In this document: one piece after another, positions 1-64,000 of the stretch | Numbering within the stretch: position 1 is the stretch's first letter | Layout of the letters: each line of letters begins with the position of its first letter | Origin: Desulfosoma sp. | Lineage (GTDB): Bacteria; Desulfobacterota; Syntrophobacteria; Syntrophobacterales; DSM-9756 | DNA: 64,000 nt | Direction: 5' to 3' | Assembly: GCA_037481835.1 (NCBI GenBank) | Contig: JBBFKW010000016.1 | Span: forward strand, 55,502 to 119,501 | Notes under the pieces: model-generated | Database searches by the model: none | Told to the model about the DNA's origin: nothing | The model's input: the letters and a program-made list of their open reading frames with translations, nothing else | Position numbers and translations under genes: made by a program

Positions 1-3
1 GCC

Positions 4-1857
4 ATGGCGTTTCTCAAGACCGAGTACTCGGTCCTCTTGATTTTCATTGCCGTGGTGGCCGGTCTTCTCTATTTCGGCGTCAATCCCCAGACGGCGTACT
101 GCTTCCTGGGCGGTGCGGCGTGTTCCATCATCGCCGGTTTTACGGGCATGACGGCGGCAACGCGGGGGAATTCGCGTACCGCGTGGGCCGCCAATCAGTG
201 GGGTCAGGCCAAGGCCTTGACGGTTTCCTATTTTTCCGGGTCCGTCATGGGGCTTTCGGTGGCCGGCCTTGGGCTTTTGGGCGTGGGCATTGCCTACTAC
301 CTGTTCGGCAAGGATCCGGCGACGGCCAACTACATCAACGGCTTTGCCATGGGCGCCAGCTCCATCGCCTTGTTCGCTCGTATGGGCGGCGGCATCTACA
401 CCAAGGCGGCGGACGTGGGTGCCGACCTTGTGGGTAAGGTGGAAGCGGGCATCCCGGAAGACGATCCGCGCAACCCGGGCGTCATCGCCGACAACGTGGG
501 CGACAACGTGGGCGACATCGCCGGCATGGGCGCCGACATTTTCGAATCTTACGTGGGCGCCATCATCGCCACCATCGCCATCGCGGCCACCATGCCTCAG
601 GAAATGCTTCAGGGTGCGGACCGTATGGCATACATGGCCATGCCCCTCCTGGTGGTCATGGGCGGCTTGGTTTCGTCCTTCCTGGGCGTCTTCAGCCTCA
701 AGGCCATGAGCGGCATGAACCCGCAAAGCGCGCTGCGCTACACGACCTTTGTGGCGGCCGTCGCTTTCATCGGGATCACCTATTACATCGACAAGGCTTT
801 GGGCTTGCCGATGGGGGTGTTCTACGCGGTGGTGAGCGGCCTTGTGGTGGGCATCATCATCGGGCTCTTGGCGGAATACTACACCTCCATGGCGCCGGTG
901 CGTAAGATCGCGGCCCAGTCCGAAACGGGTCCGGCCACGGTCATCATCGCCGGTCTCGCCGTGGGTATGGAAAGTGTGGCCCTGCCCGTGATCGGCATCT
1001 GTGCGGCGACCTACATCGCCTACGTGACGGGCGGCATTTACGGCATCGGTATTTCCGCCGTCGGCATGCTCGCCACCGTGGGTGCCACCATGACCGTGGA
1101 CGCCTATGGTCCCATCGCCGACAACGCGGGCGGCATTTCCGAAATGGCGGAACTGGGTCCTGAAACCCGCGCCATCACGGACAGCCTGGATGCGTTGGGC
1201 AACACCACGGCGGCCATCGGCAAGGGCTTTGCCATCGGCGCGGCGGCCCTCACCGCGGTCGCTCTGTTCCAGGCTTTTGCCCAGGCGGCCAAGCTCCAGA
1301 CCATCGACATCACCGATCCCTACGTGACCATCGGCGCCCTCATCGGCGGCATCGTGCCGTTTGTCGTGGCCGCTCTGACCATGACGGCCGTGGGCGATGC
1401 GGCTTTCGACATGGTGGAAGAAATCCGCCGTCAGTTCCGTGAAATCCCCGGCTTGATGGAAGGCAAGGGCAAGCCCGACCCGGCCCGCTGCGTGGCCATC
1501 GCCACCAAGGGCGCCATCCGCCGCATGATGCTCCCGGGTCTCGTGGGCGTGACCACCCCCGTGGTCGTGGGCTTCCTCATCGGCCCCCAGGCTCTGGGCG
1601 GGACGCTCCTGGGCTGCACCATCTCCGGCGTCATGCTGGCCCTGTTCATGGCCAACGGCGGCGGTGCGTGGGACAATGCCAAGAAGTACATTGAAAAGGG
1701 TCACTTCGGCGGCAAGGGTTCGGACAACCACAAGGCCGCCGTGGTGGGCGACACCGTTGGCGACCCGTTCAAGGACACCTCCGGCCCCACCATGAACATC
1801 CTCATCAAGCTCGTGTCGGTCATCTCACTCGTCATCGCCCCGCTGCTCATCCGCTAA
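4..1857 (+). CDS. hppA: Membrane-bound cation-translocating pyrophosphatase, K+-dependent type (probably Na+-PPase); 5' end likely lies upstream of the window
   Basis: Motifs [35 protein letters not shown] and [10 protein letters not shown]; many TM segments; AMAFLKTEY is normally an internal segment. Confidence 0.95.
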
Positions 1858-1879
1858 GCGACGACGCGCCATGACCCGA

Positions 1880-1909
1880 AAGGGCCCCCGGGCAGTTCCG
1901 GGGGCCCTT
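1880..1909 (+). terminator. Hairpin after hppA, putative terminator
   Basis: 12-bp stem AAGGGCCCCCGG/CCGGGGGCCCTT with 6-nt loop; weak U tract. Confidence 0.6.
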
Positions 1910-1913
1910 GAAT

Positions 1914-1936
1914 GTAGGGCGGGCGTTTGCCCCGAC
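1914..1936 (+). repeat. Possible GTAG-type REP-like palindrome
   Basis: GTAGGGCGGGCGTTTGCCCCGAC: GTAG followed by an imperfect GC hairpin, intergenic. Confidence 0.3.
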
Positions 1937-2097
1937 GGATCCCTGCGCTTTTCCGACCTCTGTTTGCCCTTTGCAGTGCGTCTTCAAGGTGTTATTATTT
2001 TGAAACTTATCAGTTTGCGGGCCCACCGGGTGGGCCCAGGGGATTAGGGCGTCTTTCGACGGAGGGAGTTCCTCCATCGGGAGACAGGGAGGTCGTG

Positions 2098-2577
2098 ATG
2101 TTCAAGGTCGGGGATCTTGCCGTGTACCCTGCCCATGGCGTCGGCAAAATCGAAGCCATCGAAACCAAGTCCATCGGCGGTCATTCCCAGGATTTTTACA
2201 TCATGCGCATCCTGGAAAACGATATGAAAATCATGATCCCGGTGCAAAACGCGCACGTGGTGGGTCTGCGCCGCCTGATCGCCGCGGACGAGGTCCACAA
2301 GGTCTACGACATTTTGCGCCGCAGGGAGATTTCGGTCAACTCCACCACGTGGAACCGGCGCTACCGGGAATACATGGAAAAGATCAAGACGGGATCCATT
2401 TACGAACTGGCGGAAGTGCTCCGGGATTTGACCGTGCTCCAAAACGATAAAGAATTGAGTTTCGGGGAACGCAAGATGCTGGAAACCGCTCGAGCGCTCT
2501 TGGTGACGGAAGTCGCCATGGCGAGAGGGGCCCAGGAAAGCCAGATTGCCTGTGAAATCGACGAAATTCTTCAATAA
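2098..2577 (+). CDS. carD: CarD family RNA polymerase-binding regulator
   Basis: MFKVGDLAVYPAHGVG..., WNRRYREY, LSFGERKML; GGAGG RBS before ATG 2098. Confidence 0.93.
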   Translation: MFKVGDLAVYPAHGVGKIEAIETKSIGGHSQDFYIMRILENDMKIMIPVQNAHVVGLRRLIAADEVHKVYDILRRREISVNSTTWNRRYREYMEKIKTGSIYELAEVLRDLTVLQNDKELSFGERKMLETARALLVTEVAMARGAQESQIACEIDEILQ

Positions 2578-2706
2578 CCCATCCCTCTTTGTCTCCGGCA
2601 ATCGGTGGGCGTTCAGGAAGCGGCCGGGCGTTTCGTTCCTCCACCGGGATTGTCTCCCGTAGCGCGCTTCAAGGATTGGGGTTTCGGCCATTTTTCATGA
2701 AGGGGG

Positions 2707-3741
2707 GTGGAATATGTGGCTTGGGCCAGTCTTGTCACGAAGATTGTCCTGATCGTCGTCTGCAGCGTCGGCGGGTATCTCATCGCCGGCCAGATCGGGC
2801 ACCTGGCCCCTTACGGGTGGGCCCCGTGGGCGGGTGTGGCCGTCGGGTTTTGTTTCGCACTTTTAGCCATTTGGTTGGTCAAGACCGTTCGCCGCTTGCC
2901 CATCAAGGTCCTTTTGGGGGGCACCCTGGGACTGGTGATGGGGCTTTTGATCGTCAAACTGTTGAGTTTCGCCTTTATCGGCATTGAGAACACCACGATC
3001 CGGGTGGCCAGTTCCGTGGTCCTCGTGTGCATCTTCGGCTACGTGGGCGTCGTCCTCGGCAGCATCAAGATCGAAGAATTGGGGTGGCCGAGTTGGCCTT
3101 TTTTCCATCGGGCGGGAGGCCGCGGGGCCTCGCTCAAGATTCTGGATACCAGTGTCATCATCGACGGGCGTATTGTGGACATCCTGCAGGCGGGGTTTTT
3201 GGAAGGCGTTCTCGTGATCCCCGAATTCGTGCTTCAGGAGCTCCAGCATATCGCCGACAGCTCGGATCCGTCCCGGAAGCTTCGCGGCCGGAGGGGCTTG
3301 GACATGCTGAAGAAGCTCCAGGAAGAGAAGCTGGCTGAGATTCGCATCGAACGGCAGGATTTTCCCCATTTGAGCGACGTGGACGCCAAACTGACGGCGC
3401 TGGCCGTGCGCCTCAACGCGTCCATCGTCACCAACGATTACAACCTGTCCAAGGTGGCGGAAGTGCAAGGGATTCCCGTACTGAACATCAACCGGTTGGC
3501 CAATGCGCTGCGGCCCGTGGTGTTGCCGGGAGAAGTGCTCCGTCTGCAAATTCTCAAGGAAGGCAAGGAGGAGGGCCAGGGGATCGCCTATTTGGAAGAC
3601 GGCACCATGGTGGTGGTGGAAAATGCAGCCAAGCTTTTGGGCCAGGAAGTGGAGGCTTCGGTGACGAGTATCTTGCAGACCACCGGCGGCCGAATGATCT
3701 TTACGACCCTCAAACCGTCGGAATCGGGTCGGCGGCATTAG
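2707..3741 (+). CDS. Membrane PIN/TRAM domain protein (YacL-like)
   Basis: N-terminal TM helices, PIN motif ILDTSVIIDGRI, TNDYNL, TRAM GKEEGQGIAYLEDGTMVVVE; usual neighbour of carD. Confidence 0.92.
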   Translation: MEYVAWASLVTKIVLIVVCSVGGYLIAGQIGHLAPYGWAPWAGVAVGFCFALLAIWLVKTVRRLPIKVLLGGTLGLVMGLLIVKLLSFAFIGIENTTIRVASSVVLVCIFGYVGVVLGSIKIEELGWPSWPFFHRAGGRGASLKILDTSVIIDGRIVDILQAGFLEGVLVIPEFVLQELQHIADSSDPSRKLRGRRGLDMLKKLQEEKLAEIRIERQDFPHLSDVDAKLTALAVRLNASIVTNDYNLSKVAEVQGIPVLNINRLANALRPVVLPGEVLRLQILKEGKEEGQGIAYLEDGTMVVVENAAKLLGQEVEASVTSILQTTGGRMIFTTLKPSESGRRH

Positions 3742-3749
3742 TCTCCCCC

Positions 3750-4760
3750 ATGACCAACGTCTCCGCCCCAACCCGCATCGTTCACGTCCAGGCGCCGGAC
3801 AAGGGACAGCGCCTGGACGTTTTTTTGAGCGACCGAGACCCCGATCGATCCCGGTCGCAATACAAGAAATGGATCGAAGCGGGACACGTCCTCGTCAACG
3901 GCGCACGGGTCAAGCCGGGCTATGTGGTTCAGGCGGGGGACGAGATCACCGTGCGGGACGTGGAACCTTCCGGCGCAGGGGTCCTGGTTCCCGAGCCCAT
4001 GCCGCTCCATGTGCTCTATGAAGACAGTGATCTCATTGTCGTCAACAAGCCGGCCGGGCTGGTGGTCCATCCTGGAGCGGGGCATGAGCGCGGCACGTTG
4101 GTTCACGGGCTGCTCGCCCATTGCCCCCGGTTGGCGAACCAAGGAGCACCGCTTCGCCCCGGCATCGTGCATCGGCTGGACCAGGAAACGTCCGGCGTTT
4201 TGGTGGTGGCCAAAAGCGACGGCGCCTACCTGGACCTCATCGAGCAGTTCAAGGGCCGTGAAGTGCGAAAGACGTATTGTGCCTTCGTCTACGGCCGTTT
4301 CAGCGAGCCGTACGGGGAGCTTCGCACCAAGATCGGTCGCCATCCCAAGGACCGCAAGAGGATGGCCGTGGTGGAACGGCTGGGCAAGGAGGCCGTCACA
4401 CTCTGGCGGGTGCGAAGGGTCTGGTTCGATCTCGTCTCGCTCTTGGAGGTGCGGATTCTCACGGGTCGTACCCATCAAATCCGCGTCCACTGTCACGCCA
4501 TGAACCGCCCCGTGGTGGGGGACGAAACCTATGGAGGAGGCATGCGCCGGGCGCAGCGCCTCCCCAATCCGGCCGTTCGAGCCGCGGTCCTGGCCCATGC
4601 CCATCGCACCATGCTGCACGCATGGCGTTTGACCCTGAAGCACCCCCGGACGAGGGAGGAGCTCCACTTCGAAGCCCCCCTGCCTCAAGATTTTTTGGAT
4701 CTGGAAGCCGCCCTCCAGGAAACCTTCACGGCGTCCCCGTCCTCGTCGGGTGAGGCGTGA
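3750..4760 (+). CDS. rluD: RluA/RluD family 23S rRNA pseudouridine synthase
   Basis: S4 domain, VNKPAGLVVHP, HRLDQETSG, TGRTHQIRVH. Confidence 0.92.
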   Translation: MTNVSAPTRIVHVQAPDKGQRLDVFLSDRDPDRSRSQYKKWIEAGHVLVNGARVKPGYVVQAGDEITVRDVEPSGAGVLVPEPMPLHVLYEDSDLIVVNKPAGLVVHPGAGHERGTLVHGLLAHCPRLANQGAPLRPGIVHRLDQETSGVLVVAKSDGAYLDLIEQFKGREVRKTYCAFVYGRFSEPYGELRTKIGRHPKDRKRMAVVERLGKEAVTLWRVRRVWFDLVSLLEVRILTGRTHQIRVHCHAMNRPVVGDETYGGGMRRAQRLPNPAVRAAVLAHAHRTMLHAWRLTLKHPRTREELHFEAPLPQDFLDLEAALQETFTASPSSSGEA

Positions 4761-4862
4761 TGGATTGCGCCCGGAGGCCTTCCCGGAAAAGTCGTTGACA
4801 AGACTGCTCGGACGGGCTTTTGTTGGCCTCATGAGACCATCGTCAAAGGAGAAAGGGATTCC

Positions 4863-5087
4863 ATGGCCGAAAACCGATTGATTCACGCATTTCAAAAGAA
4901 CGCCCTTGAAGAAATCCGAGTCTCCCTCAATGTCTTTCGCGGGAAGGAATACATTGATATCCGCATTTTCTATAAGGGGGACGACGGCGAGTATCACCCG
5001 TCCAAGAAAGGCGTCACCCTCTCCCCGGAGCTTCTTCCCGATTTACAGGAAGCGGTGAAAAAGCTGGAAGAAACCCTCGAGGCGTAA
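4863..5087 (+). CDS. PC4/YdbC family ssDNA-binding protein
   Basis: EEIRVSLNVFRGKEYIDIRIFY...PSKKGVTL matches the PC4 fold pattern; RBS upstream. Confidence 0.85.
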   Translation: MAENRLIHAFQKNALEEIRVSLNVFRGKEYIDIRIFYKGDDGEYHPSKKGVTLSPELLPDLQEAVKKLEETLEA

Positions 5088-5630
5088 ATGCCCGCACCCG
5101 CCGATGCCCCTCGCAGCCAGTTTACCTGGTGCCCTAAGGAAGAACGTTTCATCCCGCTGCTGCGGTGCCTCACGTGCCGGCCGCCGTGCGCCGCTTCGGC
5201 GGCGGCGGTAGCCGAGCCCAACGCGGCCCTGTGGGTGGCGGCGGGGAAAATCAAGGAGGCCTACACGATGAAGCCCAAGGTCCGTGCCCAGGAAACCCGC
5301 GAAGAAAGCCCTGCGCGCTTCTTTCTCGTGGAAGACGGCACGCTGCGCGATCTGAACCCGGACGAGTACAGCCCCGCCACCGTTTACGAGGCGTTGGGGA
5401 GCTACGGTGTGGAGCGCCGTTTCGTCAAGCCCGAGGAAAAAGGGGATCTCGTCTTTGAAGGGAAAAAGCCGCCGAAGCAAACGGTTCCCGTCCTCGTTTT
5501 GAAAAACGGCACCGCGGCTGTGCTCTCCTCGTGGGACGAACTGATATCCAACCCGGAAAGGCTTTCCGAAGCGAAGGAAGTCCGGGTCGCCCGCGCCGTC
5601 AAGCAGGTTTTCGTCCTCAAGGCCCTGTGA
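5088..5630 (+). CDS. Hypothetical protein with N-terminal Cys cluster
   Basis: ATG directly follows the PC4 stop (TAAATG); host-like codon usage; no recognised family. Confidence 0.65.
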   Translation: MPAPADAPRSQFTWCPKEERFIPLLRCLTCRPPCAASAAAVAEPNAALWVAAGKIKEAYTMKPKVRAQETREESPARFFLVEDGTLRDLNPDEYSPATVYEALGSYGVERRFVKPEEKGDLVFEGKKPPKQTVPVLVLKNGTAAVLSSWDELISNPERLSEAKEVRVARAVKQVFVLKAL

Positions 5631-5681
5631 TCTGGCCGTCGGCCGCCCGTGGCGCCATGGGCCTTAAGGTTCAATAAAACC

Positions 5682-5712
5682 GTAGGTTGGGGTACGCTTC
5701 GCTCACCCCAAC
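5682..5712 (+). repeat. REP-like palindrome, copy 1
   Basis: GTAG + GTTGGGGTACGCTTCGCTCACCCCAAC; 26/27 identical to 25727-25753. Confidence 0.75.
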
Positions 5713-5980
5713 GCCATTCCAGGCGCAGCCACCCCCAACGTCATTCCAAGGGCCAACGCCTCCAACCTCACCCCCCAAGGCAAAGGGGCTGCCCCGAGCC
5801 CACCCCCTTCCCTCGGCGCGGCCTGTCGCCCCCGTCAAGCCGCGTCCGTTCTATCGACAATCCCGATGGAAAGTGTCTTTGGCGATCGCCTTTCCATTGC
5901 CTTCCGGGTCCTGAATGCTCTATTTTCTCTTCAATGGCCCATCAGGGCATCATGGGGACTCACAAAGAAGGAGGAAGGTT

Positions 5981-6331
5981 ATGGCCAATTTCCTTTTTGT
6001 GCTCAGTCGAGACGACCACGAACCCGCCACGCGCTGTTTCCAGTTGGCGAAAATCGCCCATTCCCAGGGGCACAAGGTGGATGTGTTTCTCATCGACGGA
6101 GGGGTTCGTTGGGCGGACACCACTCGGGACTACACGGTCAAGACGGCCACCGGCGATTGCGTTCAGGACTACCTCCCCTATCTGGTGGACAACGAGATTC
6201 CCATCTATGTCTGAATTCCCTGCGCTCGAGCCCGTCAGGTTGACGAGGCGAAGTTTTATTCCAACATGGCCCTGGAAGGCGGCCCATTGCTCATTAAGCT
6301 CGCCGCCGAAGCTAAGGTGTTCAACTTCTAG
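5981..6331 (+). CDS. DsrE/DsrF-like selenoprotein (Sec at codon 78, UxxC motif)
   Basis: GAAGGAGGAAGG RBS; DsrE pattern GHKVDVFLIDGGV; TGA at 6212-6214 followed in frame by IPCARARQVDEAKFYSNMALEGGPLLIKLAAEAKVFNF-stop; SECIS-like hairpin downstream. Confidence 0.85.
6230..6249 (+). promoter_or_regulatory. Putative bacterial SECIS element
   Basis: GCC-CGTCA-GGT-TGACG-A-GGC stem-loop; apical loop starts with G about 24 nt after the UGA. Confidence 0.7.
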
Positions 6332-6338
6332 GGGTATC

Positions 6339-7049
6339 CTAAAACCCCAAATAGGCCTCGCGCACTTTCGGGTCTTTCTCCAGCTCTCGGCTTGATCCGT
6401 GCCGGACGATGCGCCCGCTTTCGATAACGTAGCCGTAGTGGGCGATCCGAAGGGTCTGGTGGACGTTTTGTTCCACGAGAAAGATCGTAAGGCCCATGGC
6501 GTTCAATTCTTGAATCACCCGAAAAACCTCGTGAACCAGGATGGGGGCCAGCCCCAGGCTTGGTTCATCGAACAGGACCAGGGTGGGGTCCTGCATGAGT
6601 CCTCTGCCGATGGCGAGCATTTGCTGCTCGCCTCCGGAGAGGGTTTCGGCGATCTGGTTACGCCTTTCGGCGAGCCGTGGGAAAAGATCATAGACGCGCC
6701 TGAGGTTTTGGGCGCGTTTTTCTTTGGCGCGCTTCAGGTAGGCGCCGAGGATGAGGTTCTCTTCCACGGTCATCTTGGGGAAGAGCTGGCGGCCTTCGGG
6801 AATGAGGGTGATGCCCTGGGCGACAACCTCGTGCACGGGCATGCCACTGATGCGGCGGTTTTCATAGCGGATCTCGCCGGAACTTACAGGCAGCAGGCCG
6901 CAAATGGTCTTGAGCGTCGTGGTTTTTCCGGCCCCGTTGGCCCCGATCAGGGCGATGATCTGGCGTTCTTGGACATCAAGTGTCATGTCCCACAGGGCCT
7001 GCACATCACCGTAATGGGCCGAGACGTCTTGGAGATGAAGGAGGTTCAT
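6339..7049 (-). CDS. livF: Branched-chain amino acid-type ABC transporter ATPase
   Basis: GANGAGKTT, LSGGEQQMLAIGRGLM, DEPSLGLAP, VEQNV. Confidence 0.93.
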   Translation of the reverse strand: MNLLHLQDVSAHYGDVQALWDMTLDVQERQIIALIGANGAGKTTTLKTICGLLPVSSGEIRYENRRISGMPVHEVVAQGITLIPEGRQLFPKMTVEENLILGAYLKRAKEKRAQNLRRVYDLFPRLAERRNQIAETLSGGEQQMLAIGRGLMQDPTLVLFDEPSLGLAPILVHEVFRVIQELNAMGLTIFLVEQNVHQTLRIAHYGYVIESGRIVRHGSSRELEKDPKVREAYLGF

Positions 7050-7771
7050 GCGACGGATTCTCCCAGGTAGGCTTCGATGACAGCGGGATTTTGGGCCACT
7101 TCCTCTGGAGCGCCTTCGGCGATCTTTTGGCCGTAGTTCAGGACCACCACCCGGTCGCTGATGTTCATGATGACGCGCATGATGTGTTCCACGATGATGA
7201 TGGTGAGACCACGGGCTCGCAGGCTGAGAATGAGCTGCACCGTGCGGTCGGCTTCTGTGGGGTTGAGCCCCGCGACGACTTCGTCGAGCAGGAGCAGGGA
7301 CGGTTCCAAGGCCAAAGCCTTGCTGATTTCCAGGCGCTTTCTGCCGGCAAGGGTGAGGGTTGAGGCCTGATCCCGAGCTCTGTCCGCCAAACCCGTAAAT
7401 TCCAAAATGTCCCACGCATGACGCTCCGCATCCTGCCGGCGGGGGTGCTTGAGCAAGGCCGCTACCACAACATTGTCCAAGACCGTCAACCCGGTGAAGG
7501 GCTTGACGATCTGGAAGGTCCGCCCGATGCCGAGCCGCGCCAGGTTATACGGAGGCAGGCCCGTGATGTCCTGTTCGCGAAAAAAGACTCGCCCCAGCGT
7601 GGGCCTGTAGTAACCGCTGATGAGATTGAACAAGGTGGTTTTCCCGGCGCCGTTGGGCCCGATGAGGCCGAGAATTTCCTGGGGAGCAACCGTGAAACTG
7701 ACAGCCTCCACGGCGTGCAGACCGCCGAAGACTTTGGAGACGGAATCCACGCGAAGCATGGGCTCAGCCAT
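7046..7771 (-). CDS. livG: Branched-chain amino acid-type ABC transporter ATPase
   Basis: [34 protein letters not shown]. Confidence 0.93.
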   Translation of the reverse strand: MAEPMLRVDSVSKVFGGLHAVEAVSFTVAPQEILGLIGPNGAGKTTLFNLISGYYRPTLGRVFFREQDITGLPPYNLARLGIGRTFQIVKPFTGLTVLDNVVVAALLKHPRRQDAERHAWDILEFTGLADRARDQASTLTLAGRKRLEISKALALEPSLLLLDEVVAGLNPTEADRTVQLILSLRARGLTIIIVEHIMRVIMNISDRVVVLNYGQKIAEGAPEEVAQNPAVIEAYLGESVA

Positions 7772-8753
7772 TGGGAACCTCCGAGGCCTTCTTCTTGGTA
7801 TCCGGTTGGGGGGCTTCCGTGGGGACGAGCGGCCTTTTGGCGGTTCGGCTCAGGATCGAGCCCCATAGGCCGTCGGGAAGGAAGACCACACTGAACGCGA
7901 TGAGGGCTCCGAGGATGATGAGATACAGAACCTGGTAGTCGGAAAGATAGGCCCAGAAGTAGGTCTTGAAAGAAAAGAGGACAATGGAGCCGAGAACGGG
8001 GCCGATCAAGGTACCCAGTCCTCCGAAGACAGCCATGACCACGGCCTGGTCGGTGATGATGTCTCCCAGGGTGGAGGCGGGGTCGATGTAGGTGATCCAG
8101 TACGCGTAGATTCCTCCGATGATCCCCGCCGGGCACGCAGACAGGATAAAGGCTTGGATTTTGATACGGGCGGGGTTGAGACCCAGCGCCATGGCTCCGG
8201 CTTCATTTTCCCGAATGGCTTTCAGTTTGAGTCCGAATGGGGCTGTTTCCAGGAGATACCACAGAAGAAAGAAAACGGCCGCCGTGACCGACAACATGGC
8301 GTAGTAGAAAAATTGGGGATGCAGGAACGGCGGCAGCCGCATGCCGTCGGGCCCTCCGGTGATTTCCAAAATCAAAGCCACCTGTTGGACCGCTCGGGCC
8401 AGCGCCCACGTGGCGATGGCAAAATAAGCCCCTTTGAGGCGCAGGGTGGGGATTCCCGCGATGAAAGCCGCCACCGCGGCCACCAGGCCTCCCGCCGCCA
8501 CGGCGAGTGGGAAAGGCCAGCCTCCATGTCCCATGAGGATCGCCGTCGTATAGGCTCCCAGGCCGAAAAAGGCTCCATGACCGAAATTCAGGTAACCCGT
8601 GTATCCAGCCAAAACGTCCCATGTGATGGCCAGCCCGATCCACATGACGGCTTCCGTTAGGACGCGCAAGTAGAACGTATCGTGAACGATCAAAGGGATA
8701 GAGGCCAGCAGGGCTGTCATGGCGACGGCCCAAAGAATCACCTTCCGGGGCAT
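7764..8753 (-). CDS. livM: Liv-type ABC transporter permease
   Basis: GYTGYLNFGHGAFFGLGAY, LRLKGAYFAIAT, TGGPDG. Confidence 0.92.
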   Translation of the reverse strand: MPRKVILWAVAMTALLASIPLIVHDTFYLRVLTEAVMWIGLAITWDVLAGYTGYLNFGHGAFFGLGAYTTAILMGHGGWPFPLAVAAGGLVAAVAAFIAGIPTLRLKGAYFAIATWALARAVQQVALILEITGGPDGMRLPPFLHPQFFYYAMLSVTAAVFFLLWYLLETAPFGLKLKAIRENEAGAMALGLNPARIKIQAFILSACPAGIIGGIYAYWITYIDPASTLGDIITDQAVVMAVFGGLGTLIGPVLGSIVLFSFKTYFWAYLSDYQVLYLIILGALIAFSVVFLPDGLWGSILSRTAKRPLVPTEAPQPDTKKKASEVPNG

Positions 8754-8756
8754 GAA

Positions 8757-9641
8757 TCAAACTCCCTTCCTGAAGAGCCCAGTGGGTGAGATGAGCAAGA
8801 TCGCGTAAAGAATGGCGAAGACGGCCAAGAGCGTATAAGCCGGGCTGAGGTAGATGAGGAAGAAGGATTGCACGAAGCCGAGGAGAAAGGCGGCCCACGG
8901 GACGCCCGCCAAATAGCCCATTCCCGCCAAGACGACGACGAAAAAGGCGAAGACCGTGAGATCGGGGCCCATTTGGGCGCTGATGGAAAAAATGCACCCG
9001 AAAATGGTTCCCGTCATGGCACTGATGGCCACATAGAGCCCGTAGACATGGGAACTGACACGCTTGGCGTTGATTCCCATGAGTCCCGCCGATTCCTTGT
9101 GCTGGGCCAGGGCCTGGACGGCAAGGCCGAAATCGGTCTTTTTCAGCAGGTAATGAAGGCCCACGGTCACCGCCAAGGCATAGCTCAAGCCTGCAAAGCG
9201 AATCACGGGGATGGTCACGAAGAAATTGCCGGATTGAAAGAACCAGGACCCTTTAGCGAGGGCGGACGAAATGGATCGGGAAAAGAAACCGAACCCCGTC
9301 AAAGCCAGCCCTCGAAACATAAGCGCCAAACCGAAGGTGAACACCAACCCCATCAAGACGGGGTTCCCCCGACGACCGCTGAGGACGCGATGGATGAGCG
9401 GCTGCAGGCAAAACCCGACGATGTAGAAAACCAAGAAAATGATCGGCAGATAGAGGAAAGGTTCCCAGCCGAACCATTGGTTCAGGTAATAACCGAGGAA
9501 GGCGCCCAACATGATCCATTCGCCAACAGCGAAGTCAATGATGTGCATGACGCCGTAGGCGAGGGAAAAACCGATGGCGATGGTGATGTAGATGCCTCCG
9601 ATGAGGAGCCCATCCACGATGGCCTGTGGCAAAAGCAGCAT
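8757..9641 (-). CDS. livH: Liv-type ABC transporter permease
   Basis: QAIVDGLLIGGIY...GFSLAYGVMHIIDFAVGE; ATG at 9641. Confidence 0.9.
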   Translation of the reverse strand: MLLLPQAIVDGLLIGGIYITIAIGFSLAYGVMHIIDFAVGEWIMLGAFLGYYLNQWFGWEPFLYLPIIFLVFYIVGFCLQPLIHRVLSGRRGNPVLMGLVFTFGLALMFRGLALTGFGFFSRSISSALAKGSWFFQSGNFFVTIPVIRFAGLSYALAVTVGLHYLLKKTDFGLAVQALAQHKESAGLMGINAKRVSSHVYGLYVAISAMTGTIFGCIFSISAQMGPDLTVFAFFVVVLAGMGYLAGVPWAAFLLGFVQSFFLIYLSPAYTLLAVFAILYAILLISPTGLFRKGV

Positions 9642-9765
9642 GATGCGGCAACTCCGGATCGGGTTAATGTCCGGATCGGACCTGGACCCGCGACGCAGAC
9701 CTGAGGCGGGGATCCGCAAACCGTGGCTCGCGGGCCGTCGAAGACCTTCGGCGAGATTGACGGCA

Positions 9766-9797
9766 GGAGGGGCACGGTTCATGCGCCGTGCCCCTCC
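9766..9797. other. Intercistronic hairpin downstream of the binding-protein gene
   Basis: 12-bp stem GGAGGGGCACGG/CCGTGCCCCTCC; typical position for an mRNA-stabilising or attenuating structure. Confidence 0.45.
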
Positions 9798-9849
9798 ACG
9801 GCCTAAGGTTCACGAGCCCGCAACGCCACCGACACGGGGAAGGCGCCTC

Positions 9850-11088
9850 CTAGCGTTCCTTCCAGGCCTTCAGGGGGTAAATGGGCGCGTTTTCCGCATG
9901 CTCCTTGGGGCCGACGATCTTCACATGGCCTCCTTGGATTTGAATGGTCAGCGGGGTCAGGCCCACGTTGGCGTGATAGTATTCCCCTTCGTCGGCGAAG
10001 TTGATCTTCCCGTAAAAGGTGTCGATATCCAGCTGTTCAAGGGCCTTAACCAGCGCCTCGCGTTCTTCTTCGGACAAGGGCGGTGTGGCCTTGATCTTCT
10101 GGACGGCTGCCTGGAAGGCAATGCCAGCTGCCGAAGACCCCGCTTGGGTGTAATCGGCGGGGACGTTAAAGGCCTTCAAGGCCGCCTGGGCATAAGTCGG
10201 AGCATCCGGCCAAATGAGGGTTCCGTGCGTCTTCAGGCTCCCCGTCCAGACGGATCCCCCGAAAACCCCTTCCGCGTCCTTTCCCAAGGCTTCGATGAAG
10301 GCAGGCTCCGTCACGCCGTAGTGCATCAAGAGGGCTTTGGGCGTGTAGTCGATTTGGCGGAGAGCCTTGACGAGGTTAATGAGTTCTTCATCGTGGCCGC
10401 CGAAGGCGATGAGGTCCGGCCGCGTGGCCTTGGCCACCGACATGTAGGGCGTGAGGTCTTGGCCCGCCGGGACGATGTCGAACTTCAAGACCTTGATGCC
10501 TCGGGCTTCGGCGGCGGCCTTGAAGGCTTCCGCGGTCGCTTTGGAAAAGGCGTCGTTGGATCCCAAGATAATGGCCGTTTTCGGTGCCGGATCAAGGGTC
10601 ATAAGGGTTTCGATGGGCACGGACCCCGTGTAGTTGACCGGCGGGATGGTCCCGAAAGTGTAGCGGAACTTCTGCCGCCAAATGAGCGGCGATTCGGCGG
10701 ATCCGGTGATCATCGGGATGCGGTACTTTTCCAATACGGGGGCGCAGGCAAGGGTGACCCCGGAAGAGTATGGCCCCAGGACGAAGTCGACCTTTTCCTG
10801 TGTTGCCAGGCGTTCTGCGGCAGACGCCCCGACGGCGGGTTCCGATTGGGCGTCGGCGTAGAAAAGCTTTACGGGGTATTTCTTCCCGTCGATTTCGATC
10901 CCGCCCTGCTCGTTGACTGCCTGGGCCCACAAATCGTAGCCGCGCTTGGTCACGTTGCCGCCTGTGGCCAAGTCCCCGGAAAGGGAAGTGATGACCCCGA
11001 TCTTGAAAAAGTCCCGGGTTTCTTCGGCGCCGACGGAGCCGATAAAAGCGCAAACGAGGACGAGGCAAAAAACCAAAACTCTTTTCAT
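9850..11088 (-). CDS. livK: Liv-type ABC transporter periplasmic binding protein
   Basis: Signal peptide, KIGVITSLSG, VNEQGGI, DFVLGPYSS. Confidence 0.9.
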   Translation of the reverse strand: MKRVLVFCLVLVCAFIGSVGAEETRDFFKIGVITSLSGDLATGGNVTKRGYDLWAQAVNEQGGIEIDGKKYPVKLFYADAQSEPAVGASAAERLATQEKVDFVLGPYSSGVTLACAPVLEKYRIPMITGSAESPLIWRQKFRYTFGTIPPVNYTGSVPIETLMTLDPAPKTAIILGSNDAFSKATAEAFKAAAEARGIKVLKFDIVPAGQDLTPYMSVAKATRPDLIAFGGHDEELINLVKALRQIDYTPKALLMHYGVTEPAFIEALGKDAEGVFGGSVWTGSLKTHGTLIWPDAPTYAQAALKAFNVPADYTQAGSSAAGIAFQAAVQKIKATPPLSEEEREALVKALEQLDIDTFYGKINFADEGEYYHANVGLTPLTIQIQGGHVKIVGPKEHAENAPIYPLKAWKER

Positions 11089-11153
11089 GGAACGCCTCCT
11101 GTGCCGTTAAGGGGAAAACCTCTCAACCATCCCATGACCATTCACTTAAATGA

Positions 11154-11169
11154 AGCAACATCCATACCG
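11154..11169 (-). promoter_or_regulatory. Sigma54 (-24/-12) promoter for the liv operon
   Basis: Minus strand CGGTATGGATGTTGCT: GG-N10-GC with TTGC, about 65 nt upstream of livK. Confidence 0.65.
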
Positions 11170-11250
11170 GGAAACATGAGGGCCACGATCGGTTTTTCCC
11201 ATAAGGATGCCTTACCGCAGCCGGTCGGCCCCCTTTCCGCAATCTATGCA

Positions 11251-13131
11251 TTAGGGCATAGGGCTGTTCAGTCTTTGGGGGCGGTCCGATCCCAGGCCGT
11301 ATTTTTTCATTTTTCGGGACACCGTGGACTGGTTGATGCCCAGCTTTCTCGCAACGGTCCACTGCGAGCCGTAGGTTTCCAGGGCCCTGGTCAGAATGCG
11401 GTATTCGGCGGCTTCCAGGAGGGCTTTGAGAGAGGTGCCTTCCAGGGGGATCTCTTCGGCCCCTTCCCGGTCCCCTGGGCGGCACACGACGTTTTGGGGC
11501 AAATCGTCCAGCCGGATAGGGTTGTTTTCGCACATCACCGCAAGACGCTCGCACAGGTTGACCAGTTCTCGGACGTTTCCCGGATAGTCGTAGGCGGTGA
11601 GCGCATCCGCCGCCTCCCGGCTCAATCGAAGGGCCGGCTTTTGGAGTTTGGTGCAAAAACGTTCCAGATAGTGCTGAAGCATGGGAAAGATGCACTCCCG
11701 CCGTTCCCGCAAGGGGGGGATCCACAAGGGGATGACGTTCAGGCGGTAATAGAGGTCCTTTCGGAATTCACCTCGATCAACCATGGCAGCCAGGTCTCGG
11801 TTCGTGGCAGCAAGGATGCGCACATCCAACTTGCGGCTCGTGGTCCCGCCGACCCGGGTGATTCGCCCGTCTTCCAAAAAGCGCAGGAGTTTCACTTGGG
11901 ACGCTAGGGGCAGTTCGGAAACTTCATCCAGAAGAAGGGTTCCTCCGTCGGCCGCCTCGAAATAGCCGGGCTTGCCGCTCTGGCGGGCTCCGGTAAAGGC
12001 GCCGCGTTCGTAGCCGAAAAGTTCCGCCTCGATGAGGGTTTCCGGAATGGCACCGCAGTTGATGCGAATCATGGGGTGCTGGGCGCGGGGAGAAAACTTG
12101 TGGATAATGTCCGCAATCAGGCCCTTGCCAACGCCGGATTCGCCATGGAGGAGCACGGTGGAGTCGACGGCGCTCACCTTCAAGGCTTGGTGCAACACGT
12201 TGACCATGGCAGGGCTTCGCGCGATGATCTCATGGTCGTGAAGGCGCGCCAGCTGCATGTCCACGATCTGGTTTTTGTATTGGTCCTTGAGGGCTTTTTC
12301 CTGTTCGAGGCTCTTGTAGAGGGCGTCGATTTCCGTGATGTCCCGTTCGTTGACGACGATGAGGGACAATCGACCGCTCTCGTCAAAGACGGGGCTTCCG
12401 GTAAGCATGAGTTTGCGGCCATTTCGGGTGTTTTGAAGGAGGTTGACGACGCGGCCCGTGCGGATGACTTCCAAGGTGGCCGAACAATCCACAAGGCCTT
12501 CTTCCACCAGCTGCCGCATGTTCCGGCCCACCACATCCTGGGCCTTCAGGGCATTAAGGCGTTCCGAGGCGCGGTTGATCCGCAGAACGGTTCCCTCGCC
12601 GTCACAAATCCAGAGCCCGTCGTAGGAGGAGTCGATGATGGCGTCCAGTTCGCGGGAAAGGTTCTGGTAGGACAACAGGGCGCGGGTCACGTCCTCCAAT
12701 TGCAGGCTGTTTTGGAAATGGCACAAGACACCCGGACCGAAGGGGGGACTTTCGAGGGGGCTGATGCGCACCATATAGCGAATTGCGCGGGCATCCTGAA
12801 TACATCCATACCGAACGGCGCCGTCCCTCAGCGTGGCGGACGCTTCGTGCCACACAGCCGGAAAGATCGTTTCAAGATTCGCTCCTTCGGCGATCCCTAG
12901 AAGTTCCCGGCAGGCTTTGTTGACCACGGTGATCGTCTTGGAGGGGTTTGCGGCCAAAAGAGGGTCCCCCATGGCGTCCAAGAGCCGCATGCCGAGGTCG
13001 TCCCAAGGGCGGTCGGATTCCTTTTCCGTCGGTACGTGGGAAAAATATGCTTTCGCCGAGGCCTCCACCACCGTGCGCTCCATCTGGAAGGAAGAAATCG
13101 TCCTTATCAAGTCCGCTCTGGCCCATGCCAT
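11251..13131 (-). CDS. PAS-domain sigma54-dependent transcriptional activator (start uncertain)
   Basis: PAS regions, GESGVGK, ELFGYERGAFTGA, FRKDLYYRLNV, PGNVREL, C-terminal HTH. Confidence 0.92.
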   Translation of the reverse strand: MAWARADLIRTISSFQMERTVVEASAKAYFSHVPTEKESDRPWDDLGMRLLDAMGDPLLAANPSKTITVVNKACRELLGIAEGANLETIFPAVWHEASATLRDGAVRYGCIQDARAIRYMVRISPLESPPFGPGVLCHFQNSLQLEDVTRALLSYQNLSRELDAIIDSSYDGLWICDGEGTVLRINRASERLNALKAQDVVGRNMRQLVEEGLVDCSATLEVIRTGRVVNLLQNTRNGRKLMLTGSPVFDESGRLSLIVVNERDITEIDALYKSLEQEKALKDQYKNQIVDMQLARLHDHEIIARSPAMVNVLHQALKVSAVDSTVLLHGESGVGKGLIADIIHKFSPRAQHPMIRINCGAIPETLIEAELFGYERGAFTGARQSGKPGYFEAADGGTLLLDEVSELPLASQVKLLRFLEDGRITRVGGTTSRKLDVRILAATNRDLAAMVDRGEFRKDLYYRLNVIPLWIPPLRERRECIFPMLQHYLERFCTKLQKPALRLSREAADALTAYDYPGNVRELVNLCERLAVMCENNPIRLDDLPQNVVCRPGDREGAEEIPLEGTSLKALLEAAEYRILTRALETYGSQWTVARKLGINQSTVSRKMKKYGLGSDRPQRLNSPMP

Positions 13132-13244
13132 ATCGCATAGCCTATGCCGAAGCGCATGGTCAAGCCTGGTGTGTGGGGACGTTTCTTGCAGCGCCTTTTG
13201 CGCTTGACTGGCCTAGGCCTTCAGGCATGGCGAGCGGCGAGTAT

Positions 13245-13260
13245 TGGTATGCTCCTTGTT
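13245..13260 (+). promoter_or_regulatory. Possible sigma54 promoter for gabT-aor
   Basis: TGGTATGCTCCTTGTT: GG-N10-GT (the -12 C is replaced by T), 60 nt upstream of the gabT ATG. Confidence 0.4.
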
Positions 13261-13319
13261 AGGTGAGCGGTTCGGCACCTTTTCCGTTGCACGATCCTGC
13301 CTTGAGAAAGGAGTTCAGC

Positions 13320-14624
13320 ATGACCGGATTGTCAAGCGCTCTAATCGAAAGAAGAAACCGCAACGTTCCTCAGGGACCTTTCAATGTGACGCCGGCTTTC
13401 ATCAAAGAAGCCCGAGGGGCCGTCTTGATCGACGTGGATGGCCGGGAACTCATCGACTTTGCAGGCGGCATTGGTGTCATGAATGTCGGCCATTCCCATC
13501 CCAAGGTGGTGGCCGCCTTGAAGGATCAGGCGGAGAAGTTCACGCACACCTGTTTTCACGTGGCCATGTATGAACCCTACGTGGCGCTTGCCGAACGGTT
13601 GAATGCTCTGGCCCCGGGCGATTTTTCCAAGATGACCCTCTTTGCCAACAGCGGTGCGGAGGCGGTGGAAAACGCGGTCAAAATCGCTCGATACGCGACG
13701 CAAAGGCCGGCCGTCATTTGCTTTGAAAACGGCTTTCACGGTCGAACGCTGCTCACCATGACGCTGACCAGCAAGGTCAAACCCTACAAGCTGGGTTTCG
13801 GGCCCTTCGCTCCGGAAGTCTATCGCATGCCCTATGCCTACTGTTACCGATGTCCGTTCCGTCTGCATTACCCCGGCTGCGACGTTGCCTGCGCCGATTA
13901 CCTTGAAGAGTTTTTCATCTCCCATGTGGCTGCGGAATGCACGGCGGCCGTCATCGCCGAACCCATTCAGGGAGAGGGGGGATTTGTCACGCCACCTCCG
14001 GAATATTTCGCCAAACTTCAAAGGATTTGCCAAAAATATGGCATCCTGCTTATCATCGACGAAGTCCAATCGGCCATGGGCCGCACGGGAAAACTCTTCG
14101 CCATCGAACACTGGGGCGTCGTTCCCGACCTGATGACCCTCGCCAAGAGCTTGGCGGCGGGCATGCCGTTGAGCGCCGTGGTCGGTCGGGCCGAACTCAT
14201 GAACAAACCCCACGTGGGCGGCCTGGGCGGCACCTACGGCGGGAACCCTCTGGGATGCCGGGCGGCTCTGGCCGTGCTGGAAATCCTCTTGGACGACGGC
14301 CTGCTCAAGACGGCCGAAGCCTTGGGCGCAAAGGTCCGAAGCGCCTTCAACCGGTTGCAGGAGTCCTACGAAATCATCGGGGATGTGCGGGGCAAGGGGC
14401 CCATGCTCGCCATGGAACTGGTCCGGGACCGGGAAACCAAGGAACCGGCGACGGACGAGGCCAAGAAACTTGTGAATCTCTGCTACCAAAAAGGGCTTGT
14501 GCTGCTTAGCTGCGGCAATTTCGGAAATGTCATCCGAACCCTGATGCCTCTCGTGATCACCGATGAACAATTGGATCGGGGCATGGCCATCTTGGAAGAA
14601 TCCTTGAGGGAACTGACCCGTTGA
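13320..14624 (+). CDS. gabT: Class III PLP aminotransferase, 4-aminobutyrate/5-aminovalerate type
   Basis: IDFAGGIGVMNVGH, NSGAEAVENAVK, FHGRT, EPIQGEGG, DEVQ, AKSLAAGMPLS, GGTYGGNP; AAGGAG RBS. Confidence 0.9.
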   Translation: MTGLSSALIERRNRNVPQGPFNVTPAFIKEARGAVLIDVDGRELIDFAGGIGVMNVGHSHPKVVAALKDQAEKFTHTCFHVAMYEPYVALAERLNALAPGDFSKMTLFANSGAEAVENAVKIARYATQRPAVICFENGFHGRTLLTMTLTSKVKPYKLGFGPFAPEVYRMPYAYCYRCPFRLHYPGCDVACADYLEEFFISHVAAECTAAVIAEPIQGEGGFVTPPPEYFAKLQRICQKYGILLIIDEVQSAMGRTGKLFAIEHWGVVPDLMTLAKSLAAGMPLSAVVGRAELMNKPHVGGLGGTYGGNPLGCRAALAVLEILLDDGLLKTAEALGAKVRSAFNRLQESYEIIGDVRGKGPMLAMELVRDRETKEPATDEAKKLVNLCYQKGLVLLSCGNFGNVIRTLMPLVITDEQLDRGMAILEESLRELTR

Positions 14625-14692
14625 AGACCCAAGGGTCTGAATGAAATATGGGAACGGCATTAGATGGCTTCGGGCAAGTAAAAGGGGGGCGT

Positions 14693-16447
14693 ATGAAAGG
14701 GTTTTTCGGCCGCTATCTCGTGATTGATGTGAAGGAGACCCGGTGGGACGTGGTGCCGCTGGACGAGGCGCTTCTTCGCCGCAGTCTTGGAGGAAAGGGG
14801 CTGGCCACCCGGTTGCTTTTGGAAAGAAACCCCGCAGGGGTCGATCCCCTGTCGCCCGACAACCACCTCATCTTTGCCCTGGGTCCGGCAAGTGATACGG
14901 CCGTCTACGGCTCCTGCCGGCACGGGATCTTTGCCAAATCCCCCCTGACGGGGTTTTACGGCGAGTCCTATTCCGGAGGGCGGGTGGCCATTCCCATGAG
15001 CCGCACGGGTTACGACGCCATAGTGATCCGAGGGGCGTCCGCATCTCCCGTGTGGCTTGAAATTTCGGATATGGAGGTGCGCTTCCACGACGCCTCCGAC
15101 CTGTGGGGCCTGGACACCTTTGAGACGGAAGACCGCGTGCTGGAAAGAGCCGGAATGGACGGGGCGGGCGCCGTGGTCATCGGTCCTGCCGGGGAAAATT
15201 TGGTCCGCTACGCCGTTGTGGAAAACGACTACTGGCGGTCGGCGGGACGCTGCGGCATGGGGGCGGTCCTCGGATCCAAGAAGATCAAAGCCGTGGTGTT
15301 TCACGGCACGCGATCGCGGCCGGTGGCCGATGAAGAAGGCATCAAGACCTACGCTCGAGAAATGGTCAAGAATCTTAAGGACCACAAGGCGACCCAGGCG
15401 TACCGCACCCACGGCACGCCCATGATGGTGGCTTTGCTCAACACGGTGGGAGGGTTCCCCACCCGGTACTGGGCCAAAGGCACCTTCGAACATTGGAAGA
15501 AAATCAGCGCCGAAATCCTGGTGGATCGGTTGGGGGCACGCCCCAAGGCGTGCCGCACGTGCTTCATGGGGTGCGGTAAGTATGTGGAAATCCAGGAGGG
15601 CCGCCACAAGGGGCTAAAGATCGAAGGGCCCGAATATGAAACCATTTATGCCTTCGGCGGCCTGTGCGAAATCGATGCGCTGGATGAAATCGCCCACCTG
15701 AACGATCTGTGTGACCGTCTGGGCATGGACACCATCACGGCGGGAAACATGGCGGCCTTTGCCATCGAAGCCTCCCGACGCGGCGTGATCCGCGAGCGGC
15801 TCGATTATGGGGACGTGGACGCCATCGCCGATCTCCTGGTAAAAATCGCCAAACGGGAAGGAATCGGCGATCTCCTTTCCCAGGGAATCCGTCCGGCGGC
15901 CGCGGAGCTCAAGCTGGAAGAGCTGGCCGTGCACGTCAAAGGCTTGGAACCCGCCGGCTATGACCCCCGTGCCCTCAAGGGCATGGGCCTGGCCTACGCG
16001 GTGAGCGACCGCGGAGCATGCCACCTTCGGGCCACATTTTACAAAGCCGAACTGGCCGGGTTGATCGATCCCCAAAAGATCGAAGGGAAAGCCGAGCTTT
16101 TTTTGGATTTCGAAGACCGATGCACGCTCTTTGACTGCCTTGTCCTGTGCCGTTTCTACAGGGATTTTTACCCTTGGGAGGAGCTTGCTAAGATCATTGA
16201 ACTGACCACGGGCGAACACATGGAAAAGGCCGATCTGCAGAAGATCGCCTCCTTTGTTGTGGACAGTGCGCGCCAATTCAATCTGCGGGAAGGTCTGACC
16301 GCGGCCGACGATCGCCTTCCCCGAAGGCTTCTCGAGGAGCCTTTGGAAGACGGCCGACGCATCACCCAAGAAGAAATGCAGCGGCTCGTCCAAGATTATT
16401 ATCGGCTCAGAGGCTGGAATTCCCAAGGCGTGCCGTCCGTGACATAG
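14693..16447 (+). CDS. aor: Tungsten-dependent aldehyde:ferredoxin oxidoreductase family protein
   Basis: KSPLTG, GPAGENLV, AGRCGMGAVLGSKKIKA, CRTCFMGC, EGPEYET, DRLGMDTI, RGACH. Confidence 0.92.
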   Translation: MKGFFGRYLVIDVKETRWDVVPLDEALLRRSLGGKGLATRLLLERNPAGVDPLSPDNHLIFALGPASDTAVYGSCRHGIFAKSPLTGFYGESYSGGRVAIPMSRTGYDAIVIRGASASPVWLEISDMEVRFHDASDLWGLDTFETEDRVLERAGMDGAGAVVIGPAGENLVRYAVVENDYWRSAGRCGMGAVLGSKKIKAVVFHGTRSRPVADEEGIKTYAREMVKNLKDHKATQAYRTHGTPMMVALLNTVGGFPTRYWAKGTFEHWKKISAEILVDRLGARPKACRTCFMGCGKYVEIQEGRHKGLKIEGPEYETIYAFGGLCEIDALDEIAHLNDLCDRLGMDTITAGNMAAFAIEASRRGVIRERLDYGDVDAIADLLVKIAKREGIGDLLSQGIRPAAAELKLEELAVHVKGLEPAGYDPRALKGMGLAYAVSDRGACHLRATFYKAELAGLIDPQKIEGKAELFLDFEDRCTLFDCLVLCRFYRDFYPWEELAKIIELTTGEHMEKADLQKIASFVVDSARQFNLREGLTAADDRLPRRLLEEPLEDGRRITQEEMQRLVQDYYRLRGWNSQGVPSVT

Positions 16448-17149
16448 GGCAAACCCATGGATGACCATAGTAAAAGGATTTAAACCTTGCCATCACGGGG
16501 GCTGTTCCTAGGACCAAACGACAAAGTTTCTTTCAAGGTCGCCAGAATCCAGGGACAAATAAAGCACTGGCGAAATTCGAGAGAATGACTGGGCGATATA
16601 TATGGGGAATTTCCCCCGTAAAAAACCGTCATCAGGATATTCCCGCTCACTATATCAACACCAGTCGTCAGTTGATGGCTTGGATCGTCAACGTGTACAG
16701 CATGCGGCGTTTTATAACTTTTGCAGGCTCCGCCTGTTCTCACAAGATAAATATCCCTGCAACAGCACAGGTTGGAAAATTCGGAAACCTTGGCTGTCAT
16801 GCTGACAGGCATGTATCTGACGAAGGATATTTTGCAAAAAACTATAAATGGTGCCGACATTCTAGCCAACGCTGGCGGGGCCTGCGTATCCTATTTCGAA
16901 GCGATTCAAAATGTTCGTCAGCTTTTACAGACAGAAAGCGATACCAACGCGTCCATCAAATCAAGAAAAGAGCCTTTCAAGGAGGCTGCACTGTCACTAT
17001 TCGGGGAAAAGTATGCATTTGTACGGCTGCCCACATACGCCATTCAGCACGTGGTGTGAGCGAAAAAGCCGCGAGGGACGTTTTCGTGGCAATGGCATAG
17101 GCGCTCTACTTTGTTGATCTCTCAGTGTCATCCAAAAGAGGAGAGCATT

Positions 17150-17647
17150 ATGAAATCAGGACTACCAATCGAATTGGTCGTTCCGGTGCTGGCCGCACTA
17201 TCGTGCCTTTTAATGAAGGTGGGAGGAGGCCTTCCTGTTTGGGCGGTCTTTCTTGGATGGGCGTGGTATTTTGCTATGGGAGCCACTCCCTCGATTTTAA
17301 AAAAGATTTATCCCGCAGTGATACCTGGATCAGTTCTTGGCGGGCTCTGTCTTTGGCTCATTGGAGCACTGCACAATCTAGGAATTGGGGGCATGCCCGG
17401 CATTATGCTGGCAGTGTTCGTTACCGTATTTATTCTCATGCTTTTCCTGAGGATACCATTAACCAGTGCCGGTCTTCCTGCTTTTAATGCCTACTCTACT
17501 GTGTTTGCGCTTTATGCTATTCCCAATGGATTTCCTTCTATTGGGGGCAACCCGATTTTAGGCTGTATCGTTTGGGGTATGATAGCCAATTTTCTCGGTC
17601 CTGTGTTCGGTTTTTTAAGTATTTATTTATTGTTCAAGAAAGAATGA
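17150..17647 (+). CDS. DUF1097 family membrane protein (possible transporter)
   Basis: Very hydrophobic 165 aa; LPVWAVFLGWAWYFAMG resembles the DUF1097 pattern; GAGGAG RBS. Confidence 0.65.
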   Translation: MKSGLPIELVVPVLAALSCLLMKVGGGLPVWAVFLGWAWYFAMGATPSILKKIYPAVIPGSVLGGLCLWLIGALHNLGIGGMPGIMLAVFVTVFILMLFLRIPLTSAGLPAFNAYSTVFALYAIPNGFPSIGGNPILGCIVWGMIANFLGPVFGFLSIYLLFKKE

Positions 17648-17720
17648 TGGTCTATAAAAGTCCTTTGTGCTTCGTCGATGCTTTCCATTTTGTTTTTCCG
17701 CAAAGGCTAGGAGTATGTCC

Positions 17721-18473
17721 ATGAAAGTAGATATTAACGCTGATGTTGGAGAAAGTTTCGGTCTCTATCGTATGGGTAATGACGAAGAATTTATGCAGTA
17801 CATCACAAGTGCCAATGTTGCCTGTGGGTTTCATGCCGGGGATGCCACCGTCATGCATAGGACCGTGCTCCTGGCAAAGAAATACGGTGTACAGATCGGT
17901 GCTCACCCGGGGTTGCCCGACCGCCAAGGGTTTGGCCGACGTGAGATGAACTGCAGCATTGAGGAAATTTATGACGACGTTATGTATCAGGTTGGAGCGT
18001 TGAAGGCTTTCGTTGAAGCTTCGGGAATGAGATTGCATCATGTGAAGCCTCACGGCTCACTCTATGGCATGGCCAATCGTCGGGCTGAAGTTGCTGAAGC
18101 CATTTGCCAAGTGATCCTTGATGTCGACCCGAAAATGTATTTCTACACGATGAAAAAAGGCCTTGTTGGACAAGTTGCCCGGAAGATGGGCGTGCGGGTT
18201 GTGTTCGAGCTCTATGGAGATTTGGAATACGACCCCGAAGGGAATCTCGTCATTACAAGGCATCATGAGGCTCAGAAACCCAATGCCGTTGCCGCTAAAG
18301 TTCTAAAAATGGTGCAGCACGGCAGAGTTACGGCGACGGACGGGAGCGAAATTGCCATTGAAGGGAGTTCCGTGTGTCTCCACTCGGATACGCCGGACGC
18401 AGTTGAGATTCTCAGGGCTGTGAACCAGGGCCTAAGGGAAGCAGGCTTTTTACTAGAATCTCCTCCTCTATAA
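17721..18473 (+). CDS. pxpA: LamB/YcsF family protein (5-oxoprolinase subunit A-like)
   Basis: DINADVGESFG, SANVACGFHAGD, GAHPG.PD..GFGRR, HVKPHGSLY, CLHSDTP. Confidence 0.93.
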   Translation: MKVDINADVGESFGLYRMGNDEEFMQYITSANVACGFHAGDATVMHRTVLLAKKYGVQIGAHPGLPDRQGFGRREMNCSIEEIYDDVMYQVGALKAFVEASGMRLHHVKPHGSLYGMANRRAEVAEAICQVILDVDPKMYFYTMKKGLVGQVARKMGVRVVFELYGDLEYDPEGNLVITRHHEAQKPNAVAAKVLKMVQHGRVTATDGSEIAIEGSSVCLHSDTPDAVEILRAVNQGLREAGFLLESPPL

Positions 18474-18647
18474 GTAGGGGATCAACCCGCTTGGATCGCC
18501 TCATGCTGAACCGATTATTCCACGTGAGGACATGCATAAGCACGGTAATGTCCTTTGCAGCTAAAGGTGCCCCACAGAAAGCGTGTTTTAAATGATGGAA
18601 ATTGAATTAAAGATTGTAAACATTCTGTAGACGGGAGGATGACGATT

Positions 18648-19634
18648 ATGAGCAGGGGAAAATATCACGTCATACTCGATACGATGCCCGAAACTCCATC
18701 GAGGTTGGAAATCCTTTTCCGACAGGCTGGAGATGGTTTCCTGCAGGTGGAATATGGACGGGAGCCGCGCGCTGCCCTACAGGATTCCTTTAGAATTTTG
18801 GCGGTGAATGACATCATCCGCGATAAAAAAATCAAAGGGCTTATTGAAACAGTTCCTGGACTTCGAACAAATCTTTTTCACTACGATCCTGAGATTTTGT
18901 CAGTCAAAGAGCTAATTGAGCAAATTAAAGAAGCTGAAGATTCAATGCCGACCATCGATGATGTTGTTTTGAATTCCAGATTGATTCATCTTCCCATAGC
19001 TTTCGAAGACAGCGAGACGAAAAAAGCGGTTGAAAAATATGTGAGAGAAGTGAGGCCGGACGCGCCTAATGTCATAAACGGATACAATCTTGAGTATATC
19101 GCTCTTTGTAATGGGGTAACGGTGGAGGAAGCGAAAGGAATGATTTTGGGTACGGAATGGTTTAACAGCGGATGTGGTTTTTGGCCCGGAGGGGCATTCC
19201 TATGGCCCATGGATCCGCGGTGCGCATTGGTGGTCCCCAAATACAATCCCCCCCGAACATGGACCCCGGAAGGCGCCGTGGGGATCGGTGGACCTTGCGT
19301 GTTTACTTACACGACACCGACGGGCGGTGGGTATCAGCTTTTCGGACGGACAATCCCGACATTTCAATTCGCCTGTAAACACCCGATTTTCAAAAACGGC
19401 CCATTCCTCTATCGACCGGCGGACCGCGTGAAATTCCATGAGGTTAGTGAGCAGGAGGTGCTGAATATTTTTGAACATGTCCATGATAAAACGGACTATA
19501 TATATCAGATCGAAGAAGGGCAGGTGGTTGCCAAAGATTACCTGAAATGGGTACAAAGCGAAGATGTTCAGAAAGGTGTTGAGCAATTAAAGGCAAAACA
19601 GGCCGAGGGTGTGAGAAAAGCTCCGCGGCTTTAG
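18648..19634 (+). CDS. Urea carboxylase-like carboxyltransferase C/D subunit (AHS1/PxpB family, long form)
   Basis: RQAGDGFLQVEYG, LPIAFED...VEKYVREVRPDAP, PKYNPPRTWTPEGAVGIGG, GGYQLFGRT. Confidence 0.85.
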   Translation: MSRGKYHVILDTMPETPSRLEILFRQAGDGFLQVEYGREPRAALQDSFRILAVNDIIRDKKIKGLIETVPGLRTNLFHYDPEILSVKELIEQIKEAEDSMPTIDDVVLNSRLIHLPIAFEDSETKKAVEKYVREVRPDAPNVINGYNLEYIALCNGVTVEEAKGMILGTEWFNSGCGFWPGGAFLWPMDPRCALVVPKYNPPRTWTPEGAVGIGGPCVFTYTTPTGGGYQLFGRTIPTFQFACKHPIFKNGPFLYRPADRVKFHEVSEQEVLNIFEHVHDKTDYIYQIEEGQVVAKDYLKWVQSEDVQKGVEQLKAKQAEGVRKAPRL

Positions 19635-19664
19635 AAATCTAAAAAAGAGAAAGGAGTTTCATCC

Positions 19665-20648
19665 ATGTTAAAAATTTTGAATCCCGGAATAGAAGTTTTA
19701 GTTGAAGACTGGCCCGGTCGGCTTGGGTATTTGGGTATGGGGATGTCTGCGTCGGGAGCATTTGATAACGTAGCCCTTGGCTTGGGAAATATTCTGGTAG
19801 GAAATCCTCCCGGCGAGGCAGGCTTGGAAATTACGGGCGGTTTCTTGGAAGCCCAGTTCGGGGAGGATACCGTCATTGCCGTGACTGGAACCGATATGCA
19901 ACCGACCCTTAACAATGAACCTTTTCCCATGTGGCAATCGGTTAGAGTGTCTCGAGGAGATGTGATTAGATTCAAGCATATCGGGCCGTACGGGTTTCGA
20001 AGTTATTTGGCCATAGCCGGTGGCATTGATGTGCCGGTATATCTCGGCAGCAAATCTACGTGTATTTTCGGAGGGTACGGCGGCTTTCAAGGGCGCAAGC
20101 TGGCGGCAGGGGACGAGCTCCGATTGGGGAGGCCAAGTGCTTCCTTAAGTGAACTGGCGGATCGAAAGCTTAAGCCTGGGGTGCAGCCGCAATACGAACG
20201 TGAATGGCGACTTCGAGCGATACCCGGACCGAACACGTGCCCTGATTACGTCACCGAAGAAGGGATGGATCTTCTGTTTTCCAAATCCTTCAAGATCAAT
20301 CACAACTCCAATCGTTCTGCCTATCGTCTGGATCCCTTGCCCGACAGCTTCTTTGCTCGGCCTGACGGCGGGGTAGGTGGGAGCCATCCATCCAATATCC
20401 TGGATCATGCTTATGCCATTCGGGGGGCCTTAAATGTTTGCGGAAACACGCCGATTTTGCTCATTGCCGACGGCCCCACCCTCGGCGGTTATATCTGCTG
20501 CCTAAACGTCATTAACGCTGATTTGTGGAAGATTGGCCAGGGTGCTCCCGGTCGTGATTTTATTAAGTTTGACTACGCAGATCAGGAAACGGCGACACAA
20601 GCACGGATAGCTCAGAAGAAGCTTCTCAGTGAGGATTCCTTAGCTTAA
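19665..20648 (+). CDS. Urea carboxylase-like carboxyltransferase A/B subunit (AHS2/PxpC family)
   Basis: VEDWPGRLGY...SGAFD, GFRSYLAIAGGIDVP.YLGSKST, HPSNILDHAY, DGPTLGGY. Confidence 0.88.
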   Translation: MLKILNPGIEVLVEDWPGRLGYLGMGMSASGAFDNVALGLGNILVGNPPGEAGLEITGGFLEAQFGEDTVIAVTGTDMQPTLNNEPFPMWQSVRVSRGDVIRFKHIGPYGFRSYLAIAGGIDVPVYLGSKSTCIFGGYGGFQGRKLAAGDELRLGRPSASLSELADRKLKPGVQPQYEREWRLRAIPGPNTCPDYVTEEGMDLLFSKSFKINHNSNRSAYRLDPLPDSFFARPDGGVGGSHPSNILDHAYAIRGALNVCGNTPILLIADGPTLGGYICCLNVINADLWKIGQGAPGRDFIKFDYADQETATQARIAQKKLLSEDSLA

Positions 20649-20682
20649 GGTCTTACAGATAACAACTTATAGGAGAGTGTCC

Positions 20683-20901
20683 ATGGAAAAAACTGTTAAT
20701 GCAATTATGCCGGGATTGACCGCACGCGTGGTGGTGAACGTGGGAGATAGAGTGGCAAGAGGCCAGGAGGTGGCCGTCATTAACTGCATGAAAACCGAAA
20801 TTCCCGTTGTGAGCGAGGATGATGGGGTCGTTAAACAAATCCTTGTAAAGGAGTGGGATGAGCTCCAGGTGGGGGATCCCATGGTGGTTTTAGAAGTATA
20901 A
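20683..20901 (+). CDS. Stand-alone biotin carboxyl carrier protein
   Basis: 72-aa biotinyl-domain pattern VGDRVARGQEVAVINCMKTEIPV with MK lysine; AGGAG RBS. Confidence 0.85.
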   Translation: MEKTVNAIMPGLTARVVVNVGDRVARGQEVAVINCMKTEIPVVSEDDGVVKQILVKEWDELQVGDPMVVLEV

Positions 20902-20923
20902 ACCCGGAATGGTATCTATGAAC

Positions 20924-22258
20924 ATGATCAAAAAACTCCTTGTGGCCAACCGTGGTGAAATCGTCCGCCGCATTATCCGAACGTGCCGAGAAATGGGCGT
21001 TCAAACGGTTGCTGTGTTTTCGGAAGCAGATCGCGGGGCTGCTTATGTGACCGATGCAGACCAGGCTGTTTGTATCGGTCCTGCGAATCCTCTGCAGAGT
21101 TATCTGAACATCGATGCCCTTTTGGATGCGGCGCGAAAAACGGGGGCCGATGCGGTTCACCCCGGGTACGGTTTTCTTTCGGAGCGCGGTGCGTTCGCAG
21201 AGGCCGTAGAGAATGCCGGGATGATTTGGGTCGGTCCCCCATCAAAACTCCTGCGCAGGATCAGTTCTAAGTGTGCGTGCAGGCAGATTGCGAGTGAGGT
21301 GGGGGTGCCAGTCGTGCCAGGTACGCTGAAACCGGTTGCCGATCCTGAGGAAATTTTAAAATATGGAAGGCGGCATGGATACCCCCTTTTCCTAAAGCTC
21401 GACAAAGGAGGTGGGGGCAAAGGTATTTCGAGGATTAACGGCCCCGAGGATGTGGAGCGAGTCTTCAAGCAGGCGAGCAGTATTGGAAGTGTGGCTTTTG
21501 GATCTTCGGACTGCTATTTAGAGCATGTCGTGGCAAAGCCTCGCCACATTGAGGTCCAGTTTGTGGCGGACAAGCACGGCAACTGTGTTTGTCTCGGAGA
21601 GCGCGAGTGTTCCATTCAACGACGAAATCAAAAAATTATAGAGGAGGGTCCATCGCCTGCGGTCTCCCCAGAAGAGCGAGCCCTGTTATTCGATTGGACC
21701 AGGCGGATTGTGCTCCGTATGGGATACCACGGGGCAGGAACGATCGAAGGGCTTCGGTCCGCGGATGGGAGCTACTATTTCATGGAAATAAATGCCCGCC
21801 TGCAGGTGGAACATGCGGTGAGCGAGTTCATAACAGGCCTTGACATTGTCAAGTGCCAGCTTGAAATATCTTGCGGGATGCCGCTCAGTTTTGTTCAAGA
21901 GGAAGTTAGCCTTAGCGGACACGCTATCGAGGCGCGAATTTACGCCGAAGACCCCGAAACCTTCATGCCTTCACCGGGCATTATCAAAAGACTCAGTCTT
22001 CCCGCAGTTAATAATTGCCTGAGGATCGACCATGCCCTTGCAGAAAACACAACTGTTCCCCCATATTACGATCCCCTCCTCGCCAAGGTCGTTGCTTGGG
22101 ATGGGAATCGGCCAGCGGCCATTGGGCGACTAACCGAGGCGCTCAAGCGTATTGAAATTGAAGGGATTAAGACCAACATTCAAACGAGCCTGAAGGTCCT
22201 AAGTAGTGAGTTGTTTCTGCGCGGTGAGTATGACACCTCGTTTTTGAGTGGAGAATAA
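20924..22258 (+). CDS. Biotin carboxylase (alternative starts at 20909 and 20918)
   Basis: KKLLVANRGE, HPGYGFLSE, GGGGKG, ERECSIQRRNQK, MEINARLQVEH, YYDPLLAK. Confidence 0.93.
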   Translation: MIKKLLVANRGEIVRRIIRTCREMGVQTVAVFSEADRGAAYVTDADQAVCIGPANPLQSYLNIDALLDAARKTGADAVHPGYGFLSERGAFAEAVENAGMIWVGPPSKLLRRISSKCACRQIASEVGVPVVPGTLKPVADPEEILKYGRRHGYPLFLKLDKGGGGKGISRINGPEDVERVFKQASSIGSVAFGSSDCYLEHVVAKPRHIEVQFVADKHGNCVCLGERECSIQRRNQKIIEEGPSPAVSPEERALLFDWTRRIVLRMGYHGAGTIEGLRSADGSYYFMEINARLQVEHAVSEFITGLDIVKCQLEISCGMPLSFVQEEVSLSGHAIEARIYAEDPETFMPSPGIIKRLSLPAVNNCLRIDHALAENTTVPPYYDPLLAKVVAWDGNRPAAIGRLTEALKRIEIEGIKTNIQTSLKVLSSELFLRGEYDTSFLSGE

Positions 22259-22294
22259 TGTAATATTATTTGTGAATCGCGTGACGACTTGGTA

Positions 22295-22318
22295 AGGGCA
22301 GGAAGTCTATCCTGCCCT
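22295..22318 (+). terminator. Hairpin after the carboxylase operon
   Basis: 9-bp stem AGGGCAGGA/TCCTGCCCT; no strong U tract. Confidence 0.4.
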
Positions 22319-22414
22319 AAGATATTAAATTCGATTTTCCTGGAAGCATATAGAAACAAAGCGTTTTCCTCCGAATGAATTTCAACGCCGAGGGGGGGTG
22401 TTTCTTTGGAGAGT

Positions 22415-23975
22415 TGAATCCGTGACGGCTAAGGGAATGAGCCTCTATGGAGCCCTGGGAGAACCTTTTTGAGCACCACGGCGGTCGATTGACATCAGAA
22501 TCGGACGCCGCAGCCGTCAAATCCGGTTGATGTATGACGGAGCAATAAATTGTGCCTCTTTGGGACGCACTTCCCCCTTTAAGACACTTCGGGGTGTCTG
22601 TGTTTACCGGCCCCCTCATGGGGGTTTTAGGCCAGGCAGAATTTTACAAAGAGCCTTCGAAAGGGTGCATACCCCGAACGATGCCGCCCGAATTGAAGCT
22701 CGATGAGCCGTCCCGTGTGAATCACCCGGGCCGCAAGGACGATGAGTTCCTGGATGACGGTTCCAATGCGCCGCCTTTTGGCAGGATGGCGAACCGGGGC
22801 GTCGTCTCCCAGAAGGCCTTCCTCGCCGATTATCCGAAGAACATTGTCAACCATCGCCCCAAGAGTCAGCACCAAGGCGTTGATGGAAAACTTTCCCGAG
22901 GGCAGCCGCTCCAAATCCAGGTCCGTTTTGATTTCACTATGAAACGGCTCGCTCAGACCCCGGTTTTCGTAAAGAACGATGATGTCTTCTTCAGGAAGAT
23001 GCACGTTCGTCTACCATCCTTCGAGCTCGATAACCGGCTCAAGAAGCCTCTGTCCCTTGGCGTCGGCCGTCCTGATCGTAACCCGAATTACCAACCGATA
23101 ATGCTCAAGCCTGCCCTCGTGGTTTCGGGGTATCGACACGCTCAAAAGCCCCAGCTGCTTTCCGGAACTCCGCTGGCCTACGCACCCTTCGGTGGAGACT
23201 TTCTGTGCCCAATGGGCCCGATTCGCTCTTCGTGGATTTCATTTGACGATAAAGGCGGTGATCTCATGGGCCGAAAGTTCCGCTCGGGTCTCCACAGCAT
23301 CATGAGCCGCATCAAGCCTCACGAGAAGGGGCTTTTCGGTCAACCGGCGGGCGTTGTCCAAGGTCCCTCGCAAGAAAGGCACAAACCCGTTCTGGGAATG
23401 CTGACTCCCCTCCCGCAGCTCAACCCCGAGGCACCATCCCTCCGATCCCAGGTAGGCCCCAATGGGCGCATAGCCGTCATAGCCCTGGGAGGTTCGAGAA
23501 ACGCCCTCTTTTTGGGTCTTGGAATTGTCCAAGCAGAAAACATCCACGTCCAAAGCCACGTGGCCAGTAGGAAGCTCCGTTACGGGAATGTGGACGTTCT
23601 CCAGAAGCTCCACTGCCAATGGCCTCCCGGAACCACGCGTCCTTGCTCACTCCACGGACGGCCTGAAAATCGCTCCTGCCCGTTGCCAACACCCCGAGGG
23701 AGGTTTTCATCACGTCCTTGTGCGGGGTTTTGGGATACCCCCAACCCCATCCTGTTCTGGAAGAGCGTCGTGTAGTTATTGACCCGCGCCCCGAAAAGGG
23801 CCAGACCTGATTACTGTAGATGACCTTGGAGGATTGATCGATCTCGATCTGTTCATCATTGAACCTTCAGAGTGAGTTAAATACTGTAACGTCTATGCCA
23901 TAAAAAGCTAGATAAGTCAACCTCGTGAATGGCATATTATACTTTTATGGATAGGTCTTCTTTCACGGATTCAGG
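22415..23975 (-). mobile_element. Decayed IS1380-family insertion sequence
   Basis: Inverted ends TGAATCCGTGA (22415-22425) and TCACGGATTCAGG (23963-23975) flank a fragmented transposase. Confidence 0.75.
22627..23859 (-). pseudogene. IS1380-family DDE transposase pseudogene with several frameshifts/stops
   Basis: Fragments in different frames: LATGRSDFQAV; LDVDVFCLDNSKTQKEGVSRT..GYDGYAPI..LREGSQHSQ..VRLDA; YENRG.SE.FHSEIKTDLDLERLPSGKF. Confidence 0.85.
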
Positions 23976-23988
23976 GAGATGTTAAAAG

Positions 23989-24405
23989 ATGATGCATCAA
24001 ATTGAAGGGCGTTTCAAAATCCTTGTGGGGTACGACGGGACGCGGACAGCGAAAGAGGCCCTGAACGTGGCCTTGTTTCATGCGCGACATTTTCATGCGG
24101 AGGTGCATGTGGCCTGGTCCCTCACGGGAGGTCAAAGCACTTCGGCGGAAGAAATCGACACCGCCCGGGATGGACTCCACCATGTGGAAGATCTGTTCGG
24201 GGAGGCCCAGATCCCCTGTCAAACCCATCTCCTGATCCGGGGGCTTTCCCCGGGAGAGGATTTGGTGCGGTTCGCTGAAGAGCATGCGGTGGGGGAAATC
24301 ATCATCGGGGTCCGACGCCGTTCCCAGGTGGGAAAGCTTCTTTTCGGCTCCACAGCGCGCTACGTGATCCTCAACGCCCCCTGCCCCGTTGTCAGCGTCA
24401 AGTAG
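23989..24405 (+). CDS. Universal stress protein
   Basis: KILVGYDG, IIIGVRRRSQVGKLLFGSTARYVILNAPCPVVSVK. Confidence 0.93.
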   Translation: MMHQIEGRFKILVGYDGTRTAKEALNVALFHARHFHAEVHVAWSLTGGQSTSAEEIDTARDGLHHVEDLFGEAQIPCQTHLLIRGLSPGEDLVRFAEEHAVGEIIIGVRRRSQVGKLLFGSTARYVILNAPCPVVSVK

Positions 24406-24436
24406 TGCGGTTTTCCAAAGGGGGCCCTCCCAAGAA

Positions 24437-24470
24437 AAAAGCCGCCCTCCCCGGGGGGAGGACGGCTTTT
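24437..24470. terminator. Bidirectional intrinsic terminator between usp and tRNA-Leu
   Basis: AAAAGCCGCCCTCCCC...GGGAGGACGGCTTTT with flanking A and T tracts between convergent genes. Confidence 0.7.
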
Positions 24471-24520
24471 CGTGTCCGTGAGCTTGCCCGCCGTCTGTAA
24501 AAACCACAAAAAGCAAAAGA

Positions 24521-24608
24521 TGGTGCCGAAGCGGGGACTCGAACCCCGACAGGCCTATTGCCCACTAGATCCTGAATCTAGCGCGTCTACCAATTCCGCC
24601 ACTTCGGC
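24521..24608 (-). tRNA. tRNA-Leu(CAG)
   Basis: GCCGAAGTGGCGGAATTGGTAGACGCG CTAGA-TT-CAG-GA-TCTAG, long variable arm, GGTTCGAGTCC, ends CACCA. Confidence 0.97.
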
Positions 24609-24647
24609 ATTATCATACGAAAAAGGCGTTGCCTTGGAAGCGCCGAT

Positions 24648-24676
24648 AAACTATGGTAAAAGCCTTCAGCTGTCAA
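24648..24676 (-). promoter_or_regulatory. Sigma70-type promoter for tRNA-Leu
   Basis: TTGACA-N17-TAGTTT on the minus strand. Confidence 0.55.
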
Positions 24677-24715
24677 GCGCATTTTGTGGTGAAACCGGAG
24701 GTTCCCAAACAAGCG

Positions 24716-25669
24716 ATGAAGGTGATCCGAAGCGTGGAAGACATCCAAAAGCCACTTCACAATCCCGTGATGACCATCGGCAATTTTGACGGGGTCCATC
24801 GCGGCCACAAGGCCTTGTTTCAACGCGTCGTGGATTGGGCGAAAAAACTTGGCGGTCAATCGGTGGTGATGACCTTCGATCCCCACCCTCTCCAGGTGTT
24901 GGCGCCGTCCCGAGGACCGGATTTCATCACATCCCATGGAAAGAAACTGGAACTCATCGAGGCCGAAGGGATCGACGTCACCATCGTGATCCCGTTTAGC
25001 AAGGATTTCGCACAGATTTCCGCCCACGACTTCGTCAAAGACCTTCTCGTGGACCGCATCGGCATCAAGGGGATCGTCGTGGGCTACGATTATCGGTTCG
25101 GCAGAAACCGCGAGGGCGACATCCGCCTGCTGCGGGAACTGGGCAACCGATACGGTTTCCAGGTGGAGATGGTGTCCGGCATTGAGCTGGAGGGCACCCT
25201 GGTGAGCAGCACGGCCATTCGCCAGCTCATCCGCGACGGCGAAATCCGGGAGGCGGAGCGGCTCTTGGGGCGGCCCTATGAAATCGTCGGGCGCGTCGTC
25301 AAAGGGCGCGAGCGGGGGCGGCTCCTGGGATTCCCCACCGCCAACGTGGATGTCCAAAAGCAAGTGCCGCCCAAGCCCGGCGTCTATGCCGTGGAAGTGG
25401 ACCTGGACGGCGAAACCTACATGGGTGCGGCCAACTTCGGATGGAACCCCACCTTCGGGGATCCGACGCCCTCCTTGGAGGTGCACGTGCTGGATTTCGA
25501 CGGCGACCTGTACAACAAGGAAATCGCCGTCCGTTTTGTGGAGCGCATTCGAGACGAGCGGCGCTTCCCCGGCCCGGAAGCCCTTGTCGCCCAGATCCAT
25601 AAGGATGTGGAGACCGTGCGGGGCATTCTGGCCACAAGGAAACCCATGGCCATGGCCGCATCGGGTTGA
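24716..25669 (+). CDS. ribF: Bifunctional riboflavin kinase/FAD synthetase
   Basis: TIGNFDGVHRGH, TFDPHP, VSSTAIR, GRLLGFPTAN, LEVHVLDF. Confidence 0.95.
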   Translation: MKVIRSVEDIQKPLHNPVMTIGNFDGVHRGHKALFQRVVDWAKKLGGQSVVMTFDPHPLQVLAPSRGPDFITSHGKKLELIEAEGIDVTIVIPFSKDFAQISAHDFVKDLLVDRIGIKGIVVGYDYRFGRNREGDIRLLRELGNRYGFQVEMVSGIELEGTLVSSTAIRQLIRDGEIREAERLLGRPYEIVGRVVKGRERGRLLGFPTANVDVQKQVPPKPGVYAVEVDLDGETYMGAANFGWNPTFGDPTPSLEVHVLDFDGDLYNKEIAVRFVERIRDERRFPGPEALVAQIHKDVETVRGILATRKPMAMAASG

Positions 25670-25726
25670 AGCCGCACTGGAACCGTGCCGCGCCCTGCCG
25701 TGATGGGGTGCGGTTTTACGGATCTT

Positions 25727-25753
25727 GTTGGGGTTCGCTTCGCTCACCCCAAC
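25727..25753 (+). repeat. REP-like palindrome, copy 2
   Basis: GTTGGGGTTCGCTTCGCTCACCCCAAC between convergent ribF and hflX. Confidence 0.75.
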
Positions 25754-25779
25754 ACCCCCCAAAAGACCTTCCCCCCTTT

Positions 25780-27534
25780 TCAGGACAGGGCCAGCGGAGT
25801 GGCGAAGCCTTTTTCATCCAAGGCCGGGCTCCCTTGCGGCGTGAGAGATCCCTCGTCCGCGCTCTGTCCCATCGCTTCGCCCTCCATTGGCCTTTCGGGA
25901 AGGAAGAAATTTTCCACCTTGTTCTGAAGCACCTCGATCAAGGGCATGAGCGTGTTTCGGTCGATGGCCGACACGGCCACGGCTTCGCCGTGCCGACGCA
26001 AGGCCCTGGCGACGGTTTCCCCATCGATCTTGTCGATCTTGTTGAATACGAGAACCATGGGCTTTCGGTCCAGTCCCAGCTTTTCCAGGACCACGTCCAC
26101 CGAGGCCATGTGTTCTTCGTAACGGGGGTTGCTGATGTCCACCACGTGGAGCAGCAGGTCCGCATCGTTCAATTCTTCCAGCGTGGCGGCGAAGGCGTCC
26201 AAGAGGTTTTGCGGCAGATTGCGAATGAAACCCACGGTGTCCGTCACAATGACTTCCATGTCGCGGGGAAAGCGCAACCGCCGTGTTGTGGGATCCAGGG
26301 TCGCGAACAATTGGTCTTCCGCCCAGACGCGGCTGTGGGTGAGCGTGTTCAGCAGGGTGGATTTTCCTGCGTTCGTATAGCCCACGATGGACAGGATGGG
26401 GAGCGTTTGGCGCAGGCGCTTGGCGCGACGCTGTGAGCGATCCTTGCGCACCTGCTTCAGCTGCCTTTCCAGGTGGGCGATGCGGTCTTTGATGCGCCGC
26501 CGGTTGATTTCCAGCTTGGTTTCCCCGGGGCCACGCACGCCGATGCCGCCCCTCAGCCGGGACAAGGCGTCGTCTTTGACACCGAGACGGGGCAGGAGGT
26601 ACTTGAGCTGGGCGATTTCCACTTGGAGTTTTCCTTCCCGGCTTTGAGCGCGCTGGGCGAAGATGTCCAAAATGAGCTGTGTGCGGTCGATGACGCGCAA
26701 TTCCGTGGTGTCCGTGATGGAGCGGATTTGGGACGGATTCAGGTCCTGGTCGAAAATGAGGAGATCGACGCCGCATTGCAGGGCCCGGACGATGATTTCA
26801 CTCAGCTTCCCTTTGCCGATGAGGTACTTGGGATTGGCCTGGCGCTGGCGCTGGATGATGGTATCCGCCACGCTGATGCCGGCGCTGCGCGCCAGTTCAC
26901 GCAGTTCCTCCAGGGACGCTTCGGCCGTTTCCCGATCCTCCGTCGTCACGCTCACCAAGATCGCCCGATCCTTGGCCTCTTCGGCGGCAAAGGACTGGCG
27001 TCCCCGTTCCAGTTCTTCTTCCAGAGACTGCACGAATTGAAGAAAATCCAAGGACGGTTCCGCGCAGGGCGTCGGCGGCAGAACCCGCCAGGCCGCTTCG
27101 GTTTTCCCCGAGGAGGGCAGAAGGTGCGCCGTTTCCAGGTCCTTGGCCCCTCCGTGGAGGTCCACCCGCACGACGGCGACGCAGTCCAGCCGCAGAAAGA
27201 CGAGGTCCATGAGATCGTCTTGGCTCAGCGGTTCTTCTCGAAGGTGCGTGTGGACGAACCGAAGGCCCCGGAGGCGCCACCGGCCAGCCCGGGACTTGGG
27301 AAGATCGGGGATGTAGATGGATCCGGAATCGCCCACCAGGACCATTTCCACACTGCCGTCCCGGCCGATCATGAGACCGATCTGGCGGCCGCTTTCAAAG
27401 GACAGCCGGGCCAGGTCCCGGGCCAGTTCGGGCGAGATGACGTCGCGGGGCAGGCAGCGGCGGCGGGTGAGGTTTTCCAGGCGCTTGCGCACCTGCTTCT
27501 TCAGGCCTGTGATATCTCCGTAGATTCTCGAGAT
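25780..27534 (-). CDS. hflX: GTPase HflX, long form (probable ATC start at 27534; alternative ATG at 27582)
   Basis: DRTQLILDIFAQRA, GPGETKLE, GYTNAGKST, DTVGF, NKID. Confidence 0.93.
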   Translation of the reverse strand: MSRIYGDITGLKKQVRKRLENLTRRRCLPRDVISPELARDLARLSFESGRQIGLMIGRDGSVEMVLVGDSGSIYIPDLPKSRAGRWRLRGLRFVHTHLREEPLSQDDLMDLVFLRLDCVAVVRVDLHGGAKDLETAHLLPSSGKTEAAWRVLPPTPCAEPSLDFLQFVQSLEEELERGRQSFAAEEAKDRAILVSVTTEDRETAEASLEELRELARSAGISVADTIIQRQRQANPKYLIGKGKLSEIIVRALQCGVDLLIFDQDLNPSQIRSITDTTELRVIDRTQLILDIFAQRAQSREGKLQVEIAQLKYLLPRLGVKDDALSRLRGGIGVRGPGETKLEINRRRIKDRIAHLERQLKQVRKDRSQRRAKRLRQTLPILSIVGYTNAGKSTLLNTLTHSRVWAEDQLFATLDPTTRRLRFPRDMEVIVTDTVGFIRNLPQNLLDAFAATLEELNDADLLLHVVDISNPRYEEHMASVDVVLEKLGLDRKPMVLVFNKIDKIDGETVARALRRHGEAVAVSAIDRNTLMPLIEVLQNKVENFFLPERPMEGEAMGQSADEGSLTPQGSPALDEKGFATPLALS

Positions 27535-27744
27535 GGTTTCCCTCCCTAAGTCATCGTCCCGAAGGCAACCCCCTCGGGCCATGCCGGTCTATGTTGGCTC
27601 AGCTCTACGAGCCCAAACTTTATCGACACTTTATTATAATCGGATGTTAAAGAAAAACCAGGCGGCGGTTTTTTCGCGCCTCCTCGTGTCGGCCCGCTTT
27701 CGGGCACGGCGGTGTGGAGGAATGGCCGGTCTTTCGGCTTTTCC

Positions 27745-29070
27745 CTACGCCCCGTAGGGGTTTCGACGATCCACGAGGCGCACCGCCTTGCCTTCGTTTC
27801 GCGGCAGTCCGTGCGGTTCCACGAGCCGGACTTCGGGGGTAACCAGCAGTTCGCTTTTGAGTTCCTTGGTGATCTTCTTCTGGAGCCTTTGCAGCTGGCG
27901 CATGTCTTCCACGAAGATCTTGTCGGTGACTTCCACTTCCACGGTCATGACGTCCACGTTGTCGAGCCGATCCAAAACGATGCGGTAATTGTTCCCCACC
28001 TCGGGGATGCCCATGAGCACTTGTTCCACTTGGATCGGGAAGATATTGACCCCCTTGAGGATGAACATGTCGTCGGAGCGGCCCTGGATCCGATCCAACC
28101 GCCGATGAACCCGGCCGCAGGGGCAGTCCCCCGGCAGGATCCGGGTGAGGTCCTTGGTGCGGTACCGAATCAGGGGCATGCCTTCACGGTTGAGGGTGGT
28201 GAGGACCAATTCGCCCAGGGCGCCTTCGGGGACGGGTTCCAAGGTCTTCGGATCCAGCACTTCCACCAGGTAGGCGTCTTCCCAGATGTGCAGTCCGTTT
28301 TGGTGGACGCATTCAAAGGCCACACCGGGGCCGTTCATTTCCGAAAGACCGTAACTGTTATAGACGCTCACGCCATAGAAGGCTTCCACCCTTCGGCGCA
28401 CCTCTTCCGAATAGGGTTCGGCGCCCAAGTAGGCGATACGGAGGTGTAAGTCCCTTGAGGGGTCCACGCCCATTTCCGCCATGACGTCCATCAGGCGCAG
28501 GGCGTAGCTGGGGATGATGTGCATGACGGTGGTGGAAAAATCCCGCATGAGCTGGATCTGGCGTTTGCTGTTTCCGGCTCCCGCGGGGATGGTGAGCAAT
28601 CCCAGGCGTTCGGCCCCGTAGTGGAATCCCAGGCCGCCCGTAAAGAGGCCGTAACCGGAAAGGTTTTGAAAGACGTCTCCGGGCCGGGCTCCACTCATGT
28701 ACAGGCACCGCGCCATGAGATCGGCCCAGACGTCCACGTCTTTTTGGGTGTAAAAGACGGCCGTCGCCTGCCCCGTGGTGCCGGAAGAAACGTGGAGGCG
28801 GATGAGCCGATCTTTCGGCACGCACAAGAACCCGTAGGGGTAGGCGGCGCGAAGATCGTCTTTGGTGGTCACGGGTAACAGGCGAATATCCTCGAGAGAG
28901 CGGATGCGCCGCCACGGCTCAGGGCCCAGGCTCTCTCGATAAAAAGGCGCTTGGGCCGCTCGGCGCAAGGTCTCGCGCAGCCGTTCCTGCTGGAGCTGCT
29001 CCAAGGCCGCTCGGGAAAGGGTTTCCGCTTCCGGGTCGTAGTACGAAGCATTGTTTCGTGTCGTGTTCAT
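27745..29070 (-). CDS. paaK: Phenylacetate-CoA ligase family protein
   Basis: HVSSGTTG, YGLFTGGLG, GAEP, YGLSE, PLIRYRT, GRSDDM, KGVNIFP. Confidence 0.88.
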   Translation of the reverse strand: MNTTRNNASYYDPEAETLSRAALEQLQQERLRETLRRAAQAPFYRESLGPEPWRRIRSLEDIRLLPVTTKDDLRAAYPYGFLCVPKDRLIRLHVSSGTTGQATAVFYTQKDVDVWADLMARCLYMSGARPGDVFQNLSGYGLFTGGLGFHYGAERLGLLTIPAGAGNSKRQIQLMRDFSTTVMHIIPSYALRLMDVMAEMGVDPSRDLHLRIAYLGAEPYSEEVRRRVEAFYGVSVYNSYGLSEMNGPGVAFECVHQNGLHIWEDAYLVEVLDPKTLEPVPEGALGELVLTTLNREGMPLIRYRTKDLTRILPGDCPCGRVHRRLDRIQGRSDDMFILKGVNIFPIQVEQVLMGIPEVGNNYRIVLDRLDNVDVMTVEVEVTDKIFVEDMRQLQRLQKKITKELKSELLVTPEVRLVEPHGLPRNEGKAVRLVDRRNPYGA

Positions 29071-29194
29071 TATCGGTTTCTTTCGGTGTCTCCATGACTT
29101 TCAAGGCCCAATCGCAGGCCCCGGCGAAGAAGCCCCTGCGCCGCCATCATCCGGGCCGGAGCGCAGGGCCTTGCACGGCTTCAGGCTTCGTCCC

Positions 29195-30544
29195 CTAGAT
29201 TGTGGGGTCGTGCCCGGCCAGATCTTCAAAGCGCGTGTAGCTGCTGATAAAAGCCAGTTTCACGCGGCCCGTGGGGCCGTTTCGCTGTTTTCCCACGTGG
29301 ATTTCCGCCGTGCCCTTGTCCTTGCTGTCCGGATTGTAGACTTCGTCCCGGTAGATGAAGACGATCACATCGGCGTCCTGTTCGATGGCGCCCGATTCCC
29401 GAAGATCCGCCAGCTGGGGCCTCTTGTCGTGGCGCTCTTCCACCTTGCGGTTGAGCTGAGACAGGGCCACCACCGGAACGTTCAATTCCTTGGCCAGAGC
29501 CTTGAGGGAGCGGGAAATGTCGGAAATTTCCAGTTCCCGCCTTTCGCTCTGTTCCCGGCTGCGCATGAGCTGCAAATAATCCACGACCACAAGGCCGATA
29601 TTGTGTTCCGATTTGAGGCGGCGGGCTTTGGCACGAAGTTCCAGCGTGGAGATGGCCGGCGTATCGTCCACGAAGATGGGGGCGTCCATGAAGGTGCCGG
29701 CAGCGGTCAGGAGCTTGGCGCAGTCGTTTTGGCTGAGAAAGCCGGTGCGCACCTTTTGGGAATCCACACGGGCTTCGGCGCACAGGAGGCGCATGGCTAG
29801 CTGCTCTTTGCTCATCTCCAAGGAGAAGAAAGCGCACGGCACACCGCTTTTCATGGCCGCGTTGCGCACGATGTTGAGGGCGAAGGCGGTCTTGCCCATG
29901 CTGGGTCGAGCGGCGATGATGATGAGGTCCGAAGGCTGGAGCCCGGAGGTGATTTTGTCCAGGTCCGCAAAATGCGTGGGCACGCCGGTCACCATCTCCC
30001 GGCGCTCTTGAAGCGCCTCGATGGTCCCGATGCTTTGTTTGACCACATCCTTGATGACGGTGTACGAGCTTCGGACACGCCGTTCGGTGATGGCGAAAAT
30101 GGCGGCTTCGGCGCGATCCAGGATTTCCTCGGCGTTTTTTCCGGGCCCGTAGCACCAGGACATGATTTCGCCGGAGACCTGGATGAGGCGGCGCAGGACG
30201 GCCTTTTCGCTGACAATCTTGGCGTAGGCGGCCACATTGGCCGCCGAAGGGACCAGTTCCGTCAGCGAGGCCAGATAGGCGGCCCCACCGACGGATTCCA
30301 GTTCGTCCTTCTGCTGGAGCCACTCGGCGACGGTGATCAGGTCGACCGGCTCGTTGCGTTCGAAAAGTTCCTGGATGGCTCGAAAAATGATCCGGTGCGC
30401 GTCACGGTAGAATTCGTCGCCTCGGAGGATTTCCAGGGCCGCAGGCAGGCCGCTGTTGTCCACGAGAAGCCCTCCGATGAGCGATTGCTCGGCTTCGATC
30501 TGGTGCGGAGGGATTCTCCTGAGCTCGTCGGCGAGCACTTCCAT
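29195..30544 (-). CDS. dnaB: Replicative DNA helicase
   Basis: AARPSMGKT, FSLEMS, DYLQLM, LSQLNR, DLRESGAIEQDAD, KQRNGP. Confidence 0.97.
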   Translation of the reverse strand: MEVLADELRRIPPHQIEAEQSLIGGLLVDNSGLPAALEILRGDEFYRDAHRIIFRAIQELFERNEPVDLITVAEWLQQKDELESVGGAAYLASLTELVPSAANVAAYAKIVSEKAVLRRLIQVSGEIMSWCYGPGKNAEEILDRAEAAIFAITERRVRSSYTVIKDVVKQSIGTIEALQERREMVTGVPTHFADLDKITSGLQPSDLIIIAARPSMGKTAFALNIVRNAAMKSGVPCAFFSLEMSKEQLAMRLLCAEARVDSQKVRTGFLSQNDCAKLLTAAGTFMDAPIFVDDTPAISTLELRAKARRLKSEHNIGLVVVDYLQLMRSREQSERRELEISDISRSLKALAKELNVPVVALSQLNRKVEERHDKRPQLADLRESGAIEQDADVIVFIYRDEVYNPDSKDKGTAEIHVGKQRNGPTGRVKLAFISSYTRFEDLAGHDPTI

Positions 30545-30547
30545 GCA

Positions 30548-30994
30548 TTACTCTTCCTTGGAAACCACCACGGTGATGTTGGCCGTGATGTCCGCATCGA
30601 CCTTGACGGGCACCGAGAATTCGCCCAACTGCTTGATGGGCTGATCCAGGAGGATGAACCGCTTGTCAAGGTCGAAGCCTTTCTCCTGCAAGGCCTTTTG
30701 AACGTCCGTGGCATTCACGGACCCGTAGAGTTTGTCTTCTTCGATCACCTTGCGCACGAACGTCAGGGTCGTCTCGTTGAGCTTTTCCGCCACGGAAAGC
30801 ATCTGCCGGCGCACGCGCTCTTTCTTCTGGGCCAGCACCCGCTTGTGGTGTTCCAGTTCGCGGATCTTGGCGCTGGAGGCTTCCAGGGCCAAGCCTTTGG
30901 GCAGCAGGTAGTTGCGGGCGTATCCGGGAGCCACCTTGACGATGTCTCCGATTTGTCCGAGATTGGGAATGTTTTCCGTCAAAATCACTTTCAT
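30548..30994 (-). CDS. rplI: 50S ribosomal protein L9
   Basis: MKVIL...LGQIGDIVKVAPGYARNYLLP, KLYGSV. Confidence 0.97.
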   Translation of the reverse strand: MKVILTENIPNLGQIGDIVKVAPGYARNYLLPKGLALEASSAKIRELEHHKRVLAQKKERVRRQMLSVAEKLNETTLTFVRKVIEEDKLYGSVNATDVQKALQEKGFDLDKRFILLDQPIKQLGEFSVPVKVDADITANITVVVSKEE

Positions 30995-31054
30995 TGTTCA
31001 CTCCTTCAAGGCATTACCCATCGGACCCGCGCCTCGGCACAGGGCACGGACCGG

Positions 31055-32047
31055 TCACGAGGGAGACGGGACGTCAGCTTTTTTCTTCATGCGTCGAAAG
31101 TCGAACCATGTATCGAAAAACCCCATGAGCGCCACGGCGAGGCTCACGAACTGCTGCAAAAAGATCAAAGTGTAGCCGAAAGCCTGCACCAGGGTGGGCA
31201 GGCGCCATCGGCCGAAATAGTAGGCCGTGATGGCCAAGCCTTGGAGCAGGTAGACGGCCCCGAGGGCGATGATCACGTTGGCCCCTACGACTTTGGCGTC
31301 GGCGAAAGGGACCAGCATGAGAAACCCCGCGGCAATCACCGCCCACACCAAGGGCTCGGGGGCGCTCCACAGCGCCCACGGGGGCCACGGCGGCAGCGGC
31401 ACGCCCCGGCGGGCGAGGACCTTGCGCGACAGATAAAGAGTCAGCCAGGCGCACACGATGGTCGTGCCCATGGCCACGCCGGGAAAAAGGCGGGCCAGAA
31501 GGGCGATCCACGCCCCCACCTCTTCGGGGAGGGCCGTTCCGGATACGGTTTCCGGATGGGCCTGTTCCAGGAACGAAACGATAAAGTCCCGCAGCCGGCT
31601 TTCCAGGTGCCCCCATAGGCCGCCGTCGGCATGGCGGTGCACCAGCCAGAAGACCAGGGACCCGAAAGCAAAAACCTTGATGGCGGCTTGCGCCACAACC
31701 CGGGTAACGGACCATCCTTGGCGCATGCCGGCGCCCAGCAGTGTGCCGAGCAGGAGCAGCTCGAAGAAATACGTCACGCTCTGGGGCGCTTTCAAGAGCA
31801 GGGAAAGGGTTCCGCCCACCACGGCCGACCCTCCGGGAACCGCATACCCCAGGGGATTCCCGAACCGATAGACACTGATGAGAGACGGCACGGGAACGAT
31901 CATCCCGGCGGCGACGCCCGTTATCGGGATGAAGAGAAGGGCCAGGAACATGGCGACGCTGAGGGCGATCCCTGCAAGGAGGTCGCGCATCGCTGCCCTG
32001 CCCGGCCCCTGTCCAAGGGTGTTTCCGTGCCGCGTTTCCATTTTCAT
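31055..32047 (-). CDS. DUF2232/YybS family membrane protein
   Basis: Hydrophobic; YLLQGLAI...GFFDTWFDFR; conserved position between rpsR and rplI. Confidence 0.85.
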   Translation of the reverse strand: MKMETRHGNTLGQGPGRAAMRDLLAGIALSVAMFLALLFIPITGVAAGMIVPVPSLISVYRFGNPLGYAVPGGSAVVGGTLSLLLKAPQSVTYFFELLLLGTLLGAGMRQGWSVTRVVAQAAIKVFAFGSLVFWLVHRHADGGLWGHLESRLRDFIVSFLEQAHPETVSGTALPEEVGAWIALLARLFPGVAMGTTIVCAWLTLYLSRKVLARRGVPLPPWPPWALWSAPEPLVWAVIAAGFLMLVPFADAKVVGANVIIALGAVYLLQGLAITAYYFGRWRLPTLVQAFGYTLIFLQQFVSLAVALMGFFDTWFDFRRMKKKADVPSPS

Positions 32048-32202
32048 TTCAGGCGGCCTGGACCGTCATGCCCGTCTTCGCCCCGCGTCCACGAGTGTTC
32101 CCCAAGACTTTCCCGGAGAGCGCCTCGGCGCCCATGGGCCGGACAGGGCACGCATGCCCTGTCCGCTCTGCCCGGAGTCTCGGGGCCGCCCGGCTCCCCT
32201 TG

Positions 32203-32454
32203 TCAAATGGAATGGTCCACCGTGTACGGCAGCAGCGCCATCTGGCGGGCCCGCTTGATGGCCAGCGTCAATTCCCTTTGATGCTTGGCGCAGTTATCCG
32301 AGATGCGCCGAGGGATGATCTTTCCCCGCTCCGTGAGAAAGTAGCGAAGCATCTTGGCGTCTTTGTAATCGATGCGAAGACTGCTGTCCGCGCAGAATCG
32401 ACAGACGCGGCGGCGGCGAAAAACCCTTCTCCTTCTTTTCCTTTTGACAACCAC
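32203..32454 (-). CDS. rpsR: 30S ribosomal protein S18 (Cys-containing form)
   Basis: CRFC...IDYKD...[22 protein letters not shown]. Confidence 0.96.
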
Positions 32455-32512
32455 GGGACGCTCCTTCTTTCACTCAATGCTCAAGATTCATAAGCCGTGC
32501 TCAGGCAGGCCG

Positions 32513-32953
32513 TTATTCCTCGTCTTCGTCCTCTTCTTCCTCTTCGTCTGCCTCTTCGTCCTCACGGGTCGCGGCGAACCGAGGCGGCGCCTCTTCGTCG
32601 TCTTCGGCCAGAGGCGGCGGCGCGGGCCGTGCCCGTTCCTTTTCTTTTTCCGGGTCGAATTCGTCGTCCAGTTTCACCGTGATGAACTTGAGCACACGCT
32701 CGTCTATGCGCATGGTCCGCTCAAGTTCGGCGATGAGGTCCGGGCCCGAGGCAAATTCCATGAGGACGTAGTAGCCGTAGGATTTCTTCTTGACGGGGTA
32801 AGCCAGTTTCTTTTTTCCCCAGGGGGCGTAGGCCAACACAGTGCCCCCGCCCGTTTCCACGACGCCGCGGAATTTTTGGGCCACCCCTTGGTAGGCGTCT
32901 TCGGGCAGATCGGGGTCCACGATGAAAAAAGACTCGTACTTGCGCAACTGCAT
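32513..32953 (-). CDS. rpsF: 30S ribosomal protein S6 with acidic tail
   Basis: RKYESFFIVDPD, WGKKKLAYPV, GYYVL; AGGAGG RBS. Confidence 0.95.
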   Translation of the reverse strand: MQLRKYESFFIVDPDLPEDAYQGVAQKFRGVVETGGGTVLAYAPWGKKKLAYPVKKKSYGYYVLMEFASGPDLIAELERTMRIDERVLKFITVKLDDEFDPEKEKERARPAPPPLAEDDEEAPPRFAATREDEEADEEEEEDEDEE

Positions 32954-32962
32954 GGAAGGGAT

Positions 32963-33008
32963 CCTCCTTTCGGGTTTAAAGCCCCGCCCTCCACGGCGGA
33001 GCAAGGAG
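32963..33008 (-). promoter_or_regulatory. Probable S6:S18-binding ribosomal protein leader
   Basis: Minus strand CTCCTTGC-hairpin-CCCGAAAGGAGG; CTCCTT can pair with the SD; CCG next to the SD as in S6:S18 leaders. Confidence 0.6.
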
Positions 33009-33120
33009 CGTGATGAATCGGAACTGCTTCGACTACCACAGCGCCTGAAAAGGCGTCAAGCCCTTTGCTTGCCTTCAGAGGGGAAAGGGCCTCGGAGTCT
33101 GGAGGTCCCCGGGATGCGGT

Positions 33121-33471
33121 TTACTTGGTTGGGCCGGTGGGGCCGGGCGCCGAAGCCTTCGGCGGGGTGAATTGGATGAGGATTTCGTTGTCCCGGATAA
33201 GATCCAGGTTCATGCGCAAAAACCTTTCGGCATAGACCGGGTCTTCCTTGAAGCGTTGCGTTTGGAGGTACAGGTGTTGGGTTTCCTCCCGCAGGGCCAT
33301 CACCCGCTGTTGCAAGGAAGCCACCTGCTCGCGTTTGTTTCGATATCCCGCCAGCCCTTTGGGCGACAAGAAGACCGCCCGAAACAGGAAAAGGTCCACG
33401 GCGGCTAGGAAAAGGACCAGGACGATCGTTCCCCAGCGTCCCACAACGTGATGCCAATCCCATCGAAACAT
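33121..33471 (-). CDS. Septum formation initiator (FtsB/DivIC family)
   Basis: Single TM helix, coiled coil, DPVYAERFLRMNLDLIRDNE. Confidence 0.75.
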   Translation of the reverse strand: MFRWDWHHVVGRWGTIVLVLFLAAVDLFLFRAVFLSPKGLAGYRNKREQVASLQQRVMALREETQHLYLQTQRFKEDPVYAERFLRMNLDLIRDNEILIQFTPPKASAPGPTGPTK

Positions 33472-33474
33472 CGG

Positions 33475-35073
33475 CTACCCCATGGCGCGAGGATGGATGG
33501 TGACGGACGGAAAAAGTTTCGGGTCCGTGTGGGGCAGAAAGGTCGCCCCTCGGAATTCGTTCATCAATTCCAGGTTCACGTTCAGCTCCACATAGGTGAT
33601 CCGCTGACGCACGGCTTCCATATCGGCAAGGAGGCTGCGATCGAGAAGCGCCATGGCGGCTCCGCGGCCGGCAGTGTTGCCGAGCCCTTTGTAGGTCTCC
33701 AAAGGCAGGTCGGGGAGCATGCCGATGCGGATGGCCATGACCGGATCGATGTGGCTCCCGAAGGTTCCGGCCACAAAAAAATGACGGATATCGTGGACGG
33801 TCAACCCCACCTTCTTGGTGATGATGTTGAGGATGGTGTACATGGCGGCTTTGGATTTGAGGAGGATGCCGATGTCGATCTCTGAGACCATGAGATCCTG
33901 TCCGTCGGCCGTTTCCCCGGCCCAGGCGACCACGTAGGCGGGTCCGTGTTCCGTGCGGACGATCCGGGGCGAGGAGATCTTCGTGTTGATTTTGCCCTGG
34001 ATGGTGAGAAGGCCCGCCATGAACATTTCCGCCACCAAATCGATGAGGCCCGAGCCGCAAAGACCTTTGGGCTTTTCGTCGTTGAGCACATGGTAGGTGA
34101 GTTCCAAGGTGTTCGGATCGATCCGCACCCGGTCGATGGCTCCGGGTTGGGCCATCATGCCCCGTTCCACCACGCCCCCTTCCAAGGCGGGCCCTGCCGC
34201 TCCTGCACAAGCCACAAGCCAGTCCTTGTTGCCCAGCACCACTTCCGCGTTCGTCCCCACGTCCACGAGCAGACACACCTCGTCGGTGCGATGCATGCCC
34301 GTGGCCAAGATGCCGGCGATCAAATCCCCGCCGAAGTACGAGCCCACATTGGGAAAGACCACGACGAGCCCCCTCGGGTGCATGCCGAGCCGAAGATCGG
34401 CGCCGTGTAGGATGGGAAAGGTATTGGCCACGGGGATGTAGGGTTCCTTGCACAGGCGGGACGGGTCCAAACCCAGGAAGAAATGGGTCATGGTGGTGTT
34501 GCCGGCCACCGTGAGAGCGTAAATGTGGGTGAGGCGGTAGCCGTGTTTTTCTACGAGGAAGGTGAGCGTTTCGTTGAAGGTGGCGCGCAGAAGATTGCGC
34601 ATGAGGATCAGGTTGTCGGGTTTGGAGGCGAAAACGATCCGGGTCAGGATGTCCTCCCCGTAAGGGATTTGAGGATTGGGGACGGACAGGCGGTCCAGAA
34701 GGGCGCCGGTTTCAAGGTCCACGAGATAGAAGGCGATTTGGGTCGTCCCCAAATCGGCGGCCACACCCAGGAGAGGTTGGTCCGGCGTTCCTGGAAACAG
34801 TTCCGTGAGTTCCCAGCCGTCTTCCGTGTGGCTCAAAACGGCGGTGGCTGTGAAATTTCCGTCCCGGAAACGGTTTGCATACGCGCCCAATTCACCGGGA
34901 GGCAGACGCACGGGAGCATATCCCGACTGTTTGAGCGCCCGTCGAAGCCGATCCAAATCGGCGGTGTTGTCTTCCAGGGAAGGAGCGGGGGCCCTTACGA
35001 CTCGGCGCACCACCAGCGGTTCAAAGGACAGCCATTCGGGAAAAATCTCTCTGTCAGGACGCGTCTCCGCCAT
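33475..35073 (-). CDS. ASKHA-domain ATPase (DUF4445; RACo/RamA-like corrinoid activator family)
   Basis: DLGTT, NPQ..YGEDILTRI, AGNTTM.H, DVGTNAE, AGPALEG, CGSGLID, AGTFG, GNTA. Confidence 0.85.
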   Translation of the reverse strand: MAETRPDREIFPEWLSFEPLVVRRVVRAPAPSLEDNTADLDRLRRALKQSGYAPVRLPPGELGAYANRFRDGNFTATAVLSHTEDGWELTELFPGTPDQPLLGVAADLGTTQIAFYLVDLETGALLDRLSVPNPQIPYGEDILTRIVFASKPDNLILMRNLLRATFNETLTFLVEKHGYRLTHIYALTVAGNTTMTHFFLGLDPSRLCKEPYIPVANTFPILHGADLRLGMHPRGLVVVFPNVGSYFGGDLIAGILATGMHRTDEVCLLVDVGTNAEVVLGNKDWLVACAGAAGPALEGGVVERGMMAQPGAIDRVRIDPNTLELTYHVLNDEKPKGLCGSGLIDLVAEMFMAGLLTIQGKINTKISSPRIVRTEHGPAYVVAWAGETADGQDLMVSEIDIGILLKSKAAMYTILNIITKKVGLTVHDIRHFFVAGTFGSHIDPVMAIRIGMLPDLPLETYKGLGNTAGRGAAMALLDRSLLADMEAVRQRITYVELNVNLELMNEFRGATFLPHTDPKLFPSVTIHPRAMG

Positions 35074-35199
35074 CGGTTTACTCTTTCGGCATCATTCGGG
35101 TCTTTTGGATTGCACTCATGCCTTTCCTCCCCCGCCTTCGCCCTTGCAGCCCATCAGGCCCATGATCAAGGTGTTTCCTAGCAAACCCTCGCGGAGGGT

Positions 35200-36027
35200 T
35201 CAATGTGGATTTCCGATCCATTGCACGGGGCGAAAGCCCATGACATTGACGGCGAATTCCACAAATCCGCACACGAGCACATCGGAAAGTTCCAAGCCCA
35301 GGGTTTCGTCCAGGCGTTGGAGCGCGTCCATCACCGGGGTCGAGGGTTCCACGTTGAAACGCACGGCATTGGCGTGTTGGAAGTGTTCCGGCCGGCACCA
35401 GTGAGGCGGAGAGAGGCTGAAATGGATCCGGCACGCCAAGGGTCTCTGTCGATAGAGGCTGCACAGGCCGGCATGGAGGAACGGGCAGGGCACGTTCAGG
35501 GTATGGTAGCGGCTGAGCCGCCCCGCCACCCGTTGGTCAAGGGAGGCCTCTCCCGGAGGGTCCCGATCCCATCGGCAGATTTCTCCCCACATCTCCATGC
35601 GTTCCATGGAACGGCGGAACATGCGATCCAAAATTCCGGCCCCGGAGGCTCCGTCGTAAAGATAAAGGATTTCCGCGCCCGTAAGTCCCGACGGCAACTG
35701 GGTGCAACAGTAGTGGCAGCCCGGGGCGCATGTCACGGTCCAGCCCGCCCGGCGAAGGTGACTCTGGACGAACCGAAGGGATTGATCGTAGACCAAGAAA
35801 GCCCTTTCCAGATGGGTCAGAAAAGCCTTGGGAAGGGCTCGGTGGTTTTCCCACGCCCCGGGAATGATGGCTTCCTGGGCTTGACGCAGGGAGGCGGACA
35901 CCCTCTCGTCGTAATGTCTCAGGGCGGCTTGCGCCTCCGCCGGAAGGCAGCTCAGCTCAAAAGGGTTGTCAAGACTTTGGGCCTTCACCGTGTCTCGACT
36001 TTGGCCCCGATAGCACGGAGCTTTCAT
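35200..36027 (-). CDS. YkgJ/CxxCxxCC family cysteine-cluster protein
   Basis: CAPGCHYCC and CPFL...CSLYRQRPLACR. Confidence 0.8.
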   Translation of the reverse strand: MKAPCYRGQSRDTVKAQSLDNPFELSCLPAEAQAALRHYDERVSASLRQAQEAIIPGAWENHRALPKAFLTHLERAFLVYDQSLRFVQSHLRRAGWTVTCAPGCHYCCTQLPSGLTGAEILYLYDGASGAGILDRMFRRSMERMEMWGEICRWDRDPPGEASLDQRVAGRLSRYHTLNVPCPFLHAGLCSLYRQRPLACRIHFSLSPPHWCRPEHFQHANAVRFNVEPSTPVMDALQRLDETLGLELSDVLVCGFVEFAVNVMGFRPVQWIGNPH

Positions 36028-37018
36028 GGAGGACCATGACCAGCTGCCGTGCCAGCAGGGGGGCGTTGCCTCCCGCCCGGTTGTTCACGATCACGCACAC
36101 CGTTTGATGCCCTTGAATCCCCCGTGCCACGAGCTGCGCCGTATCACGAAACATGCTGGGCTGGACCATGTCCTCCATGAGGCGATCAAAAGGGTGGGCC
36201 CGAGCGTAGGCTTCTTCGTAACGCATGCCCCGCGGGGTCAGAAGGCGCACGACGACCAGGCCCGATGCGTTGAAAAACCGCCGACCGCTTTTCTGCCATT
36301 GGCTTAAAAGCGTAGGGAGCCATGTCCAGTGGGAGAACACCTGGCCTACGCCGTGATCGGCCAGAACCCGAAACACCGGTTCGCACAAGTAGCTTTCGGT
36401 CCTGAGCTCCACATGATAACGGGGATCTTGGGGGGCTGCGCGGAAAAACGCGTCCAGACGACGGGCCAGGTCGGCGGGATCCATGCGATCGGCTTTCCTG
36501 TGATATTCCTGTTCGAAGAGGAAGGCCGCAAGCCGATCGCCCAGCAACGCCACAGCGGGTTCGTAAAAGGCCTTCCGAAAGAGGCCGGGGTCAAGAAAGC
36601 TGGGATTTTCCGAAGCGTTCTTTCCCGTCCAGAACCGATATGCGCAGATCTTTTGGGGCACTTTCAGAAGGACTCGGGCTCCAGGCAGGAGATGTTCGGC
36701 GTACCGGGCCAGGGTTCTATGACTTTCGGTGGGGAGACCTTCCGGGGACAACAGGAGGCTGTAAAAGGTGAAATCCAATTCCAAAGCGGAAAAGTGCTCA
36801 AAGTATTCGCGGACGCTGTCGATGGGAAGAACCGCGGAGGTGAAGCTTTCGGACCCCACCTTTTGGACCCTTTGGCTCATCCGGCCTTCGTAGCGCGACG
36901 CCGTGTAGATCTGCCCGATCCAGCCGCTGTAGCGGTCGCTCGCCGTACCGAGAAGCAGCTGAGGGTGAAGGTCCCGAAACACGAAACGGGAGGCCGCCTC
37001 TAAGGGATCGGCGTGCAT
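35969..37018 (-). CDS. DUF72 family protein
   Basis: GTAS..Y.GW.G.IY, ELDFTFY, LKVPQ, VELR, VNNRAGGNAP; GAGGAGG RBS before ATG 37018. Confidence 0.85.
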   Translation of the reverse strand: MHADPLEAASRFVFRDLHPQLLLGTASDRYSGWIGQIYTASRYEGRMSQRVQKVGSESFTSAVLPIDSVREYFEHFSALELDFTFYSLLLSPEGLPTESHRTLARYAEHLLPGARVLLKVPQKICAYRFWTGKNASENPSFLDPGLFRKAFYEPAVALLGDRLAAFLFEQEYHRKADRMDPADLARRLDAFFRAAPQDPRYHVELRTESYLCEPVFRVLADHGVGQVFSHWTWLPTLLSQWQKSGRRFFNASGLVVVRLLTPRGMRYEEAYARAHPFDRLMEDMVQPSMFRDTAQLVARGIQGHQTVCVIVNNRAGGNAPLLARQLVMVLHESSVLSGPKSRHGEGPKS

Positions 37019-37083
37019 TCCGGCCTCCTCGGGCATGAACCATTGCGGATGCGCCGCAGACAGGGCCGCATCTGCACGATGGA

Positions 37084-37371
37084 TCACGAGGGTTTGGAGC
37101 GTTCCTCCGCGCGGGACGAGGAACGTTTTCTTTCCGACCAGCGCTTCAAGAAACGACCGATGGAGCTTTCCGCCATGGGGGATGGGGCCGAAGGGGTTTT
37201 CAGGACCCCTTGCGCCTGCAGCGCTGCTTGGAGACACGAGCGCACCTCCGGGCACTGGAGGCACTCCCGTTGAGGCTCAATAAAGCCGTCCTCATTTCGG
37301 GGACATACCCTTTCGGGATCCCCGAAACAGGACGGCGTGATTCTCTCCGGCTCCACAGGCGTGTTTTCCAT
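37084..37371 (-). CDS. Small Cys-rich hypothetical protein
   Basis: Starts 6 nt after the khpA stop; CFG...VCP...ECLQC....SC. Confidence 0.65.
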   Translation of the reverse strand: MENTPVEPERITPSCFGDPERVCPRNEDGFIEPQRECLQCPEVRSCLQAALQAQGVLKTPSAPSPMAESSIGRFLKRWSERKRSSSRAEERSKPS

Positions 37372-37377
37372 AGCGGC

Positions 37378-37623
37378 TTATTCCAGGATTTCCAGCACGG
37401 CCCTCTTACGGAGCTTGGTCGCCGCAGCGTTCATGATCGTGCGAATGGCGTGGGCGTTTCGACCTTCCTTGCCGATAATCTTTCCCAGATCTTCCTTGGC
37501 GGCCCGCAGCTCGATCACCGAGAGCTGGTGACCGTTGATTTCGCGCACCTGAACTTTGTCGGGATATTCCGCCAAAGCGCGAGCGATGTATTCGACCAGG
37601 TTCTTGATTTCGCTGTCACCCAT
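37378..37623 (-). CDS. khpA: KH-domain RNA-binding protein (KhpA/YlqC)
   Basis: [32 protein letters not shown]. Confidence 0.9.
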
Positions 37624-37816
37624 GAACGTCTCCCCCCGCTTGCGTGGCCATGGAATTTAGAATGCGCAGCACACTTTAGAAAAGAAAGCACAAAATGCGT
37701 TTGAAAGAGACCTCATCAAGCGCCGCACACCACGCGGGCGCTCCAACTGTCGCTGCCTTAGGGGTTTTCGCAAGAGGCTGATAATGACGGCACCGTGGAT
37801 TCTCAATACACGGCGC

Positions 37817-37845
37817 ACTGTAGAGAATCCACGGGACCCTGTCAA
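37817..37845 (-). promoter_or_regulatory. Sigma70 promoter upstream of khpA
   Basis: TTGACA-N17-TACAGT on the minus strand. Confidence 0.65.
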
Positions 37846-37894
37846 GGGAAGAGAAGAGCGGGTTTCGAAACGTGTTTCGGGGACGGAGGTCCTC

Positions 37895-38554
37895 TTAGGG
37901 TTCACATCGGTGTTTGATGTTAACCCCCTGGACGATGAAAATAACACTTTCGGCGATATTCGTCGTTTGGTCGGCCACCCGTTCCAGACATCGCGCGGCG
38001 ATGATGGCCTGCACCGCTCTTTCGATGCTGCGGCTTTCGGTGACCATGAGGTCGATCATGCGCCGCAGGACTTTATCGTTCAGTTCGTCGGCCTCGTCGT
38101 CCATCTGGCAGACATCGTAGGCCTGGCTGATGTTTTGGCGGGCAAAGGAGTCGATGGCCACCCGCAGCATGTCCATGGCGGTTTCGGCCAAGGCGTCCAA
38201 CTCGGGAATGAACTCCAGTGGGGGTCTCTGCGCGAGAAATTGGGCTCGCTGCGCGATGTTCACCGCCTGATCAGCGATCCGTTCCAAGTCGATGCTCATG
38301 CGCAGGGCTCCGATGATAAAACGTAAGTCTTTGGCCACGGGTTGTTCCAAGGCCAGCAGGGAAAGGCACAGGTTGTCGATCTTCATTTCCAGCTGGTTGA
38401 CCACATGGTCTTCCGCGATGACCTGGGCGGCGAGCTTTTCATCTCGGGTTTTGAAAGCCTGGAGGGCCTTGTGCATGGCTTTTTCAGTGAGAGCCGCCAT
38501 TTCCAGCACGGTCATTCTCAGTTCTTCCATCTGCCGGATAAAATGTGATTTCAT
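37895..38554 (-). CDS. phoU: Phosphate signalling protein PhoU
   Basis: QPVAKDLR, DLERIADQAVNIA, LERVADQTTNIAE. Confidence 0.95.
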   Translation of the reverse strand: MKSHFIRQMEELRMTVLEMAALTEKAMHKALQAFKTRDEKLAAQVIAEDHVVNQLEMKIDNLCLSLLALEQPVAKDLRFIIGALRMSIDLERIADQAVNIAQRAQFLAQRPPLEFIPELDALAETAMDMLRVAIDSFARQNISQAYDVCQMDDEADELNDKVLRRMIDLMVTESRSIERAVQAIIAARCLERVADQTTNIAESVIFIVQGVNIKHRCEP

Positions 38555-38579
38555 CACGTCGACTCCAAGGAAACTTTGG

Positions 38580-40388
38580 TCAGCTTTCGGCGCTCTTTTT
38601 CTCTTCGGGTTCGGCGGCCTGTTTTACCGTGAACAAGAATGCCGAGCCTCGGTCCTTGCCCCGCACCGGGCTTTCCACCCAGATCCGTCCCCCCATGTTC
38701 TGCACGATATGGCGGCAGATGGCAAGCCCGAGCCCCGTGCTTCCCGTGGAGGTTTCTCTTTGCCTGTCCACGCGATAGAAGCGTTCAAACACCCGGGCTT
38801 GGTGTTCGGAAGGAATGCCGGGTCCCTCGTCTTCGACGGCGAAAAGGATCGTCTCCTCCCGCACTTCGGCCCGGATGCGGATGGGTGTGTTCGGGCGGCT
38901 ATAGCGCACGGCGTTGTCCAAGAGATTTTGAAAAACCTGGACCAGTGAATCCCGTTCGGCCCGGACCCACAGGGGGCGGTCGGGCAAAAGGGTCTGGATT
39001 TCCATGTTCTTCTTCCGGGCCTCCGGAAGGCATGTTTCCACGGCCGAAGCAATGGCCGAGACGGCGTCCACGGCGGTTTCGGGGATTTGAGGCGGCTGGC
39101 TTTCCAGGCGAGTCAGGGTGAGCAGATCGTTGACCATGCGGCTCATATGGTTGGCTTTGCGCACGATGGTTTCGATGAACATTTTGGCTTCTTCGTCTTG
39201 GGCGCACGGGCTTTCCAGCAGGGTTTCCGCATAGCCCTTGACGGCGGTCAGCGGGGTGCGCAGTTCGTGGGAGACATTGGCCACGAAATCGCGGCGGATT
39301 CTCGCCAGCCGCTTCAGCTCCGTGATGTCGTGCAGGACGATGACCGCCCCCCTCGGCACTACCGGGCTGTGCAGGGAGACCACGTGGACGTCGAAGAATC
39401 GGTCCGGATCCAGGACAACTTCCAGGTGCACGCTGTCTTGACCCGCCAAGACCCGGTCACAGGCCTTCTGCAATTCCGCGTTCAAGAAGACTTCCAAGGG
39501 TTTCAACCCCAAGGGCGATTGGGTCCCGCGCTGGATGTGCAAGGCCGCACGGTTGGCGGCCGTGATCCGCCCTTGGCCGTCCAGGAGAAGCACCCCTTCC
39601 TTCATGCCTTCCAGAATGGCGTGGAGTTGGGCCCGCTGATCTTCCATGCTTTTGAATTGCGTCTCAATCCGCTGGGCGACATCCACAAGCGTCTCTCCCA
39701 AGGCGTCCAAGACGGGATACCCCGACGGGCGCAGTCGAGGGCGTTCCCGGCGTCCCATGGCGCGCACCATTTCCAGCATGGGCGCCAGGGGTTTTTCCAT
39801 GAGCCGGGAGAGAAAAAAAGAGAGGACGCCGGTCGCCGCGAAAGACAGCCCCAAGATCACGGCCAGGTGCAGGCGCTGCTGGTCCAACTTTTCCTTGATC
39901 TGCGAAACCGGCATGGCGATGCGCACGACGCCGTCAGGAAGGTTCGTGATGCCGGAGACGGGCATGGCGCCGTAGAGGAGTTCCTTGCGCAATGTGTCGC
40001 TTCGCCGCACGCTGAACCCGAAACCTTCGCGGCGGGCCGCCGCCACTTCCGGCCGATTCCAATGGTCTTCCATGAACCCGAGTTTGTCGTAGGGCACGTC
40101 GCTGTCGGCCACCACCCGCCCCCCTTGGGCGATGTAGGTGATCCGGATTCCCAAGAGGCTTCCCACTTGGGTGCACCAGTCGTCCAAATCGCTCAGCCAC
40201 TGGAAAGGTTCGTGGCTCGTAAGCGCCCAAAGGACAAAGGTCAGGTTTTGACGGATTCGGGCTCTGGATTCGTCCATAAGGACCTGGTGCAGCTGGCGAT
40301 GGAAATAGGACACGGGCGCCAGCACACACAGCAGGAGCACAACCCAAAAGGCGAGGAGCAATCTGGTGCGCACGCTCACGGGCTTCAT
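38580..40388 (-). CDS. phoR: Phosphate sensor histidine kinase
   Basis: RRDFVANVSHELRTPL, NLLDNAVRY, DEGPGI, FERFYRVD, GLGLAI; PAS domain. Confidence 0.93.
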   Translation of the reverse strand: MKPVSVRTRLLLAFWVVLLLCVLAPVSYFHRQLHQVLMDESRARIRQNLTFVLWALTSHEPFQWLSDLDDWCTQVGSLLGIRITYIAQGGRVVADSDVPYDKLGFMEDHWNRPEVAAARREGFGFSVRRSDTLRKELLYGAMPVSGITNLPDGVVRIAMPVSQIKEKLDQQRLHLAVILGLSFAATGVLSFFLSRLMEKPLAPMLEMVRAMGRRERPRLRPSGYPVLDALGETLVDVAQRIETQFKSMEDQRAQLHAILEGMKEGVLLLDGQGRITAANRAALHIQRGTQSPLGLKPLEVFLNAELQKACDRVLAGQDSVHLEVVLDPDRFFDVHVVSLHSPVVPRGAVIVLHDITELKRLARIRRDFVANVSHELRTPLTAVKGYAETLLESPCAQDEEAKMFIETIVRKANHMSRMVNDLLTLTRLESQPPQIPETAVDAVSAIASAVETCLPEARKKNMEIQTLLPDRPLWVRAERDSLVQVFQNLLDNAVRYSRPNTPIRIRAEVREETILFAVEDEGPGIPSEHQARVFERFYRVDRQRETSTGSTGLGLAICRHIVQNMGGRIWVESPVRGKDRGSAFLFTVKQAAEPEEKKSAES

Positions 40389-41080
40389 GAAACGCTCCGT
40401 TCCCGAAACCGGTATCCCACGCCCCGAATCGTTTCCACCAGATGCGCATAGGGGCCCAGCTTTTGGCGAAGGCGCCGGATGTGGGTGTCCACCGTACGGG
40501 CGTAGCCCTCAAACTGGTAACCCCAAACGCGATCCAACAGCCGGTCGCGGGTAAGCACCCGGCCCCGATTGTGCATCAGCTCCACGAGCAGTTTGAATTC
40601 CGTGGCGGTCAAGAGGACTTCCTCGCCGTCGATCCACACTCGGTGGGCCTGTTCCTCCACGGCGATCCCCTCCACGGACAACACGTCCTGCGCCGGTACG
40701 GGGGCGGCCGCGCGGCGCATGACGGCCTGGACTCGAAGGACCAATTCGCGGGGGCTGAACGGCTTGACCACGTAATCGTCCGCGCCCAATTCCAAACCGA
40801 CGATGCGATCCGCTTCTTCCCCTCGAGCCGTCAACATGATGATGGGCGTGGATGCCGTATCCTTGTTTCTTTTCAGGGTCTTGCACACATCGAGCCCGTC
40901 CATGCCGGGAAGCATGAGATCCAAGACGATGAGATCGGGCTTTTCGCGCAGTGCCGTATCCAGGCCTGAAACTCCATCTTCAGCCTTGAGCACCTCGTAG
41001 TCCGCGGCTTTGAGGTGCCAGGCGACCAGAGTCAAGATGTCCTTATCATCTTCGATGATGAGCACTCTGCCTCGTGCCAA
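40385..41080 (-). CDS. phoB: Phosphate regulon response regulator
   Basis: IIEDD, DLMLPG, GADDYVVKPF, RTVDTHIRRLR; TTG start with GGAGG RBS. Confidence 0.92.
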   Translation of the reverse strand: MARGRVLIIEDDKDILTLVAWHLKAADYEVLKAEDGVSGLDTALREKPDLIVLDLMLPGMDGLDVCKTLKRNKDTASTPIIMLTARGEEADRIVGLELGADDYVVKPFSPRELVLRVQAVMRRAAAPVPAQDVLSVEGIAVEEQAHRVWIDGEEVLLTATEFKLLVELMHNRGRVLTRDRLLDRVWGYQFEGYARTVDTHIRRLRQKLGPYAHLVETIRGVGYRFRERSVS

Positions 41081-41304
41081 GAACGCCTCCGAAAAGGTGT
41101 GCCTTCCCAAAACCCGATGATCCCGCTTGGACGGGACTCCTAAACCTTCTCCAAATCCCGGCCCCTCGGTCTCCGTTCCCGCTGGACAAAACCCGCACGG
41201 CGTCGACGGACGTCCCATGGAAAAGACCGCTGGGGAAACCTGAGCAAAGAACCCGTGACCGTTGAAGGCCGGGTCGAGTATCCGCGAAGAATCAATCGCG
41301 CCTG

Positions 41305-41343
41305 TGTCACAAGACCGTGATGAATGGGTGACATTTGTGTGAC
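41305..41343 (-). promoter_or_regulatory. PHO-box array facing phoB
   Basis: Minus-strand hexamers GTCACA, GTCACC, ATCACG, GTGACA at exact 11-bp spacing. Confidence 0.7.
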
Positions 41344-41405
41344 ACGGGGTCTTCCGAATTCGGATTTCCTTGCTGGTTCGATCAAAATGCAAAGCCCGAC
41401 TGACT

Positions 41406-41444
41406 GTAACATGAATGTCACAGACCGGTAACCTTACGTTCACA
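41406..41444 (+). promoter_or_regulatory. PHO-box array facing pstC
   Basis: GTAACA (41406), GTCACA (41417), GTAACC (41428), TTCACA (41439): 11-bp period. Confidence 0.75.
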
Positions 41445-41516
41445 TGGCCCGTTTAGGGTTTCGTTGTCGCACGAGACGGAATGGGACTCACAGAACCGGT
41501 CCCTTGATTAAAAACG

Positions 41517-42917
41517 ATGAGGCAACCTTCCATGCCCGGCATGATCCTTCTCTCCCTGCTTGTTTTGAGCTCCGCGGCCTATGTTTTGGGGCACCGCCGT
41601 GTGCTCCGGATGGTCGGAGGGCCGGCCCACGCGAGAAACTTGGCCTCCCGCCCCCGTTACTACGGCACCTACGTGGCCTTGTGGTGTGCCGTCCCCGCCC
41701 TTGGGCTCCTTCTCGTTTGGCTTTTCCTGGAACCGATCGTCCTGGATCAACTGGTGCTGCGCCACCTGCCCGACGCCTACCGGGACCTTCCGCCGGAACG
41801 CTTGAGCCTTCTCATGAACGATATCAAGAATCTCGCCAAGGGCGGCATCGTTTCAGCCCAGGCTGAGCCTGCCGTGCAGGAGGCGGCGGAGCATTACCGG
41901 AGATTGCAGGGTCTGGCGAAAACGGCTCTTTGGGTTGTGGTGCTCAGTCTTTCGGCCCTCGGCCTTCACACCGGCTATCGAAAGATCCATGTATCGTTTC
42001 GGGCTCGAAACCAAGTGGAGAAGGTCCTTCACGTTTTTCTCGTGGCCGCTTCGACCATCGCCGTCTTTACCACCATCGGCATTGTTTTTTCTGTTCTTTT
42101 CGAAGCCTTGCGGTTTTTTCGACTCGTGCCGTGGTGGGAATTCCTCTTCGGGCTCAAGTGGAGCCCTCAGATGGCCATCCGCGCCGATCAGGTGGGCGCT
42201 TCGGGCGCTTTTGGCATGATCCCCGTTTTCACGGGAACTCTGCTCATCGCGGCCATCGCCATGGGCATTGCGGTCCCTTTGGGCCTGCTTTCCGCCATTT
42301 ACCTCAGCGAATACGCCCCGAGAGGGGTCCGCGCCGCGGTCAAGCCCATTTTAGAAATTCTGGCAGGGATTCCCACTGTCGTCTACGGTTTTTTTGCCGC
42401 CCTGACGGTCGGGCCCTTGCTGAGGCGTTTAGGGGAAAGCGTAGGACTTTCGGTGGCTTCCGAGAGCGCCCTGGCGGCGGGTTTGGTCATGGGGATCATG
42501 ATCGTGCCGTTCGTTTCGTCGTTATCCGACGATGTCATCAACGCTGTGCCCAACGACCTGCGGGACGGTTCCTTGGCCCTGGGCGCCACCCGATCGGAGA
42601 CCGTCAAACGCGTTGTCTTGCCGGCGGCTTTGCCGGGTATCGTGGGCGGAATCCTGCTCGGAGTGTCCCGGGCCATCGGGGAGACCATGATCGTGGTCAT
42701 GGCCGCAGGGTTGTCCGCCAATTTGACCCTCAATCCCCTGGCGGCCGTAACGACGGTGACGGTCCAGATCGTTACCCTCTTGGTGGGGGATCAAGAGTTC
42801 GACAGTCCCAAGACGTTGGCGGCTTTTGCCTTGGGCCTGGTTCTTTTCGTGCTCACCCTGGTCTTGAACATCATCGCTTTGGTTGTTGTCCGAAAATACC
42901 GAGAGCAATATGAATAA
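41517..42917 (+). CDS. pstC: Phosphate ABC transporter permease
   Basis: KPILEILAGIPTVVYGFFA, GSLALGAT, SRAIGETMIV. Confidence 0.94.
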   Translation: MRQPSMPGMILLSLLVLSSAAYVLGHRRVLRMVGGPAHARNLASRPRYYGTYVALWCAVPALGLLLVWLFLEPIVLDQLVLRHLPDAYRDLPPERLSLLMNDIKNLAKGGIVSAQAEPAVQEAAEHYRRLQGLAKTALWVVVLSLSALGLHTGYRKIHVSFRARNQVEKVLHVFLVAASTIAVFTTIGIVFSVLFEALRFFRLVPWWEFLFGLKWSPQMAIRADQVGASGAFGMIPVFTGTLLIAAIAMGIAVPLGLLSAIYLSEYAPRGVRAAVKPILEILAGIPTVVYGFFAALTVGPLLRRLGESVGLSVASESALAAGLVMGIMIVPFVSSLSDDVINAVPNDLRDGSLALGATRSETVKRVVLPAALPGIVGGILLGVSRAIGETMIVVMAAGLSANLTLNPLAAVTTVTVQIVTLLVGDQEFDSPKTLAAFALGLVLFVLTLVLNIIALVVVRKYREQYE

Positions 42918-44214
42918 GCCGAAAAGTGCCGCATCCCCTTCCGAGGGGCCTTCCCGGTCCCGCACGGTGAGGATCGTCCAAGCGGGTCTCGAAAAGCGCT
43001 ACCGGGCGGAAAAGCGATTCCGGCTGCTGGGCTTGAGCGCCGTGGTGTGCGCCCTCGCCTTTCTGGCGTTCATGTTTGCGGACATCATCGCCAAAGGCCA
43101 CACGGCCTTTCAACAGACGTGCGTCCTCCTGGATCTCTTCGTGGATCCCGACGTGGTCCATGTGGGGAACCTGGATCAGGCCGATTACCAAGGATTGGTG
43201 AAAAGGAGCCTTGAGAAGCATTTCCCCGAGGTCACGGGAAGGCAGGAAAAACGCGAACTCTACAACCTGGTCAGTTCAGGTGCCGGAACGGCGGTGCGGC
43301 AAAAGGTTTTGGAAGACACCTCCGTGATCGGCAAAACCATAGAAGTGTGGGTGCCGGCGAACGACGACGTGGACATGGTCGTCAAGGGCCACGTGGACCG
43401 AAATCTTCCCGAATCCGAGCGGCGTCTGGGGAATCGTGCCCTTGGGTGGATCGAGACCTTGGAATCTCAAGGGCGAATCGCCAAGAAATGGAACAAAACC
43501 TTCTTCACCTCGGGAGATTCGCGGGAACCCGAGTTGGCGGGCATCCTGGGGGCGACGGCCGGCTCCTTCTACACCCTTCTTGTCACCTTGGCCCTGTCGT
43601 TTCCCATCGGTGTCGCCGCGGCCCTCTACCTGGAAGAATTCGCTCCGAAAAACCGCTGGACCGACCTCATTGAAGTGAACATCAACAACCTGGCGGCGGT
43701 GCCGTCCATCGTCTTCGGTCTTTTGGGCCTGGCGGTCTTTCTCTCGTTTTTCGGCCTGCCTCGATCGTCTCCTCTGGTCGGCGGTCTCGTGCTCACCCTC
43801 ATGACGCTGCCGACCATCATCATTGCGGGACGGGCATCCTTGCAGGCCGTTCCCCCTTCCATTCGCGATGCGGCCTTGAGCGTCGGCGCCTCGCGGATGC
43901 AGGCCGTCTTTCATCATGTGCTGCCTCTGGCCCTGCCGGGCATGCTCACCGGGACCATCATTGGGATGGCCCGGGCTCTCGGCGAGACGGCCCCGCTTCT
44001 CATGGTGGGGATGGTGGCCTTCATTGTGGACATTCCCCGCGGGTTCATGGACCCGGCAACGGTGCTTCCCGTGCAGATCTACCTGTGGGCCGACAGTGCG
44101 GAACGCGCTTTTGTGGAAAAAACGTCTGCGGCCATTTTGGTGTTGCTGGCGTTCCTGATCACCATGAACGCCGCGGCGGTCTATCTTCGCAACCGCTTTG
44201 AACGACGCTGGTGA
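42910..44214 (+). CDS. pstA: Phosphate ABC transporter permease
   Basis: NINNLAAVPSIVFGLLGL, ARALGETAPL. Confidence 0.94.
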   Translation: MNKPKSAASPSEGPSRSRTVRIVQAGLEKRYRAEKRFRLLGLSAVVCALAFLAFMFADIIAKGHTAFQQTCVLLDLFVDPDVVHVGNLDQADYQGLVKRSLEKHFPEVTGRQEKRELYNLVSSGAGTAVRQKVLEDTSVIGKTIEVWVPANDDVDMVVKGHVDRNLPESERRLGNRALGWIETLESQGRIAKKWNKTFFTSGDSREPELAGILGATAGSFYTLLVTLALSFPIGVAAALYLEEFAPKNRWTDLIEVNINNLAAVPSIVFGLLGLAVFLSFFGLPRSSPLVGGLVLTLMTLPTIIIAGRASLQAVPPSIRDAALSVGASRMQAVFHHVLPLALPGMLTGTIIGMARALGETAPLLMVGMVAFIVDIPRGFMDPATVLPVQIYLWADSAERAFVEKTSAAILVLLAFLITMNAAAVYLRNRFERRW

Positions 44215-44331
44215 AAAGGAGGTGAGAACAGTCGCAATCGTCGAAACAGGGACCGAACCGTCAATAATGAGAGCCGACGGGCCGCATCGGCACCGGACGG
44301 CACACACGAAGAGACACAAGGAGAACGAACG

Positions 44332-45381
44332 ATGAGACGCCTTTTCCTGACCATGATCGCTCTTTCCATGCTTTGGGCTGTGCAGGATCCCGCTCAGGCT
44401 CTCGCGCGGGACTACATCTACATCGTGGGCTCTTCCACCGTGTATCCCTTCTCCACGGCTGTGGCCGAACAATTCGGAAAAGCCTATGGCTTCAAGACCC
44501 CCAAGGTGGAATCCACGGGAACCGGCGGCGGCTTCAAGCTTTTTTGCGCCGGGGTCGGGGTGGAACATCCCGACATCAGCAACGCCTCGCGCGCCATCAA
44601 GAAATCGGAACTGGAAACCTGCGCTCAAAACGGGGTCAAAGAGATCGTCGAAGTGAAAATCGGCTATGATGGCATCGTCGTGGCCAACAGCAAGAAATCG
44701 GCGGTGATGAAACTCACCCGCAAGGATCTTTTCATGGCCTTGGCGGCGGAAATCCCCGATCCCAAAGGCGGTGCGGCAATGGTCAAAAACCCCTTCAAGA
44801 CGTGGAAAGACGTCAACCCCGCCCTGCCCGACGTGAAGATCGAAGTGCTGGGGCCTCCTCCCACCTCCGGGACCCGCGATGCTTTCTTGGAGCTGGCCAT
44901 GGAAGAAGGGGCCTTGGAAATCGCTTCTTTGAAGGAGCTCAAGAAGAGCGATGAAAAGGCCTTTAAGAAAGTGGCCCATAGCATCCGGGAAGACGGGGCA
45001 TGGATCGACGCCGGCGAAAACGACAACCTCATCGTGCAGAAACTTTTGGCCAATCCCAATGCGGTGGGGGTTTTCGGGTTCAGCTTCCTCGACCAAAACA
45101 CGGACAAGATCCAGGGTGCCGAGGTGAACGGCGTCGCTCCCACCTTCGAGAGCATTTCGGCCCAGAAGTACCCGCTATCCAGGCCGCTCTTTTTCTACGT
45201 CAAGAAGGCCCATGTGGGCAGCATCCCTGGCATTCAGGAATTCGTCAAGGAATTCACCGAGGATAAGGCGTGGGGTCCACAGGGCTATTTGGCGGACAAG
45301 GGGCTCATCCCGCTGCCGGATGCGGAAAGGGCGTCCATGCGTGAAGCGGCCCGTGCCTTGAAAGTGCTCGCCGTGCAGTAG
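44332..45381 (+). CDS. pstS: Phosphate ABC transporter binding protein
   Basis: Signal peptide, [33 protein letters not shown]. Confidence 0.93.
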
Positions 45382-45536
45382 TCTTTCGAGGGAAATTGTT
45401 CGGAAACGGGCGCCCGTTCCAAGGGCGCCCGGGCAAAAACTATGCGAATGAATCGGTATTGAGTAAGATGATGGATGCCTTCGTGAGCGCAAGAAGCCTT
45501 AGAGGCCTGAAAGAGCCGACGCAAGGGGACCGTTCC

Positions 45537-46367
45537 GTGGCGGAACCAAAGAAGACTGCTGGAGGATCTCAGGACCTTCCCGGGAAAACCGTCGGAGATG
45601 TGCACGTGGCCAATCCCCGCATGACGTGCCGCCATGTGAACGTCTTTTACGGGGACAAGCAGGCCATTCGGGATGTGTCCATCGATATCGGCCGCAACGA
45701 GGTGCTCGCCATGATCGGCCCTTCCGGATGCGGCAAGTCCACCTTCCTGCGCTGCCTGAACCGCATGAACGATACCATCGAGGGGTGCCGCGTCACGGGA
45801 ACCATCACCCTGGACGGACAGGATATCTATGACCCTTCCCTGGATGTGGTGCTCCTGCGCGCTCAGGTGGGCATGGTTTTCCAGAAACCCAACCCGTTTC
45901 CCAAGTCCATTTATGAAAATGTGGCCTACGGTCCCAAGATTCACGGCCTGGCCCAAAGCCGGGAAGAACTGGACGAAATTGTGGAAACGTCCCTTCGGAA
46001 AGCGGGGTTGTGGGAGGAAGTGAAAGATCGGCTGAACCAGTCGGGCACGGGCCTTTCCGGAGGGCAGCAGCAAAGGCTGTGCATCGCTCGGGCCATCGCC
46101 GTCAACCCCGAAGTCATCCTTATGGATGAGCCGTGCTCCGCCCTGGACCCCATCGCCACCGGCCGCATCGAAGACCTGATCCACGAGCTGCGGGAGCAGT
46201 ACAGTATTGTCATCGTCACCCATTCCATGCAGCAGGCGGCCCGAGTCTCCCAGAGGACGGCTTTTTTCCACATGGGCGATCTCATCGAAGTGGGCCCTAC
46301 CGACCGCATTTTTACCCGACCCCGCCACAAACTCACGGAAGACTACATCACCGGGCGCTTTGGCTAG
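45537..46367 (+). CDS. pstB: Phosphate ABC transporter ATPase (start uncertain)
   Basis: [37 protein letters not shown]. Confidence 0.94.
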
Positions 46368-47109
46368 TTTCGTCTGAGTTTCCGAAAAGAATTTGAATCA
46401 CATGGTGGTGGCGAAGAATTTCGGGGCCGGGACCGGTCAGGGTGACCGATCCGTCCTCGATGAGAAAAGCCACATCGGCAACGCGCAGGATCCGGCGCAC
46501 ATGTTGCCCGGCAATGAGCAGGGTCAGGCCGCTCTGCCGAAGCTTCTGGAAGGCGCTGCAGAAGCGCCGGACGACTTTCGGGCTGAGTCCGAGGAAGGGA
46601 TCGTCGAGGAGCAAGAGTCGGGCTCCGGCCATTAGACCCCGGCCGAGGGTGACCATGCGTTTTTCCCCGCCGCTCAAGGCGCCGGCCCTCTGGCGCTTCT
46701 TTTCTTCCAGTTCGGGAAAAAGACAGAAGACCAACTTCAACCGTTCTTCTATGCGGTGCCGGTGAAGATAGCCCCCCACTTCCAGGTTTTCCAACACGGA
46801 CATCTCGGGAAAAACGCTCATTCCCTCGGGAACGTAAACCATCCCCAGCCGGACGATGTCGGCCACGTCCAAGGTTTCGGTGCGAATGCCGTCGTAGAGG
46901 ATGTGCCCTCGAACCGGTCGGATAATGCCGGCCACGGCCTTGAGAATCGTGGTCTTTCCCGCTCCGTTGGGGCCCACCATGGCGACGATCTGTTGGGGCC
47001 ACACGGTGAAGGAGACGTCCTGGAGCACGGGCGTCAACCCGATGGACGCCCAGAGATTCCGCACGTCGAGCAAAGGGAGGCTGTTTTCTGCAGGTCCCAT
47101 GGGTGTCAC
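46348..47109 (-). CDS. livF: Liv-type ABC ATPase with degenerate motifs
   Basis: [21 protein letters not shown]; Walker B reads LLLDD. Confidence 0.85.
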
Positions 47110-47855
47110 GCCTCTTCGGCCGTCTCGCGTTCTCCCAGGTACGCCGACAAGACTTCCGGATGGTGCAGCACGTCCTCGGGCGGGCCTTCCACGATCTTTT
47201 CCCCTTGATCCAAGGCCACCAGCCTGTCGGAGACGCGCGCCGTCAGGTTCAGGAAATGATCCACCAGGAGAATGGTCATTCCTCGTTCCCGCAGGGAAAG
47301 CACCAGCTGGGCCGCTTGATTGACCGCGTGGGGGCTGAGTCCCGCGGCGATTTCATCGAGAAGGAGCAAGGACGGGCGGGTGGCCAGGGCCCGGGCCACT
47401 TCGAGCCGCCGTTGTTCCGATAATGTCAGTTCCTTTCCCGGCGTATGGCGTTTTTCGTGAAGCCCGACCAGGTCCAACAAGTCGGCGGCTTCCCGTTCGT
47501 CCGAGAGAAGGCGGGAACCGTCGGCGGGGCTTTTCCCGAACCACAGGCCGATGAGCACGTTTTCCTCGGCGGTCATGTCCGGAAAGGGGCGCGCGATCTG
47601 AAAGGTGCGGGCAATGCCCGCACGACACACCTTGTATGGGGGCCAGCCGGTGATGGGGCGACCGAGAAAAATCACATCGCCGGAAAAGGCTTGAACGACG
47701 CCGGAGATGACGTTGAAAAGGGTTGTTTTCCCGGCGCCGTTGGGCCCGATCAAACTGACAATTTCACCCTCATGGACCGAAAAGCTCACGTCTTTCAAAA
47801 TCGCCCGCGCTCCGAAGCGAACCGTGATGTGATGGATTTCCAGAACGCGCTTCAT
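47106..47855 (-). CDS. livG: Liv-type ABC ATPase
   Basis: [28 protein letters not shown]. Confidence 0.9.
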   Translation of the reverse strand: MKRVLEIHHITVRFGARAILKDVSFSVHEGEIVSLIGPNGAGKTTLFNVISGVVQAFSGDVIFLGRPITGWPPYKVCRAGIARTFQIARPFPDMTAEENVLIGLWFGKSPADGSRLLSDEREAADLLDLVGLHEKRHTPGKELTLSEQRRLEVARALATRPSLLLLDEIAAGLSPHAVNQAAQLVLSLRERGMTILLVDHFLNLTARVSDRLVALDQGEKIVEGPPEDVLHHPEVLSAYLGERETAEEA

Positions 47856-48802
47856 TTTTTCCACGATCCCAAGCCTTTCGGGAAAAAGAGGACGGAGCCC
47901 ACGATGACCAGGCCGTAGACGGCGGCGTGACCTGCGGGGAGCACGGGATGAAGCACGAGCTGGTCCAGCGGGTAGAGGACGAGGGCTCCCAAGGCGGGAC
48001 CGAACCATCGGAAACGCCCGCCCAAGATGGAGAGCACTAGGGGTATGGCCGAAAGATGGGCGCTGAAGACGACGGGAGGTTCCACGAAACCGTGGAGGTG
48101 CGCGTAAAGGCCGCCGCACAGACCCGTGAGGAGCGCGCTGAGGGTCATGACGGTCCATCGCAAGAGATGCACCGGGACGCCCAGGACGCCCGCCGCCTGC
48201 TCGTCTTCCCGAACGGCGCGAAGCGCCCATCCCCATCGGGAATGGATCGCCTTGCCATGGATCCATGTGCCGGCAAAAAGCAGGAGGAGAAGCGCGTAGT
48301 ATTGGGCCGTGAGGCTTGTTCCGAAGTCTATGGCGACGGAGCCGAGCCGGACGAGGGGCAGGGGGCGTATTCCCACGAGGCCCAAAGAGCCGTAGGTGAC
48401 GGATTCCCAATTGTCGGCGATGACCTTGGGAATTTCCACGGCGGCGAGCGTCACCAAGGCAAAGGTGGCGCCTCGAAGGTTTCGAAAGACGGCGGCGCAC
48501 AGGGCGCCGTAGAGTCCTGCGCTTAGGGCCCCTGCGGTGAGCGTCGCGGCAAGATGACCCGATCCGTAATGGTCCATCAAGGCCGCTCCGTAGGCCCCCA
48601 GGCCGAAATACGCCGCATGGCCCAGGGAGATGAGACCGCTCAGCGCCGTGAGATTCCAAGCCATGGCCACGACGGCGTACAAAAAGGCCATGGTGAAGAC
48701 ACGGCAGACCAGTTGGGGATGGGCCGTCCCCAGAGGCCATGCCGCCAGCACCAGGATCACCGCCCAGAAGACCGCAGAGGAAGAAATGGGATGTCTTTTC
48801 AC
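47852..48802 (-). CDS. livM: Liv-type ABC permease
   Basis: GLISLGHAAYFGLGAY, LRAVREDE.AA. Confidence 0.88.
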   Translation of the reverse strand: MKRHPISSSAVFWAVILVLAAWPLGTAHPQLVCRVFTMAFLYAVVAMAWNLTALSGLISLGHAAYFGLGAYGAALMDHYGSGHLAATLTAGALSAGLYGALCAAVFRNLRGATFALVTLAAVEIPKVIADNWESVTYGSLGLVGIRPLPLVRLGSVAIDFGTSLTAQYYALLLLLFAGTWIHGKAIHSRWGWALRAVREDEQAAGVLGVPVHLLRWTVMTLSALLTGLCGGLYAHLHGFVEPPVVFSAHLSAIPLVLSILGGRFRWFGPALGALVLYPLDQLVLHPVLPAGHAAVYGLVIVGSVLFFPKGLGSWKK

Positions 48803-49668
48803 AGTTCCGGGGCCGACCTTTTCCCCACCAGCAATCCGTGAGGTTTCCACAGCAGCAATACGATAAGGATCAGGGCGCTCACCAATTCCCGCCAGTTCGT
48901 CCCCAGCACCAGCGCGGCCCCCGATTCCAAAGCCGCCAGAATACAGGCTCCCAAGAGAAGGCTCCGAATATGGCCCACGCCGGCAAAGATCGTGATGACA
49001 ATGGCGATGAGGGTCGCTTCCAGCCCCCCGGCCGGGTGAAGATAGGCCAGGCGCCCGAAGAGGGGTCCGGCAAGGCCGATGAGCATCCCTCCGATGGCAA
49101 AAGCCACCCCCTTCATGCGGTCCACATGGATGCCCGCCAGTCGGGCCGCTTCTCGTTCTTGGATGGTCGCCCTCAACGCCTTGCCCAGGAACGTGTGGTG
49201 CAGCATGAGAAAGACGGCGGCTGTAGCGGCCGAGGAAAGGCCAAAGGTCCACAGGTGGGTTTCCGTCACGGAGGCCCTGCCGAAAGGGGAAAAGACGGCT
49301 GCTTCGCTGGACGGAATGAGGCGGTAGTCGGCGCTGAAAAAAAACAACATGACGTTTTGGGCGATGAGGGCCATGCCGAACGTCATGACCAAAGAATTCA
49401 ATTCAAAAGGTTCGCCCACTTTCTTCAGCACCTGGTGCATGGCCACGAGTACGCCCGTCAGAAGCAGCATGCACAGGGGCAAGGTCATCCAAAAGGTCCA
49501 ACCGTAGGCTTTCATGAGGCCGTAAGCCAGGTAGCCGCTCAGGACGATGAGCTCCCCATGGGCCAGGTTGAAGGCGTGGGTGACGCCGAAAATCAGGGAA
49601 AATCCCAGAGCGGTCAGAGTATAAAAAAAACCGAGGGAGAGCACGCCGATAAGGAATTGGGCCCACAT
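48799..49668 (-). CDS. livH: Liv-type ABC permease
   Basis: ALGFSLIFGV...NLAHGE, GKALRA, KPHGLL. Confidence 0.9.
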   Translation of the reverse strand: MWAQFLIGVLSLGFFYTLTALGFSLIFGVTHAFNLAHGELIVLSGYLAYGLMKAYGWTFWMTLPLCMLLLTGVLVAMHQVLKKVGEPFELNSLVMTFGMALIAQNVMLFFFSADYRLIPSSEAAVFSPFGRASVTETHLWTFGLSSAATAAVFLMLHHTFLGKALRATIQEREAARLAGIHVDRMKGVAFAIGGMLIGLAGPLFGRLAYLHPAGGLEATLIAIVITIFAGVGHIRSLLLGACILAALESGAALVLGTNWRELVSALILIVLLLWKPHGLLVGKRSAPEL

Positions 49669-49687
49669 GATCGGTTCACCCGCGGCC

Positions 49688-50890
49688 TCAATTCGTCGGT
49701 CCGGTCATGGGGATCCACGTGCCCTGGGCGCGGTCCGCGGGATAGATCGGCACCAAACGGCCGTTTTGGATCTGGACCACCACCTGCCGATAGTGAAGAG
49801 GATCTCCCTTGGCGTCGAACTGGACTCGCCCTAGGGGCAGTGTCACATCCGCCGCCCGCAAGGCGTCCGCAATGTGAGGGCCGTCCAGAGGGGCGCCGCG
49901 TTCCACGACGGTCCGCATGGCCTCGAGGAGCACCTTGGCGGCGGTGTAGCCATGCATGACCGTAGAGGTGGGGTCTCGACCGTATTTGGCGCGAAAGGCC
50001 TCCGAAAAACGCCGGGATGCCTCTTCGGTTCCGGGGTAGGGAAAATCCGGATGCCAGGCGCTCATGCCCAAAAGATTTTCCGCCGCCGGTCCCATCTGTT
50101 GGATGAATTCGGGGTAGGCAATGCCCCACGGGCCCACATAGGCCGCGAGGGGAATGTTTTGTTCGCGAATCTGCCGGACCAGGATCAGATGGTCCGGAAA
50201 AAACCCCGCGCTGATCAGGACCTCGGCGTGAAGGGAGCGCATCTTGAGAAGAAAAGGGGCGAAATCCGGCGTGCCGGGACGAAACTTTTCCACGAGGGGC
50301 AGTTCGACCCCTGCGCGTCGAAGGCACTGGAAAAGCACTTGGGAAAATTCCGTGGCGCCGGGTGTTGCGGCGTGGAGAATGGCTGCTTTTTTCCCTGGCA
50401 TCACTTTAGGAAGAAACCGACACAGGGGCTCCGTCACCCCATCCAAATGGGAGATGCGAAAAAAGAAGGGGTTTTTTCCTCCCAGGGTCAGGTCTTTTTG
50501 CAGGCTTGCCGAGGCCACGTATGGGATCTGGGCCTTCAAGGCCAGTTGGCTGATGGGCCCCACGAGCGAATCCACATACCCGCCCGTCAGGGCCGTCACC
50601 TTTTCCCGGTAGATGAGATCCTGGGCTTGGTTGACGGCTGTTTCCGGCTGGCTTTGATCGTCTCGCGAAAGCAACTGGACGGGGCGACCTGCAAGGCCGC
50701 CGGCCTGATTGATTTCGTCCACGGCTTGTTCGATGCCGCTCTGGATTTCCTGGCCGTGATTGGCGAGCTTTCCCGTCAAGGGGTTGATGGCCCCCAGGCG
50801 CACCGGCGCCGCCGCATGTCCCGCGTGAGCGAGCCCCGCCAAGAGGATCCAGGTGAAAACGAACCGAAGAAAAAGCCGCGCGAAAGGCAT
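49688..50890 (-). CDS. livK: Liv-type ABC periplasmic binding protein
   Basis: Signal peptide, RLGAINPLTG, INQAGGLAGR, DDQS. Confidence 0.87.
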   Translation of the reverse strand: MPFARLFLRFVFTWILLAGLAHAGHAAAPVRLGAINPLTGKLANHGQEIQSGIEQAVDEINQAGGLAGRPVQLLSRDDQSQPETAVNQAQDLIYREKVTALTGGYVDSLVGPISQLALKAQIPYVASASLQKDLTLGGKNPFFFRISHLDGVTEPLCRFLPKVMPGKKAAILHAATPGATEFSQVLFQCLRRAGVELPLVEKFRPGTPDFAPFLLKMRSLHAEVLISAGFFPDHLILVRQIREQNIPLAAYVGPWGIAYPEFIQQMGPAAENLLGMSAWHPDFPYPGTEEASRRFSEAFRAKYGRDPTSTVMHGYTAAKVLLEAMRTVVERGAPLDGPHIADALRAADVTLPLGRVQFDAKGDPLHYRQVVVQIQNGRLVPIYPADRAQGTWIPMTGPTN

Positions 50891-51008
50891 CGTCCCCCTC
50901 CTCCCTTTTTCATTAGGGCCACGTCCCCGGGCCGTTCTCGGCGTGATGCCGATCCCACCATATGCCATGGGGCCGGAAGGGGCAAGACGGTTCATGGACT
51001 TTCAGGCT

Positions 51009-51854
51009 TCAGGCGTCCACCTCGAGCACGTAGCCCACGGGGGCGAAGGCGAAACGGGACCCGAATTCGGCGGACAACCTGGCGATGGGCGCCTGCCCTG
51101 TGCAGTGGCTCACGGCGAGGATCTGCACATCAAATTTCTTAAGGGCCTCCATGGTCTTGTCCAGTTGGGCCGCAGGCGAAAAGCCGAGATGCGTTCCGCC
51201 GAGCACGGCATAAACCCGGCTTTCCCCGCATTGGCTCGTGAGGTGCTCCAGGATGTTGATCAATCCCGCATGGGCGCATCCCAAGAGGACGACGAGGCCT
51301 TTGGCGGTCTTGACGGCCAAGGAGTAATCATCGCGAAAGGGATCCGGGGCCCAATCCCCGTTGGATCGGATGATGAACTTGGGATCCCCCGTTTCGAAGT
51401 CCGTGCGCCGAGGCACCTCTCCGGAAAGGAACACGTTGGGGGCGATTTCCGAAAAGCTTTCCACCCACTGGAACTGAGCGCCCCGGGTCACCAAGTAGGC
51501 TTCCCTCCAAGGCATGCCGATGGAGACGGGCTTTTCCACAGGGCCCACGGGCATGTAGCGGAACCGTTCCAGGAGGACGTCCGGGTGGGCCGCCACGGGG
51601 CAGGGGCCGCGGACGCCGAGGAAGGCCAGCATCCCGCCCGTATGGTCGAAGTGGCCGTGGCTGAGCACGAGCTTGTCCACCTTGGTGAGGTCTTTCTTGA
51701 GACGCAGGGCGTTTTGAATGAGGCCGAATCCCTGGCCGGTGTCGAAAAGGAGCACTGCCTCCGGGGTCTCCACGTAAGCGGCAAAACCGTGTTCTCCGAT
51801 GAGTCCCGGAACCGGCACGGTGTTTTCACACAGAACGGTGATCTTATAGCCCAT
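51009..51854 (-). CDS. Metallo-beta-lactamase fold hydrolase (MJ0448/COG1237-like)
   Basis: EHGF, FDTG, LSHGHFDHTGG, GCAHAG, GGTHL, HCTG. Confidence 0.88.
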   Translation of the reverse strand: MGYKITVLCENTVPVPGLIGEHGFAAYVETPEAVLLFDTGQGFGLIQNALRLKKDLTKVDKLVLSHGHFDHTGGMLAFLGVRGPCPVAAHPDVLLERFRYMPVGPVEKPVSIGMPWREAYLVTRGAQFQWVESFSEIAPNVFLSGEVPRRTDFETGDPKFIIRSNGDWAPDPFRDDYSLAVKTAKGLVVLLGCAHAGLINILEHLTSQCGESRVYAVLGGTHLGFSPAAQLDKTMEALKKFDVQILAVSHCTGQAPIARLSAEFGSRFAFAPVGYVLEVDA

Positions 51855-51984
51855 GGCCCACTCCTTTCTTCCACGAAAGCCCCTTTCGGTGCGTCCTCTC
51901 CCGTTTTGAAAGAGTCTAACCGAAATGGATGAGGCGGCATAGAGCCCATGCCGCCTCAATGGTTCGGTGTCGGCCTCGTAACGA

Positions 51985-53625
51985 TTACTTTCTCAGCATG
52001 CGCCGCAGGAGCTTCCCGGTGGGCGTTCTCGGGAGCGAATCCACATATTCCACGAGACGCGGAAGCTTGTAGACGGCGATGTGTTGCTTGAGGAATTCCT
52101 TCAGTTCCTCGAAGAAAGCGTCTCCGCCTTCATAGCCGGGCTTGAGCACGATGAAGGCTTTGGTGACCTGGCCTTTTTCCGGATCCGGCACGCCGATCAC
52201 CCCCACGTCCGCCACGGCAGGATGCTTGAGGATGGCTTCTTCCACTTCGGCAGGCCCGATGCGGTACCCCGAGCTCTTGATCATGTCGTCTTCGCGGGAC
52301 ACGAAGAAGATGTTGCCGTCCTCGCGCATGTAGACGGCATCGCCCATCTGGTTCCAGCCGTTCTTGACGCCCTTTTGCTGGGACTTGAGCAGCCGTTCCC
52401 CGTCCACATAAGGCTTCCAGTAGAGGGTGCCCGAGGGGCCCTTGATGATCATGCTGCCCACTTCGTTGGGCTTGCAGTCGTTCCATTCGGCGTCCACGAC
52501 GCGCACGAGCACGCCGGGCAGGGCCTTGCCGATGGAGTTGGGCACGGGTTCGGGGTTGAGGGTGTTGGAGGTGAGCAGGTGGAGCATTTCGGTGCCGCCC
52601 AAACCTTCCCAGATGGGCTGGCCCGTGAGTTTGATCCAACCTTCCAGGGTTTCGGCGCCCAGGGCGTCGCCGCCGGAGGTGCACAACCGGACGCTGCTGA
52701 AATCGTATTTCTTGAAGTCGGGGAACTTCATCAAGGCCCGATAGGCTGTGGGAAGACCCGTGAGCACGGTGATTTTGTGCTTTTCGATGAGTTCCATCAT
52801 GTCGGCCGGCGCAAACTTGGGAAGGAGCGAGATGCCCGCGCCGCCTTCAAACGGAATCAGAGTGAAGGTGCCGAAGCCCGCCGCGAAGGACACCGGGGCG
52901 GCGCCGCCCAAGACATCGCCGGGTTTCAGGTTGTAGACGTATTTATTGACCAGCCTGGATTCGATGATCACGGGCCGGACGAAATGGACGCAGCCCTTGG
53001 GCATGCCCGTGGTTCCCGAGGTGTAGAGGATGACGCCGATATCATCGGCCTTGAGCATGGTCGCTTCCAGGTTGGGAGATCCTTGCTGGAGCATTTCCTC
53101 GTAAACCAGGTGCCCCTGCGCTTTGACCTCGTCGGGATTGCCGCCGATGACGATGACCTTTGTCCCGTATTCGAAGTCCTGCTTGGCTTCTTCCACGGGG
53201 CCCATCAGAGGGGCGTTGACGACGAAGAATTTCATTTCCGCGTTGTTCACGACGAAGGCCACCTCTTCCTTGGACCACAGGGGCGAGGTGGGAATCGGGA
53301 TGGCCCCGATCTTTTCGATGGCGAAGATGGTGACAAGAGCTTGCGGCGAATTGACCAGGCGGATGCCGATGCGGTCTTGGGGTTCCACGCCGGCCGCCTT
53401 AAGGGCGTTGCCGAACTTGTTGACCATTTGCTGCAGCTGGGCGTAAGTGAACTGCTTATCCATGAACTTGATGGCAATGTTGTCTCCCCGCCCTTCCCGC
53501 ACATGCCTGTCCAGCAAATAGTCGGCGAGATTGAGTTCCATGGGGGTGTCGGCAAATTCCTCGGGCACGATGTACTCGGGCCACATGTCTTTTGGGGGGA
53601 GATAATTTTCCGGTATTCTCGCCAT
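51985..53625 (-). CDS. Acyl/aryl-CoA ligase (benzoate/2-aminobenzoate-CoA ligase-like)
   Basis: YTSGTTGMPKGCVH, EGLGGTE, REDDMIKSSGYRIGP.EVE, PRTPTGK; AGGAGG RBS. Confidence 0.88.
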   Translation of the reverse strand: MARIPENYLPPKDMWPEYIVPEEFADTPMELNLADYLLDRHVREGRGDNIAIKFMDKQFTYAQLQQMVNKFGNALKAAGVEPQDRIGIRLVNSPQALVTIFAIEKIGAIPIPTSPLWSKEEVAFVVNNAEMKFFVVNAPLMGPVEEAKQDFEYGTKVIVIGGNPDEVKAQGHLVYEEMLQQGSPNLEATMLKADDIGVILYTSGTTGMPKGCVHFVRPVIIESRLVNKYVYNLKPGDVLGGAAPVSFAAGFGTFTLIPFEGGAGISLLPKFAPADMMELIEKHKITVLTGLPTAYRALMKFPDFKKYDFSSVRLCTSGGDALGAETLEGWIKLTGQPIWEGLGGTEMLHLLTSNTLNPEPVPNSIGKALPGVLVRVVDAEWNDCKPNEVGSMIIKGPSGTLYWKPYVDGERLLKSQQKGVKNGWNQMGDAVYMREDGNIFFVSREDDMIKSSGYRIGPAEVEEAILKHPAVADVGVIGVPDPEKGQVTKAFIVLKPGYEGGDAFFEELKEFLKQHIAVYKLPRLVEYVDSLPRTPTGKLLRRMLRK

Positions 53626-53983
53626 GCTCGTTTCCTCCTTGACCTGCATGTTGGACATGGATGCCGATGCGGGCCTCCGCGCGGCATCAAGTGGGACTCA
53701 CTGAAAAAGGGGCCGTCCTGCGCATCACCTCCTTTGGTGAACCGACCATGCTTAATGAAAAATGCATCCGCCAGGGGCGGGCCCGAGCGGCAACAACCGT
53801 GCGAATCGAAACTTTGAAAAAAATGGTAAAGCCCGTACCAGGGGGAGCGCATGGGATGGGAAAGGGGAGGATGAAGAGGAGGTGCGCGCGGGAGATGGTC
53901 CGTCGCGAACGGCGGAGTTAAGCGTCTCGGTGGTGCCTCGTGCCGTGGGCCTTACCGGCGAGCCTTTCAGGCATCGCTCTCAT

Positions 53984-54592
53984 TTAGCTTTCTGCAGAAA
54001 CGACCTCGATGCCTTCCTCCTTCAAAGATCCGATGATGGGGTCCATGGGGCACTTCTTGATCCGAAAAGAATACACGGCCTCGTCGCCGACCGTGGGCTG
54101 CACGTAACAGACGCTGATGATCTCGGCGCCCTTGTCCTGCAAGAGCCGCGTGACGCCGTCCAAGCTCTGGCTGGGGCCCGCAAGCTTCACGTCCAACCGG
54201 CTGGAACTTTGCATCAGTCCCAACATGGAAATAAAGGCCGAAAGGATGTCCACCACGGTGATCACTCCGACGAGCTTTTGGCCCTCCACGACGGGAAGCC
54301 CGCCGATGCGGTTTTCCAGGGTCAGCTGGGCCGCCGTTTCCAGGGAATCGTCGGGGCTTACCGTAATCGGGCGCCGCACCATGACGTCCTCGACGGAAAG
54401 CTCTTCCAGCATGGAAGCGATGAGCACACTGCGCAGGTCCGCGTCCGTGACCCAGCCCACCAATGTGCCGTCCGCCTGCACCACGGGAAGATGCCGGATG
54501 GAATGGCGCTTCATGAGCTTCAAAGCCTCCTGGACGGACGCTTCCTTGGTGGTGGTCACCACATCCGTGGTCATCCAATGGCGAACGATCAT
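53984..54592 (-). CDS. CBS + ACT domain protein (AcuB-like)
   Basis: MIVRHWMT, IRHLPVV, IGGLPVV, C-terminal ACT-like region. Confidence 0.87.
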   Translation of the reverse strand: MIVRHWMTTDVVTTTKEASVQEALKLMKRHSIRHLPVVQADGTLVGWVTDADLRSVLIASMLEELSVEDVMVRRPITVSPDDSLETAAQLTLENRIGGLPVVEGQKLVGVITVVDILSAFISMLGLMQSSSRLDVKLAGPSQSLDGVTRLLQDKGAEIISVCYVQPTVGDEAVYSFRIKKCPMDPIIGSLKEEGIEVVSAES

Positions 54593-54765
54593 GGCCGGAA
54601 CCTGCCCGGTCGAAAGGATTAGATTGGCTGATCGATGCAATGTACGCTGTGGCGGCGGGCTTGCCCTAACTTGGGCCCCCTTCGCGCCAAAGCCTAAGAA
54701 AAGTGCCGGGGGATTGCAAGAGAAAAATCGTACATAGTAGGGGCTGTGCCGCCAAAGAGGGTGCG

Positions 54766-54793
54766 TTGACTTGAAGTGTCCTTCCGCTATACT
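54766..54793 (+). promoter_or_regulatory. Sigma70 promoter upstream of pyrG
   Basis: TTGACT-N16-TATACT. Confidence 0.5.
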
Positions 54794-54841
54794 GGACGCC
54801 GTGGGAAGGAAAAAGCGCACGTCGGGATTTTTGTGCATTGA

Positions 54842-57447
<2,606 letters not shown>

Positions 57448-57516
57448 CGGCTGCGACGCCGGATCAAAGCAAAAAGACATGTAAGATTAACGGCCAACAT
57501 TCGCTGAGGGGGCCTC

Positions 57517-58083
57517 ATGAGAGATGAATCCAGGATCGTTGGCGTGGACGAGGCGCTCAAGGAGCGCATCCTTTCGGTGAGGTTGGTGATCTTTGACGTG
57601 GACGGGGTGCTCACCGACGGGGGGATCACGATCCATGACGACGGCTCCGAATCCAAAACGTTCGACGTGAAAGACGGCCACGGCATTAAGCTGCTCCAAC
57701 GGTCCGGCTTGCAGGCCGCCCTCATCTCCGGGCGCTTCTGCGCCTCCGTGGAACATCGGGCCAAGGGGCTGGGCATCGAGCATGTCTACCAAGGAATCCA
57801 CCGGAAAGTGGAAGCCTATGAAAAAATCAAGGCGGCCACCGGCCTGGAAGACCGGCACATGGCTTACGTGGGCGACGATCTCATCGACATTCCGGTCATG
57901 CGCCGTGTGGGTTTCGCCGTCTGTGTCCAGGACGCCGTGGATCACGTGAAGCCTTTCGCCCATTATGTGACGCAACGCCCCGGCGGCAAAGGGGCTGCAC
58001 GGGAGATCTGCGAGCTGATCCTCCAGGTGCAGGGCCTCTGGAAGGGCGTCACCGCCCGATATTTCCAAGAAGACGCGGGCTGA
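57517..58083 (+). CDS. kdsC: KDO8P phosphatase (HAD family)
   Basis: FDVDGVLTDG, FDVKDG, GDDLID, GGKGAARE. Confidence 0.94.
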   Translation: MRDESRIVGVDEALKERILSVRLVIFDVDGVLTDGGITIHDDGSESKTFDVKDGHGIKLLQRSGLQAALISGRFCASVEHRAKGLGIEHVYQGIHRKVEAYEKIKAATGLEDRHMAYVGDDLIDIPVMRRVGFAVCVQDAVDHVKPFAHYVTQRPGGKGAAREICELILQVQGLWKGVTARYFQEDAG

Positions 58084-59188
58084 GCCGATCCAGCAGGAAC
58101 TTCTTGTAAGTGGTTTCCCCCATGGGGATGCCGAGAAAATCATGGGCCCACCGGGGCTTTCGGGCGAAGAGGGCCACGAAGAACCCGGGAAACTCATAAA
58201 CCCACCGGGCGAAAAAAGCGGCATATCGAAGGTTGTCCCCGAGGACGCTCATGCAGCGGGATCGATACGCGCGATGGAGAGGACCCCGAAGCGTTCCCTG
58301 GACGGCGTCGGCGATGGTGTCCGCGGCCAGTTGGCCTGATCGCATGGCATAGAAAATGCCCTCACCGGAAAAGGCTTCCCCGAAACCGCCCGCATCCCCC
58401 GCGTACAGGATGCGTGGCGAGCCGAGCCTGGGGGCGATGCCGCGGCATGGAATGGGGCTCCCGCTGTAGCGGAGGTCGTCCGGACCTCCGAGCCTTTTGA
58501 GAAAATCCGAAAAAGCTTTGCGGGTCTGTGTCCGGCCCCGATGCAGTCCCCCCACCCCGACGGAGAAGGCTCCGCGCAGGGGAAAAACCCAACCGTACCC
58601 GTGAGGGTAGGCGTCGAAGTAAAAGTCCAGAAGGTCGTCTTCTTTGCGCAAGAAAAGTCGGGCCGCTGAGGCGTCGAAGCGTCCCGTTACGGCTTTCCAT
58701 CGAGGCCCTTCGGTTCCCGGGCCGGGGTGGCGCCGGTTCAGGGCTCCGACGGCTCCGTGGGCGACAATGACGTATCGGCTTCGATACACCCCTGAGGCGG
58801 TTTTTACCGTGACGTGGGAGTCGGTCTCTTCAAGGTCCAGGACCTTCTCCTCCATGGAGAACGCGGCGCCCGATTCCCGAGCCTTTTCAACCAGCAGAGA
58901 ATCGAAAGCTTCGCGGCGCACCATGACGGCGATGGGCTGGGACCGGCGGGCTTCCATCACGCGACGGCCCCAGACGGCTCGTATGCCGTAAACAAAGCCT
59001 TCTTGAACCCTTTCCGGCAAAGCGAAGCCCAAGGCGTTCACGCCGTTCATGGACAAGGCGCCGCCGCAGGGTTTGTGCCGGGGGAATCGCTCCTTTTCGA
59101 AACACAGAGCTTTCAATCCACGCTGGGCCGCCCTGCGGGCTGCACAGGCTCCCGCGGGACCGGCCCCCACAACGATGCAGTCCGTCAT
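58049..59188 (-). CDS. Geranylgeranyl reductase family FAD-dependent oxidoreductase
   Basis: VVGAGPAG, FPRHKPCGGA, GYGWVFP, AGDAGG...SGEGI.YAMRSG. Confidence 0.87.
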   Translation of the reverse strand: MTDCIVVGAGPAGACAARRAAQRGLKALCFEKERFPRHKPCGGALSMNGVNALGFALPERVQEGFVYGIRAVWGRRVMEARRSQPIAVMVRREAFDSLLVEKARESGAAFSMEEKVLDLEETDSHVTVKTASGVYRSRYVIVAHGAVGALNRRHPGPGTEGPRWKAVTGRFDASAARLFLRKEDDLLDFYFDAYPHGYGWVFPLRGAFSVGVGGLHRGRTQTRKAFSDFLKRLGGPDDLRYSGSPIPCRGIAPRLGSPRILYAGDAGGFGEAFSGEGIFYAMRSGQLAADTIADAVQGTLRGPLHRAYRSRCMSVLGDNLRYAAFFARWVYEFPGFFVALFARKPRWAHDFLGIPMGETTYKKFLLDRLSPRLLGNIGR

Positions 59189-59375
59189 CGCCTGGAACCT
59201 CGTTTGATGCCGTTGGAAGATGCGCCCCTTATCCCGAACCGGTGCCACTGACTCGTAAAGGCAAAAAGCGGGCCTGTCAATCCTCGGGTTTCGGGTATGA
59301 TCCTTTACAGTGCGAAAGAGCGCGTGTTAAATACCCTTGGGATTTGACGGAAAGGCGAAAGGGGTCGGACACTTC

Positions 59376-59960
59376 ATGAAAGGAACGGGGAAGGTGGTTC
59401 CGTGGCTGCTCGTTGCGGCGGCCGTCGTGGTGGCGGTGCTTTTTTCCCACGCCTTCCTGAAGATGAAGAAGGACAGGGCCGCGCAGGAAGCGTCTTCCGC
59501 CCCGTCCGTGGATTCGGACATTCGCCTTACCGACATGGATTATACGGAAGTTCAGGAAGGGAAGCCCATGTGGCGCATCAAGGCCCATGAGGCGAAATAC
59601 TACGAGGGGGAGCAAAAAACCCTGCTGACCCAGGTCGACCTCACGCTTTTTATGGAAAGCGACCGGGAAGTCCGGCTGGCCAGCGATCACGGCCTGCTCC
59701 ATACGGGCCGCAAGGACATCGAACTGTGGGGACGCGTAACGGCCCGTGTGCCACAAGGCTACGAGGTCCAAACCGACAAGGTCTATTACGATCATGAGGC
59801 GCAAAAGATCCGGTCCCAGTCCCCTGTTCGTCTCGCGGGACCTCAGGTGGATCTCCAGGGGAACCAATGGCAGTACGACTTGGCGACGTCCACGGTTCTC
59901 GTGGAAGGAGAGGTTCGTGCCCTGGTGCGAGGACTCTTCTCGGTGCGGAATGCAAAATGA
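59376..59960 (+). CDS. lptC: LPS export protein LptC
   Basis: Single N-terminal TM helix, beta-rich remainder, position upstream of lptA/lptB. Confidence 0.85.
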   Translation: MKGTGKVVPWLLVAAAVVVAVLFSHAFLKMKKDRAAQEASSAPSVDSDIRLTDMDYTEVQEGKPMWRIKAHEAKYYEGEQKTLLTQVDLTLFMESDREVRLASDHGLLHTGRKDIELWGRVTARVPQGYEVQTDKVYYDHEAQKIRSQSPVRLAGPQVDLQGNQWQYDLATSTVLVEGEVRALVRGLFSVRNAK

Positions 59961-60568
59961 CGGGTGACGAAAAAAAAGCCTCCAAAGGTTTTCCAGCGGG
60001 CGTTCGGCGCGGGGCGCGCTGCGCAGCGGCCCTCTTGTCTTTTATCATCATGCTGATCGCCGTCCCGGTGGGGCTTCGCGCCCAAAGCCCAAGTCCCGTC
60101 CCGATGCGGTCCGGGCAGGATGCGGAAAAACCCATCAACATCGCCAGTGACCGCATGGTAGCCGATCAGAAAAGCCGAACGGTGATTTTCGAAGGCCACG
60201 TGACGGTCCAACAGGGCGCCATGACCATCACGGGACAGAAACTTACCGTGTACGGTGCGGAAAGGGCCAAAGGGGCGGGAAACCCTCAGGGAGAAGTGAC
60301 GGGAGACCAGATCGAACGCATTGAAGTGGAGGGCAACGTGGTCATTTCCGAAGGGGATCGCGTGGCCACGTCCCAAAAAGCCGTGCTCTACAATAAAGAG
60401 CAGAAAATCGTGCTCATGGGCTCTCCGGTGCTCGTTCAGGGCAAAGACAGGGTGCAGGGCGACCTCATCACCCTCTACCTCGAAGACCAGAGAAGCGTGG
60501 TGGAAGGTCGGGCCGGCAGCCCCGTGCAGGCGGTTTTCCATCCCAAGGAAACGCCGAAGAAACCATGA
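59957..60568 (+). CDS. lptA: LPS transport periplasmic protein LptA
   Basis: PINIASDRM, FEGHVTVQQG, OstA-like; ATGA overlap with lptC. Confidence 0.88.
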   Translation: MTGDEKKASKGFPAGVRRGARCAAALLSFIIMLIAVPVGLRAQSPSPVPMRSGQDAEKPINIASDRMVADQKSRTVIFEGHVTVQQGAMTITGQKLTVYGAERAKGAGNPQGEVTGDQIERIEVEGNVVISEGDRVATSQKAVLYNKEQKIVLMGSPVLVQGKDRVQGDLITLYLEDQRSVVEGRAGSPVQAVFHPKETPKKP

Positions 60569-61299
60569 CGGCTTCAGGACGCGTTCTGCGCACGGAGGGT
60601 CTGGTCAAGCAGTACGGGGGGCGGGTCGTTGTCGATCGCGTAAATTTGGAGGTGCATCAGGGAGAAGTGGTGGGGCTCCTCGGACCCAACGGGGCGGGGA
60701 AATCCACGACCTTTTACAGCGTGATCGGCATCATCCGGCCCGATGCCGGGGCGGTGTATCTGGACGGGGAGGACATCGTCGGCGATCCCATGTACCTTCG
60801 GGCGCGAAAGGGGATCACCTACCTTCCCCAAGAGCCGTCCGTGTTTCGCAAGCTGACCGTGGAAGAAAACCTGCTGGCCATCATGGAAAACCTGAAGATC
60901 GGCCGGGAAGAGCGAAAGCAGCGGGTTCATGAATTGCTGCGCGACCTCCACATCGACCATTTGAAACGCAGTCGGGCGGACCGGCTGTCTGGGGGAGAAC
61001 GGCGCCGTTTGGAGATCAGCCGGGCTTTGGTCACGCAACCCAGCTTTATTCTTTTGGATGAGCCTTTTGCGGGCATCGACCCGATCGCCGTTGTGGAGAT
61101 CCAGGGTTTAATCCGTTCCTTGAGAGACCGCGGGATCGGCGTGATGATCTCCGATCACAATGTCCGAGAGACGCTCAGAGTCTGCGATCGCGCCTACATC
61201 ATGCACGAAGGACGGATCCTGGAGCAGGGACCTCCGCACGTGATCGCCCAAAGCGAACTGGCCCGCAGAACCTACCTCGGACAGGAATTCAGCCTTTAG
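60565..61299 (+). CDS. lptB: LPS export ABC ATPase
   Basis: GPNGAGKST, YLPQEPSVFRKL, DEPFAGIDP, DHNVRETL. Confidence 0.96.
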   Translation: MTASGRVLRTEGLVKQYGGRVVVDRVNLEVHQGEVVGLLGPNGAGKSTTFYSVIGIIRPDAGAVYLDGEDIVGDPMYLRARKGITYLPQEPSVFRKLTVEENLLAIMENLKIGREERKQRVHELLRDLHIDHLKRSRADRLSGGERRRLEISRALVTQPSFILLDEPFAGIDPIAVVEIQGLIRSLRDRGIGVMISDHNVRETLRVCDRAYIMHEGRILEQGPPHVIAQSELARRTYLGQEFSL

Positions 61300-61314
61300 G
61301 GACGGGAAGACGTT

Positions 61315-62766
61315 ATGGCGTTGGAACTCAAGCAACACATGAAACTCACACAGCAACTGATCATTACCCCTCAGTTGCAGCAAGCCATCAAACTCCTGCA
61401 ACTCTCCCGGTTGGAACTCCTGGAGACGATCCAGCAGGAGTTGGAGGTCAACCCGGTTCTTGAGGAAGCCGCGGAGGCGGTGGAAGACGTGGGGATCAAG
61501 GACGAGGCCGAACCCGAGGCGCCGAAAGTGGAGGAGCGCTACGACGAGGTGGAGATTACGGAAAAGGTTCGGGACGACTTCGACTGGGAAAGCTTCTTGG
61601 AGGACTACAGCACCTACGCTCCGGTGACCAACGAGAGGGATCCCAACCAGGAACAGCCGTCTTTCGAGCAGCGTTTGACGTCCAAGCCCTCCTTGGAAGA
61701 TCATCTCATGTGGCAGCTGTGCCTGTCGGATTTTACGGAAGAGGAGCGGGAGATCGCCATTCAGATTATCGGCAATCTCAATTCCGACGGGTATCTCCTG
61801 GCCGGTTTGGACGAAATCGCCCAGCTCACGGGGGCCCCCGCGGATCGGGTGGAACACGTGCTCAAGAAGGTCCAGGGATTCGACCCACCGGGGGTGGCCG
61901 CCCGCACCCTTCAAGAATGCCTCCTCATCCAGGCCCGCAGCTTGGATATCCCCAACGGGCTTGTGGAAACCATCATCGAGGATTACCTGCCCTATTTGGA
62001 AAACAAGAACTACCAGGGACTGGTGAAGGTGCTTCGACGGCCCAAGGAGGAAGTGCAGGCGGCCGTGGAGGTCATCCTGAGCTTGGACCCCAAGCCGGGG
62101 CGGGCGTACAGCGAAGAAGAGGTCCAGTACGTCAGTCCCGATATCTATGTGATCAAAGTGGATGATGAGTTTGTGGTTGTGCTCAATGAAGACGGCATGC
62201 CCAAGCTCAGGGTCAACCCTTATTACAAGGAAGCTTTGCGTCGGGATTCAGCCGTGCCGGAAGAAGCCAAGGAATACATCCAAGGCAAACTGCGCTCGGC
62301 GGCGTGGTTGATCAAGAGTATTCATCAAAGGCAGCGCACCTTGTACAAGGTGGCGCAGAGTATTGTCAACTTTCAGAGGGAATTTTTCGAAAAAGGGATC
62401 GCCTACCTCAAACCCATGGTTCTGAGGGATGTGGCGGAGGATGTGGGCATGCACGAATCTACCATCAGTAGGGTTACGACCAATAAGTACATGCACACGC
62501 CTCAAGGGATTTTTGAGTTGAAATATTTCTTTAACAGTTCCATAAACAGTGTTGTCGGGGAAGCTGTCGCTTCGGAAAGCGTCAAAGAACGCATTCGCCG
62601 GCTCATTCGGGACGAGGATCCGGCCAACCCGTACAGCGATAAAGACTTGGTCGATCTCCTGCAGAAAGAAAACATCCGGATCGCGCGCCGCACGGTCGCC
62701 AAGTACCGGGAGATGCTTGGCATTCTTCCTTCCCACAAGAGAAAGCGCGTGCTCTGGGGGACGTGA
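61315..62766 (+). CDS. rpoN: RNA polymerase sigma-54 factor
   Basis: PQLQQAIKLLQL, HESTISR, RpoN box ARRTVAKYRE. Confidence 0.97.
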   Translation: MALELKQHMKLTQQLIITPQLQQAIKLLQLSRLELLETIQQELEVNPVLEEAAEAVEDVGIKDEAEPEAPKVEERYDEVEITEKVRDDFDWESFLEDYSTYAPVTNERDPNQEQPSFEQRLTSKPSLEDHLMWQLCLSDFTEEEREIAIQIIGNLNSDGYLLAGLDEIAQLTGAPADRVEHVLKKVQGFDPPGVAARTLQECLLIQARSLDIPNGLVETIIEDYLPYLENKNYQGLVKVLRRPKEEVQAAVEVILSLDPKPGRAYSEEEVQYVSPDIYVIKVDDEFVVVLNEDGMPKLRVNPYYKEALRRDSAVPEEAKEYIQGKLRSAAWLIKSIHQRQRTLYKVAQSIVNFQREFFEKGIAYLKPMVLRDVAEDVGMHESTISRVTTNKYMHTPQGIFELKYFFNSSINSVVGEAVASESVKERIRRLIRDEDPANPYSDKDLVDLLQKENIRIARRTVAKYREMLGILPSHKRKRVLWGT

Positions 62767-62818
62767 TTTGCGGGGGTCGGCGGACATCCAGACATGAACG
62801 ACAAGAAGGAGTGTGCCC

Positions 62819-63358
62819 ATGCAGATTAATGTGGCGTTTCGACACACGGAACCTTCCGATGCGTTGAAAACTTATGCGGAAGACAAGGTTTCCAGGATCA
62901 AGAAGTACCTTGAAGAGCCCATTGAAGCCCATGTGGTGCTGCAGGTGGAAAAATTTCGGCATATCGCCGACGTGACCGTGGAATCCAACGGCGTCCGCAT
63001 CAACGCCCGGGAAGAGACGGAAGATATGTATTCCGCCATCGATATGGTGGTGGACAAATTGGAAGGGCAGGTGAAGAAGTACAAAGAAAAACTTCGAAAC
63101 CGCAAGCCTTCCACGTCGGAACGCACCCAAAAGCTCATGATGAACGTCCTGGAATGGCCCGCCGAAGAGGCTTCGGAACCGCGCGTGGTGACCACGCAGC
63201 AGCTTTACGCCAAACCCATGGACGTGGACGAGGCGGTCATGCAGCTGAACCTGTCCAACGGGGATTTTCTGGTGTTCACCAACCGGGCTACCATGAGCGT
63301 CAACGTGTTGTATCGCCGCAAAGACGGCAATTACGGACTGATCGAACCCGTACAATGA
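62819..63358 (+). CDS. hpf: Ribosome hibernation promoting factor, long form
   Basis: MQINVAFRH, DMYSAID, KPMDVDEAVMQL, YRRKDGNYGLIE. Confidence 0.93.
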   Translation: MQINVAFRHTEPSDALKTYAEDKVSRIKKYLEEPIEAHVVLQVEKFRHIADVTVESNGVRINAREETEDMYSAIDMVVDKLEGQVKKYKEKLRNRKPSTSERTQKLMMNVLEWPAEEASEPRVVTTQQLYAKPMDVDEAVMQLNLSNGDFLVFTNRATMSVNVLYRRKDGNYGLIEPVQ

Positions 63359-63431
63359 CGACGGGACAACGGACTCAGACCACCATCCCCGCGAAGGGGA
63401 AACGGCATAGAGGGAGGATCCCGAAGGGTTG

Positions 63432-63893
63432 ATGAAGATTGTGGACATCTTGCCCAAAGAAGCCATCATCGCCGAACTGGAAGCGAAGACCAAAAGAGAG
63501 GTTTTGGAAGAGCTGACGGACGCGCTGCTCCGCCACAAACCCCAACTGGATCGGGCTCGCTTGCTGGAAGTGCTTCTGGAGCGGGAGAAGCTGGGAAGCA
63601 CGGGCATCGGGGAAGGAATCGCCATCCCCCATGGCAAAATTGAAAACCTGGACCAACTGGTCCTCTCCTTCGGACGGTCCACCCGAGGGATCGATTTCGA
63701 ATCCATGGACGGCAAGCCCGCGCACCTTTTCTTCCTGCTGGTGGCTCCGGAAAACTGCGCGGGCATCCACCTGAGGGCCCTGGCCAAGATCGCCCGCTTT
63801 TTGAAAAGCGCCGCCGTGCGCCGTCGCCTGGGGCTCGCCGCGTCTCAAGAGGAAATCTTCGAAATTATCAAGCAAGAAGACGACGACTTTTAA
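63432..63893 (+). CDS. ptsN: PTS IIA(Ntr)-like protein
   Basis: REKLGSTGIGEGIAIPHGK, DGKP, HLRALA. Confidence 0.93.
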   Translation: MKIVDILPKEAIIAELEAKTKREVLEELTDALLRHKPQLDRARLLEVLLEREKLGSTGIGEGIAIPHGKIENLDQLVLSFGRSTRGIDFESMDGKPAHLFFLLVAPENCAGIHLRALAKIARFLKSAAVRRRLGLAASQEEIFEIIKQEDDDF

Positions 63894-63915
63894 CCCGTGT
63901 GCCGATTCGGTTTTG

Positions 63916-63953
63916 CGGGGAGTTGGGCAAGGCCCCGACTCCCCGTTTTGTTT
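63916..63953 (+). terminator. Intrinsic terminator after ptsN
   Basis: Stem CGGGGAGTTGGG/CCCGACTCCCCG followed by TTTTGTTT. Confidence 0.65.
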
Positions 63954-64000
63954 GCCCGGCAAAGCCGGTAACCCGTCCGCTTGAAAGAGAGCGGAGATGC

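Follow-up and report, generated by a model that had tools for sequence, protein, structure and literature searches.

Does the TGA at positions 6212-6214 of this Desulfosoma sp. DNA end a short gene, or does it encode selenocysteine within a longer one? On the 64,000-nucleotide stretch of contig JBBFKW010000016.1 that was analysed (hereafter the window), the ATG at 5981 opens a frame that reaches this TGA after 77 codons and, beyond it, carries on for 38 sense codons to a TAG at 6331-6333. When the TGA is translated as selenocysteine (Sec, U), the product is a protein of 116 aa with the motif IYV-U-IP-C (U78-I-P-C81). A sequence-only reading had proposed the same TGA, the 38 further codons, the TAG at 6331 and the 116-aa length, and both the sequence and its translation agree with it on every point. 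In the account that we favour, to which we give a probability of roughly 0.9 on the strength of sequence comparison, 5981-6333 is one intact 116-aa selenoprotein gene of the DsrE-like (PF02635, UxxC) family. The features to which the argument refers are the following.

5968-5974, + strand: ribosome-binding site AAGGAGG, 6 nt 5′ of the ATG at 5981, read from the sequence.
5981-6333, + strand: predicted selenoprotein gene, dsrE-like, of 116 codons (the TGA being codon 78), followed by TAG.
6212-6214, + strand: putative selenocysteine codon 78, an in-frame TGA, with Cys/TGA pairing in relatives and aligned with Cys78 of 2hy5_A.
6221-6223, + strand: Cys81 (TGC), second residue of the U-x-x-C motif, invariant in the 38 rows of the protein alignment (A1, below) and in all 65 Sec forms.
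6230-6249, + strand: SECIS-like hairpin, GCC-CGUCA-GGU-UGACG-A-GGC, with a conserved core at 6233-6245 (CGUC-AGGUU-GACG).

Under translation table 11, the open reading frame (ORF) in the dsrE-like frame begins at an upstream in-frame ATG (5915) and ends at TGA 6212-6214. The ATG at 5915 was ruled out as the start codon, since the homologues all start with MANFLF, which corresponds to the ATG at 5981, and the AAGGAGG sequence precedes the latter. A second ORF of 248 aa (5649-6395, + strand) spans the whole dsrE-like gene in another frame; because the sequence is G+C-rich (58.8% in the window) and this ORF belongs to no Pfam family, it was taken as spurious.

One explanation of the locus is that the TGA is a true stop, and that what precedes it is a truncated DsrE fragment of 77 aa or a recent pseudogene whose downstream frame is decaying. 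Several properties of the window agree with it. Table 11 terminates the ORF at this very triplet, and TGA is the commonest stop of the window, being the ordinary stop in 16 of its 34 Pfam-supported genes. Nor is it rare here for a frame to stay open by chance for 38 codons behind a TGA: past the stop, 4 of the 16 Pfam-supported genes with a terminal TGA have a longer run. Moreover, selA, selB, selD and a tRNA-Sec gene were sought and none was found within the 64-kb window. Because TGA serves as an ordinary stop in so many of these genes, there is no global reassignment of the codon, and any recoding must be local.

The evidence against termination comes from the relatives of the gene. The Pfam profile PF02635 (DsrE) matches residues 4-116 of the read-through product with its positions 3-116 of 116 (E = 1.6e-17, 64.1 bits for a cut-off of 22.7), that is, from end to end. 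A search of the protein collection with the same product retrieved 659 homologues, and the 120 that were listed share 63-74% identity with it; 113 of these 120 are 116 aa long, in keeping with the earlier claim that this is a normal DsrE length. We aligned the query with 37 of the 120 listed homologues, picked mainly by long contigs or source names (alignment A1). All 37 carry Cys at codon 78, within a C-x-P-C motif. Throughout this alignment C78 (U in the query), P80, C81 and the C-terminal VFNF are invariant, as is C19, and C60 is nearly so, being replaced by Ser or Ala in 2 of the 37 Cys-form homologues.

A genome scan, in which each species was represented by one genome, yielded 427 relatives, and codon 78 was counted in the best 80 of these 427. 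Codon 78 is TGA in 64 relatives and a Cys codon in the other 16, namely TGC in 12 and TGT in 4. The Sec form is thus the majority state (64/80) among the closest Desulfobacterota relatives within these best 80 of 427. In all 64 TGA-form relatives the frame stays open beyond the TGA until the same ...KVFNF end. The pairing of Cys with UGA that the sequence-only reading would predict is therefore found in both collections, all of the aligned proteins and 16 of the 80 genomic relatives having Cys. The 38 codons after the TGA, which lie within the part of the protein covered by the Pfam match, are likewise conserved to the last residue. A true stop is hard to reconcile with these observations, since TGA recurs over many lineages with a downstream frame that is each time intact and conserved, and the 38 codons of the window match the family up to their very end.

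Among the best 80 of 427, the nearest relatives are two Desulfacinum records with 86% and 85% identity, both of which carry TGA. On a quick tree from which columns 78-90 were omitted, this pair groups with the window protein with an SH-aLRT value of 99. The window protein and both Desulfacinum proteins also deviate together at two near-invariant positions, Gly76, which is Tyr just before the Sec, and His103, which is Leu.

In bacteria, selenocysteine is decoded by means of a SECIS hairpin that recruits SelB carrying Sec-tRNA(Sec). A hairpin at 6230-6249 had been noticed by the sequence-only reading in the position where a bacterial SECIS would lie, and it is indeed the minimum free energy fold of 6228-6251, with -10.8 kcal/mol against -4.6±2.1 kcal/mol in shuffled sequences (z = -3.0); 2 of 200 shuffles of this 24-nt segment are as stable. 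Longer contexts fold like their shuffles (z = -0.63 for 44 nt and -0.29 for 71 nt). The window contains the 13-base core a single time, and at least one match with no more than one mismatch appears in 27 of 100 shuffles. It is consequently the comparison with relatives, and not any single-sequence feature, that raises both the hairpin and the open frame far above chance.

For this comparison, the 60 nt starting from the TGA were aligned without gaps in 65 TGA forms, namely the 64 loci and the window. No change occurs in columns 22-29 (CGTCAGGT), and columns 31-36 (GACGAG) are nearly invariant. RNAalifold pairs columns 22-25 with 31-34 in a stem that is kept in all 65 sequences, with one G-U pair. 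There is no covariation in this stem, as it never varies: no pair shows a double change in any of the 65 TGA forms, so that the support comes from synonymous-site conservation instead. At 76 codons, at least 90% of the 65 sequences encode one and the same amino acid; when these codons were ranked by relative codon entropy, the four lowest values fell on the hairpin: Arg85 (CGT in 65/65, entropy 0), Gln86 (CAG in 65/65, entropy 0), Asp88 (GAC in 64/65, entropy 0.11) and Glu89 (GAG in 62/65, entropy 0.27). The next value is 0.33 and most lie between 0.7 and 1.0. In contrast with the hairpin codons, Arg18 and Arg49 use six codons each, and Val87 can have any of T, G, A and C as its third base, a loop position that varies freely. 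Of the 64 other TGA forms, 63 carry the 13-mer in exact form and with an unchanged offset, and the hairpin was absent from the four diverged Cys forms that were folded (4/4).

What is conserved, then, is a 4-bp stem (CGUC/GACG) closing an A-GGU-N loop, whose core begins 18 nt past the UGA and lies within codons 84-90. Most sequences add one or two pairs to it (of 63 distinct rows, 50 keep C20-G36 and 44 keep U21-A35), and the window hairpin is extended differently, by GCC/GGC with a bulged A. The hairpin first described thus holds up in its fold, its position and its frozen synonymous sites, with its conserved core trimmed to CGUC/GACG. No Rfam family matched the hairpin when the whole window was searched at gathering thresholds, and at E ≤ 10 the region 6150-6340 gave only a chance lncRNA match (E = 9.8). 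A small apical loop containing G, shortly after the UGA, is the bacterial SECIS signature as it is described in the SECIS passages of PMC1088965. Taken together, the codon-level pattern argues that the hairpin is an element under selection at the RNA level.

A nucleotide-invariant hairpin behind the TGA is a further observation that a true stop leaves without a place. In addition, according to the structural model described below, a product of 77 aa would be deprived of the last third of the fold, comprising the helix 79-84, two strands and a helix. We consider termination at codon 78 the most improbable of the explanations for this locus.

Could the UGA be read through, but not as selenocysteine? 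Cys or Trp might be inserted by near-cognate suppression, for example after loss of the Sec machinery, and it can be said for this possibility that the machinery is not seen in the window and that the family has frequently switched between Sec and Cys, the quick tree requiring at least five changes among 81 rows. Nevertheless, the lineages that dropped Sec changed the codon to TGC or TGT (the 16 Cys forms among the 80), and the maintenance of TGA together with an intact hairpin is expected only under a working SelB-dependent decoding. Both of the nearest Desulfacinum loci also retain the TGA and the hairpin. We hold suppression of this kind to be very improbable. Recoding to selenocysteine is the reading that we prefer: the UGA at codon 78 would be recoded through the small hairpin that follows it, and the hairpin, by the established bacterial mechanism, would recruit SelB with its Sec-tRNA(Sec). 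From the sequence evidence we infer that Sec is actually inserted in Desulfosoma sp.

Three Cys forms deserve attention in their own right. The loci L014, L025 and L027 carry TGC at codon 78 (6232-6234, 6232-6234 and 867-869, respectively) and retain the SECIS-like hairpin sequence, the 13-mer being exact in L025 and L027 and altered by one change in L014. On the quick tree they pair with the TGA forms L054, L064 and L061, with SH-aLRT values of 82-90, which are not starred. Judging from these remnants, Sec seems to have been exchanged for Cys recently in all three, leaving a fossil SECIS behind.

As for Sec decoding elsewhere in these genomes, no tRNA-Sec gene was found near the relatives in loci L001-L060. 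A peroxiredoxin gene with TGA at the codon of the peroxidatic Cys (DFTFV-TGA-ATE) was observed in locus L040 (4792-5514, + strand) and also in L004, L010, L012 and L041, so that this signature is present in 5 of the 80 loci. It is located upstream of the TGA-form dsrE-like gene, at a distance of about 1 kb in L004, L012 and L040, and of about 2.7 and 4.7 kb in L010 and L041, respectively; in L040, an ORF with a MOSC domain stands between the two genes. When the L040 peroxiredoxin is translated with TGA as U, the AhpC-TSA profile matches it across the TGA over positions 1-122 of 124 (E = 5e-37). These five relatives thus provide independent evidence that their own genomes decode Sec. The passages of PMC1794560 devoted to Syntrophobacter fumaroxidans credit it with 31 genes for selenoproteins, which was the largest selenoproteome described in 2006, and our literature search found no paper linking Desulfacinum with selenocysteine.

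Within the window itself, 60 read-through candidates were collected and 33 of them tested, none of which revealed a second gene with a Pfam domain spanning a TGA; the other 27 seemed, on visual inspection, to be for the most part ORFs that overlap Pfam-supported genes or lie antisense to them. Two arrangements met in this survey are worth recording. One, at 41481-46367 and 37895-41443, is a phosphate-uptake cluster on the + strand, with pstC-like, pstA-like, PBP_like_2 (pstS-like) and pstB-like genes, next to which phoU, a histidine kinase and a response regulator lie on the - strand; because the gene junctions of the pst cluster are at TGA stops, TGA read-through artificially fuses its genes. 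The other is a gene for a ribF-type FAD synthetase/riboflavin kinase at 24653-25700 (+ strand), opposite a family-less ORF of 391 aa at 24587-25762 (- strand), a case which indicates that several family-less ORFs of the window survey are wrong-strand picks.

What might a selenocysteine do in such a protein? The AlphaFold2 model is of high confidence (pLDDT 97.6, pTM 0.90) and places residue 78 at the end of the strand 75-78 and at the start of the helix 79-84. Foldseek comparison gave YchN, DsrE and TusD as the best matches, with TM scores of 0.75-0.80, within DsrE-fold matches that range overall from 0.72 to 0.85. When the profile of alignment A1 was compared with solved structures, it matched the DsrE/DsrF-like protein of Sulfolobus best (3mc3_A, E = 2.2e-5) and also DsrE of A. 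vinosum (2hy5_A, E = 0.009). Column 78, counted by hand on the printed alignment, falls on a Cys in 3mc3 and on Cys78 of DsrE. The model and these alignments indicate that the protein has the DsrE/YchN alpha/beta fold and that Sec78 sits at the position of DsrE-Cys78 and TusD-Cys78.

In its Cys version, this position is treated in the sections of PMC3397948 dealing with these proteins. According to them, DsrE-Cys78 is essential in vivo, binds sulfane sulfur and hands it to DsrC; within TusBCD, the sole essential Cys is TusD-Cys78; and the position has been proposed as the active site of the entire superfamily. The window protein thus has the same fold as DsrE (A. vinosum DsrEFH, PDB 2HY5) and TusD (E. 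coli TusBCD, PDB 2D1P), with TM scores of 0.75 and 0.78, and its residue 78 aligns with their persulfide-carrying Cys78, but identity with them is only about 20%. It also scores far below the cut-offs of the TusD equivalog models (18.4 bits for 89.25 in TIGR03012 and 15.9 for 92 in NF001237), and no partner genes of the DsrF/DsrH or TusC/TusB type are found near it. With respect to DsrE, it has Sec in place of Cys and, in addition, Cys81 and Cys19, neither of which has a counterpart in DsrE 2hy5_A or in 3mc3. The sequence-only reading was right to align the UGA with the first Cys of this site; its description of CxxC as a mark of DsrE-like proteins in general does not stand, as the second Cys is missing from both of these structures. 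Given this lack of Cys81 and Cys19 in DsrE and 3mc3, the UxxC pair is an invention of the subfamily that overlies the sulfur-carrying residue of the superfamily.

The closest structural likeness is with YchN of E. coli (PDB 1JX7; 1jx7_A, E = 3.5e-7, TM 0.80), and the closest sequence-profile likeness is with 3MC3. Both are, like the window protein, single-domain proteins of similar size, encoded by single genes and with a DsrE fold. 3MC3 has the first Cys and a Ser at the second position, where the window protein has Cys81, and neither entry shows a selenocysteine in its name or in the matched sequence.

On this basis, we tentatively favour, at slightly under an even chance, a selenium-dependent persulfide/polysulfide or thiol-disulfide reductase over a passive sulfur relay, with both substrate and reductant presumed. 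In such an enzyme, the U78 selenolate would attack a sulfane sulfur or a disulfide on the substrate; Cys81, three residues further on, would resolve the adduct to an internal selenenylsulfide, and a cellular thiol reductant would then re-reduce the U78-C81 selenenylsulfide. A Sec-dependent sulfur-transfer or redox protein had already been suggested from the UxxC motif, and the alignment of U78 with DsrE-Cys78 strengthens that suggestion. A more general proposal, which we find possible although rather unlikely, is that the clade defined by Sec at the Cys78 position and by Cys81, perhaps with Cys19 and Cys60, would consist of selenenylsulfide-cycling enzymes that reduce or pass on sulfane sulfur or selenium.

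The main functional rival to the reductase is a role in metal or selenium handling. The UGA would still be decoded as Sec, but U78, C81, C19 and C60 would form a metal, iron-sulfur or selenium-handling site in a protein of metal or selenium trafficking. A protein of 116 aa with four conserved Cys/Sec residues, of which C19 is invariant and C60 nearly so, and of which C19 and C81 are lacking in DsrE and 3mc3, would be compatible with such a site; the exchange of C60 for Ser or Ala in two Cys-form homologues is less so. The UxxC at the start of a helix is also the usual redox arrangement in the selenoprotein families listed in the corresponding part of PMC1088965. A second line of comparison is with YedF, which the relevant passage of PMC5322559 presents as linked to selenium use and as having a DsrE-like domain with CGxC, and with SaoD, which has a DsrE-like CxxC domain and was "never detected as a selenoprotein" (bioRxiv 10.1101/2022.07.06.499078). 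Both have links to selenium or organometal systems, and both resemble the window protein in that a CxxC-type motif accompanies a DsrE-like domain. Yet YedF carries an N-terminal SirA-like domain, whereas the window protein is a single domain of 116 aa, and the NCBIfam model for YedF (TIGR03527) gave no match at E values up to 1.

Nor does gene context decide between the two roles. In the window, the genes upstream on the same strand are a rluD-like gene, a PC4-like gene and an ORF without family, and a liv-type ABC transporter lies downstream in convergent orientation. Among the sources compared, the most widespread neighbour cluster occurs in 12 of 81. The recurrent minority neighbours (CGGC, Nitro_FeMo-Co, NifU_N, MOSC, DUF169-CoaE, CoA-disulfide-reductase-rhodanese, DUF364 and peroxiredoxin) are a mixture of redox, sulfur and metal proteins, and no DsrE-fold protein is found among the recurrent neighbours of the 80 loci. 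NifU_N, Nitro_FeMo-Co, CGGC, MOSC and DUF364 ("heavy-metal chelation") would suit the metal- or selenium-handling role, but none of these neighbours occurs in more than 9 of 81 sources. Because the neighbourhood is not conserved, it gives no operon-level functional clue, and because the neighbours are mixed and none is found in more than 12 of 81 sources, it leaves the choice between reductase and metal roles undecided. All things considered, we judge metal or selenium handling unlikely.

How does this gene relate to what was already known of the family? That DsrE-like selenoproteins had been predicted before and that their function was unresolved, as stated in the sequence-only reading, is borne out by the literature. 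The section of PMC1088965 on this family (Zhang, Fomenko & Gladyshev, 2005) describes two Sargasso Sea sequences, gives Pfam02635 for them and includes a SECIS figure; PMC1794560, in the part concerned, counts one member, in Desulfovibrio vulgaris; and the corresponding passage of PMC1976440 reports three DsrE-like selenoprotein genes in the Olavius symbionts Delta-1 and Delta-4, two of them in Delta-1. Reviews of 2022 and 2026 list DsrE-like as "predicted with high confidence", with WP_014524487.1 as reference (PMC9312934, PMC13188914), and place it among the families whose functions "remain largely uncharacterized". Our literature search turned up no experimental work on members of the DsrE-like UxxC selenoprotein family. 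The window gene shares with this family PF02635, a UGA as the first residue of UxxC, a SECIS-like hairpin with a G in its loop and Cys-containing homologues, and one of the TGA forms that we collected, from an Olavius Delta-1 metagenome-assembled genome (L049), is 73% identical to the window protein. In comparison with the two, one and three members given in those parts of the early reports, the Sec form is found here in 64 of 80 close relatives.

Why is the complete protein hard to find in databases? Gene callers will end the dsrE-like gene at codon 77, and the table-11 ORFs of the family have a median length of 81 aa. The 37 homologues that were aligned from among the 120 listed protein-database hits include no Sec form, and the best identity to the window protein is 86% for the genomic Sec forms against 74% for the listed protein homologues. 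Since gene callers stop at codon 77 and the aligned protein homologues are all Cys forms, the correct product is missing from annotation. The present result is accordingly a sound correction of annotation rather than a discovery: the family has been predicted since 2005, and a selenoprotein specialist would not be surprised by it. What the analysis adds is codon-level support, across 65 genomes, that the hairpin acts as a SECIS, the predominance of Sec among close relatives, and the placement of Sec on the DsrE-Cys78 sulfur-carrier position.

DsrE-like is one of many predicted bacterial selenoprotein families to which no function has been assigned. The combination of a Sec at the sulfur-carrying position, the dominance of the Sec form and a frozen SECIS now offers a testable hypothesis together with natural Sec/Cys pairs. 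If the more general proposal of selenenylsulfide-cycling enzymes is true, sulfate reducers and syntrophs would depend on selenium for one step of their sulfur metabolism, with Sec as the default in most close relatives and not a rare variant.

Follow-up and report, generated by a model that had tools for sequence, protein, structure and literature searches.

Fungal LamA is a urea-carboxylase-like protein, and in the lam locus (lamA, lamB) of Aspergillus nidulans, together with the AmdR-controlled GABA genes, such a biotin enzyme is paired with LamB/YcsF for the use of 2-pyrrolidinone, the GABA product being passed to GABA transaminase. lamB itself is reported as a 2-pyrrolidinone utilisation gene (PMC3412718). 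A paralogue of the bacterial 5-oxoprolinase PxpABC, PP_2920-2 (butyrolactam hydrolase), is reportedly needed by P. putida to grow on butyrolactam (bioRxiv 10.1101/2021.12.09.472016). Both enzymes open a five-membered lactam with ATP, using a LamB-type subunit and two carboxyltransferase-subdomain homologues, and are described as three-subunit enzymes without biotin components. Urea carboxylase/urea amidolyase (K. lactis, 3VA7 and 5I8I) combines biotin carboxylase (BC), biotin carboxyl carrier protein (BCCP) and a four-subdomain carboxyltransferase, and converts urea to allophanate and then to ammonia and CO2 by an amidase-signature allophanate hydrolase. GabR of the Bacillus thuringiensis gab cluster (GabR, gabT, gabD) is reported to be a PAS/sigma-54 activator of gabT, with GABA and succinic semialdehyde as inducers (PMC4279683); the aldehyde step there belongs to the NAD(P)-dependent GabD. 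The AOR-family enzyme FOR, proposed to oxidise glutaric semialdehyde and reported as crystallised with glutarate, provides a precedent for omega-carboxy aldehydes as substrates of the AOR family (PMC12096430).

We compared these systems with a locus in a 64,000-nucleotide stretch of DNA from Desulfosoma sp. (the window). Each gene named in a first-pass annotation was recovered in place from ORFs and Pfam and NCBIfam matches, with the minus strand carrying livFGMHK and the PAS/sigma-54 activator, and the plus strand gabT, aor and the LamB/carboxylase cassette. The interval between aor and the cassette (16448-17110) is no empty spacer, as it holds two out-of-frame glutamate dehydrogenase fragments, and past 22258 the block continues with an IS1380 remnant, a Usp gene and tRNA-Leu(CAG). 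The features are as follows.

6339..7070, minus: livF-like ABC ATPase (PF00005), coordinates approximate
7046..7771, minus: livG-like ABC ATPase (PF00005 and PF12399, BCA_ABC_TP_C)
7764..8753, minus: livM, HAAT-type permease (PF02653)
8757..9782, minus: livH, HAAT-type permease (PF02653)
9850..11088, minus: LivK-like periplasmic binding protein, Peripla_BP_6 (PF13458, 174.9 bits)
11154..11169, minus: weak sigma-54 promoter candidate, GG-N10-GC, 9/12 consensus positions, by consensus match only
11244..11261, unstranded: inverted repeat CTATGC-N6-GCATAG, candidate activator binding site 3' of the activator gene and 5' of livK
11251..13131, minus: PAS/AAA+ (Sigma54_activat)/HTH sigma-54 enhancer-binding protein (Pfam)
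13135..13147, unstranded: perfect palindrome GCATAG-C-CTATGC, candidate activator binding site in the activator-gabT intergenic region
13175..13260, plus: two sigma-54 promoter candidates for gabT-aor
13320..14624 (longest ORF from 13263), plus: gabT, 4-aminobutyrate aminotransferase (TIGR00700)
14648..16447, plus: aor, tungsten-type aldehyde:ferredoxin oxidoreductase (PF02730 and PF01314)
16435..24008, unstranded: insert of 7,574 bp missing from relatives, low-GC cargo (16448-22414) plus IS1380 remnant
16573..17083, plus: glutamate dehydrogenase pseudogene (blastx, tblastn)
17111/17150..17647, plus: DUF1097 small membrane protein (PF06496, 66.6 bits)
17667/17721..18473, plus: LamB/YcsF (PxpA-type) hydrolase subunit (PF03746, 315 bits)
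18639..19634, plus: CT_C_D carboxyltransferase subunit (subdomains C and D), urea-carboxylase type (TIGR02712)
19665..20648, plus: CT_A_B carboxyltransferase subunit (subdomains A and B), urea-carboxylase type (TIGR02712)
20677..20901, plus: BCCP, 74 aa (ORF and NCBIfam BCCP models; C-M-K-T biotinyl-lysine context)
20909..22258, plus: biotin carboxylase, extra copy (Pfam, NCBIfam)
22415..23975, minus: decayed IS1380-family element (NF033539 on two ORF fragments; ends set against other genomic copies)
23989..24405, plus: universal stress protein (Usp) gene (PF00582)
24521..24608, minus: tRNA-Leu(CAG)

Base composition changes within the locus, as the first-pass annotation had observed: GC falls from ~0.60 to ~0.48 at ~16450. 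The segment 16448-22258 has 49.6% GC against 60.4% for the genome, where only 5 of 3442 windows of equal size are as low, and GC3 is 43-56% in island genes and 70-76% in native genes. Module 1 (activator, LIV-type importer, GabT and AOR), at ~59% GC, is found in congeners and is native. Its livF gene shares 83.5% identity with its syntenic counterpart in the congener G002; the longest livF ORF extends to 7415, with the ABC domain beginning at residue 143 of that ORF. GabT, with a probable ATG at 13320 preceded by AAAGGAG, scores 566 bits against TIGR00700 (cut-off 506.65), and every one of its 13 best solved relatives is a GABA aminotransferase (367-432 bits). The LivK-like protein has a best solved relative at only 77.9 bits; Liv-type genes accompany gabT in four other cassette-bearing loci (L014, L028, L085 and L090), and we predict that it imports GABA or another omega-amino acid.

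By its domains and gene position, the activator is likened to B. thuringiensis GabR, as both are PAS-AAA+-HTH sigma-54 activators adjoining gabT, and its role is probably GabR-like. Its top NCBIfam match is PrdR, under the PrdR cut-off. Residues 50-294, the sensor region, match activators next to 21 cassette loci (E 1e-37 to 4e-53); within the activator's own genome they match nothing further. No Pfam domain was found in residues 50-155. Inverted hexamer pairs of the kind listed above occur only three times in the 3.63 Mb genome, two of them flanking this activator gene, and G002 has a similar motif at the position equivalent to the 11244..11261 repeat. The genome contains rpoN. The first of the gabT-aor sigma-54 candidates (13175-13190) fits 10/12 consensus positions; the second (13243-13260, TGGTATG-N4-TTGT) precedes the ATG at 13320 by 60 nt and differs from G002 at 1 of 18 positions. 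The weak candidate at 11154..11169 sits 65 nt 5' of livK.

The AOR has complete AFOR_N and AFOR_C domains and matches 9MQX and 1AOR over its full length with 366-368 bits. Full-length homology extends to P. furiosus AOR (1AOR, 366 bits) and FOR (1B25/1B4N, 317 bits); unlike these, the window AOR, a putative tungsten enzyme, belongs to a bacterial clade defined by gabT linkage. In a quick tree search, gabT-linked AORs of both phyla with cassette loci (Thermodesulfobacteriota/delta and Bacillota) formed a single clade (19 rows, aLRT 100), with the four other AORs of the genome outside it. The window AOR thus appears to be dedicated to a gabT-linked route, and we predict specificity for succinate semialdehyde. 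The first-pass annotation had the AOR replace GabD. At the aldehyde step, where B. thuringiensis has GabD, this locus would have an AOR, but replacement is too strong a word: three full-length genes of the Aldedh family are retained elsewhere in the genome, so the aldehyde may also have routes other than the AOR.

The cassette, module 2, would encode a five-protein enzyme comprising the LamB hydrolase, two carboxyltransferase subunits, BCCP and biotin carboxylase. (The 74-aa BCCP had no separate entry in the first-pass gene list.) LamB scores 312.5 bits against NF003814 (cut-off 226) and 234 bits against 1V6T. Like PxpABC and PP_2920-2, the cassette joins a LamB-type subunit to two carboxyltransferase-subdomain homologues; unlike them, it has BC and BCCP, and its subunits fall below the PxpB and PxpC cut-offs. 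CT_C_D scores 230.7 bits against TIGR02712 but only 53.4 bits against PxpB (TIGR00370, cut-off 145.55), and 133 bits against 3VA7 versus 39.6 bits against YbgJ. CT_A_B scores 295 bits against TIGR02712 and 175.8 bits against PxpC (NF045499, cut-off 500), and 212.9 bits against 3VA7 versus 116.6 bits against YbgK. The K. lactis urea carboxylase/urea amidolyase provides the closest solved structures for both subunits, and we conclude that, judged by sequence, they resemble urea carboxylase and not PxpBC. The cassette also has the BC, BCCP and four carboxyltransferase subdomains of urea amidolyase, but in four polypeptides, with LamB as the hydrolase in place of an allophanate hydrolase and with genomic partners suggestive of lactam and GABA rather than urea. 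The A. nidulans lam system shares the LamB/YcsF protein, the urea-carboxylase-like enzyme and the onward passage of GABA; it differs in that the window's biotin enzyme is split into four proteins, its host is strictly anaerobic, a sigma-54 activator exerts control and a tungsten-type AOR serves the aldehyde step. We considered and rejected the cassette as a housekeeping oxoprolinase: a separate canonical pxpABC of native GC lies elsewhere in the genome (G000:C7), and its PxpB passes the cut-off that the island subunit fails. The biotin carboxylase likewise has a paralogue, 40% identical, at G000:C2. The DUF1097 protein is a putative lactam permease; DUF1097 genes adjoin the cassette in 14/39 Bacillota loci and 0/39 Thermodesulfobacteriota/delta loci.

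The first-pass annotation had allowed that the link between the halves was recent or coincidental. Recent it is: the cassette is part of an insert of 7.57 kb that is missing from three congeneric genomes, and one independent metagenome (run X3) contains the empty-site joint 16434->24009. We conclude that the insert is foreign and recent. Its end is formed by a decayed IS1380 copy that has terminal inverted repeats of 11 nt and a fragmented transposase oriented toward the cargo, and beyond this the Usp gene is native, being present in congeners G001 and G002 188-200 bp past the end of aor homology. The pseudogene fragments correspond approximately to residues 162-229 and 380-457 of a relative's glutamate dehydrogenase, in two frames. 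Each of the six cargo genes is an intact ORF whose domains match over their full length. No sigma-54 promoter of at least 9/12 was found in the window upstream of DUF1097 or lamB, the sole match in the cassette being a weak 9/12 site at 18492, ahead of CT_CD; the candidate activator palindrome was not found again within the insert. With the dead gdh lying between aor and the cassette, expression of the cassette may be poor or unregulated in this genome. Between aor and DUF1097 no intrinsic terminator candidate was found on the plus strand, so read-through is possible, and the cassette may be expressed in this genome, possibly from gabT-aor.

Coincidence is not supported by other genomes. A search for related cassettes returned 80 loci, and removal of two with partial carboxyltransferase matches (L091 and L093) left 78. 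A gabT orthologue (at least 50% identity, within the fetched ±10 kb) accompanies the cassette in 32/78 loci, 22/39 from Thermodesulfobacteriota/delta and 10/39 from Bacillota, so the co-occurrence on which the first-pass annotation had staked its proposal recurs across two phyla. An AOR orthologue lies within 10 kb in 14/78, either gene in 35/78 and a related activator in 35/78; both gabT and AOR orthologues are missing from the fetched DNA in 43/78, where some contigs are short. Of the 49 loci flanked by at least 8 kb on each side, 23 have gabT and 10 have aor. Three further genomes of the same order show this clustering too. Locus maps reveal at least seven gene orders. In one, gabT is found within the cassette, between lamB and CT_CD (L015-L018, L021-L024); in another the cassette operon starts with aor (L025, L034, L072, L081); and in Desulfoferrobacter suflitae (L014), gabT-livKHMGF-aor-lamB-CT-BCCP-BC runs on a single strand. 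Cultured bacteria that carry the full cluster include this species and Pelotomaculum propionicicum. When the 55 loci flanked by at least 5 kb on each side were compared, gabT or aor was present in 26/48 with BC or BCCP and 0/7 without (p = 0.011, indicative only, as the loci are mutually related); 22 biotin-type loci lacked both genes. The association is thus, on indicative evidence, specific to the biotin form of the cassette. In 1.38 Mb of cassette loci we found 26 near-consensus sigma-54 sites, 17 of them just 5' of gabT (11), aor (3) or CT_CD (3), which points to shared sigma-54 regulation of gabT, aor or the cassette in relatives.

With the halves recurring together in other genomes, the reading lactam -> GABA -> succinate semialdehyde -> succinate, put forward in the first-pass annotation, gains support, and we consider it probable that the native GABA module and the acquired cassette form one such catabolic route. 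Neighbours that recur near the cassette fit this reading: glutamate dehydrogenase (6 loci), biotin ligase (6 loci) and, as alternative aldehyde-handling genes, Fe-ADH (5 loci) and Mo aldehyde oxidase (4 loci). By analogy to urea amidolyase, biotin carboxylase would use ATP and bicarbonate to carboxylate biotin, and the carboxyltransferase would pass the carboxyl group to a lactam's ring nitrogen, 2-pyrrolidinone being the likeliest lactam. LamB would then hydrolyse the activated ring, and the N-carboxy product would release CO2 to give GABA, this amide N-carboxylation and hydrolysis mirroring the urea reactions. Module 1 would take up GABA or a close omega-amino acid through the LIV-type importer, GabT would transaminate imported or released GABA to succinate semialdehyde, and the AOR would oxidise this to succinate, reducing ferredoxin. 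Glutamate dehydrogenase, encoded by an intact gdh at G000:C12 (tblastn), could regenerate 2-oxoglutarate. The recurrence of this gene set in many anaerobes points to an uncharacterised pathway from ring amide to succinate.

GabT enzymes often accept 5-aminovalerate, so the lactam ring may be of another size. No sequence feature fixes the ring size, and the cassette might open delta-valerolactam or another cyclic amide or imide, with GabT and the AOR taking 5-aminovalerate through glutarate semialdehyde to glutarate, or acting on another omega-amino acid. PrdR, the activator's best, sub-threshold NCBIfam match, regulates proline reductase, whose product is 5-aminovalerate. Old-yellow-enzyme oxidoreductase (12 loci) and hydantoinase A/B (4 loci) genes recur near the cassette and could mark other or additional substrates, and the AOR-family FOR is reportedly linked to glutaric semialdehyde (PMC12096430). 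We nevertheless regard a different ring as unlikely: GabT exceeds the GABA-aminotransferase equivalog cut-off, its 13 best solved relatives share that activity, and the LamB-type genetic precedents on an unsubstituted lactam are, in the reports cited here, only five-membered (A. nidulans lamB, PMC3412718; P. putida PP_2920-2).

Slightly less plausible still is that IS1380-borne cargo landed by chance behind aor near a tRNA gene, leaving module 1 as the only functional unit and the cassette silent, decaying or in unrelated use (5-oxoproline, general amide salvage). The insert's recent and foreign character, the dead gdh and transposase aboard it, the NCBIfam call of LamB as PxpA and the lack of sigma-54 promoter or activator-site candidates before the first cassette genes would fit such an event, but the cargo genes are all intact, canonical pxpABC is already present and read-through from aor is possible. 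Moreover, the same partnership recurs in 35/78 loci in many arrangements, and landing beside gabT-aor is therefore an outcome that selection would favour. A third rival makes the cassette a split carboxylase of urea or guanidine that serves nitrogen assimilation, LamB being its accessory hydrolase, and would account for the match of the carboxyltransferase subunits, BCCP and BC to TIGR02712 and K. lactis 3VA7 above PxpB/PxpC. We consider it very improbable, as Pfam and NCBIfam scans of the submitted insert ORFs revealed no amidase or urea-transporter family, hence no allophanate hydrolase or urea transporter, and the conserved partners (LamB, GabT, AOR, glutamate dehydrogenase and the GabR-like activator) have no role in urea use.

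The first-pass annotation had listed the genes of this locus correctly: open reading frames together with Pfam and NCBIfam searches placed every named gene as follows.

Genes of the locus (window coordinates)
~6339-7070, minus strand: livF, LIV-type ABC transporter gene
7046-7771, minus strand: livG, LIV-type ABC transporter gene
7764-8753, minus strand: livM, LIV-type ABC transporter gene
8757-9782, minus strand: livH, LIV-type ABC transporter gene
9850-11088, minus strand: LivK-like binding protein (Peripla_BP_6)
11251-13131, minus strand: PAS/sigma-54 enhancer-binding protein, the activator (Pfam: PAS, AAA+ sigma-54 interaction and HTH domains)
from a probable ATG at 13320 behind AAAGGAG, plus strand: gabT (TIGR00700)
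14648-16447, plus strand: aor, with full-length AFOR_N and AFOR_C
after a 660-nt interval behind aor, to 22258, plus strand: the cassette, in the order DUF1097, LamB/YcsF, CT_C_D, CT_A_B, BCCP (74 aa) and biotin carboxylase (BC)

Judged by its relatives, the cassette is predicted to encode, as four separate proteins, a biotin enzyme of the urea-carboxylase kind, accompanied by a LamB hydrolase. The urea carboxylase model TIGR02712 hit BC, BCCP and both carboxyltransferase subunits. It scored 230.7 bits for CT_C_D versus 53.4 bits with the PxpB model TIGR00370 (below the cut-off of 145.55), and 295 bits for CT_A_B versus 175.8 with the PxpC model NF045499 (cut-off 500) and 221 with TIGR00724 (cut-off 230.2), both of which cut-offs were missed. 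The top solved structure for each subunit was Kluyveromyces lactis urea carboxylase, 3VA7 (CT_A_B 212.9 bits, CT_C_D 133 bits), with YbgK (116.6 bits, CT_A_B) and YbgJ (39.6 bits, CT_C_D) ranking below it. LamB/YcsF is of the PxpA type (PF03746 315.4 bits; NF003814 312.5 bits, cut-off 226), and a plain PxpABC oxoprolinase would have such a subunit; however, PxpABC consists of three subunits without biotin components, whereas the cassette carries BCCP and BC in the same gene string. The PxpB and PxpC scores, together with the cassette's own BC and BCCP, exclude that identity. A canonical pxpBCA operon of native GC lies elsewhere in the genome (G000:C7:124998-127336, on contig C7; locus L094 9945-12484), beside the gene of a DctP-type TRAP binding protein. 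The PxpB of this operon clears the cut-off with 211 bits, and the operon is probably the housekeeping 5-oxoprolinase. The cassette also departs from the urea enzymes themselves. Urea carboxylase is a single polypeptide of ~1200 aa, while its equivalent here is four separate open reading frames, and where urea amidolyase has allophanate hydrolase (an amidase) as its partner, the cassette has LamB; among the insert open reading frames scanned against Pfam and NCBIfam, no amidase family came up. BCCP was found in 59 of 78 related loci and BC in 53, and the genome encodes a second biotin carboxylase and a biotin ligase elsewhere.

GabT scored 566 bits against TIGR00700 (cut-off 506.65), and GABA aminotransferases make up all 13 of its best-scoring solved relatives. 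The AOR matched 9MQX and Pyrococcus furiosus AOR at 366-368 bits, with 1AOR aligned over residues 17-594, and its translation contains C-x2-C-x3-C and, later, G-A-C-H, which we take to be the 4Fe-4S cluster ligands. A quick maximum-likelihood tree, built from 34 proteins of the AOR family, placed it within a 19-row clade (aLRT 100) that holds gabT-linked enzymes of both Thermodesulfobacteriota and Bacillota, gabT being in view for 16 of the 19; the genome's four other AORs lie outside this clade. From the clade and the linkage to gabT we infer that the window AOR may be a tungsten enzyme active on succinate semialdehyde. For the AOR-family enzyme FOR, excerpts of a review (PMC12096430) give glutaric semialdehyde as the probable substrate, so that an omega-carboxy aldehyde is a plausible substrate for the AOR as well. 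Because the genome keeps three Aldedh genes, the earlier proposal that AOR replaces GabD can be put only as a suggestion. Homologues of gabT and aor lie less than 10 kb apart in ~10 of 41 related genomes, some with no cassette homologue listed nearby.

In the route that these assignments suggest, a lactam, most likely 2-pyrrolidinone, would be taken up; DUF1097 is the sole transporter-like gene of the insert. BC and BCCP would place CO2 on biotin at the expense of ATP, the urea-carboxylase-type subunits would carboxylate the ring nitrogen, and LamB would hydrolyse the activated ring, with loss of CO2 to give GABA. GabT would then form succinate semialdehyde, and AOR would oxidise it to succinate with reduced ferredoxin; for both enzymes the family is assigned and the specificity presumed. 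Glutamate dehydrogenase would recycle 2-oxoglutarate, and the LIV-type importer would bring in free GABA. The top solved relative of the LivK-like protein, at 77.9 bits, scores too low to infer a ligand. Fungal LamA is a urea-carboxylase-like biotin enzyme, and the LamB homologue and urea-carboxylase-like subunits of the cassette may correspond to the two parts of the fungal LamA/LamB lactam utilisation system. That system serves growth on 2-pyrrolidinone and yields GABA; the presence of gabT near the cassette at 32 of 78 related loci is indirect support for a like role here. Genetic precedents for the proposed lactam opening are Aspergillus nidulans lamB (excerpts of PMC3412718) and, for butyrolactam, Pseudomonas putida PP_2920-2 (excerpts of bioRxiv 10.1101/2021.12.09.472016). 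A full-text literature search, with subscription journals mostly outside its reach, returned no bacterial BC-BCCP-carboxyltransferase-LamB lactamase and no gabT-AOR pair.

The first-pass annotation had left it undecided whether the link between the two halves of the locus was recent or coincidental. A survey limited to a single genome for each species, with four aligned CT_C_D proteins as the query, returned 80 loci, all Thermodesulfobacteriota/delta-labelled or Bacillota except L093 (Dehalococcoidia), and anaerobes judging by their names. After removal of two partial matches (L091 and L093), the window proteins were mapped on the fetched ±10 kb of the remaining 78. At ≥50% identity, gabT was present at 32 of the 78 loci (22/39 Thermodesulfobacteriota/delta, 10/39 Bacillota) and an AOR orthologue at 14 (5/39 and 9/39); one or the other was present at 35 (23/39 and 12/39), and a related activator likewise at 35 (23/39 and 12/39). 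Where the sequence extended 8 kb or more to each side (49 loci), 23 had gabT and 10 had aor. The locus maps showed at least seven gene orders. In L015-L018 and L021-L024, lamB and CT_CD enclose gabT, the gaps being 18-107 nt; in Pelotomaculum-type loci the cassette operon begins with aor, and gabT lies opposite; and in Desulfoferrobacter suflitae (L014), whose cassette proteins are the closest to those of the window (69-88% identity), a single strand reads gabT-livKHMGF-aor-lamB-CT-BCCP-BC. Three genomes of the same order from a second collection cluster alike and were left out of the counts, as the collections may overlap. When the comparison was restricted to the 55 loci having 5 kb or more on each side, gabT or aor occurred in 26 of 48 loci with BC or BCCP versus 0 of 7 lacking both. 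The link to gabT/aor is thus specific to the biotin form of the cassette, with the loci interrelated and any p value therefore indicative only. A partnership that recurs in this way, in both phyla and in at least seven arrangements, is not an accident, which weakens the coincidental reading; at the level of comparative genomics, the co-occurrence supports the lactam-to-succinate interpretation.

The related loci also suggest a shared mode of control around these genes. The 80 loci (1.38 Mb) contain 26 sequences that agree with the sigma-54 consensus in at least 11 of its 12 positions, and of these 17 stand immediately before gabT (11), aor (3) or CT_CD (3). The sensor region of the activator (residues 50-294) is homologous over most of its length at 21 cassette loci (E 1e-37 to 4e-53), 15 further locus activators match its PAS part alone, and no other match was found in its own genome. 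In the window, the PAS-sigma-54-HTH activator adjoins gabT, and rpoN, the sole Sigma54_DBD match of the genome, lies ~40 kb from the cluster at ~62272-62748. Candidate gabT promoters are found at 13175 (10/12 positions) and, in the non-canonical form TGGTATG-N4-TTGT, at 13243-13260, where the congener G002 differs at 1 of 18 positions; a weak sigma-54 candidate precedes livK. Of the only three inverted GCATAG/CTATGC pairs in the genome, two flank the activator gene, in these two control regions, and G002 has similar motifs. Neither a sigma-54 candidate nor such a pair was found before DUF1097 or lamB. From aor to DUF1097/lamB there was no terminator candidate, in a sigma-70 and terminator scan that found no more sites than in shuffled sequence. 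The simple sigma-54 pattern TGGC-N8-TGC gave 13 matches versus 12.1 expected. By architecture and context, the closest characterised regulator to the activator is Bacillus thuringiensis GabR, as portrayed in excerpts of PMC4279683.

The cassette was inserted recently. As noted in the first pass, the halves differ in base composition, and they do so markedly: 16448-22258 has 49.6% GC versus 60.4% for the genome, a value as low being reached in just 5 of 3442 same-size genome windows and its tetranucleotide distance in 4 of 606, and the GC3 of island genes is 43-56% versus 70-76% in native ones. Three congeneric genomes share the liv-activator-gabT-aor block in synteny, and all of them lack the insert; their homology ends at 16418-16437 and restarts at 24011, 24016 or 24521 (118-200 bp further on in the congeners). 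Of the first-pass alternatives, then, recent stands. In an independent metagenome (run X3), contigs carry the island at 100% identity, and an empty-site variant (~92% identical, in aor) is represented by a contig that joins 16434 to 24009, skipping 7,574 bases; the empty-site relative and the island-bearing form thus co-occur in one run. An assembly chimera at the GC break was also considered; among the matches listed no contig of runs X3, X4 or X6 bridges 16447. We judge a chimera unlikely: a 10.8-kb contig of run X2, which may be the source sample, spans 11000-19820 without difference, and in X3 the native and island parts are both 100% identical at similar depth (~6-8).

On its right side the insert ends in a decayed element of the IS1380 family (22415-23975) with 11-nt terminal inverted repeats at 22416 and ~23973 and a fragmented transposase on the minus strand, pointing into the cargo. 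Further copies of the element exist elsewhere in the genome; many are partial and 73-90% identical (on contigs C1, C11, C13, C17, C18 and others), and some start contigs (C1:1-460), which may explain assembly breaks there. Eight nucleotides of the inner inverted repeat (22419-22426) recur without mismatch at 16436-16443, exactly on the left junction and within the last aor codons; the length of aor, that of its C-terminus included, is conserved in the congeners. This match may have served as a surrogate end in one-ended, ISEcp1-like transposition; no target-site duplication was found at the insert. A 23-nt direct repeat (16835-16857 and 24507-24529, 19/23 identical, tRNA-Leu 3' end) raised the alternative of a tRNA-borne integrative island, but a native Usp gene would then fall inside the island, and we rejected the repeat as an attachment site, judging it a chance match. 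The apparent spacer behind aor holds two out-of-frame glutamate dehydrogenase gene fragments, a pseudogene (16573-17083), and an intact gdh lies at another place in the genome. Because six related loci have an intact gdh beside the cassette, the insert seems to derive from such a cluster. D. suflitae, although the closest relative of the cassette, was rejected as the donor: its CT_CD protein is 87% identical, while the DNA is just 69% identical and has a GC of ~60%.

We tentatively propose, giving the whole somewhat less than an even chance, that the cassette represents an uncharacterised class of biotin- and ATP-driven lactamase, acting by N-carboxylation of stable ring amides and then LamB hydrolysis, and paired with a dedicated tungsten clade of succinate-semialdehyde:ferredoxin oxidoreductases and a GabR-like sigma-54 switch. 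Together these would make up a catabolic unit that is modular and horizontally mobile, here apparently caught soon after IS1380-mediated insertion. Oxoprolinases spend ATP on a comparable ring opening, and pyrrolidone-type compounds include natural by-products of GABA and putrescine, industrial solvents and polymers. If the proposal is true, it would supply three things without a biochemical description in the literature searched: a biotin-dependent opening of five-membered lactams, a physiological role for tungsten aldehyde oxidoreductases of one bacterial clade, and an anaerobic route for pyrrolidone-type compounds, on which strict anaerobes of two phyla could live while saving low-potential electrons. 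The window would moreover make the assembly of such a route visible, with the insertion of a feeder module immediately behind the pathway that it supplies. The reading can be tested directly, since organisms carrying the whole cluster are in culture, such as D. suflitae and Pelotomaculum propionicicum.

Recurrent neighbours of the cassette, namely glutamate dehydrogenase (6 loci), biotin ligase (6), Fe-alcohol dehydrogenase (5), Mo aldehyde oxidase (4) and a Peripla_BP_4-type ABC importer (17-21), fit the pathway. A membrane protein of ~200 aa (the 201-aa cluster C11), with no Pfam match even at E 1, stands beside BC at 13 loci (L040, L047, L056, L057, L061, L065, L066, L069, L073, L075, L076, L081 and L084) and may be another lactam channel; DUF1097, in Bacillota loci and the window, and the Peripla_BP_4 system appear to be alternatives to it. 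Anaerovorax, Anoxynatronum and Family XIII-type loci (L029, L033, L037, L039, L054, L080 and L092) have the urea-carboxylase-like carboxyltransferase pair and LamB, with BC, BCCP and gabT absent within reach. On shorter contigs, the same holds for L030, L031, L043, L046, L052, L053 and L055, and about half of all these loci have DUF1097. Either their biotin parts are encoded elsewhere or they are a biotin-free form. Finally, an old-yellow-enzyme-type flavin oxidoreductase lies by the cassette at 12 loci (L015, L017, L018, L023, L026-L028, L032, L036, L051, L058 and L059) and hydantoinase A/B pairs at four (L042, L048, L077 and L079), suggesting that further or substituted rings may also be substrates.

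Follow-up and report, generated by a model that had tools for sequence, protein, structure and literature searches.

A recently acquired gene cluster in Desulfosoma sp. encodes a split urea-carboxylase-type enzyme and is a candidate lactam-opening system

Within the window, by which we mean the whole 64,000-nucleotide stretch of Desulfosoma sp. DNA analysed here, six intact genes lie on the + strand between positions 17150 and 22258, with 7-165 nt between neighbouring genes. Judging from their sequences, we propose, with a probability of roughly 60%, that they form a self-contained system that opens lactams in an ATP- and biotin-dependent manner, in which carboxylation would activate the lactam and hydrolysis by the LamB protein would give GABA. 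A first-pass annotation had described six co-oriented genes here, and Pfam matches bear this out:

17150..17647, + strand: DUF1097 protein, a small polytopic membrane protein of 165 aa from the ATG at 17150 (Pfam PF06496, E 3.6e-18 / 2.8e-18)
17667..18473, + strand: LamB/PxpA-family metal hydrolase (Pfam LamB_YcsF, E 3.5e-94)
18639..19634, + strand: CT_C_D, carboxyltransferase subdomains C and D, urea-carboxylase type, 331 aa (Pfam, E 5.8e-42)
19665..20648, + strand: CT_A_B, carboxyltransferase subdomains A and B, urea-carboxylase type, 327 aa (Pfam, E 1.3e-82)
20677..20901, + strand: BCCP, a minimal biotin carboxyl carrier protein of 74 aa (Pfam Biotin_lipoyl, E 2.2e-15)
20909..22258, + strand: biotin carboxylase, 449 aa (three Pfam biotin carboxylase domains, E 4e-59, 3e-44 and 4e-32)

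The LamB gene likely starts at 17715. Its product, placed in the 'type 1' LamB clade, scores 312.5 bits against the NCBIfam PxpA subfamily NF003814 (cut-off 226) and passes none of the NCBIfam PxpA equivalog models; its identity is 37.6% with the PxpA encoded elsewhere in this genome and 36.8% with E. coli PxpA. The BCCP carries the biotinylation motif VINCMKTE, and among the BCCPs of the family the Met-Lys pair that includes the biotinyl lysine is found in 38/38 and N[C/S]MK in 32/38. For the biotin carboxylase, the top NCBIfam model reaches 531 bits and no NCBIfam equivalog is passed; the genome's sole other biotin carboxylase sits on a different contig.

In the proposed reaction, the biotin carboxylase would use ATP and bicarbonate to carboxylate the biotin on the BCCP. 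The CT_A_B/CT_C_D pair, whose homologue in urea carboxylase is a carboxyltransferase domain on a single chain, would transfer this carboxyl group to a small neutral lactam, at the amide nitrogen or else at the lactim oxygen; the likeliest substrates are 2-pyrrolidone and near homologues of it, for instance 2-piperidone. The LamB/PxpA-type metal hydrolase would then cleave the activated ring, and the carbamate product would lose CO2 to leave GABA (or 5-aminovalerate), so that, overall, lactam + ATP + H2O would give omega-amino acid + ADP + Pi. If this reading is true, the coupling to ATP would drive forward an otherwise unfavourable ring opening; for caprolactam, hydrolysis is given as +23 kJ/mol at neutral pH in the part of PMC8453981 consulted. 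The GABA could be converted to succinate by a GABA transaminase and a tungsten-type aldehyde:ferredoxin oxidoreductase encoded next to the cluster, the latter oxidizing succinate semialdehyde.

These two neighbours are native to the genome, while the cluster itself is a recent, horizontally acquired insertion beside them:

11251..13131, - strand: PAS-domain sigma-54 activator, native, divergent from the GABA transaminase gene (Pfam Sigma54_activat, PAS, HTH)
13263..14624, + strand: 4-aminobutyrate transaminase (GABA-AT), native (TIGR00700, 566 bits, cut-off 506.65)
14648..16447, + strand: aldehyde:ferredoxin oxidoreductase (AOR), native (Pfam AFOR_N, AFOR_C)
16419..24010, no strand: 7.6 kb insertion with the six-gene cluster (comparison with same-genus genomes, GC)
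22300..24000, - strand: remnant of a decayed IS1380-family transposase, at the insertion's right end (DDE_Tnp_1_4 fragments, blastn)

Two genomes of the same genus (G002 and G001) follow the window up to about 16418-16437 and then, within about 200 nt, continue with the sequence from 24011 onward, and GC is 47-54% inside the insertion vs 57-63% in its flanks. The transposase remnant consists of DDE_Tnp_1_4 fragments at 22627-23004 and 23239-23619, each below the Pfam cut-off, and matches annotated IS1380 transposases at 66-74% by blastn. The GABA-AT/AOR/sigma-54 module exists in same-genus relatives that lack the cluster, with GABA-AT in synteny, and in this genome the insertion may have landed beside the module by chance. 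At 13175-13190 there is a weak -24/-12-like site, such sites being no commoner in the window than expected by chance, and the 660-nt spacer between AOR and the cluster has no recognisable sigma-54 site.

The neighbourhoods of homologous clusters, surveyed as the first-pass annotation had suggested, speak more broadly. We found 71 related loci; the 51 complete ones (at least 6 kb on each side) are from anaerobes. Cultured organisms that carry the cluster include Desulfoferrobacter suflitae, Desulfotruncus arcticus, Acetobacterium bakii and Pelotomaculum propionicicum. The LamB-CT-CT core is constant, with LamB and CT_A_B in all 51, BCCP in 48 and biotin carboxylase in 44, and is arranged in at least five gene orders across the related loci. 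A core-adjacent GABA-AT (at least 50% identity) occurs in 25/51 complete loci, an AOR (at least 50%) in 11/51 and one or the other in 26/51. These recurrent neighbours point to a lactam that yields GABA, and it is the gene neighbourhood that suggests this substrate. Homologues of the PAS-domain sigma-54 activator (~40% identity) accompany 25/51 loci. Less frequent neighbours were BirA, an Fe-alcohol dehydrogenase and glutamate dehydrogenase, counted in 5, 5 and 4 of the 71 loci by ORF clustering and in 3, 4 and 1 on a stricter tblastn re-count.

An alternative is that the enzyme opens another cyclic amide or imide unrelated to GABA, for example a lactam derived from an N-heterocycle by a hydroxylase or ene-reductase, and that the GABA-AT/AOR adjacency is an accident. 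The foreign origin of the cluster beside a native module agrees with this, as do the 25 of the 51 complete loci that show no GABA-AT or close AOR in their vicinity and whose neighbours are diverse, an Old Yellow Enzyme gene near the core in 14/51 loci, separate hydantoinase A/B (HyuA/B) genes in 4-5 related loci, and a Thermomicrobium roseum relative with a xanthine-dehydrogenase-type neighbour. However, CT_C_D proteins of the family are 60-87% identical across phyla, which argues for a single substrate class; GABA-AT lies between LamB and CT_C_D, i.e., within the operon, in 7 of the 71 loci, and a further 9 carry it on the same strand at a distance of up to 1.5 kb; and the control genes on the far flank of the insertion (USP, RibF and HflX) accompany the core in 0/71. 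We therefore regard this alternative as unlikely, and favour a GABA-yielding lactam.

By sequence, the CT subunits are of the urea-carboxylase type and not PxpB/PxpC-like. CT_C_D matches the urea carboxylase model TIGR02712 with 230.7 bits (model positions 787-1097), against 53.4 bits for the PxpB model TIGR00370 (cut-off 145.55), and CT_A_B matches TIGR02712 with 295 bits (positions 449-764), against 175.8 bits for the PxpC model NF045499 (cut-off 500); the summed TIGR02712 score of the cluster enzyme, ~1,022 bits, compares with a cut-off of 1,303.85. The CT halves align end to end with K. lactis urea carboxylase, with CT_C_D spanning residues 824-1122 of 3va7 and CT_A_B scoring 212.9 bits against 3va7 vs 116.6 against YbgK. 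The motifs that had been singled out as typical of urea/guanidine carboxylases proved real and informative. VEKYVREVRPDAP lies within an insertion of ~21 residues that is common to urea carboxylases and absent from the two PxpB proteins compared, those of E. coli and of this genome. KYNPPRTWTPEGAVGIGG contains a lysine, K201 of CT_C_D, aligned with K1605 of K. lactis urea amidolyase and kept in 41/41 family members, at a position that is Arg in both of these PxpB proteins; the portion of PMC5770610 consulted proposes K1605 as the general base. K. lactis urea carboxylase, too, has the HPSN of HPSNILDHAY, which is likewise invariant in the family (41/41).

The phylogeny of the CT subunits, also proposed earlier as a check, sets them apart from PxpB and makes them sister to the fused urea carboxylases. 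With PxpB as the root, a CT_C_D tree of 68 rows places the long CT_C_D proteins in a single clade (SH-aLRT 99), which splits into a standalone clade holding the cluster's family (26 rows, support 85) and a fused clade (27 rows, support 98) that contains both urea- and guanidine-context enzymes; the family is sister to all fused urea carboxylases rather than nested among them. A more distant cluster in T. roseum adjoins the xanthine-dehydrogenase-type enzyme without GABA genes, suggesting that several substrates are probably used within the wider standalone clade.

This relationship also bears on the possibility that the enzyme is a true urea carboxylase, or carboxylates an N-carbamoyl (ureido) compound such as N-carbamoyl-GABA, with LamB in the place of allophanate hydrolase. 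The nearest solved and modelled relatives are indeed urea carboxylases, the catalytic lysine is kept, and a ureido-GABA substrate would equally explain GABA-AT. Moreover, Asn257 of CT_A_B occupies the urea/guanidine switch column, which is Asn in urea-context and Asp in guanidine-context urea carboxylases (a rule taken from the accessible part of PMC12186494); Asn is present in 52/53 family members, and in 41/41 in a second alignment, as in true urea carboxylase. In Acinetobacter baumannii, mumC, the biotin carboxylase gene, is required for growth on urea, but mutants in LamB and the CT halves still use it, and in the sections of PMC5050338 consulted the operon's genetic link to urea runs through the biotin carboxylase gene only. 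Against a urea or ureido substrate, further, stand the sister position of the family, the association of LamB-family proteins with ring amides in both systems that have genetics (fungal lam and Pxp), and the absence of a urea transporter, urease accessory genes and AtzF from all annotated neighbourhoods and from this genome. We consider such a substrate rather improbable, and a lactam the better candidate.

The earlier observation that AtzF and CgdAB are missing from the cluster was confirmed and extends to the whole genome, which is 99.4% complete: DUF1989 has 0 matches, and the top match to the allophanate-hydrolase model has 220.6 bits vs a cut-off of 511. On another contig (C7), the same genome has canonical 5-oxoprolinase genes (pxpA-pxpC-pxpB) alongside a TRAP transporter, and the cluster, whose proteins are 27-38% identical to the Pxp proteins encoded there, is thus not redundant with 5-oxoprolinase. 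For this reason, and because the PxpB and PxpC equivalogs score far below cut-off, the catalytic position is Lys rather than Arg, and a glutamate product would leave the recurrent GABA-AT without a reason, we think it very unlikely that the cluster is a PxpABC variant with its own biotin carboxylase and BCCP converting 5-oxoproline or a substituted pyroglutamate to glutamate, even though LamB passes the PxpA subfamily model, a six-gene S. aureus operon includes pxpB, pxpC, pxpA, accB and accC (PMC11315280, in part), and mycobacterial PxpC/PxpB homologues bind BCCP-biotin (PMC13012033, in part). It should be noted that these homologues are described in that source as clamped onto the biotin of an acyl-CoA carboxylase BCCP, which puts in question the earlier premise that canonical PxpABC works without a biotin carrier. 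Overall, all the tests that we ran, from the urea-carboxylase-type CT subunits with their lysine and the conserved biotinyl lysine to the separate pxpABC set and the lack of urea or guanidine partner enzymes, agree with the idea that the four subunits make up a urea-carboxylase-like, biotin-dependent N-carboxylase and that this enzyme acts together with LamB on a lactam or amide.

The DUF1097 protein, which has several hydrophobic segments and no second copy elsewhere in the genome (its ORF has a longer reading, from 17111 to 17647), is a candidate importer of the substrate. Its gene occurs in 12/71 related loci, in none of them alongside either of the other two membrane modules named below, and the 11 called by ORF clustering share the strand of CT_C_D and lie within 7 kb of it. 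Among the 51 complete loci, DUF1097 (8 loci), a TorT-like ABC importer (16) and a SatP-like 6-TM protein (13) never occur two to a locus, and this mutual exclusivity lends support to the importer role suggested at first pass.

The cluster has features in common with several known systems. With urea and guanidine carboxylases (uca, DUR1,2) it shares the biotin carboxylase, the BCCP, a four-subdomain carboxyltransferase, the Lys1605 equivalent and HPSN, and with urea carboxylase also the Asn at the switch column, but it is split over four genes, has LamB in place of AtzF or CgdAB as partner and belongs to a separate clade. With PxpABC it has in common the Pfam families LamB_YcsF, CT_C_D and CT_A_B and, as proposed here, the ATP-consuming opening of a five-membered lactam; unlike PxpABC, it carries its own biotin carboxylase and BCCP, and its CT_C_D is ~100 residues longer, with the urea-carboxylase-type insertion and a catalytic Lys instead of Arg.

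Closest in concept is the lactam catabolism of Aspergillus nidulans, whose LamA we take to be UniProt P38095; we know of no published biochemistry of the fungal LamA enzyme. Both systems pair a urea-carboxylase-type biotin carboxylase with a LamB-family partner (PMC8016842, PMC3073912, each in part) and would lead from lactam to GABA, and both are linked to GABA transaminase, here by gene adjacency and in the fungus by regulation, as lamA/lamB have a regulator in common with the GABA transaminase gatA and the GABA permease gabA (PMC8016842). However, the fungal protein, urea carboxylase only, is one polypeptide of 1,241 aa (PMC3073912) vs four proteins here, such fungal proteins fall inside the fused clade and not in the sister standalone clade, and the hosts here are strict anaerobes with a ferredoxin-linked aldehyde oxidoreductase.

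LamB, two CT halves and biotin carboxylase/BCCP also share a single operon in A. baumannii (mumTLUHC; PMC5050338) and S. aureus (pxpB-pxpC-pxpA-accB-accC; PMC11315280). These operons are set apart by their descriptions in the parts of those sources consulted, with an NRAMP manganese transporter or a reading as urea or 5-oxoproline systems, and their CT halves are not among the best 150 cluster representatives nearest to the family. Finally, enzymes of the HyuA/HyuB type (caprolactamase, OplAB and eukaryotic 5-oxoprolinase), which have neither homology to the cluster enzyme nor biotin, likewise hydrolyse stable lactams with ATP; caprolactamase requires bicarbonate as well and has been suggested to work through a carboxy-lactim intermediate (PMC8453981, in part).

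Comparative genomics supports the predicted function of the cluster at 17150-22258, which would be the counterpart, in anaerobic bacteria and with four enzyme subunits, of fungal LamA/LamB. The six-gene cluster described in the first-pass annotation is real, and its coordinates and gene order were exact. All six genes are intact and lie on the + strand with intergenic gaps of 7-165 nt, and their Pfam scores far exceed the cut-offs.

Genes of the cluster (positions in the window)
17150-17647, + strand: DUF1097 membrane protein
17667-18473, + strand: LamB/PxpA-family hydrolase, likely start at 17715
18639-19634, + strand: carboxyltransferase (CT) half CT_C_D, 331 aa
19665-20648, + strand: carboxyltransferase half CT_A_B, 327 aa
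20677-20901, + strand: biotin carrier (BCCP), 74 aa
20909-22258, + strand: biotin carboxylase (BC), 449 aa

The BC contains the Pfam domains Biotin_carb_N (E 3e-44), CPSase_L_D2 (E 4e-59) and Biotin_carb_C (E 4e-32), and the BCCP matches Biotin_lipoyl (E 2.2e-15), with predicted biotinylation via a Met-Lys motif that is present in 38/38 BCCPs of the family, i.e., the relatives of the window cluster. The surrounding residues are unusual in 32 of these 38 (V-I-N-C-M-K-T/N-E), and six Bacillota members carry the canonical E-A-M-K-M instead. The LamB hydrolase passes the PxpA subfamily model NF003814 (312.5 bits, cut-off 226) and lies below all three PxpA equivalog cut-offs (273 vs 392, 243.4 vs 337 and 199.2 vs 378). 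Across the family, LamB comes in two types, deeply separated and well supported (14 and 26 rows in the A3 alignment), which track the two main gene orders and are exemplified by window 17715-18473 and by 12027-12776 of the related locus L034. Identity between the types is only 40-46%, as against 63-75% for CT_C_D of the same loci, which suggests that LamB was recruited twice or has evolved much faster. A complex prediction for CT_C_D and CT_A_B with the LamB partner, using 41-row alignments for each, returned a score of 0.00 ("no answer").

The two CT halves had been read from their motifs as being of the urea carboxylase (UC) type rather than PxpB/PxpC, and this reading is borne out by model scores, structures, a catalytic lysine and an insertion. 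CT_C_D scored 230.7 bits on the UC model TIGR02712 (positions 787-1097 of 1201) against 53.4 on the PxpB model TIGR00370 (cut-off 145.55), and CT_A_B scored 295 bits on TIGR02712 (449-764) against 175.8 on the PxpC model NF045499 (cut-off 500; all NCBIfam), neither half reaching the PxpB or PxpC equivalog level. The TIGR02712 equivalog itself describes a single BC-CT-BCCP polypeptide (cut-off 1,303.85 bits), below which the four separate proteins remain at 456.7, 295, 230.7 and 39.2 bits. The full length of each half aligns to the Kluyveromyces lactis UC structures 3va7/5i8i (133 and 213 bits); PxpB/KipI-type chains (at most 52 bits) and PxpC/KipA-type chains (at most 117 bits) match them in the core only. 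Counted along the alignment, K201 of the window CT_C_D, within the motif KYNPPRTWT, is Lys1605 of the K. lactis urea amidolyase (KlUA), a likely general base whose replacement (K1605A) cripples the enzyme (PMC5770610). K201 is invariant in 41/41 family members, and the equivalent position is Arg in the PxpB of both E. coli and the source genome. These two PxpB proteins also lack a ~21-residue insertion with the motif VEKYVREVRPDAP that is found in the window CT_C_D.

A review attributes UC specificity to an Asn and guanidine carboxylase specificity to an Asp, the position being unstated in the passage (PMC12186494). A single alignment column fits this rule, that of CT_A_B Asn257, which by our own count is Asn1330 of KlUA. 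This column holds Asn in a Salmonella plasmid uca product (encoded beside atzF and urtABCDE) and in two yeast-type amidolyases, and Asp in a Rhizobium uca product (encoded beside UAAP1/UAAP2) and its nearest relative. We infer that it is the published urea/guanidine switch position. The family keeps Asn there (52/53 members, and 41/41 in a second alignment), which argues for a neutral carbonyl compound as the probable substrate, rather than guanidinium.

The phylogeny of CT_C_D was examined in a quick maximum-likelihood tree of 68 sequences, with SH-aLRT values as the only support. It included the window protein, 13 more from the related loci (71 in all), cluster representatives (27 standalone, 22 fused), the Thermomicrobium roseum protein, two context-labelled uca genes and, as outgroup, PxpB of E. 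coli and of the source genome. Long CT_C_D proteins form a single clade (53 rows, support 99). Within it, a standalone clade of ~320-345 aa (26 rows, support 85) includes the window family (15 rows, support 99), and a fused clade (27 rows, support 98) includes urea-context and guanidine-context proteins, yeast amidolyase and fungal UC-only proteins, the last identified by their sources. Archaea and Desulfobacterales have shorter standalone forms (265-301 aa), whose branches lie between PxpB and the long clade. A recent fission of a fused UC was considered and is rejected by this tree, which places the family as sister group of the fused forms as a whole and, as the first reading had anticipated, apart from PxpB. 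The split enzyme is thus neither the product of such a fission nor a PxpB. Since the fungal UC-only proteins fall in the fused clade, the window family is, by its place in the tree, an analogue and not an orthologue of LamA.

The lack of AtzF and CgdAB, first remarked for the cluster, extends to the remainder of the 99.4%-complete source genome: DUF1989 (CgdAB) gave 0 matches, and allophanate hydrolase (AtzF) gave none above the cut-off (best TIGR02713 score 220.6 bits vs 511.05), so that neither UC partner was found in it. The genome contains one further biotin carboxylase, on contig C2, and a canonical pxpA-pxpC-pxpB set at 121520-127483 of contig C7, the proteins of which are only 27-38% identical to their window counterparts. 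The genes adjacent to the pxp set are those of a TRAP transporter (ORFs resembling DctM and DctQ, plus a likely binding protein), and together they may constitute a 5-oxoproline uptake and hydrolysis unit.

The cluster is foreign in its source genome. It is found in 0/3 same-genus and 0/5 same-family genomes, in 3/32 further genomes of the order, where the identity of 62-65% falls below that to other lineages, and in 4/400 other sampled genomes of the phylum. In two same-genus genomes, a sigma-54 activator, a GABA transaminase (GABA-AT; window 13263-14624) and an aldehyde:ferredoxin oxidoreductase (AOR; 14648-16447) are syntenic with the window at ~77% DNA identity, and USP and ribF (window 24011 onward) come within ~200 nt after AOR. 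Therefore, window 16419-24010 is a 7.6-kb insertion, and the GABA-AT/AOR module, held in synteny by its relatives, is native. The insertion has a GC content of 47-54%, as against 57-63% in its flanks, and ends in a decayed IS1380-type transposase; no terminal repeats flanking it were found. Between AOR and DUF1097 lies a 660-nt leader (16448-17110, ~50% GC) with two overlapping ORFs of 171 and 129 aa that have no Pfam match, and with no clear promoter. Rfam gave no match at E up to 1 across 16300-24100. A scan of the window for sigma-54 promoters returned 23 matches vs 29 expected by chance, none of them in the leader, and a site with 2 mismatches lies upstream of GABA-AT at 13175-13190. ABC ATPase and branched-chain-type permease genes (6339-8753, - strand) are situated upstream of the sigma-54 activator and could be part of the native GABA/amino-acid module.

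Relatives of CT_C_D are numerous in metagenomes (326-330 aa; the best 120 of 819 hits are 71-87% identical), under the names 'urea carboxylase', 'allophanate hydrolase subunit 1' and 'carboxyltransferase domain-containing protein'. The sequencing runs listed as containing the cluster are all DNA, from sediment and hot-spring metagenomes, with no RNA run among them. A scan using one genome per species, with taxa taken from record titles, yielded 71 related loci, nearly all from anaerobic groups, including Thermodesulfobacteriota and, among Bacillota, Pelotomaculum, Desulfotruncus, Acetobacterium, Anaerovorax and Anoxynatronum; two are from Thermoleophilia. Cultured carriers are Desulfoferrobacter suflitae DRH4, Desulfotruncus arcticus, Acetobacterium bakii, Pelotomaculum propionicicum and Anoxynatronum spp. 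Counts out of 51 refer to the complete loci, those flanked by 6 kb or more on either side. The neighbourhood survey that had been called for revealed a constant core, with LamB and CT_A_B in 51/51 loci, BCCP in 48/51 and BC in 44/51. Its order varies: among the 71 loci, LamB comes first, as in the window, in 27 and after CT_A_B in 18. At at least 50% identity to the window's proteins, GABA-AT occurs in 25/51 loci, AOR in 11/51 and either of them in 26/51; a PAS/sigma-54 activator is present in 25/51 and DUF1097 in 8/51. GABA-AT lies between LamB and CT_C_D in 7/71 loci; in another 9 it shares the strand at a distance of no more than 1.5 kb. In Desulfoferrobacter suflitae, AOR immediately precedes LamB. 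The GABA-AT/AOR association is not leftover synteny, because the control genes USP, RibF and HflX, which are native and lie on the far side of the insertion, were found in 0/71 loci. The insertion recreated the architecture of other lineages, by chance or by selection.

Neighbours are diverse in the 25 loci without GABA genes. Other recurrent neighbours were obtained by ORF clustering and re-counted by tblastn; among them, BirA, Fe-alcohol dehydrogenase, glutamate dehydrogenase and HyuA/B each occur near the core in a few loci. An Old Yellow Enzyme (Oxidored_FMN) is encoded near the core in 14/51 loci (e.g., L013:13621-14790 and L034:8532-9596), a possible role being the reduction of an unsaturated lactam or imide ahead of ring opening. 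A more distant relative (L079; 42-45% identity), on the T. roseum megaplasmid at 742016-760906, comprises BCCP, CT_C_D, CT_A_B, PxpA, BioY and a TorT-like ABC importer. It adjoins a three-subunit xanthine-dehydrogenase-family enzyme rather than GABA genes, and this replacement hints at a different, heterocycle-derived lactam.

The suggestion that DUF1097 is a candidate importer draws its chief support from mutual exclusivity with two other membrane modules. An ABC importer made up of a TorT-like binding protein, a permease and a two-domain ATPase, of the same kind as at the T. roseum locus, is found in 16/51 loci, and a six-helix membrane protein of ~200 aa is encoded between BCCP and BC in 13/51. 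The latter occurs at L039:12577-13185 and in 17 other related loci (e.g., L073:12369-12974); it has no Pfam match even at E 5, and its proximity to SatP/GPR1/YaaH-family clusters in the ESM Atlas (0.96) is a lead only. Exactly one of the three modules is present in 37/51 loci, and two together in none. Since they exclude one another, this is the pattern expected of unrelated proteins filling one role, most simply substrate uptake.

Beyond the parts list and its conservation, we infer the mechanism by analogy with UC. BC would load CO2 onto BCCP-biotin, and with it the CT pair would carboxylate the amide group of a small lactam, with 2-pyrrolidone, 2-piperidone or a related compound as candidates. 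LamB would then hydrolyse the activated ring, loss of CO2 would leave an omega-amino acid, and the adjacent transaminase and AOR would convert this to a dicarboxylate. The transaminase passes the GABA-AT equivalog (566 bits, cut-off 506.65), and GABA-AT enzymes often accept 5-aminovalerate too. Small lactams are thermodynamically stable, and to our knowledge two sorts of enzyme open them, ATP-dependent ones of the HyuA/B type and the poorly understood PxpABC. Caprolactam hydrolysis is uphill at neutral pH (+23 kJ/mol), and the unrelated caprolactamase requires both ATP and bicarbonate, with a carboxy-lactim intermediate proposed (PMC8453981).

We also entertain a broader view, which we regard as rather unlikely, that carboxybiotin activation is general to the LamB/PxpA + CT_C_D + CT_A_B superfamily and that DUF1097 serves small neutral amides as a channel or carrier not recognised before. 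The window cluster would then be the self-contained archetype, fungal LamA/LamB the fused form, and canonical PxpABC a stripped-down form borrowing carboxybiotin from the BCCP of the cell's acetyl-/acyl-CoA carboxylase. Such borrowing is suggested by the mycobacterial PxpC/PxpB homologues MSMEG_0435-0436, which are clamped on AccA3 biotin and lack UC activity (PMC13012033).

Split CT halves were described as unstudied in a 2011 article (PMC3199775). Similar gene sets have been reported. In Acinetobacter baumannii, mumTLUHC encodes an NRAMP protein, LamB, two CT halves and BC, and growth on urea was lost only in the BC mutant (PMC5050338). In Staphylococcus aureus, pxpB, pxpC, pxpA, accB and accC share one operon (PMC11315280), and Lactiplantibacillus pentosus has an extra BC/BCCP pair with PxpB/PxpC-like genes (PMC12427679). 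In a literature search with most subscription journals outside its coverage, no publication was found that connects lactam hydrolysis with the split cluster or with a biotin enzyme of any kind, or such a cluster with lactam/GABA function, and biotin and LamB are absent from a Pseudomonas putida nitrogen RB-TnSeq preprint and a Corynebacterium glutamicum pxp paper. If true, our proposal would add an activity to those of the biotin enzymes, and for the first time one whose carboxylation step solely activates an amide for ring hydrolysis, and would provide a mechanistic model for PxpABC and a role for DUF1097. It would also open a route for pyrrolidone-type compounds, which stem from polyamine and GABA chemistry and from nylon-4, PVP and NMP breakdown, into the GABA catabolism of strict anaerobes, with relevance to the biocatalysis of lactams and omega-amino acids.

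The fungal lamA/lamB genes have been known since the 1980s, and the proposal, if correct, would give them a molecular function. In Aspergillus nidulans, lamA/lamB (lactam catabolism), GABA transaminase and GABA permease share the regulator AmdR (PMC8016842). The bacterial loci resemble this system in two respects: a LamB-family protein is encoded with a UC-type carboxylase in every complete locus, and, as a matter of gene context, GABA-AT or AOR stands beside the core in about half of them, as against none of the 71 loci for the three control genes.
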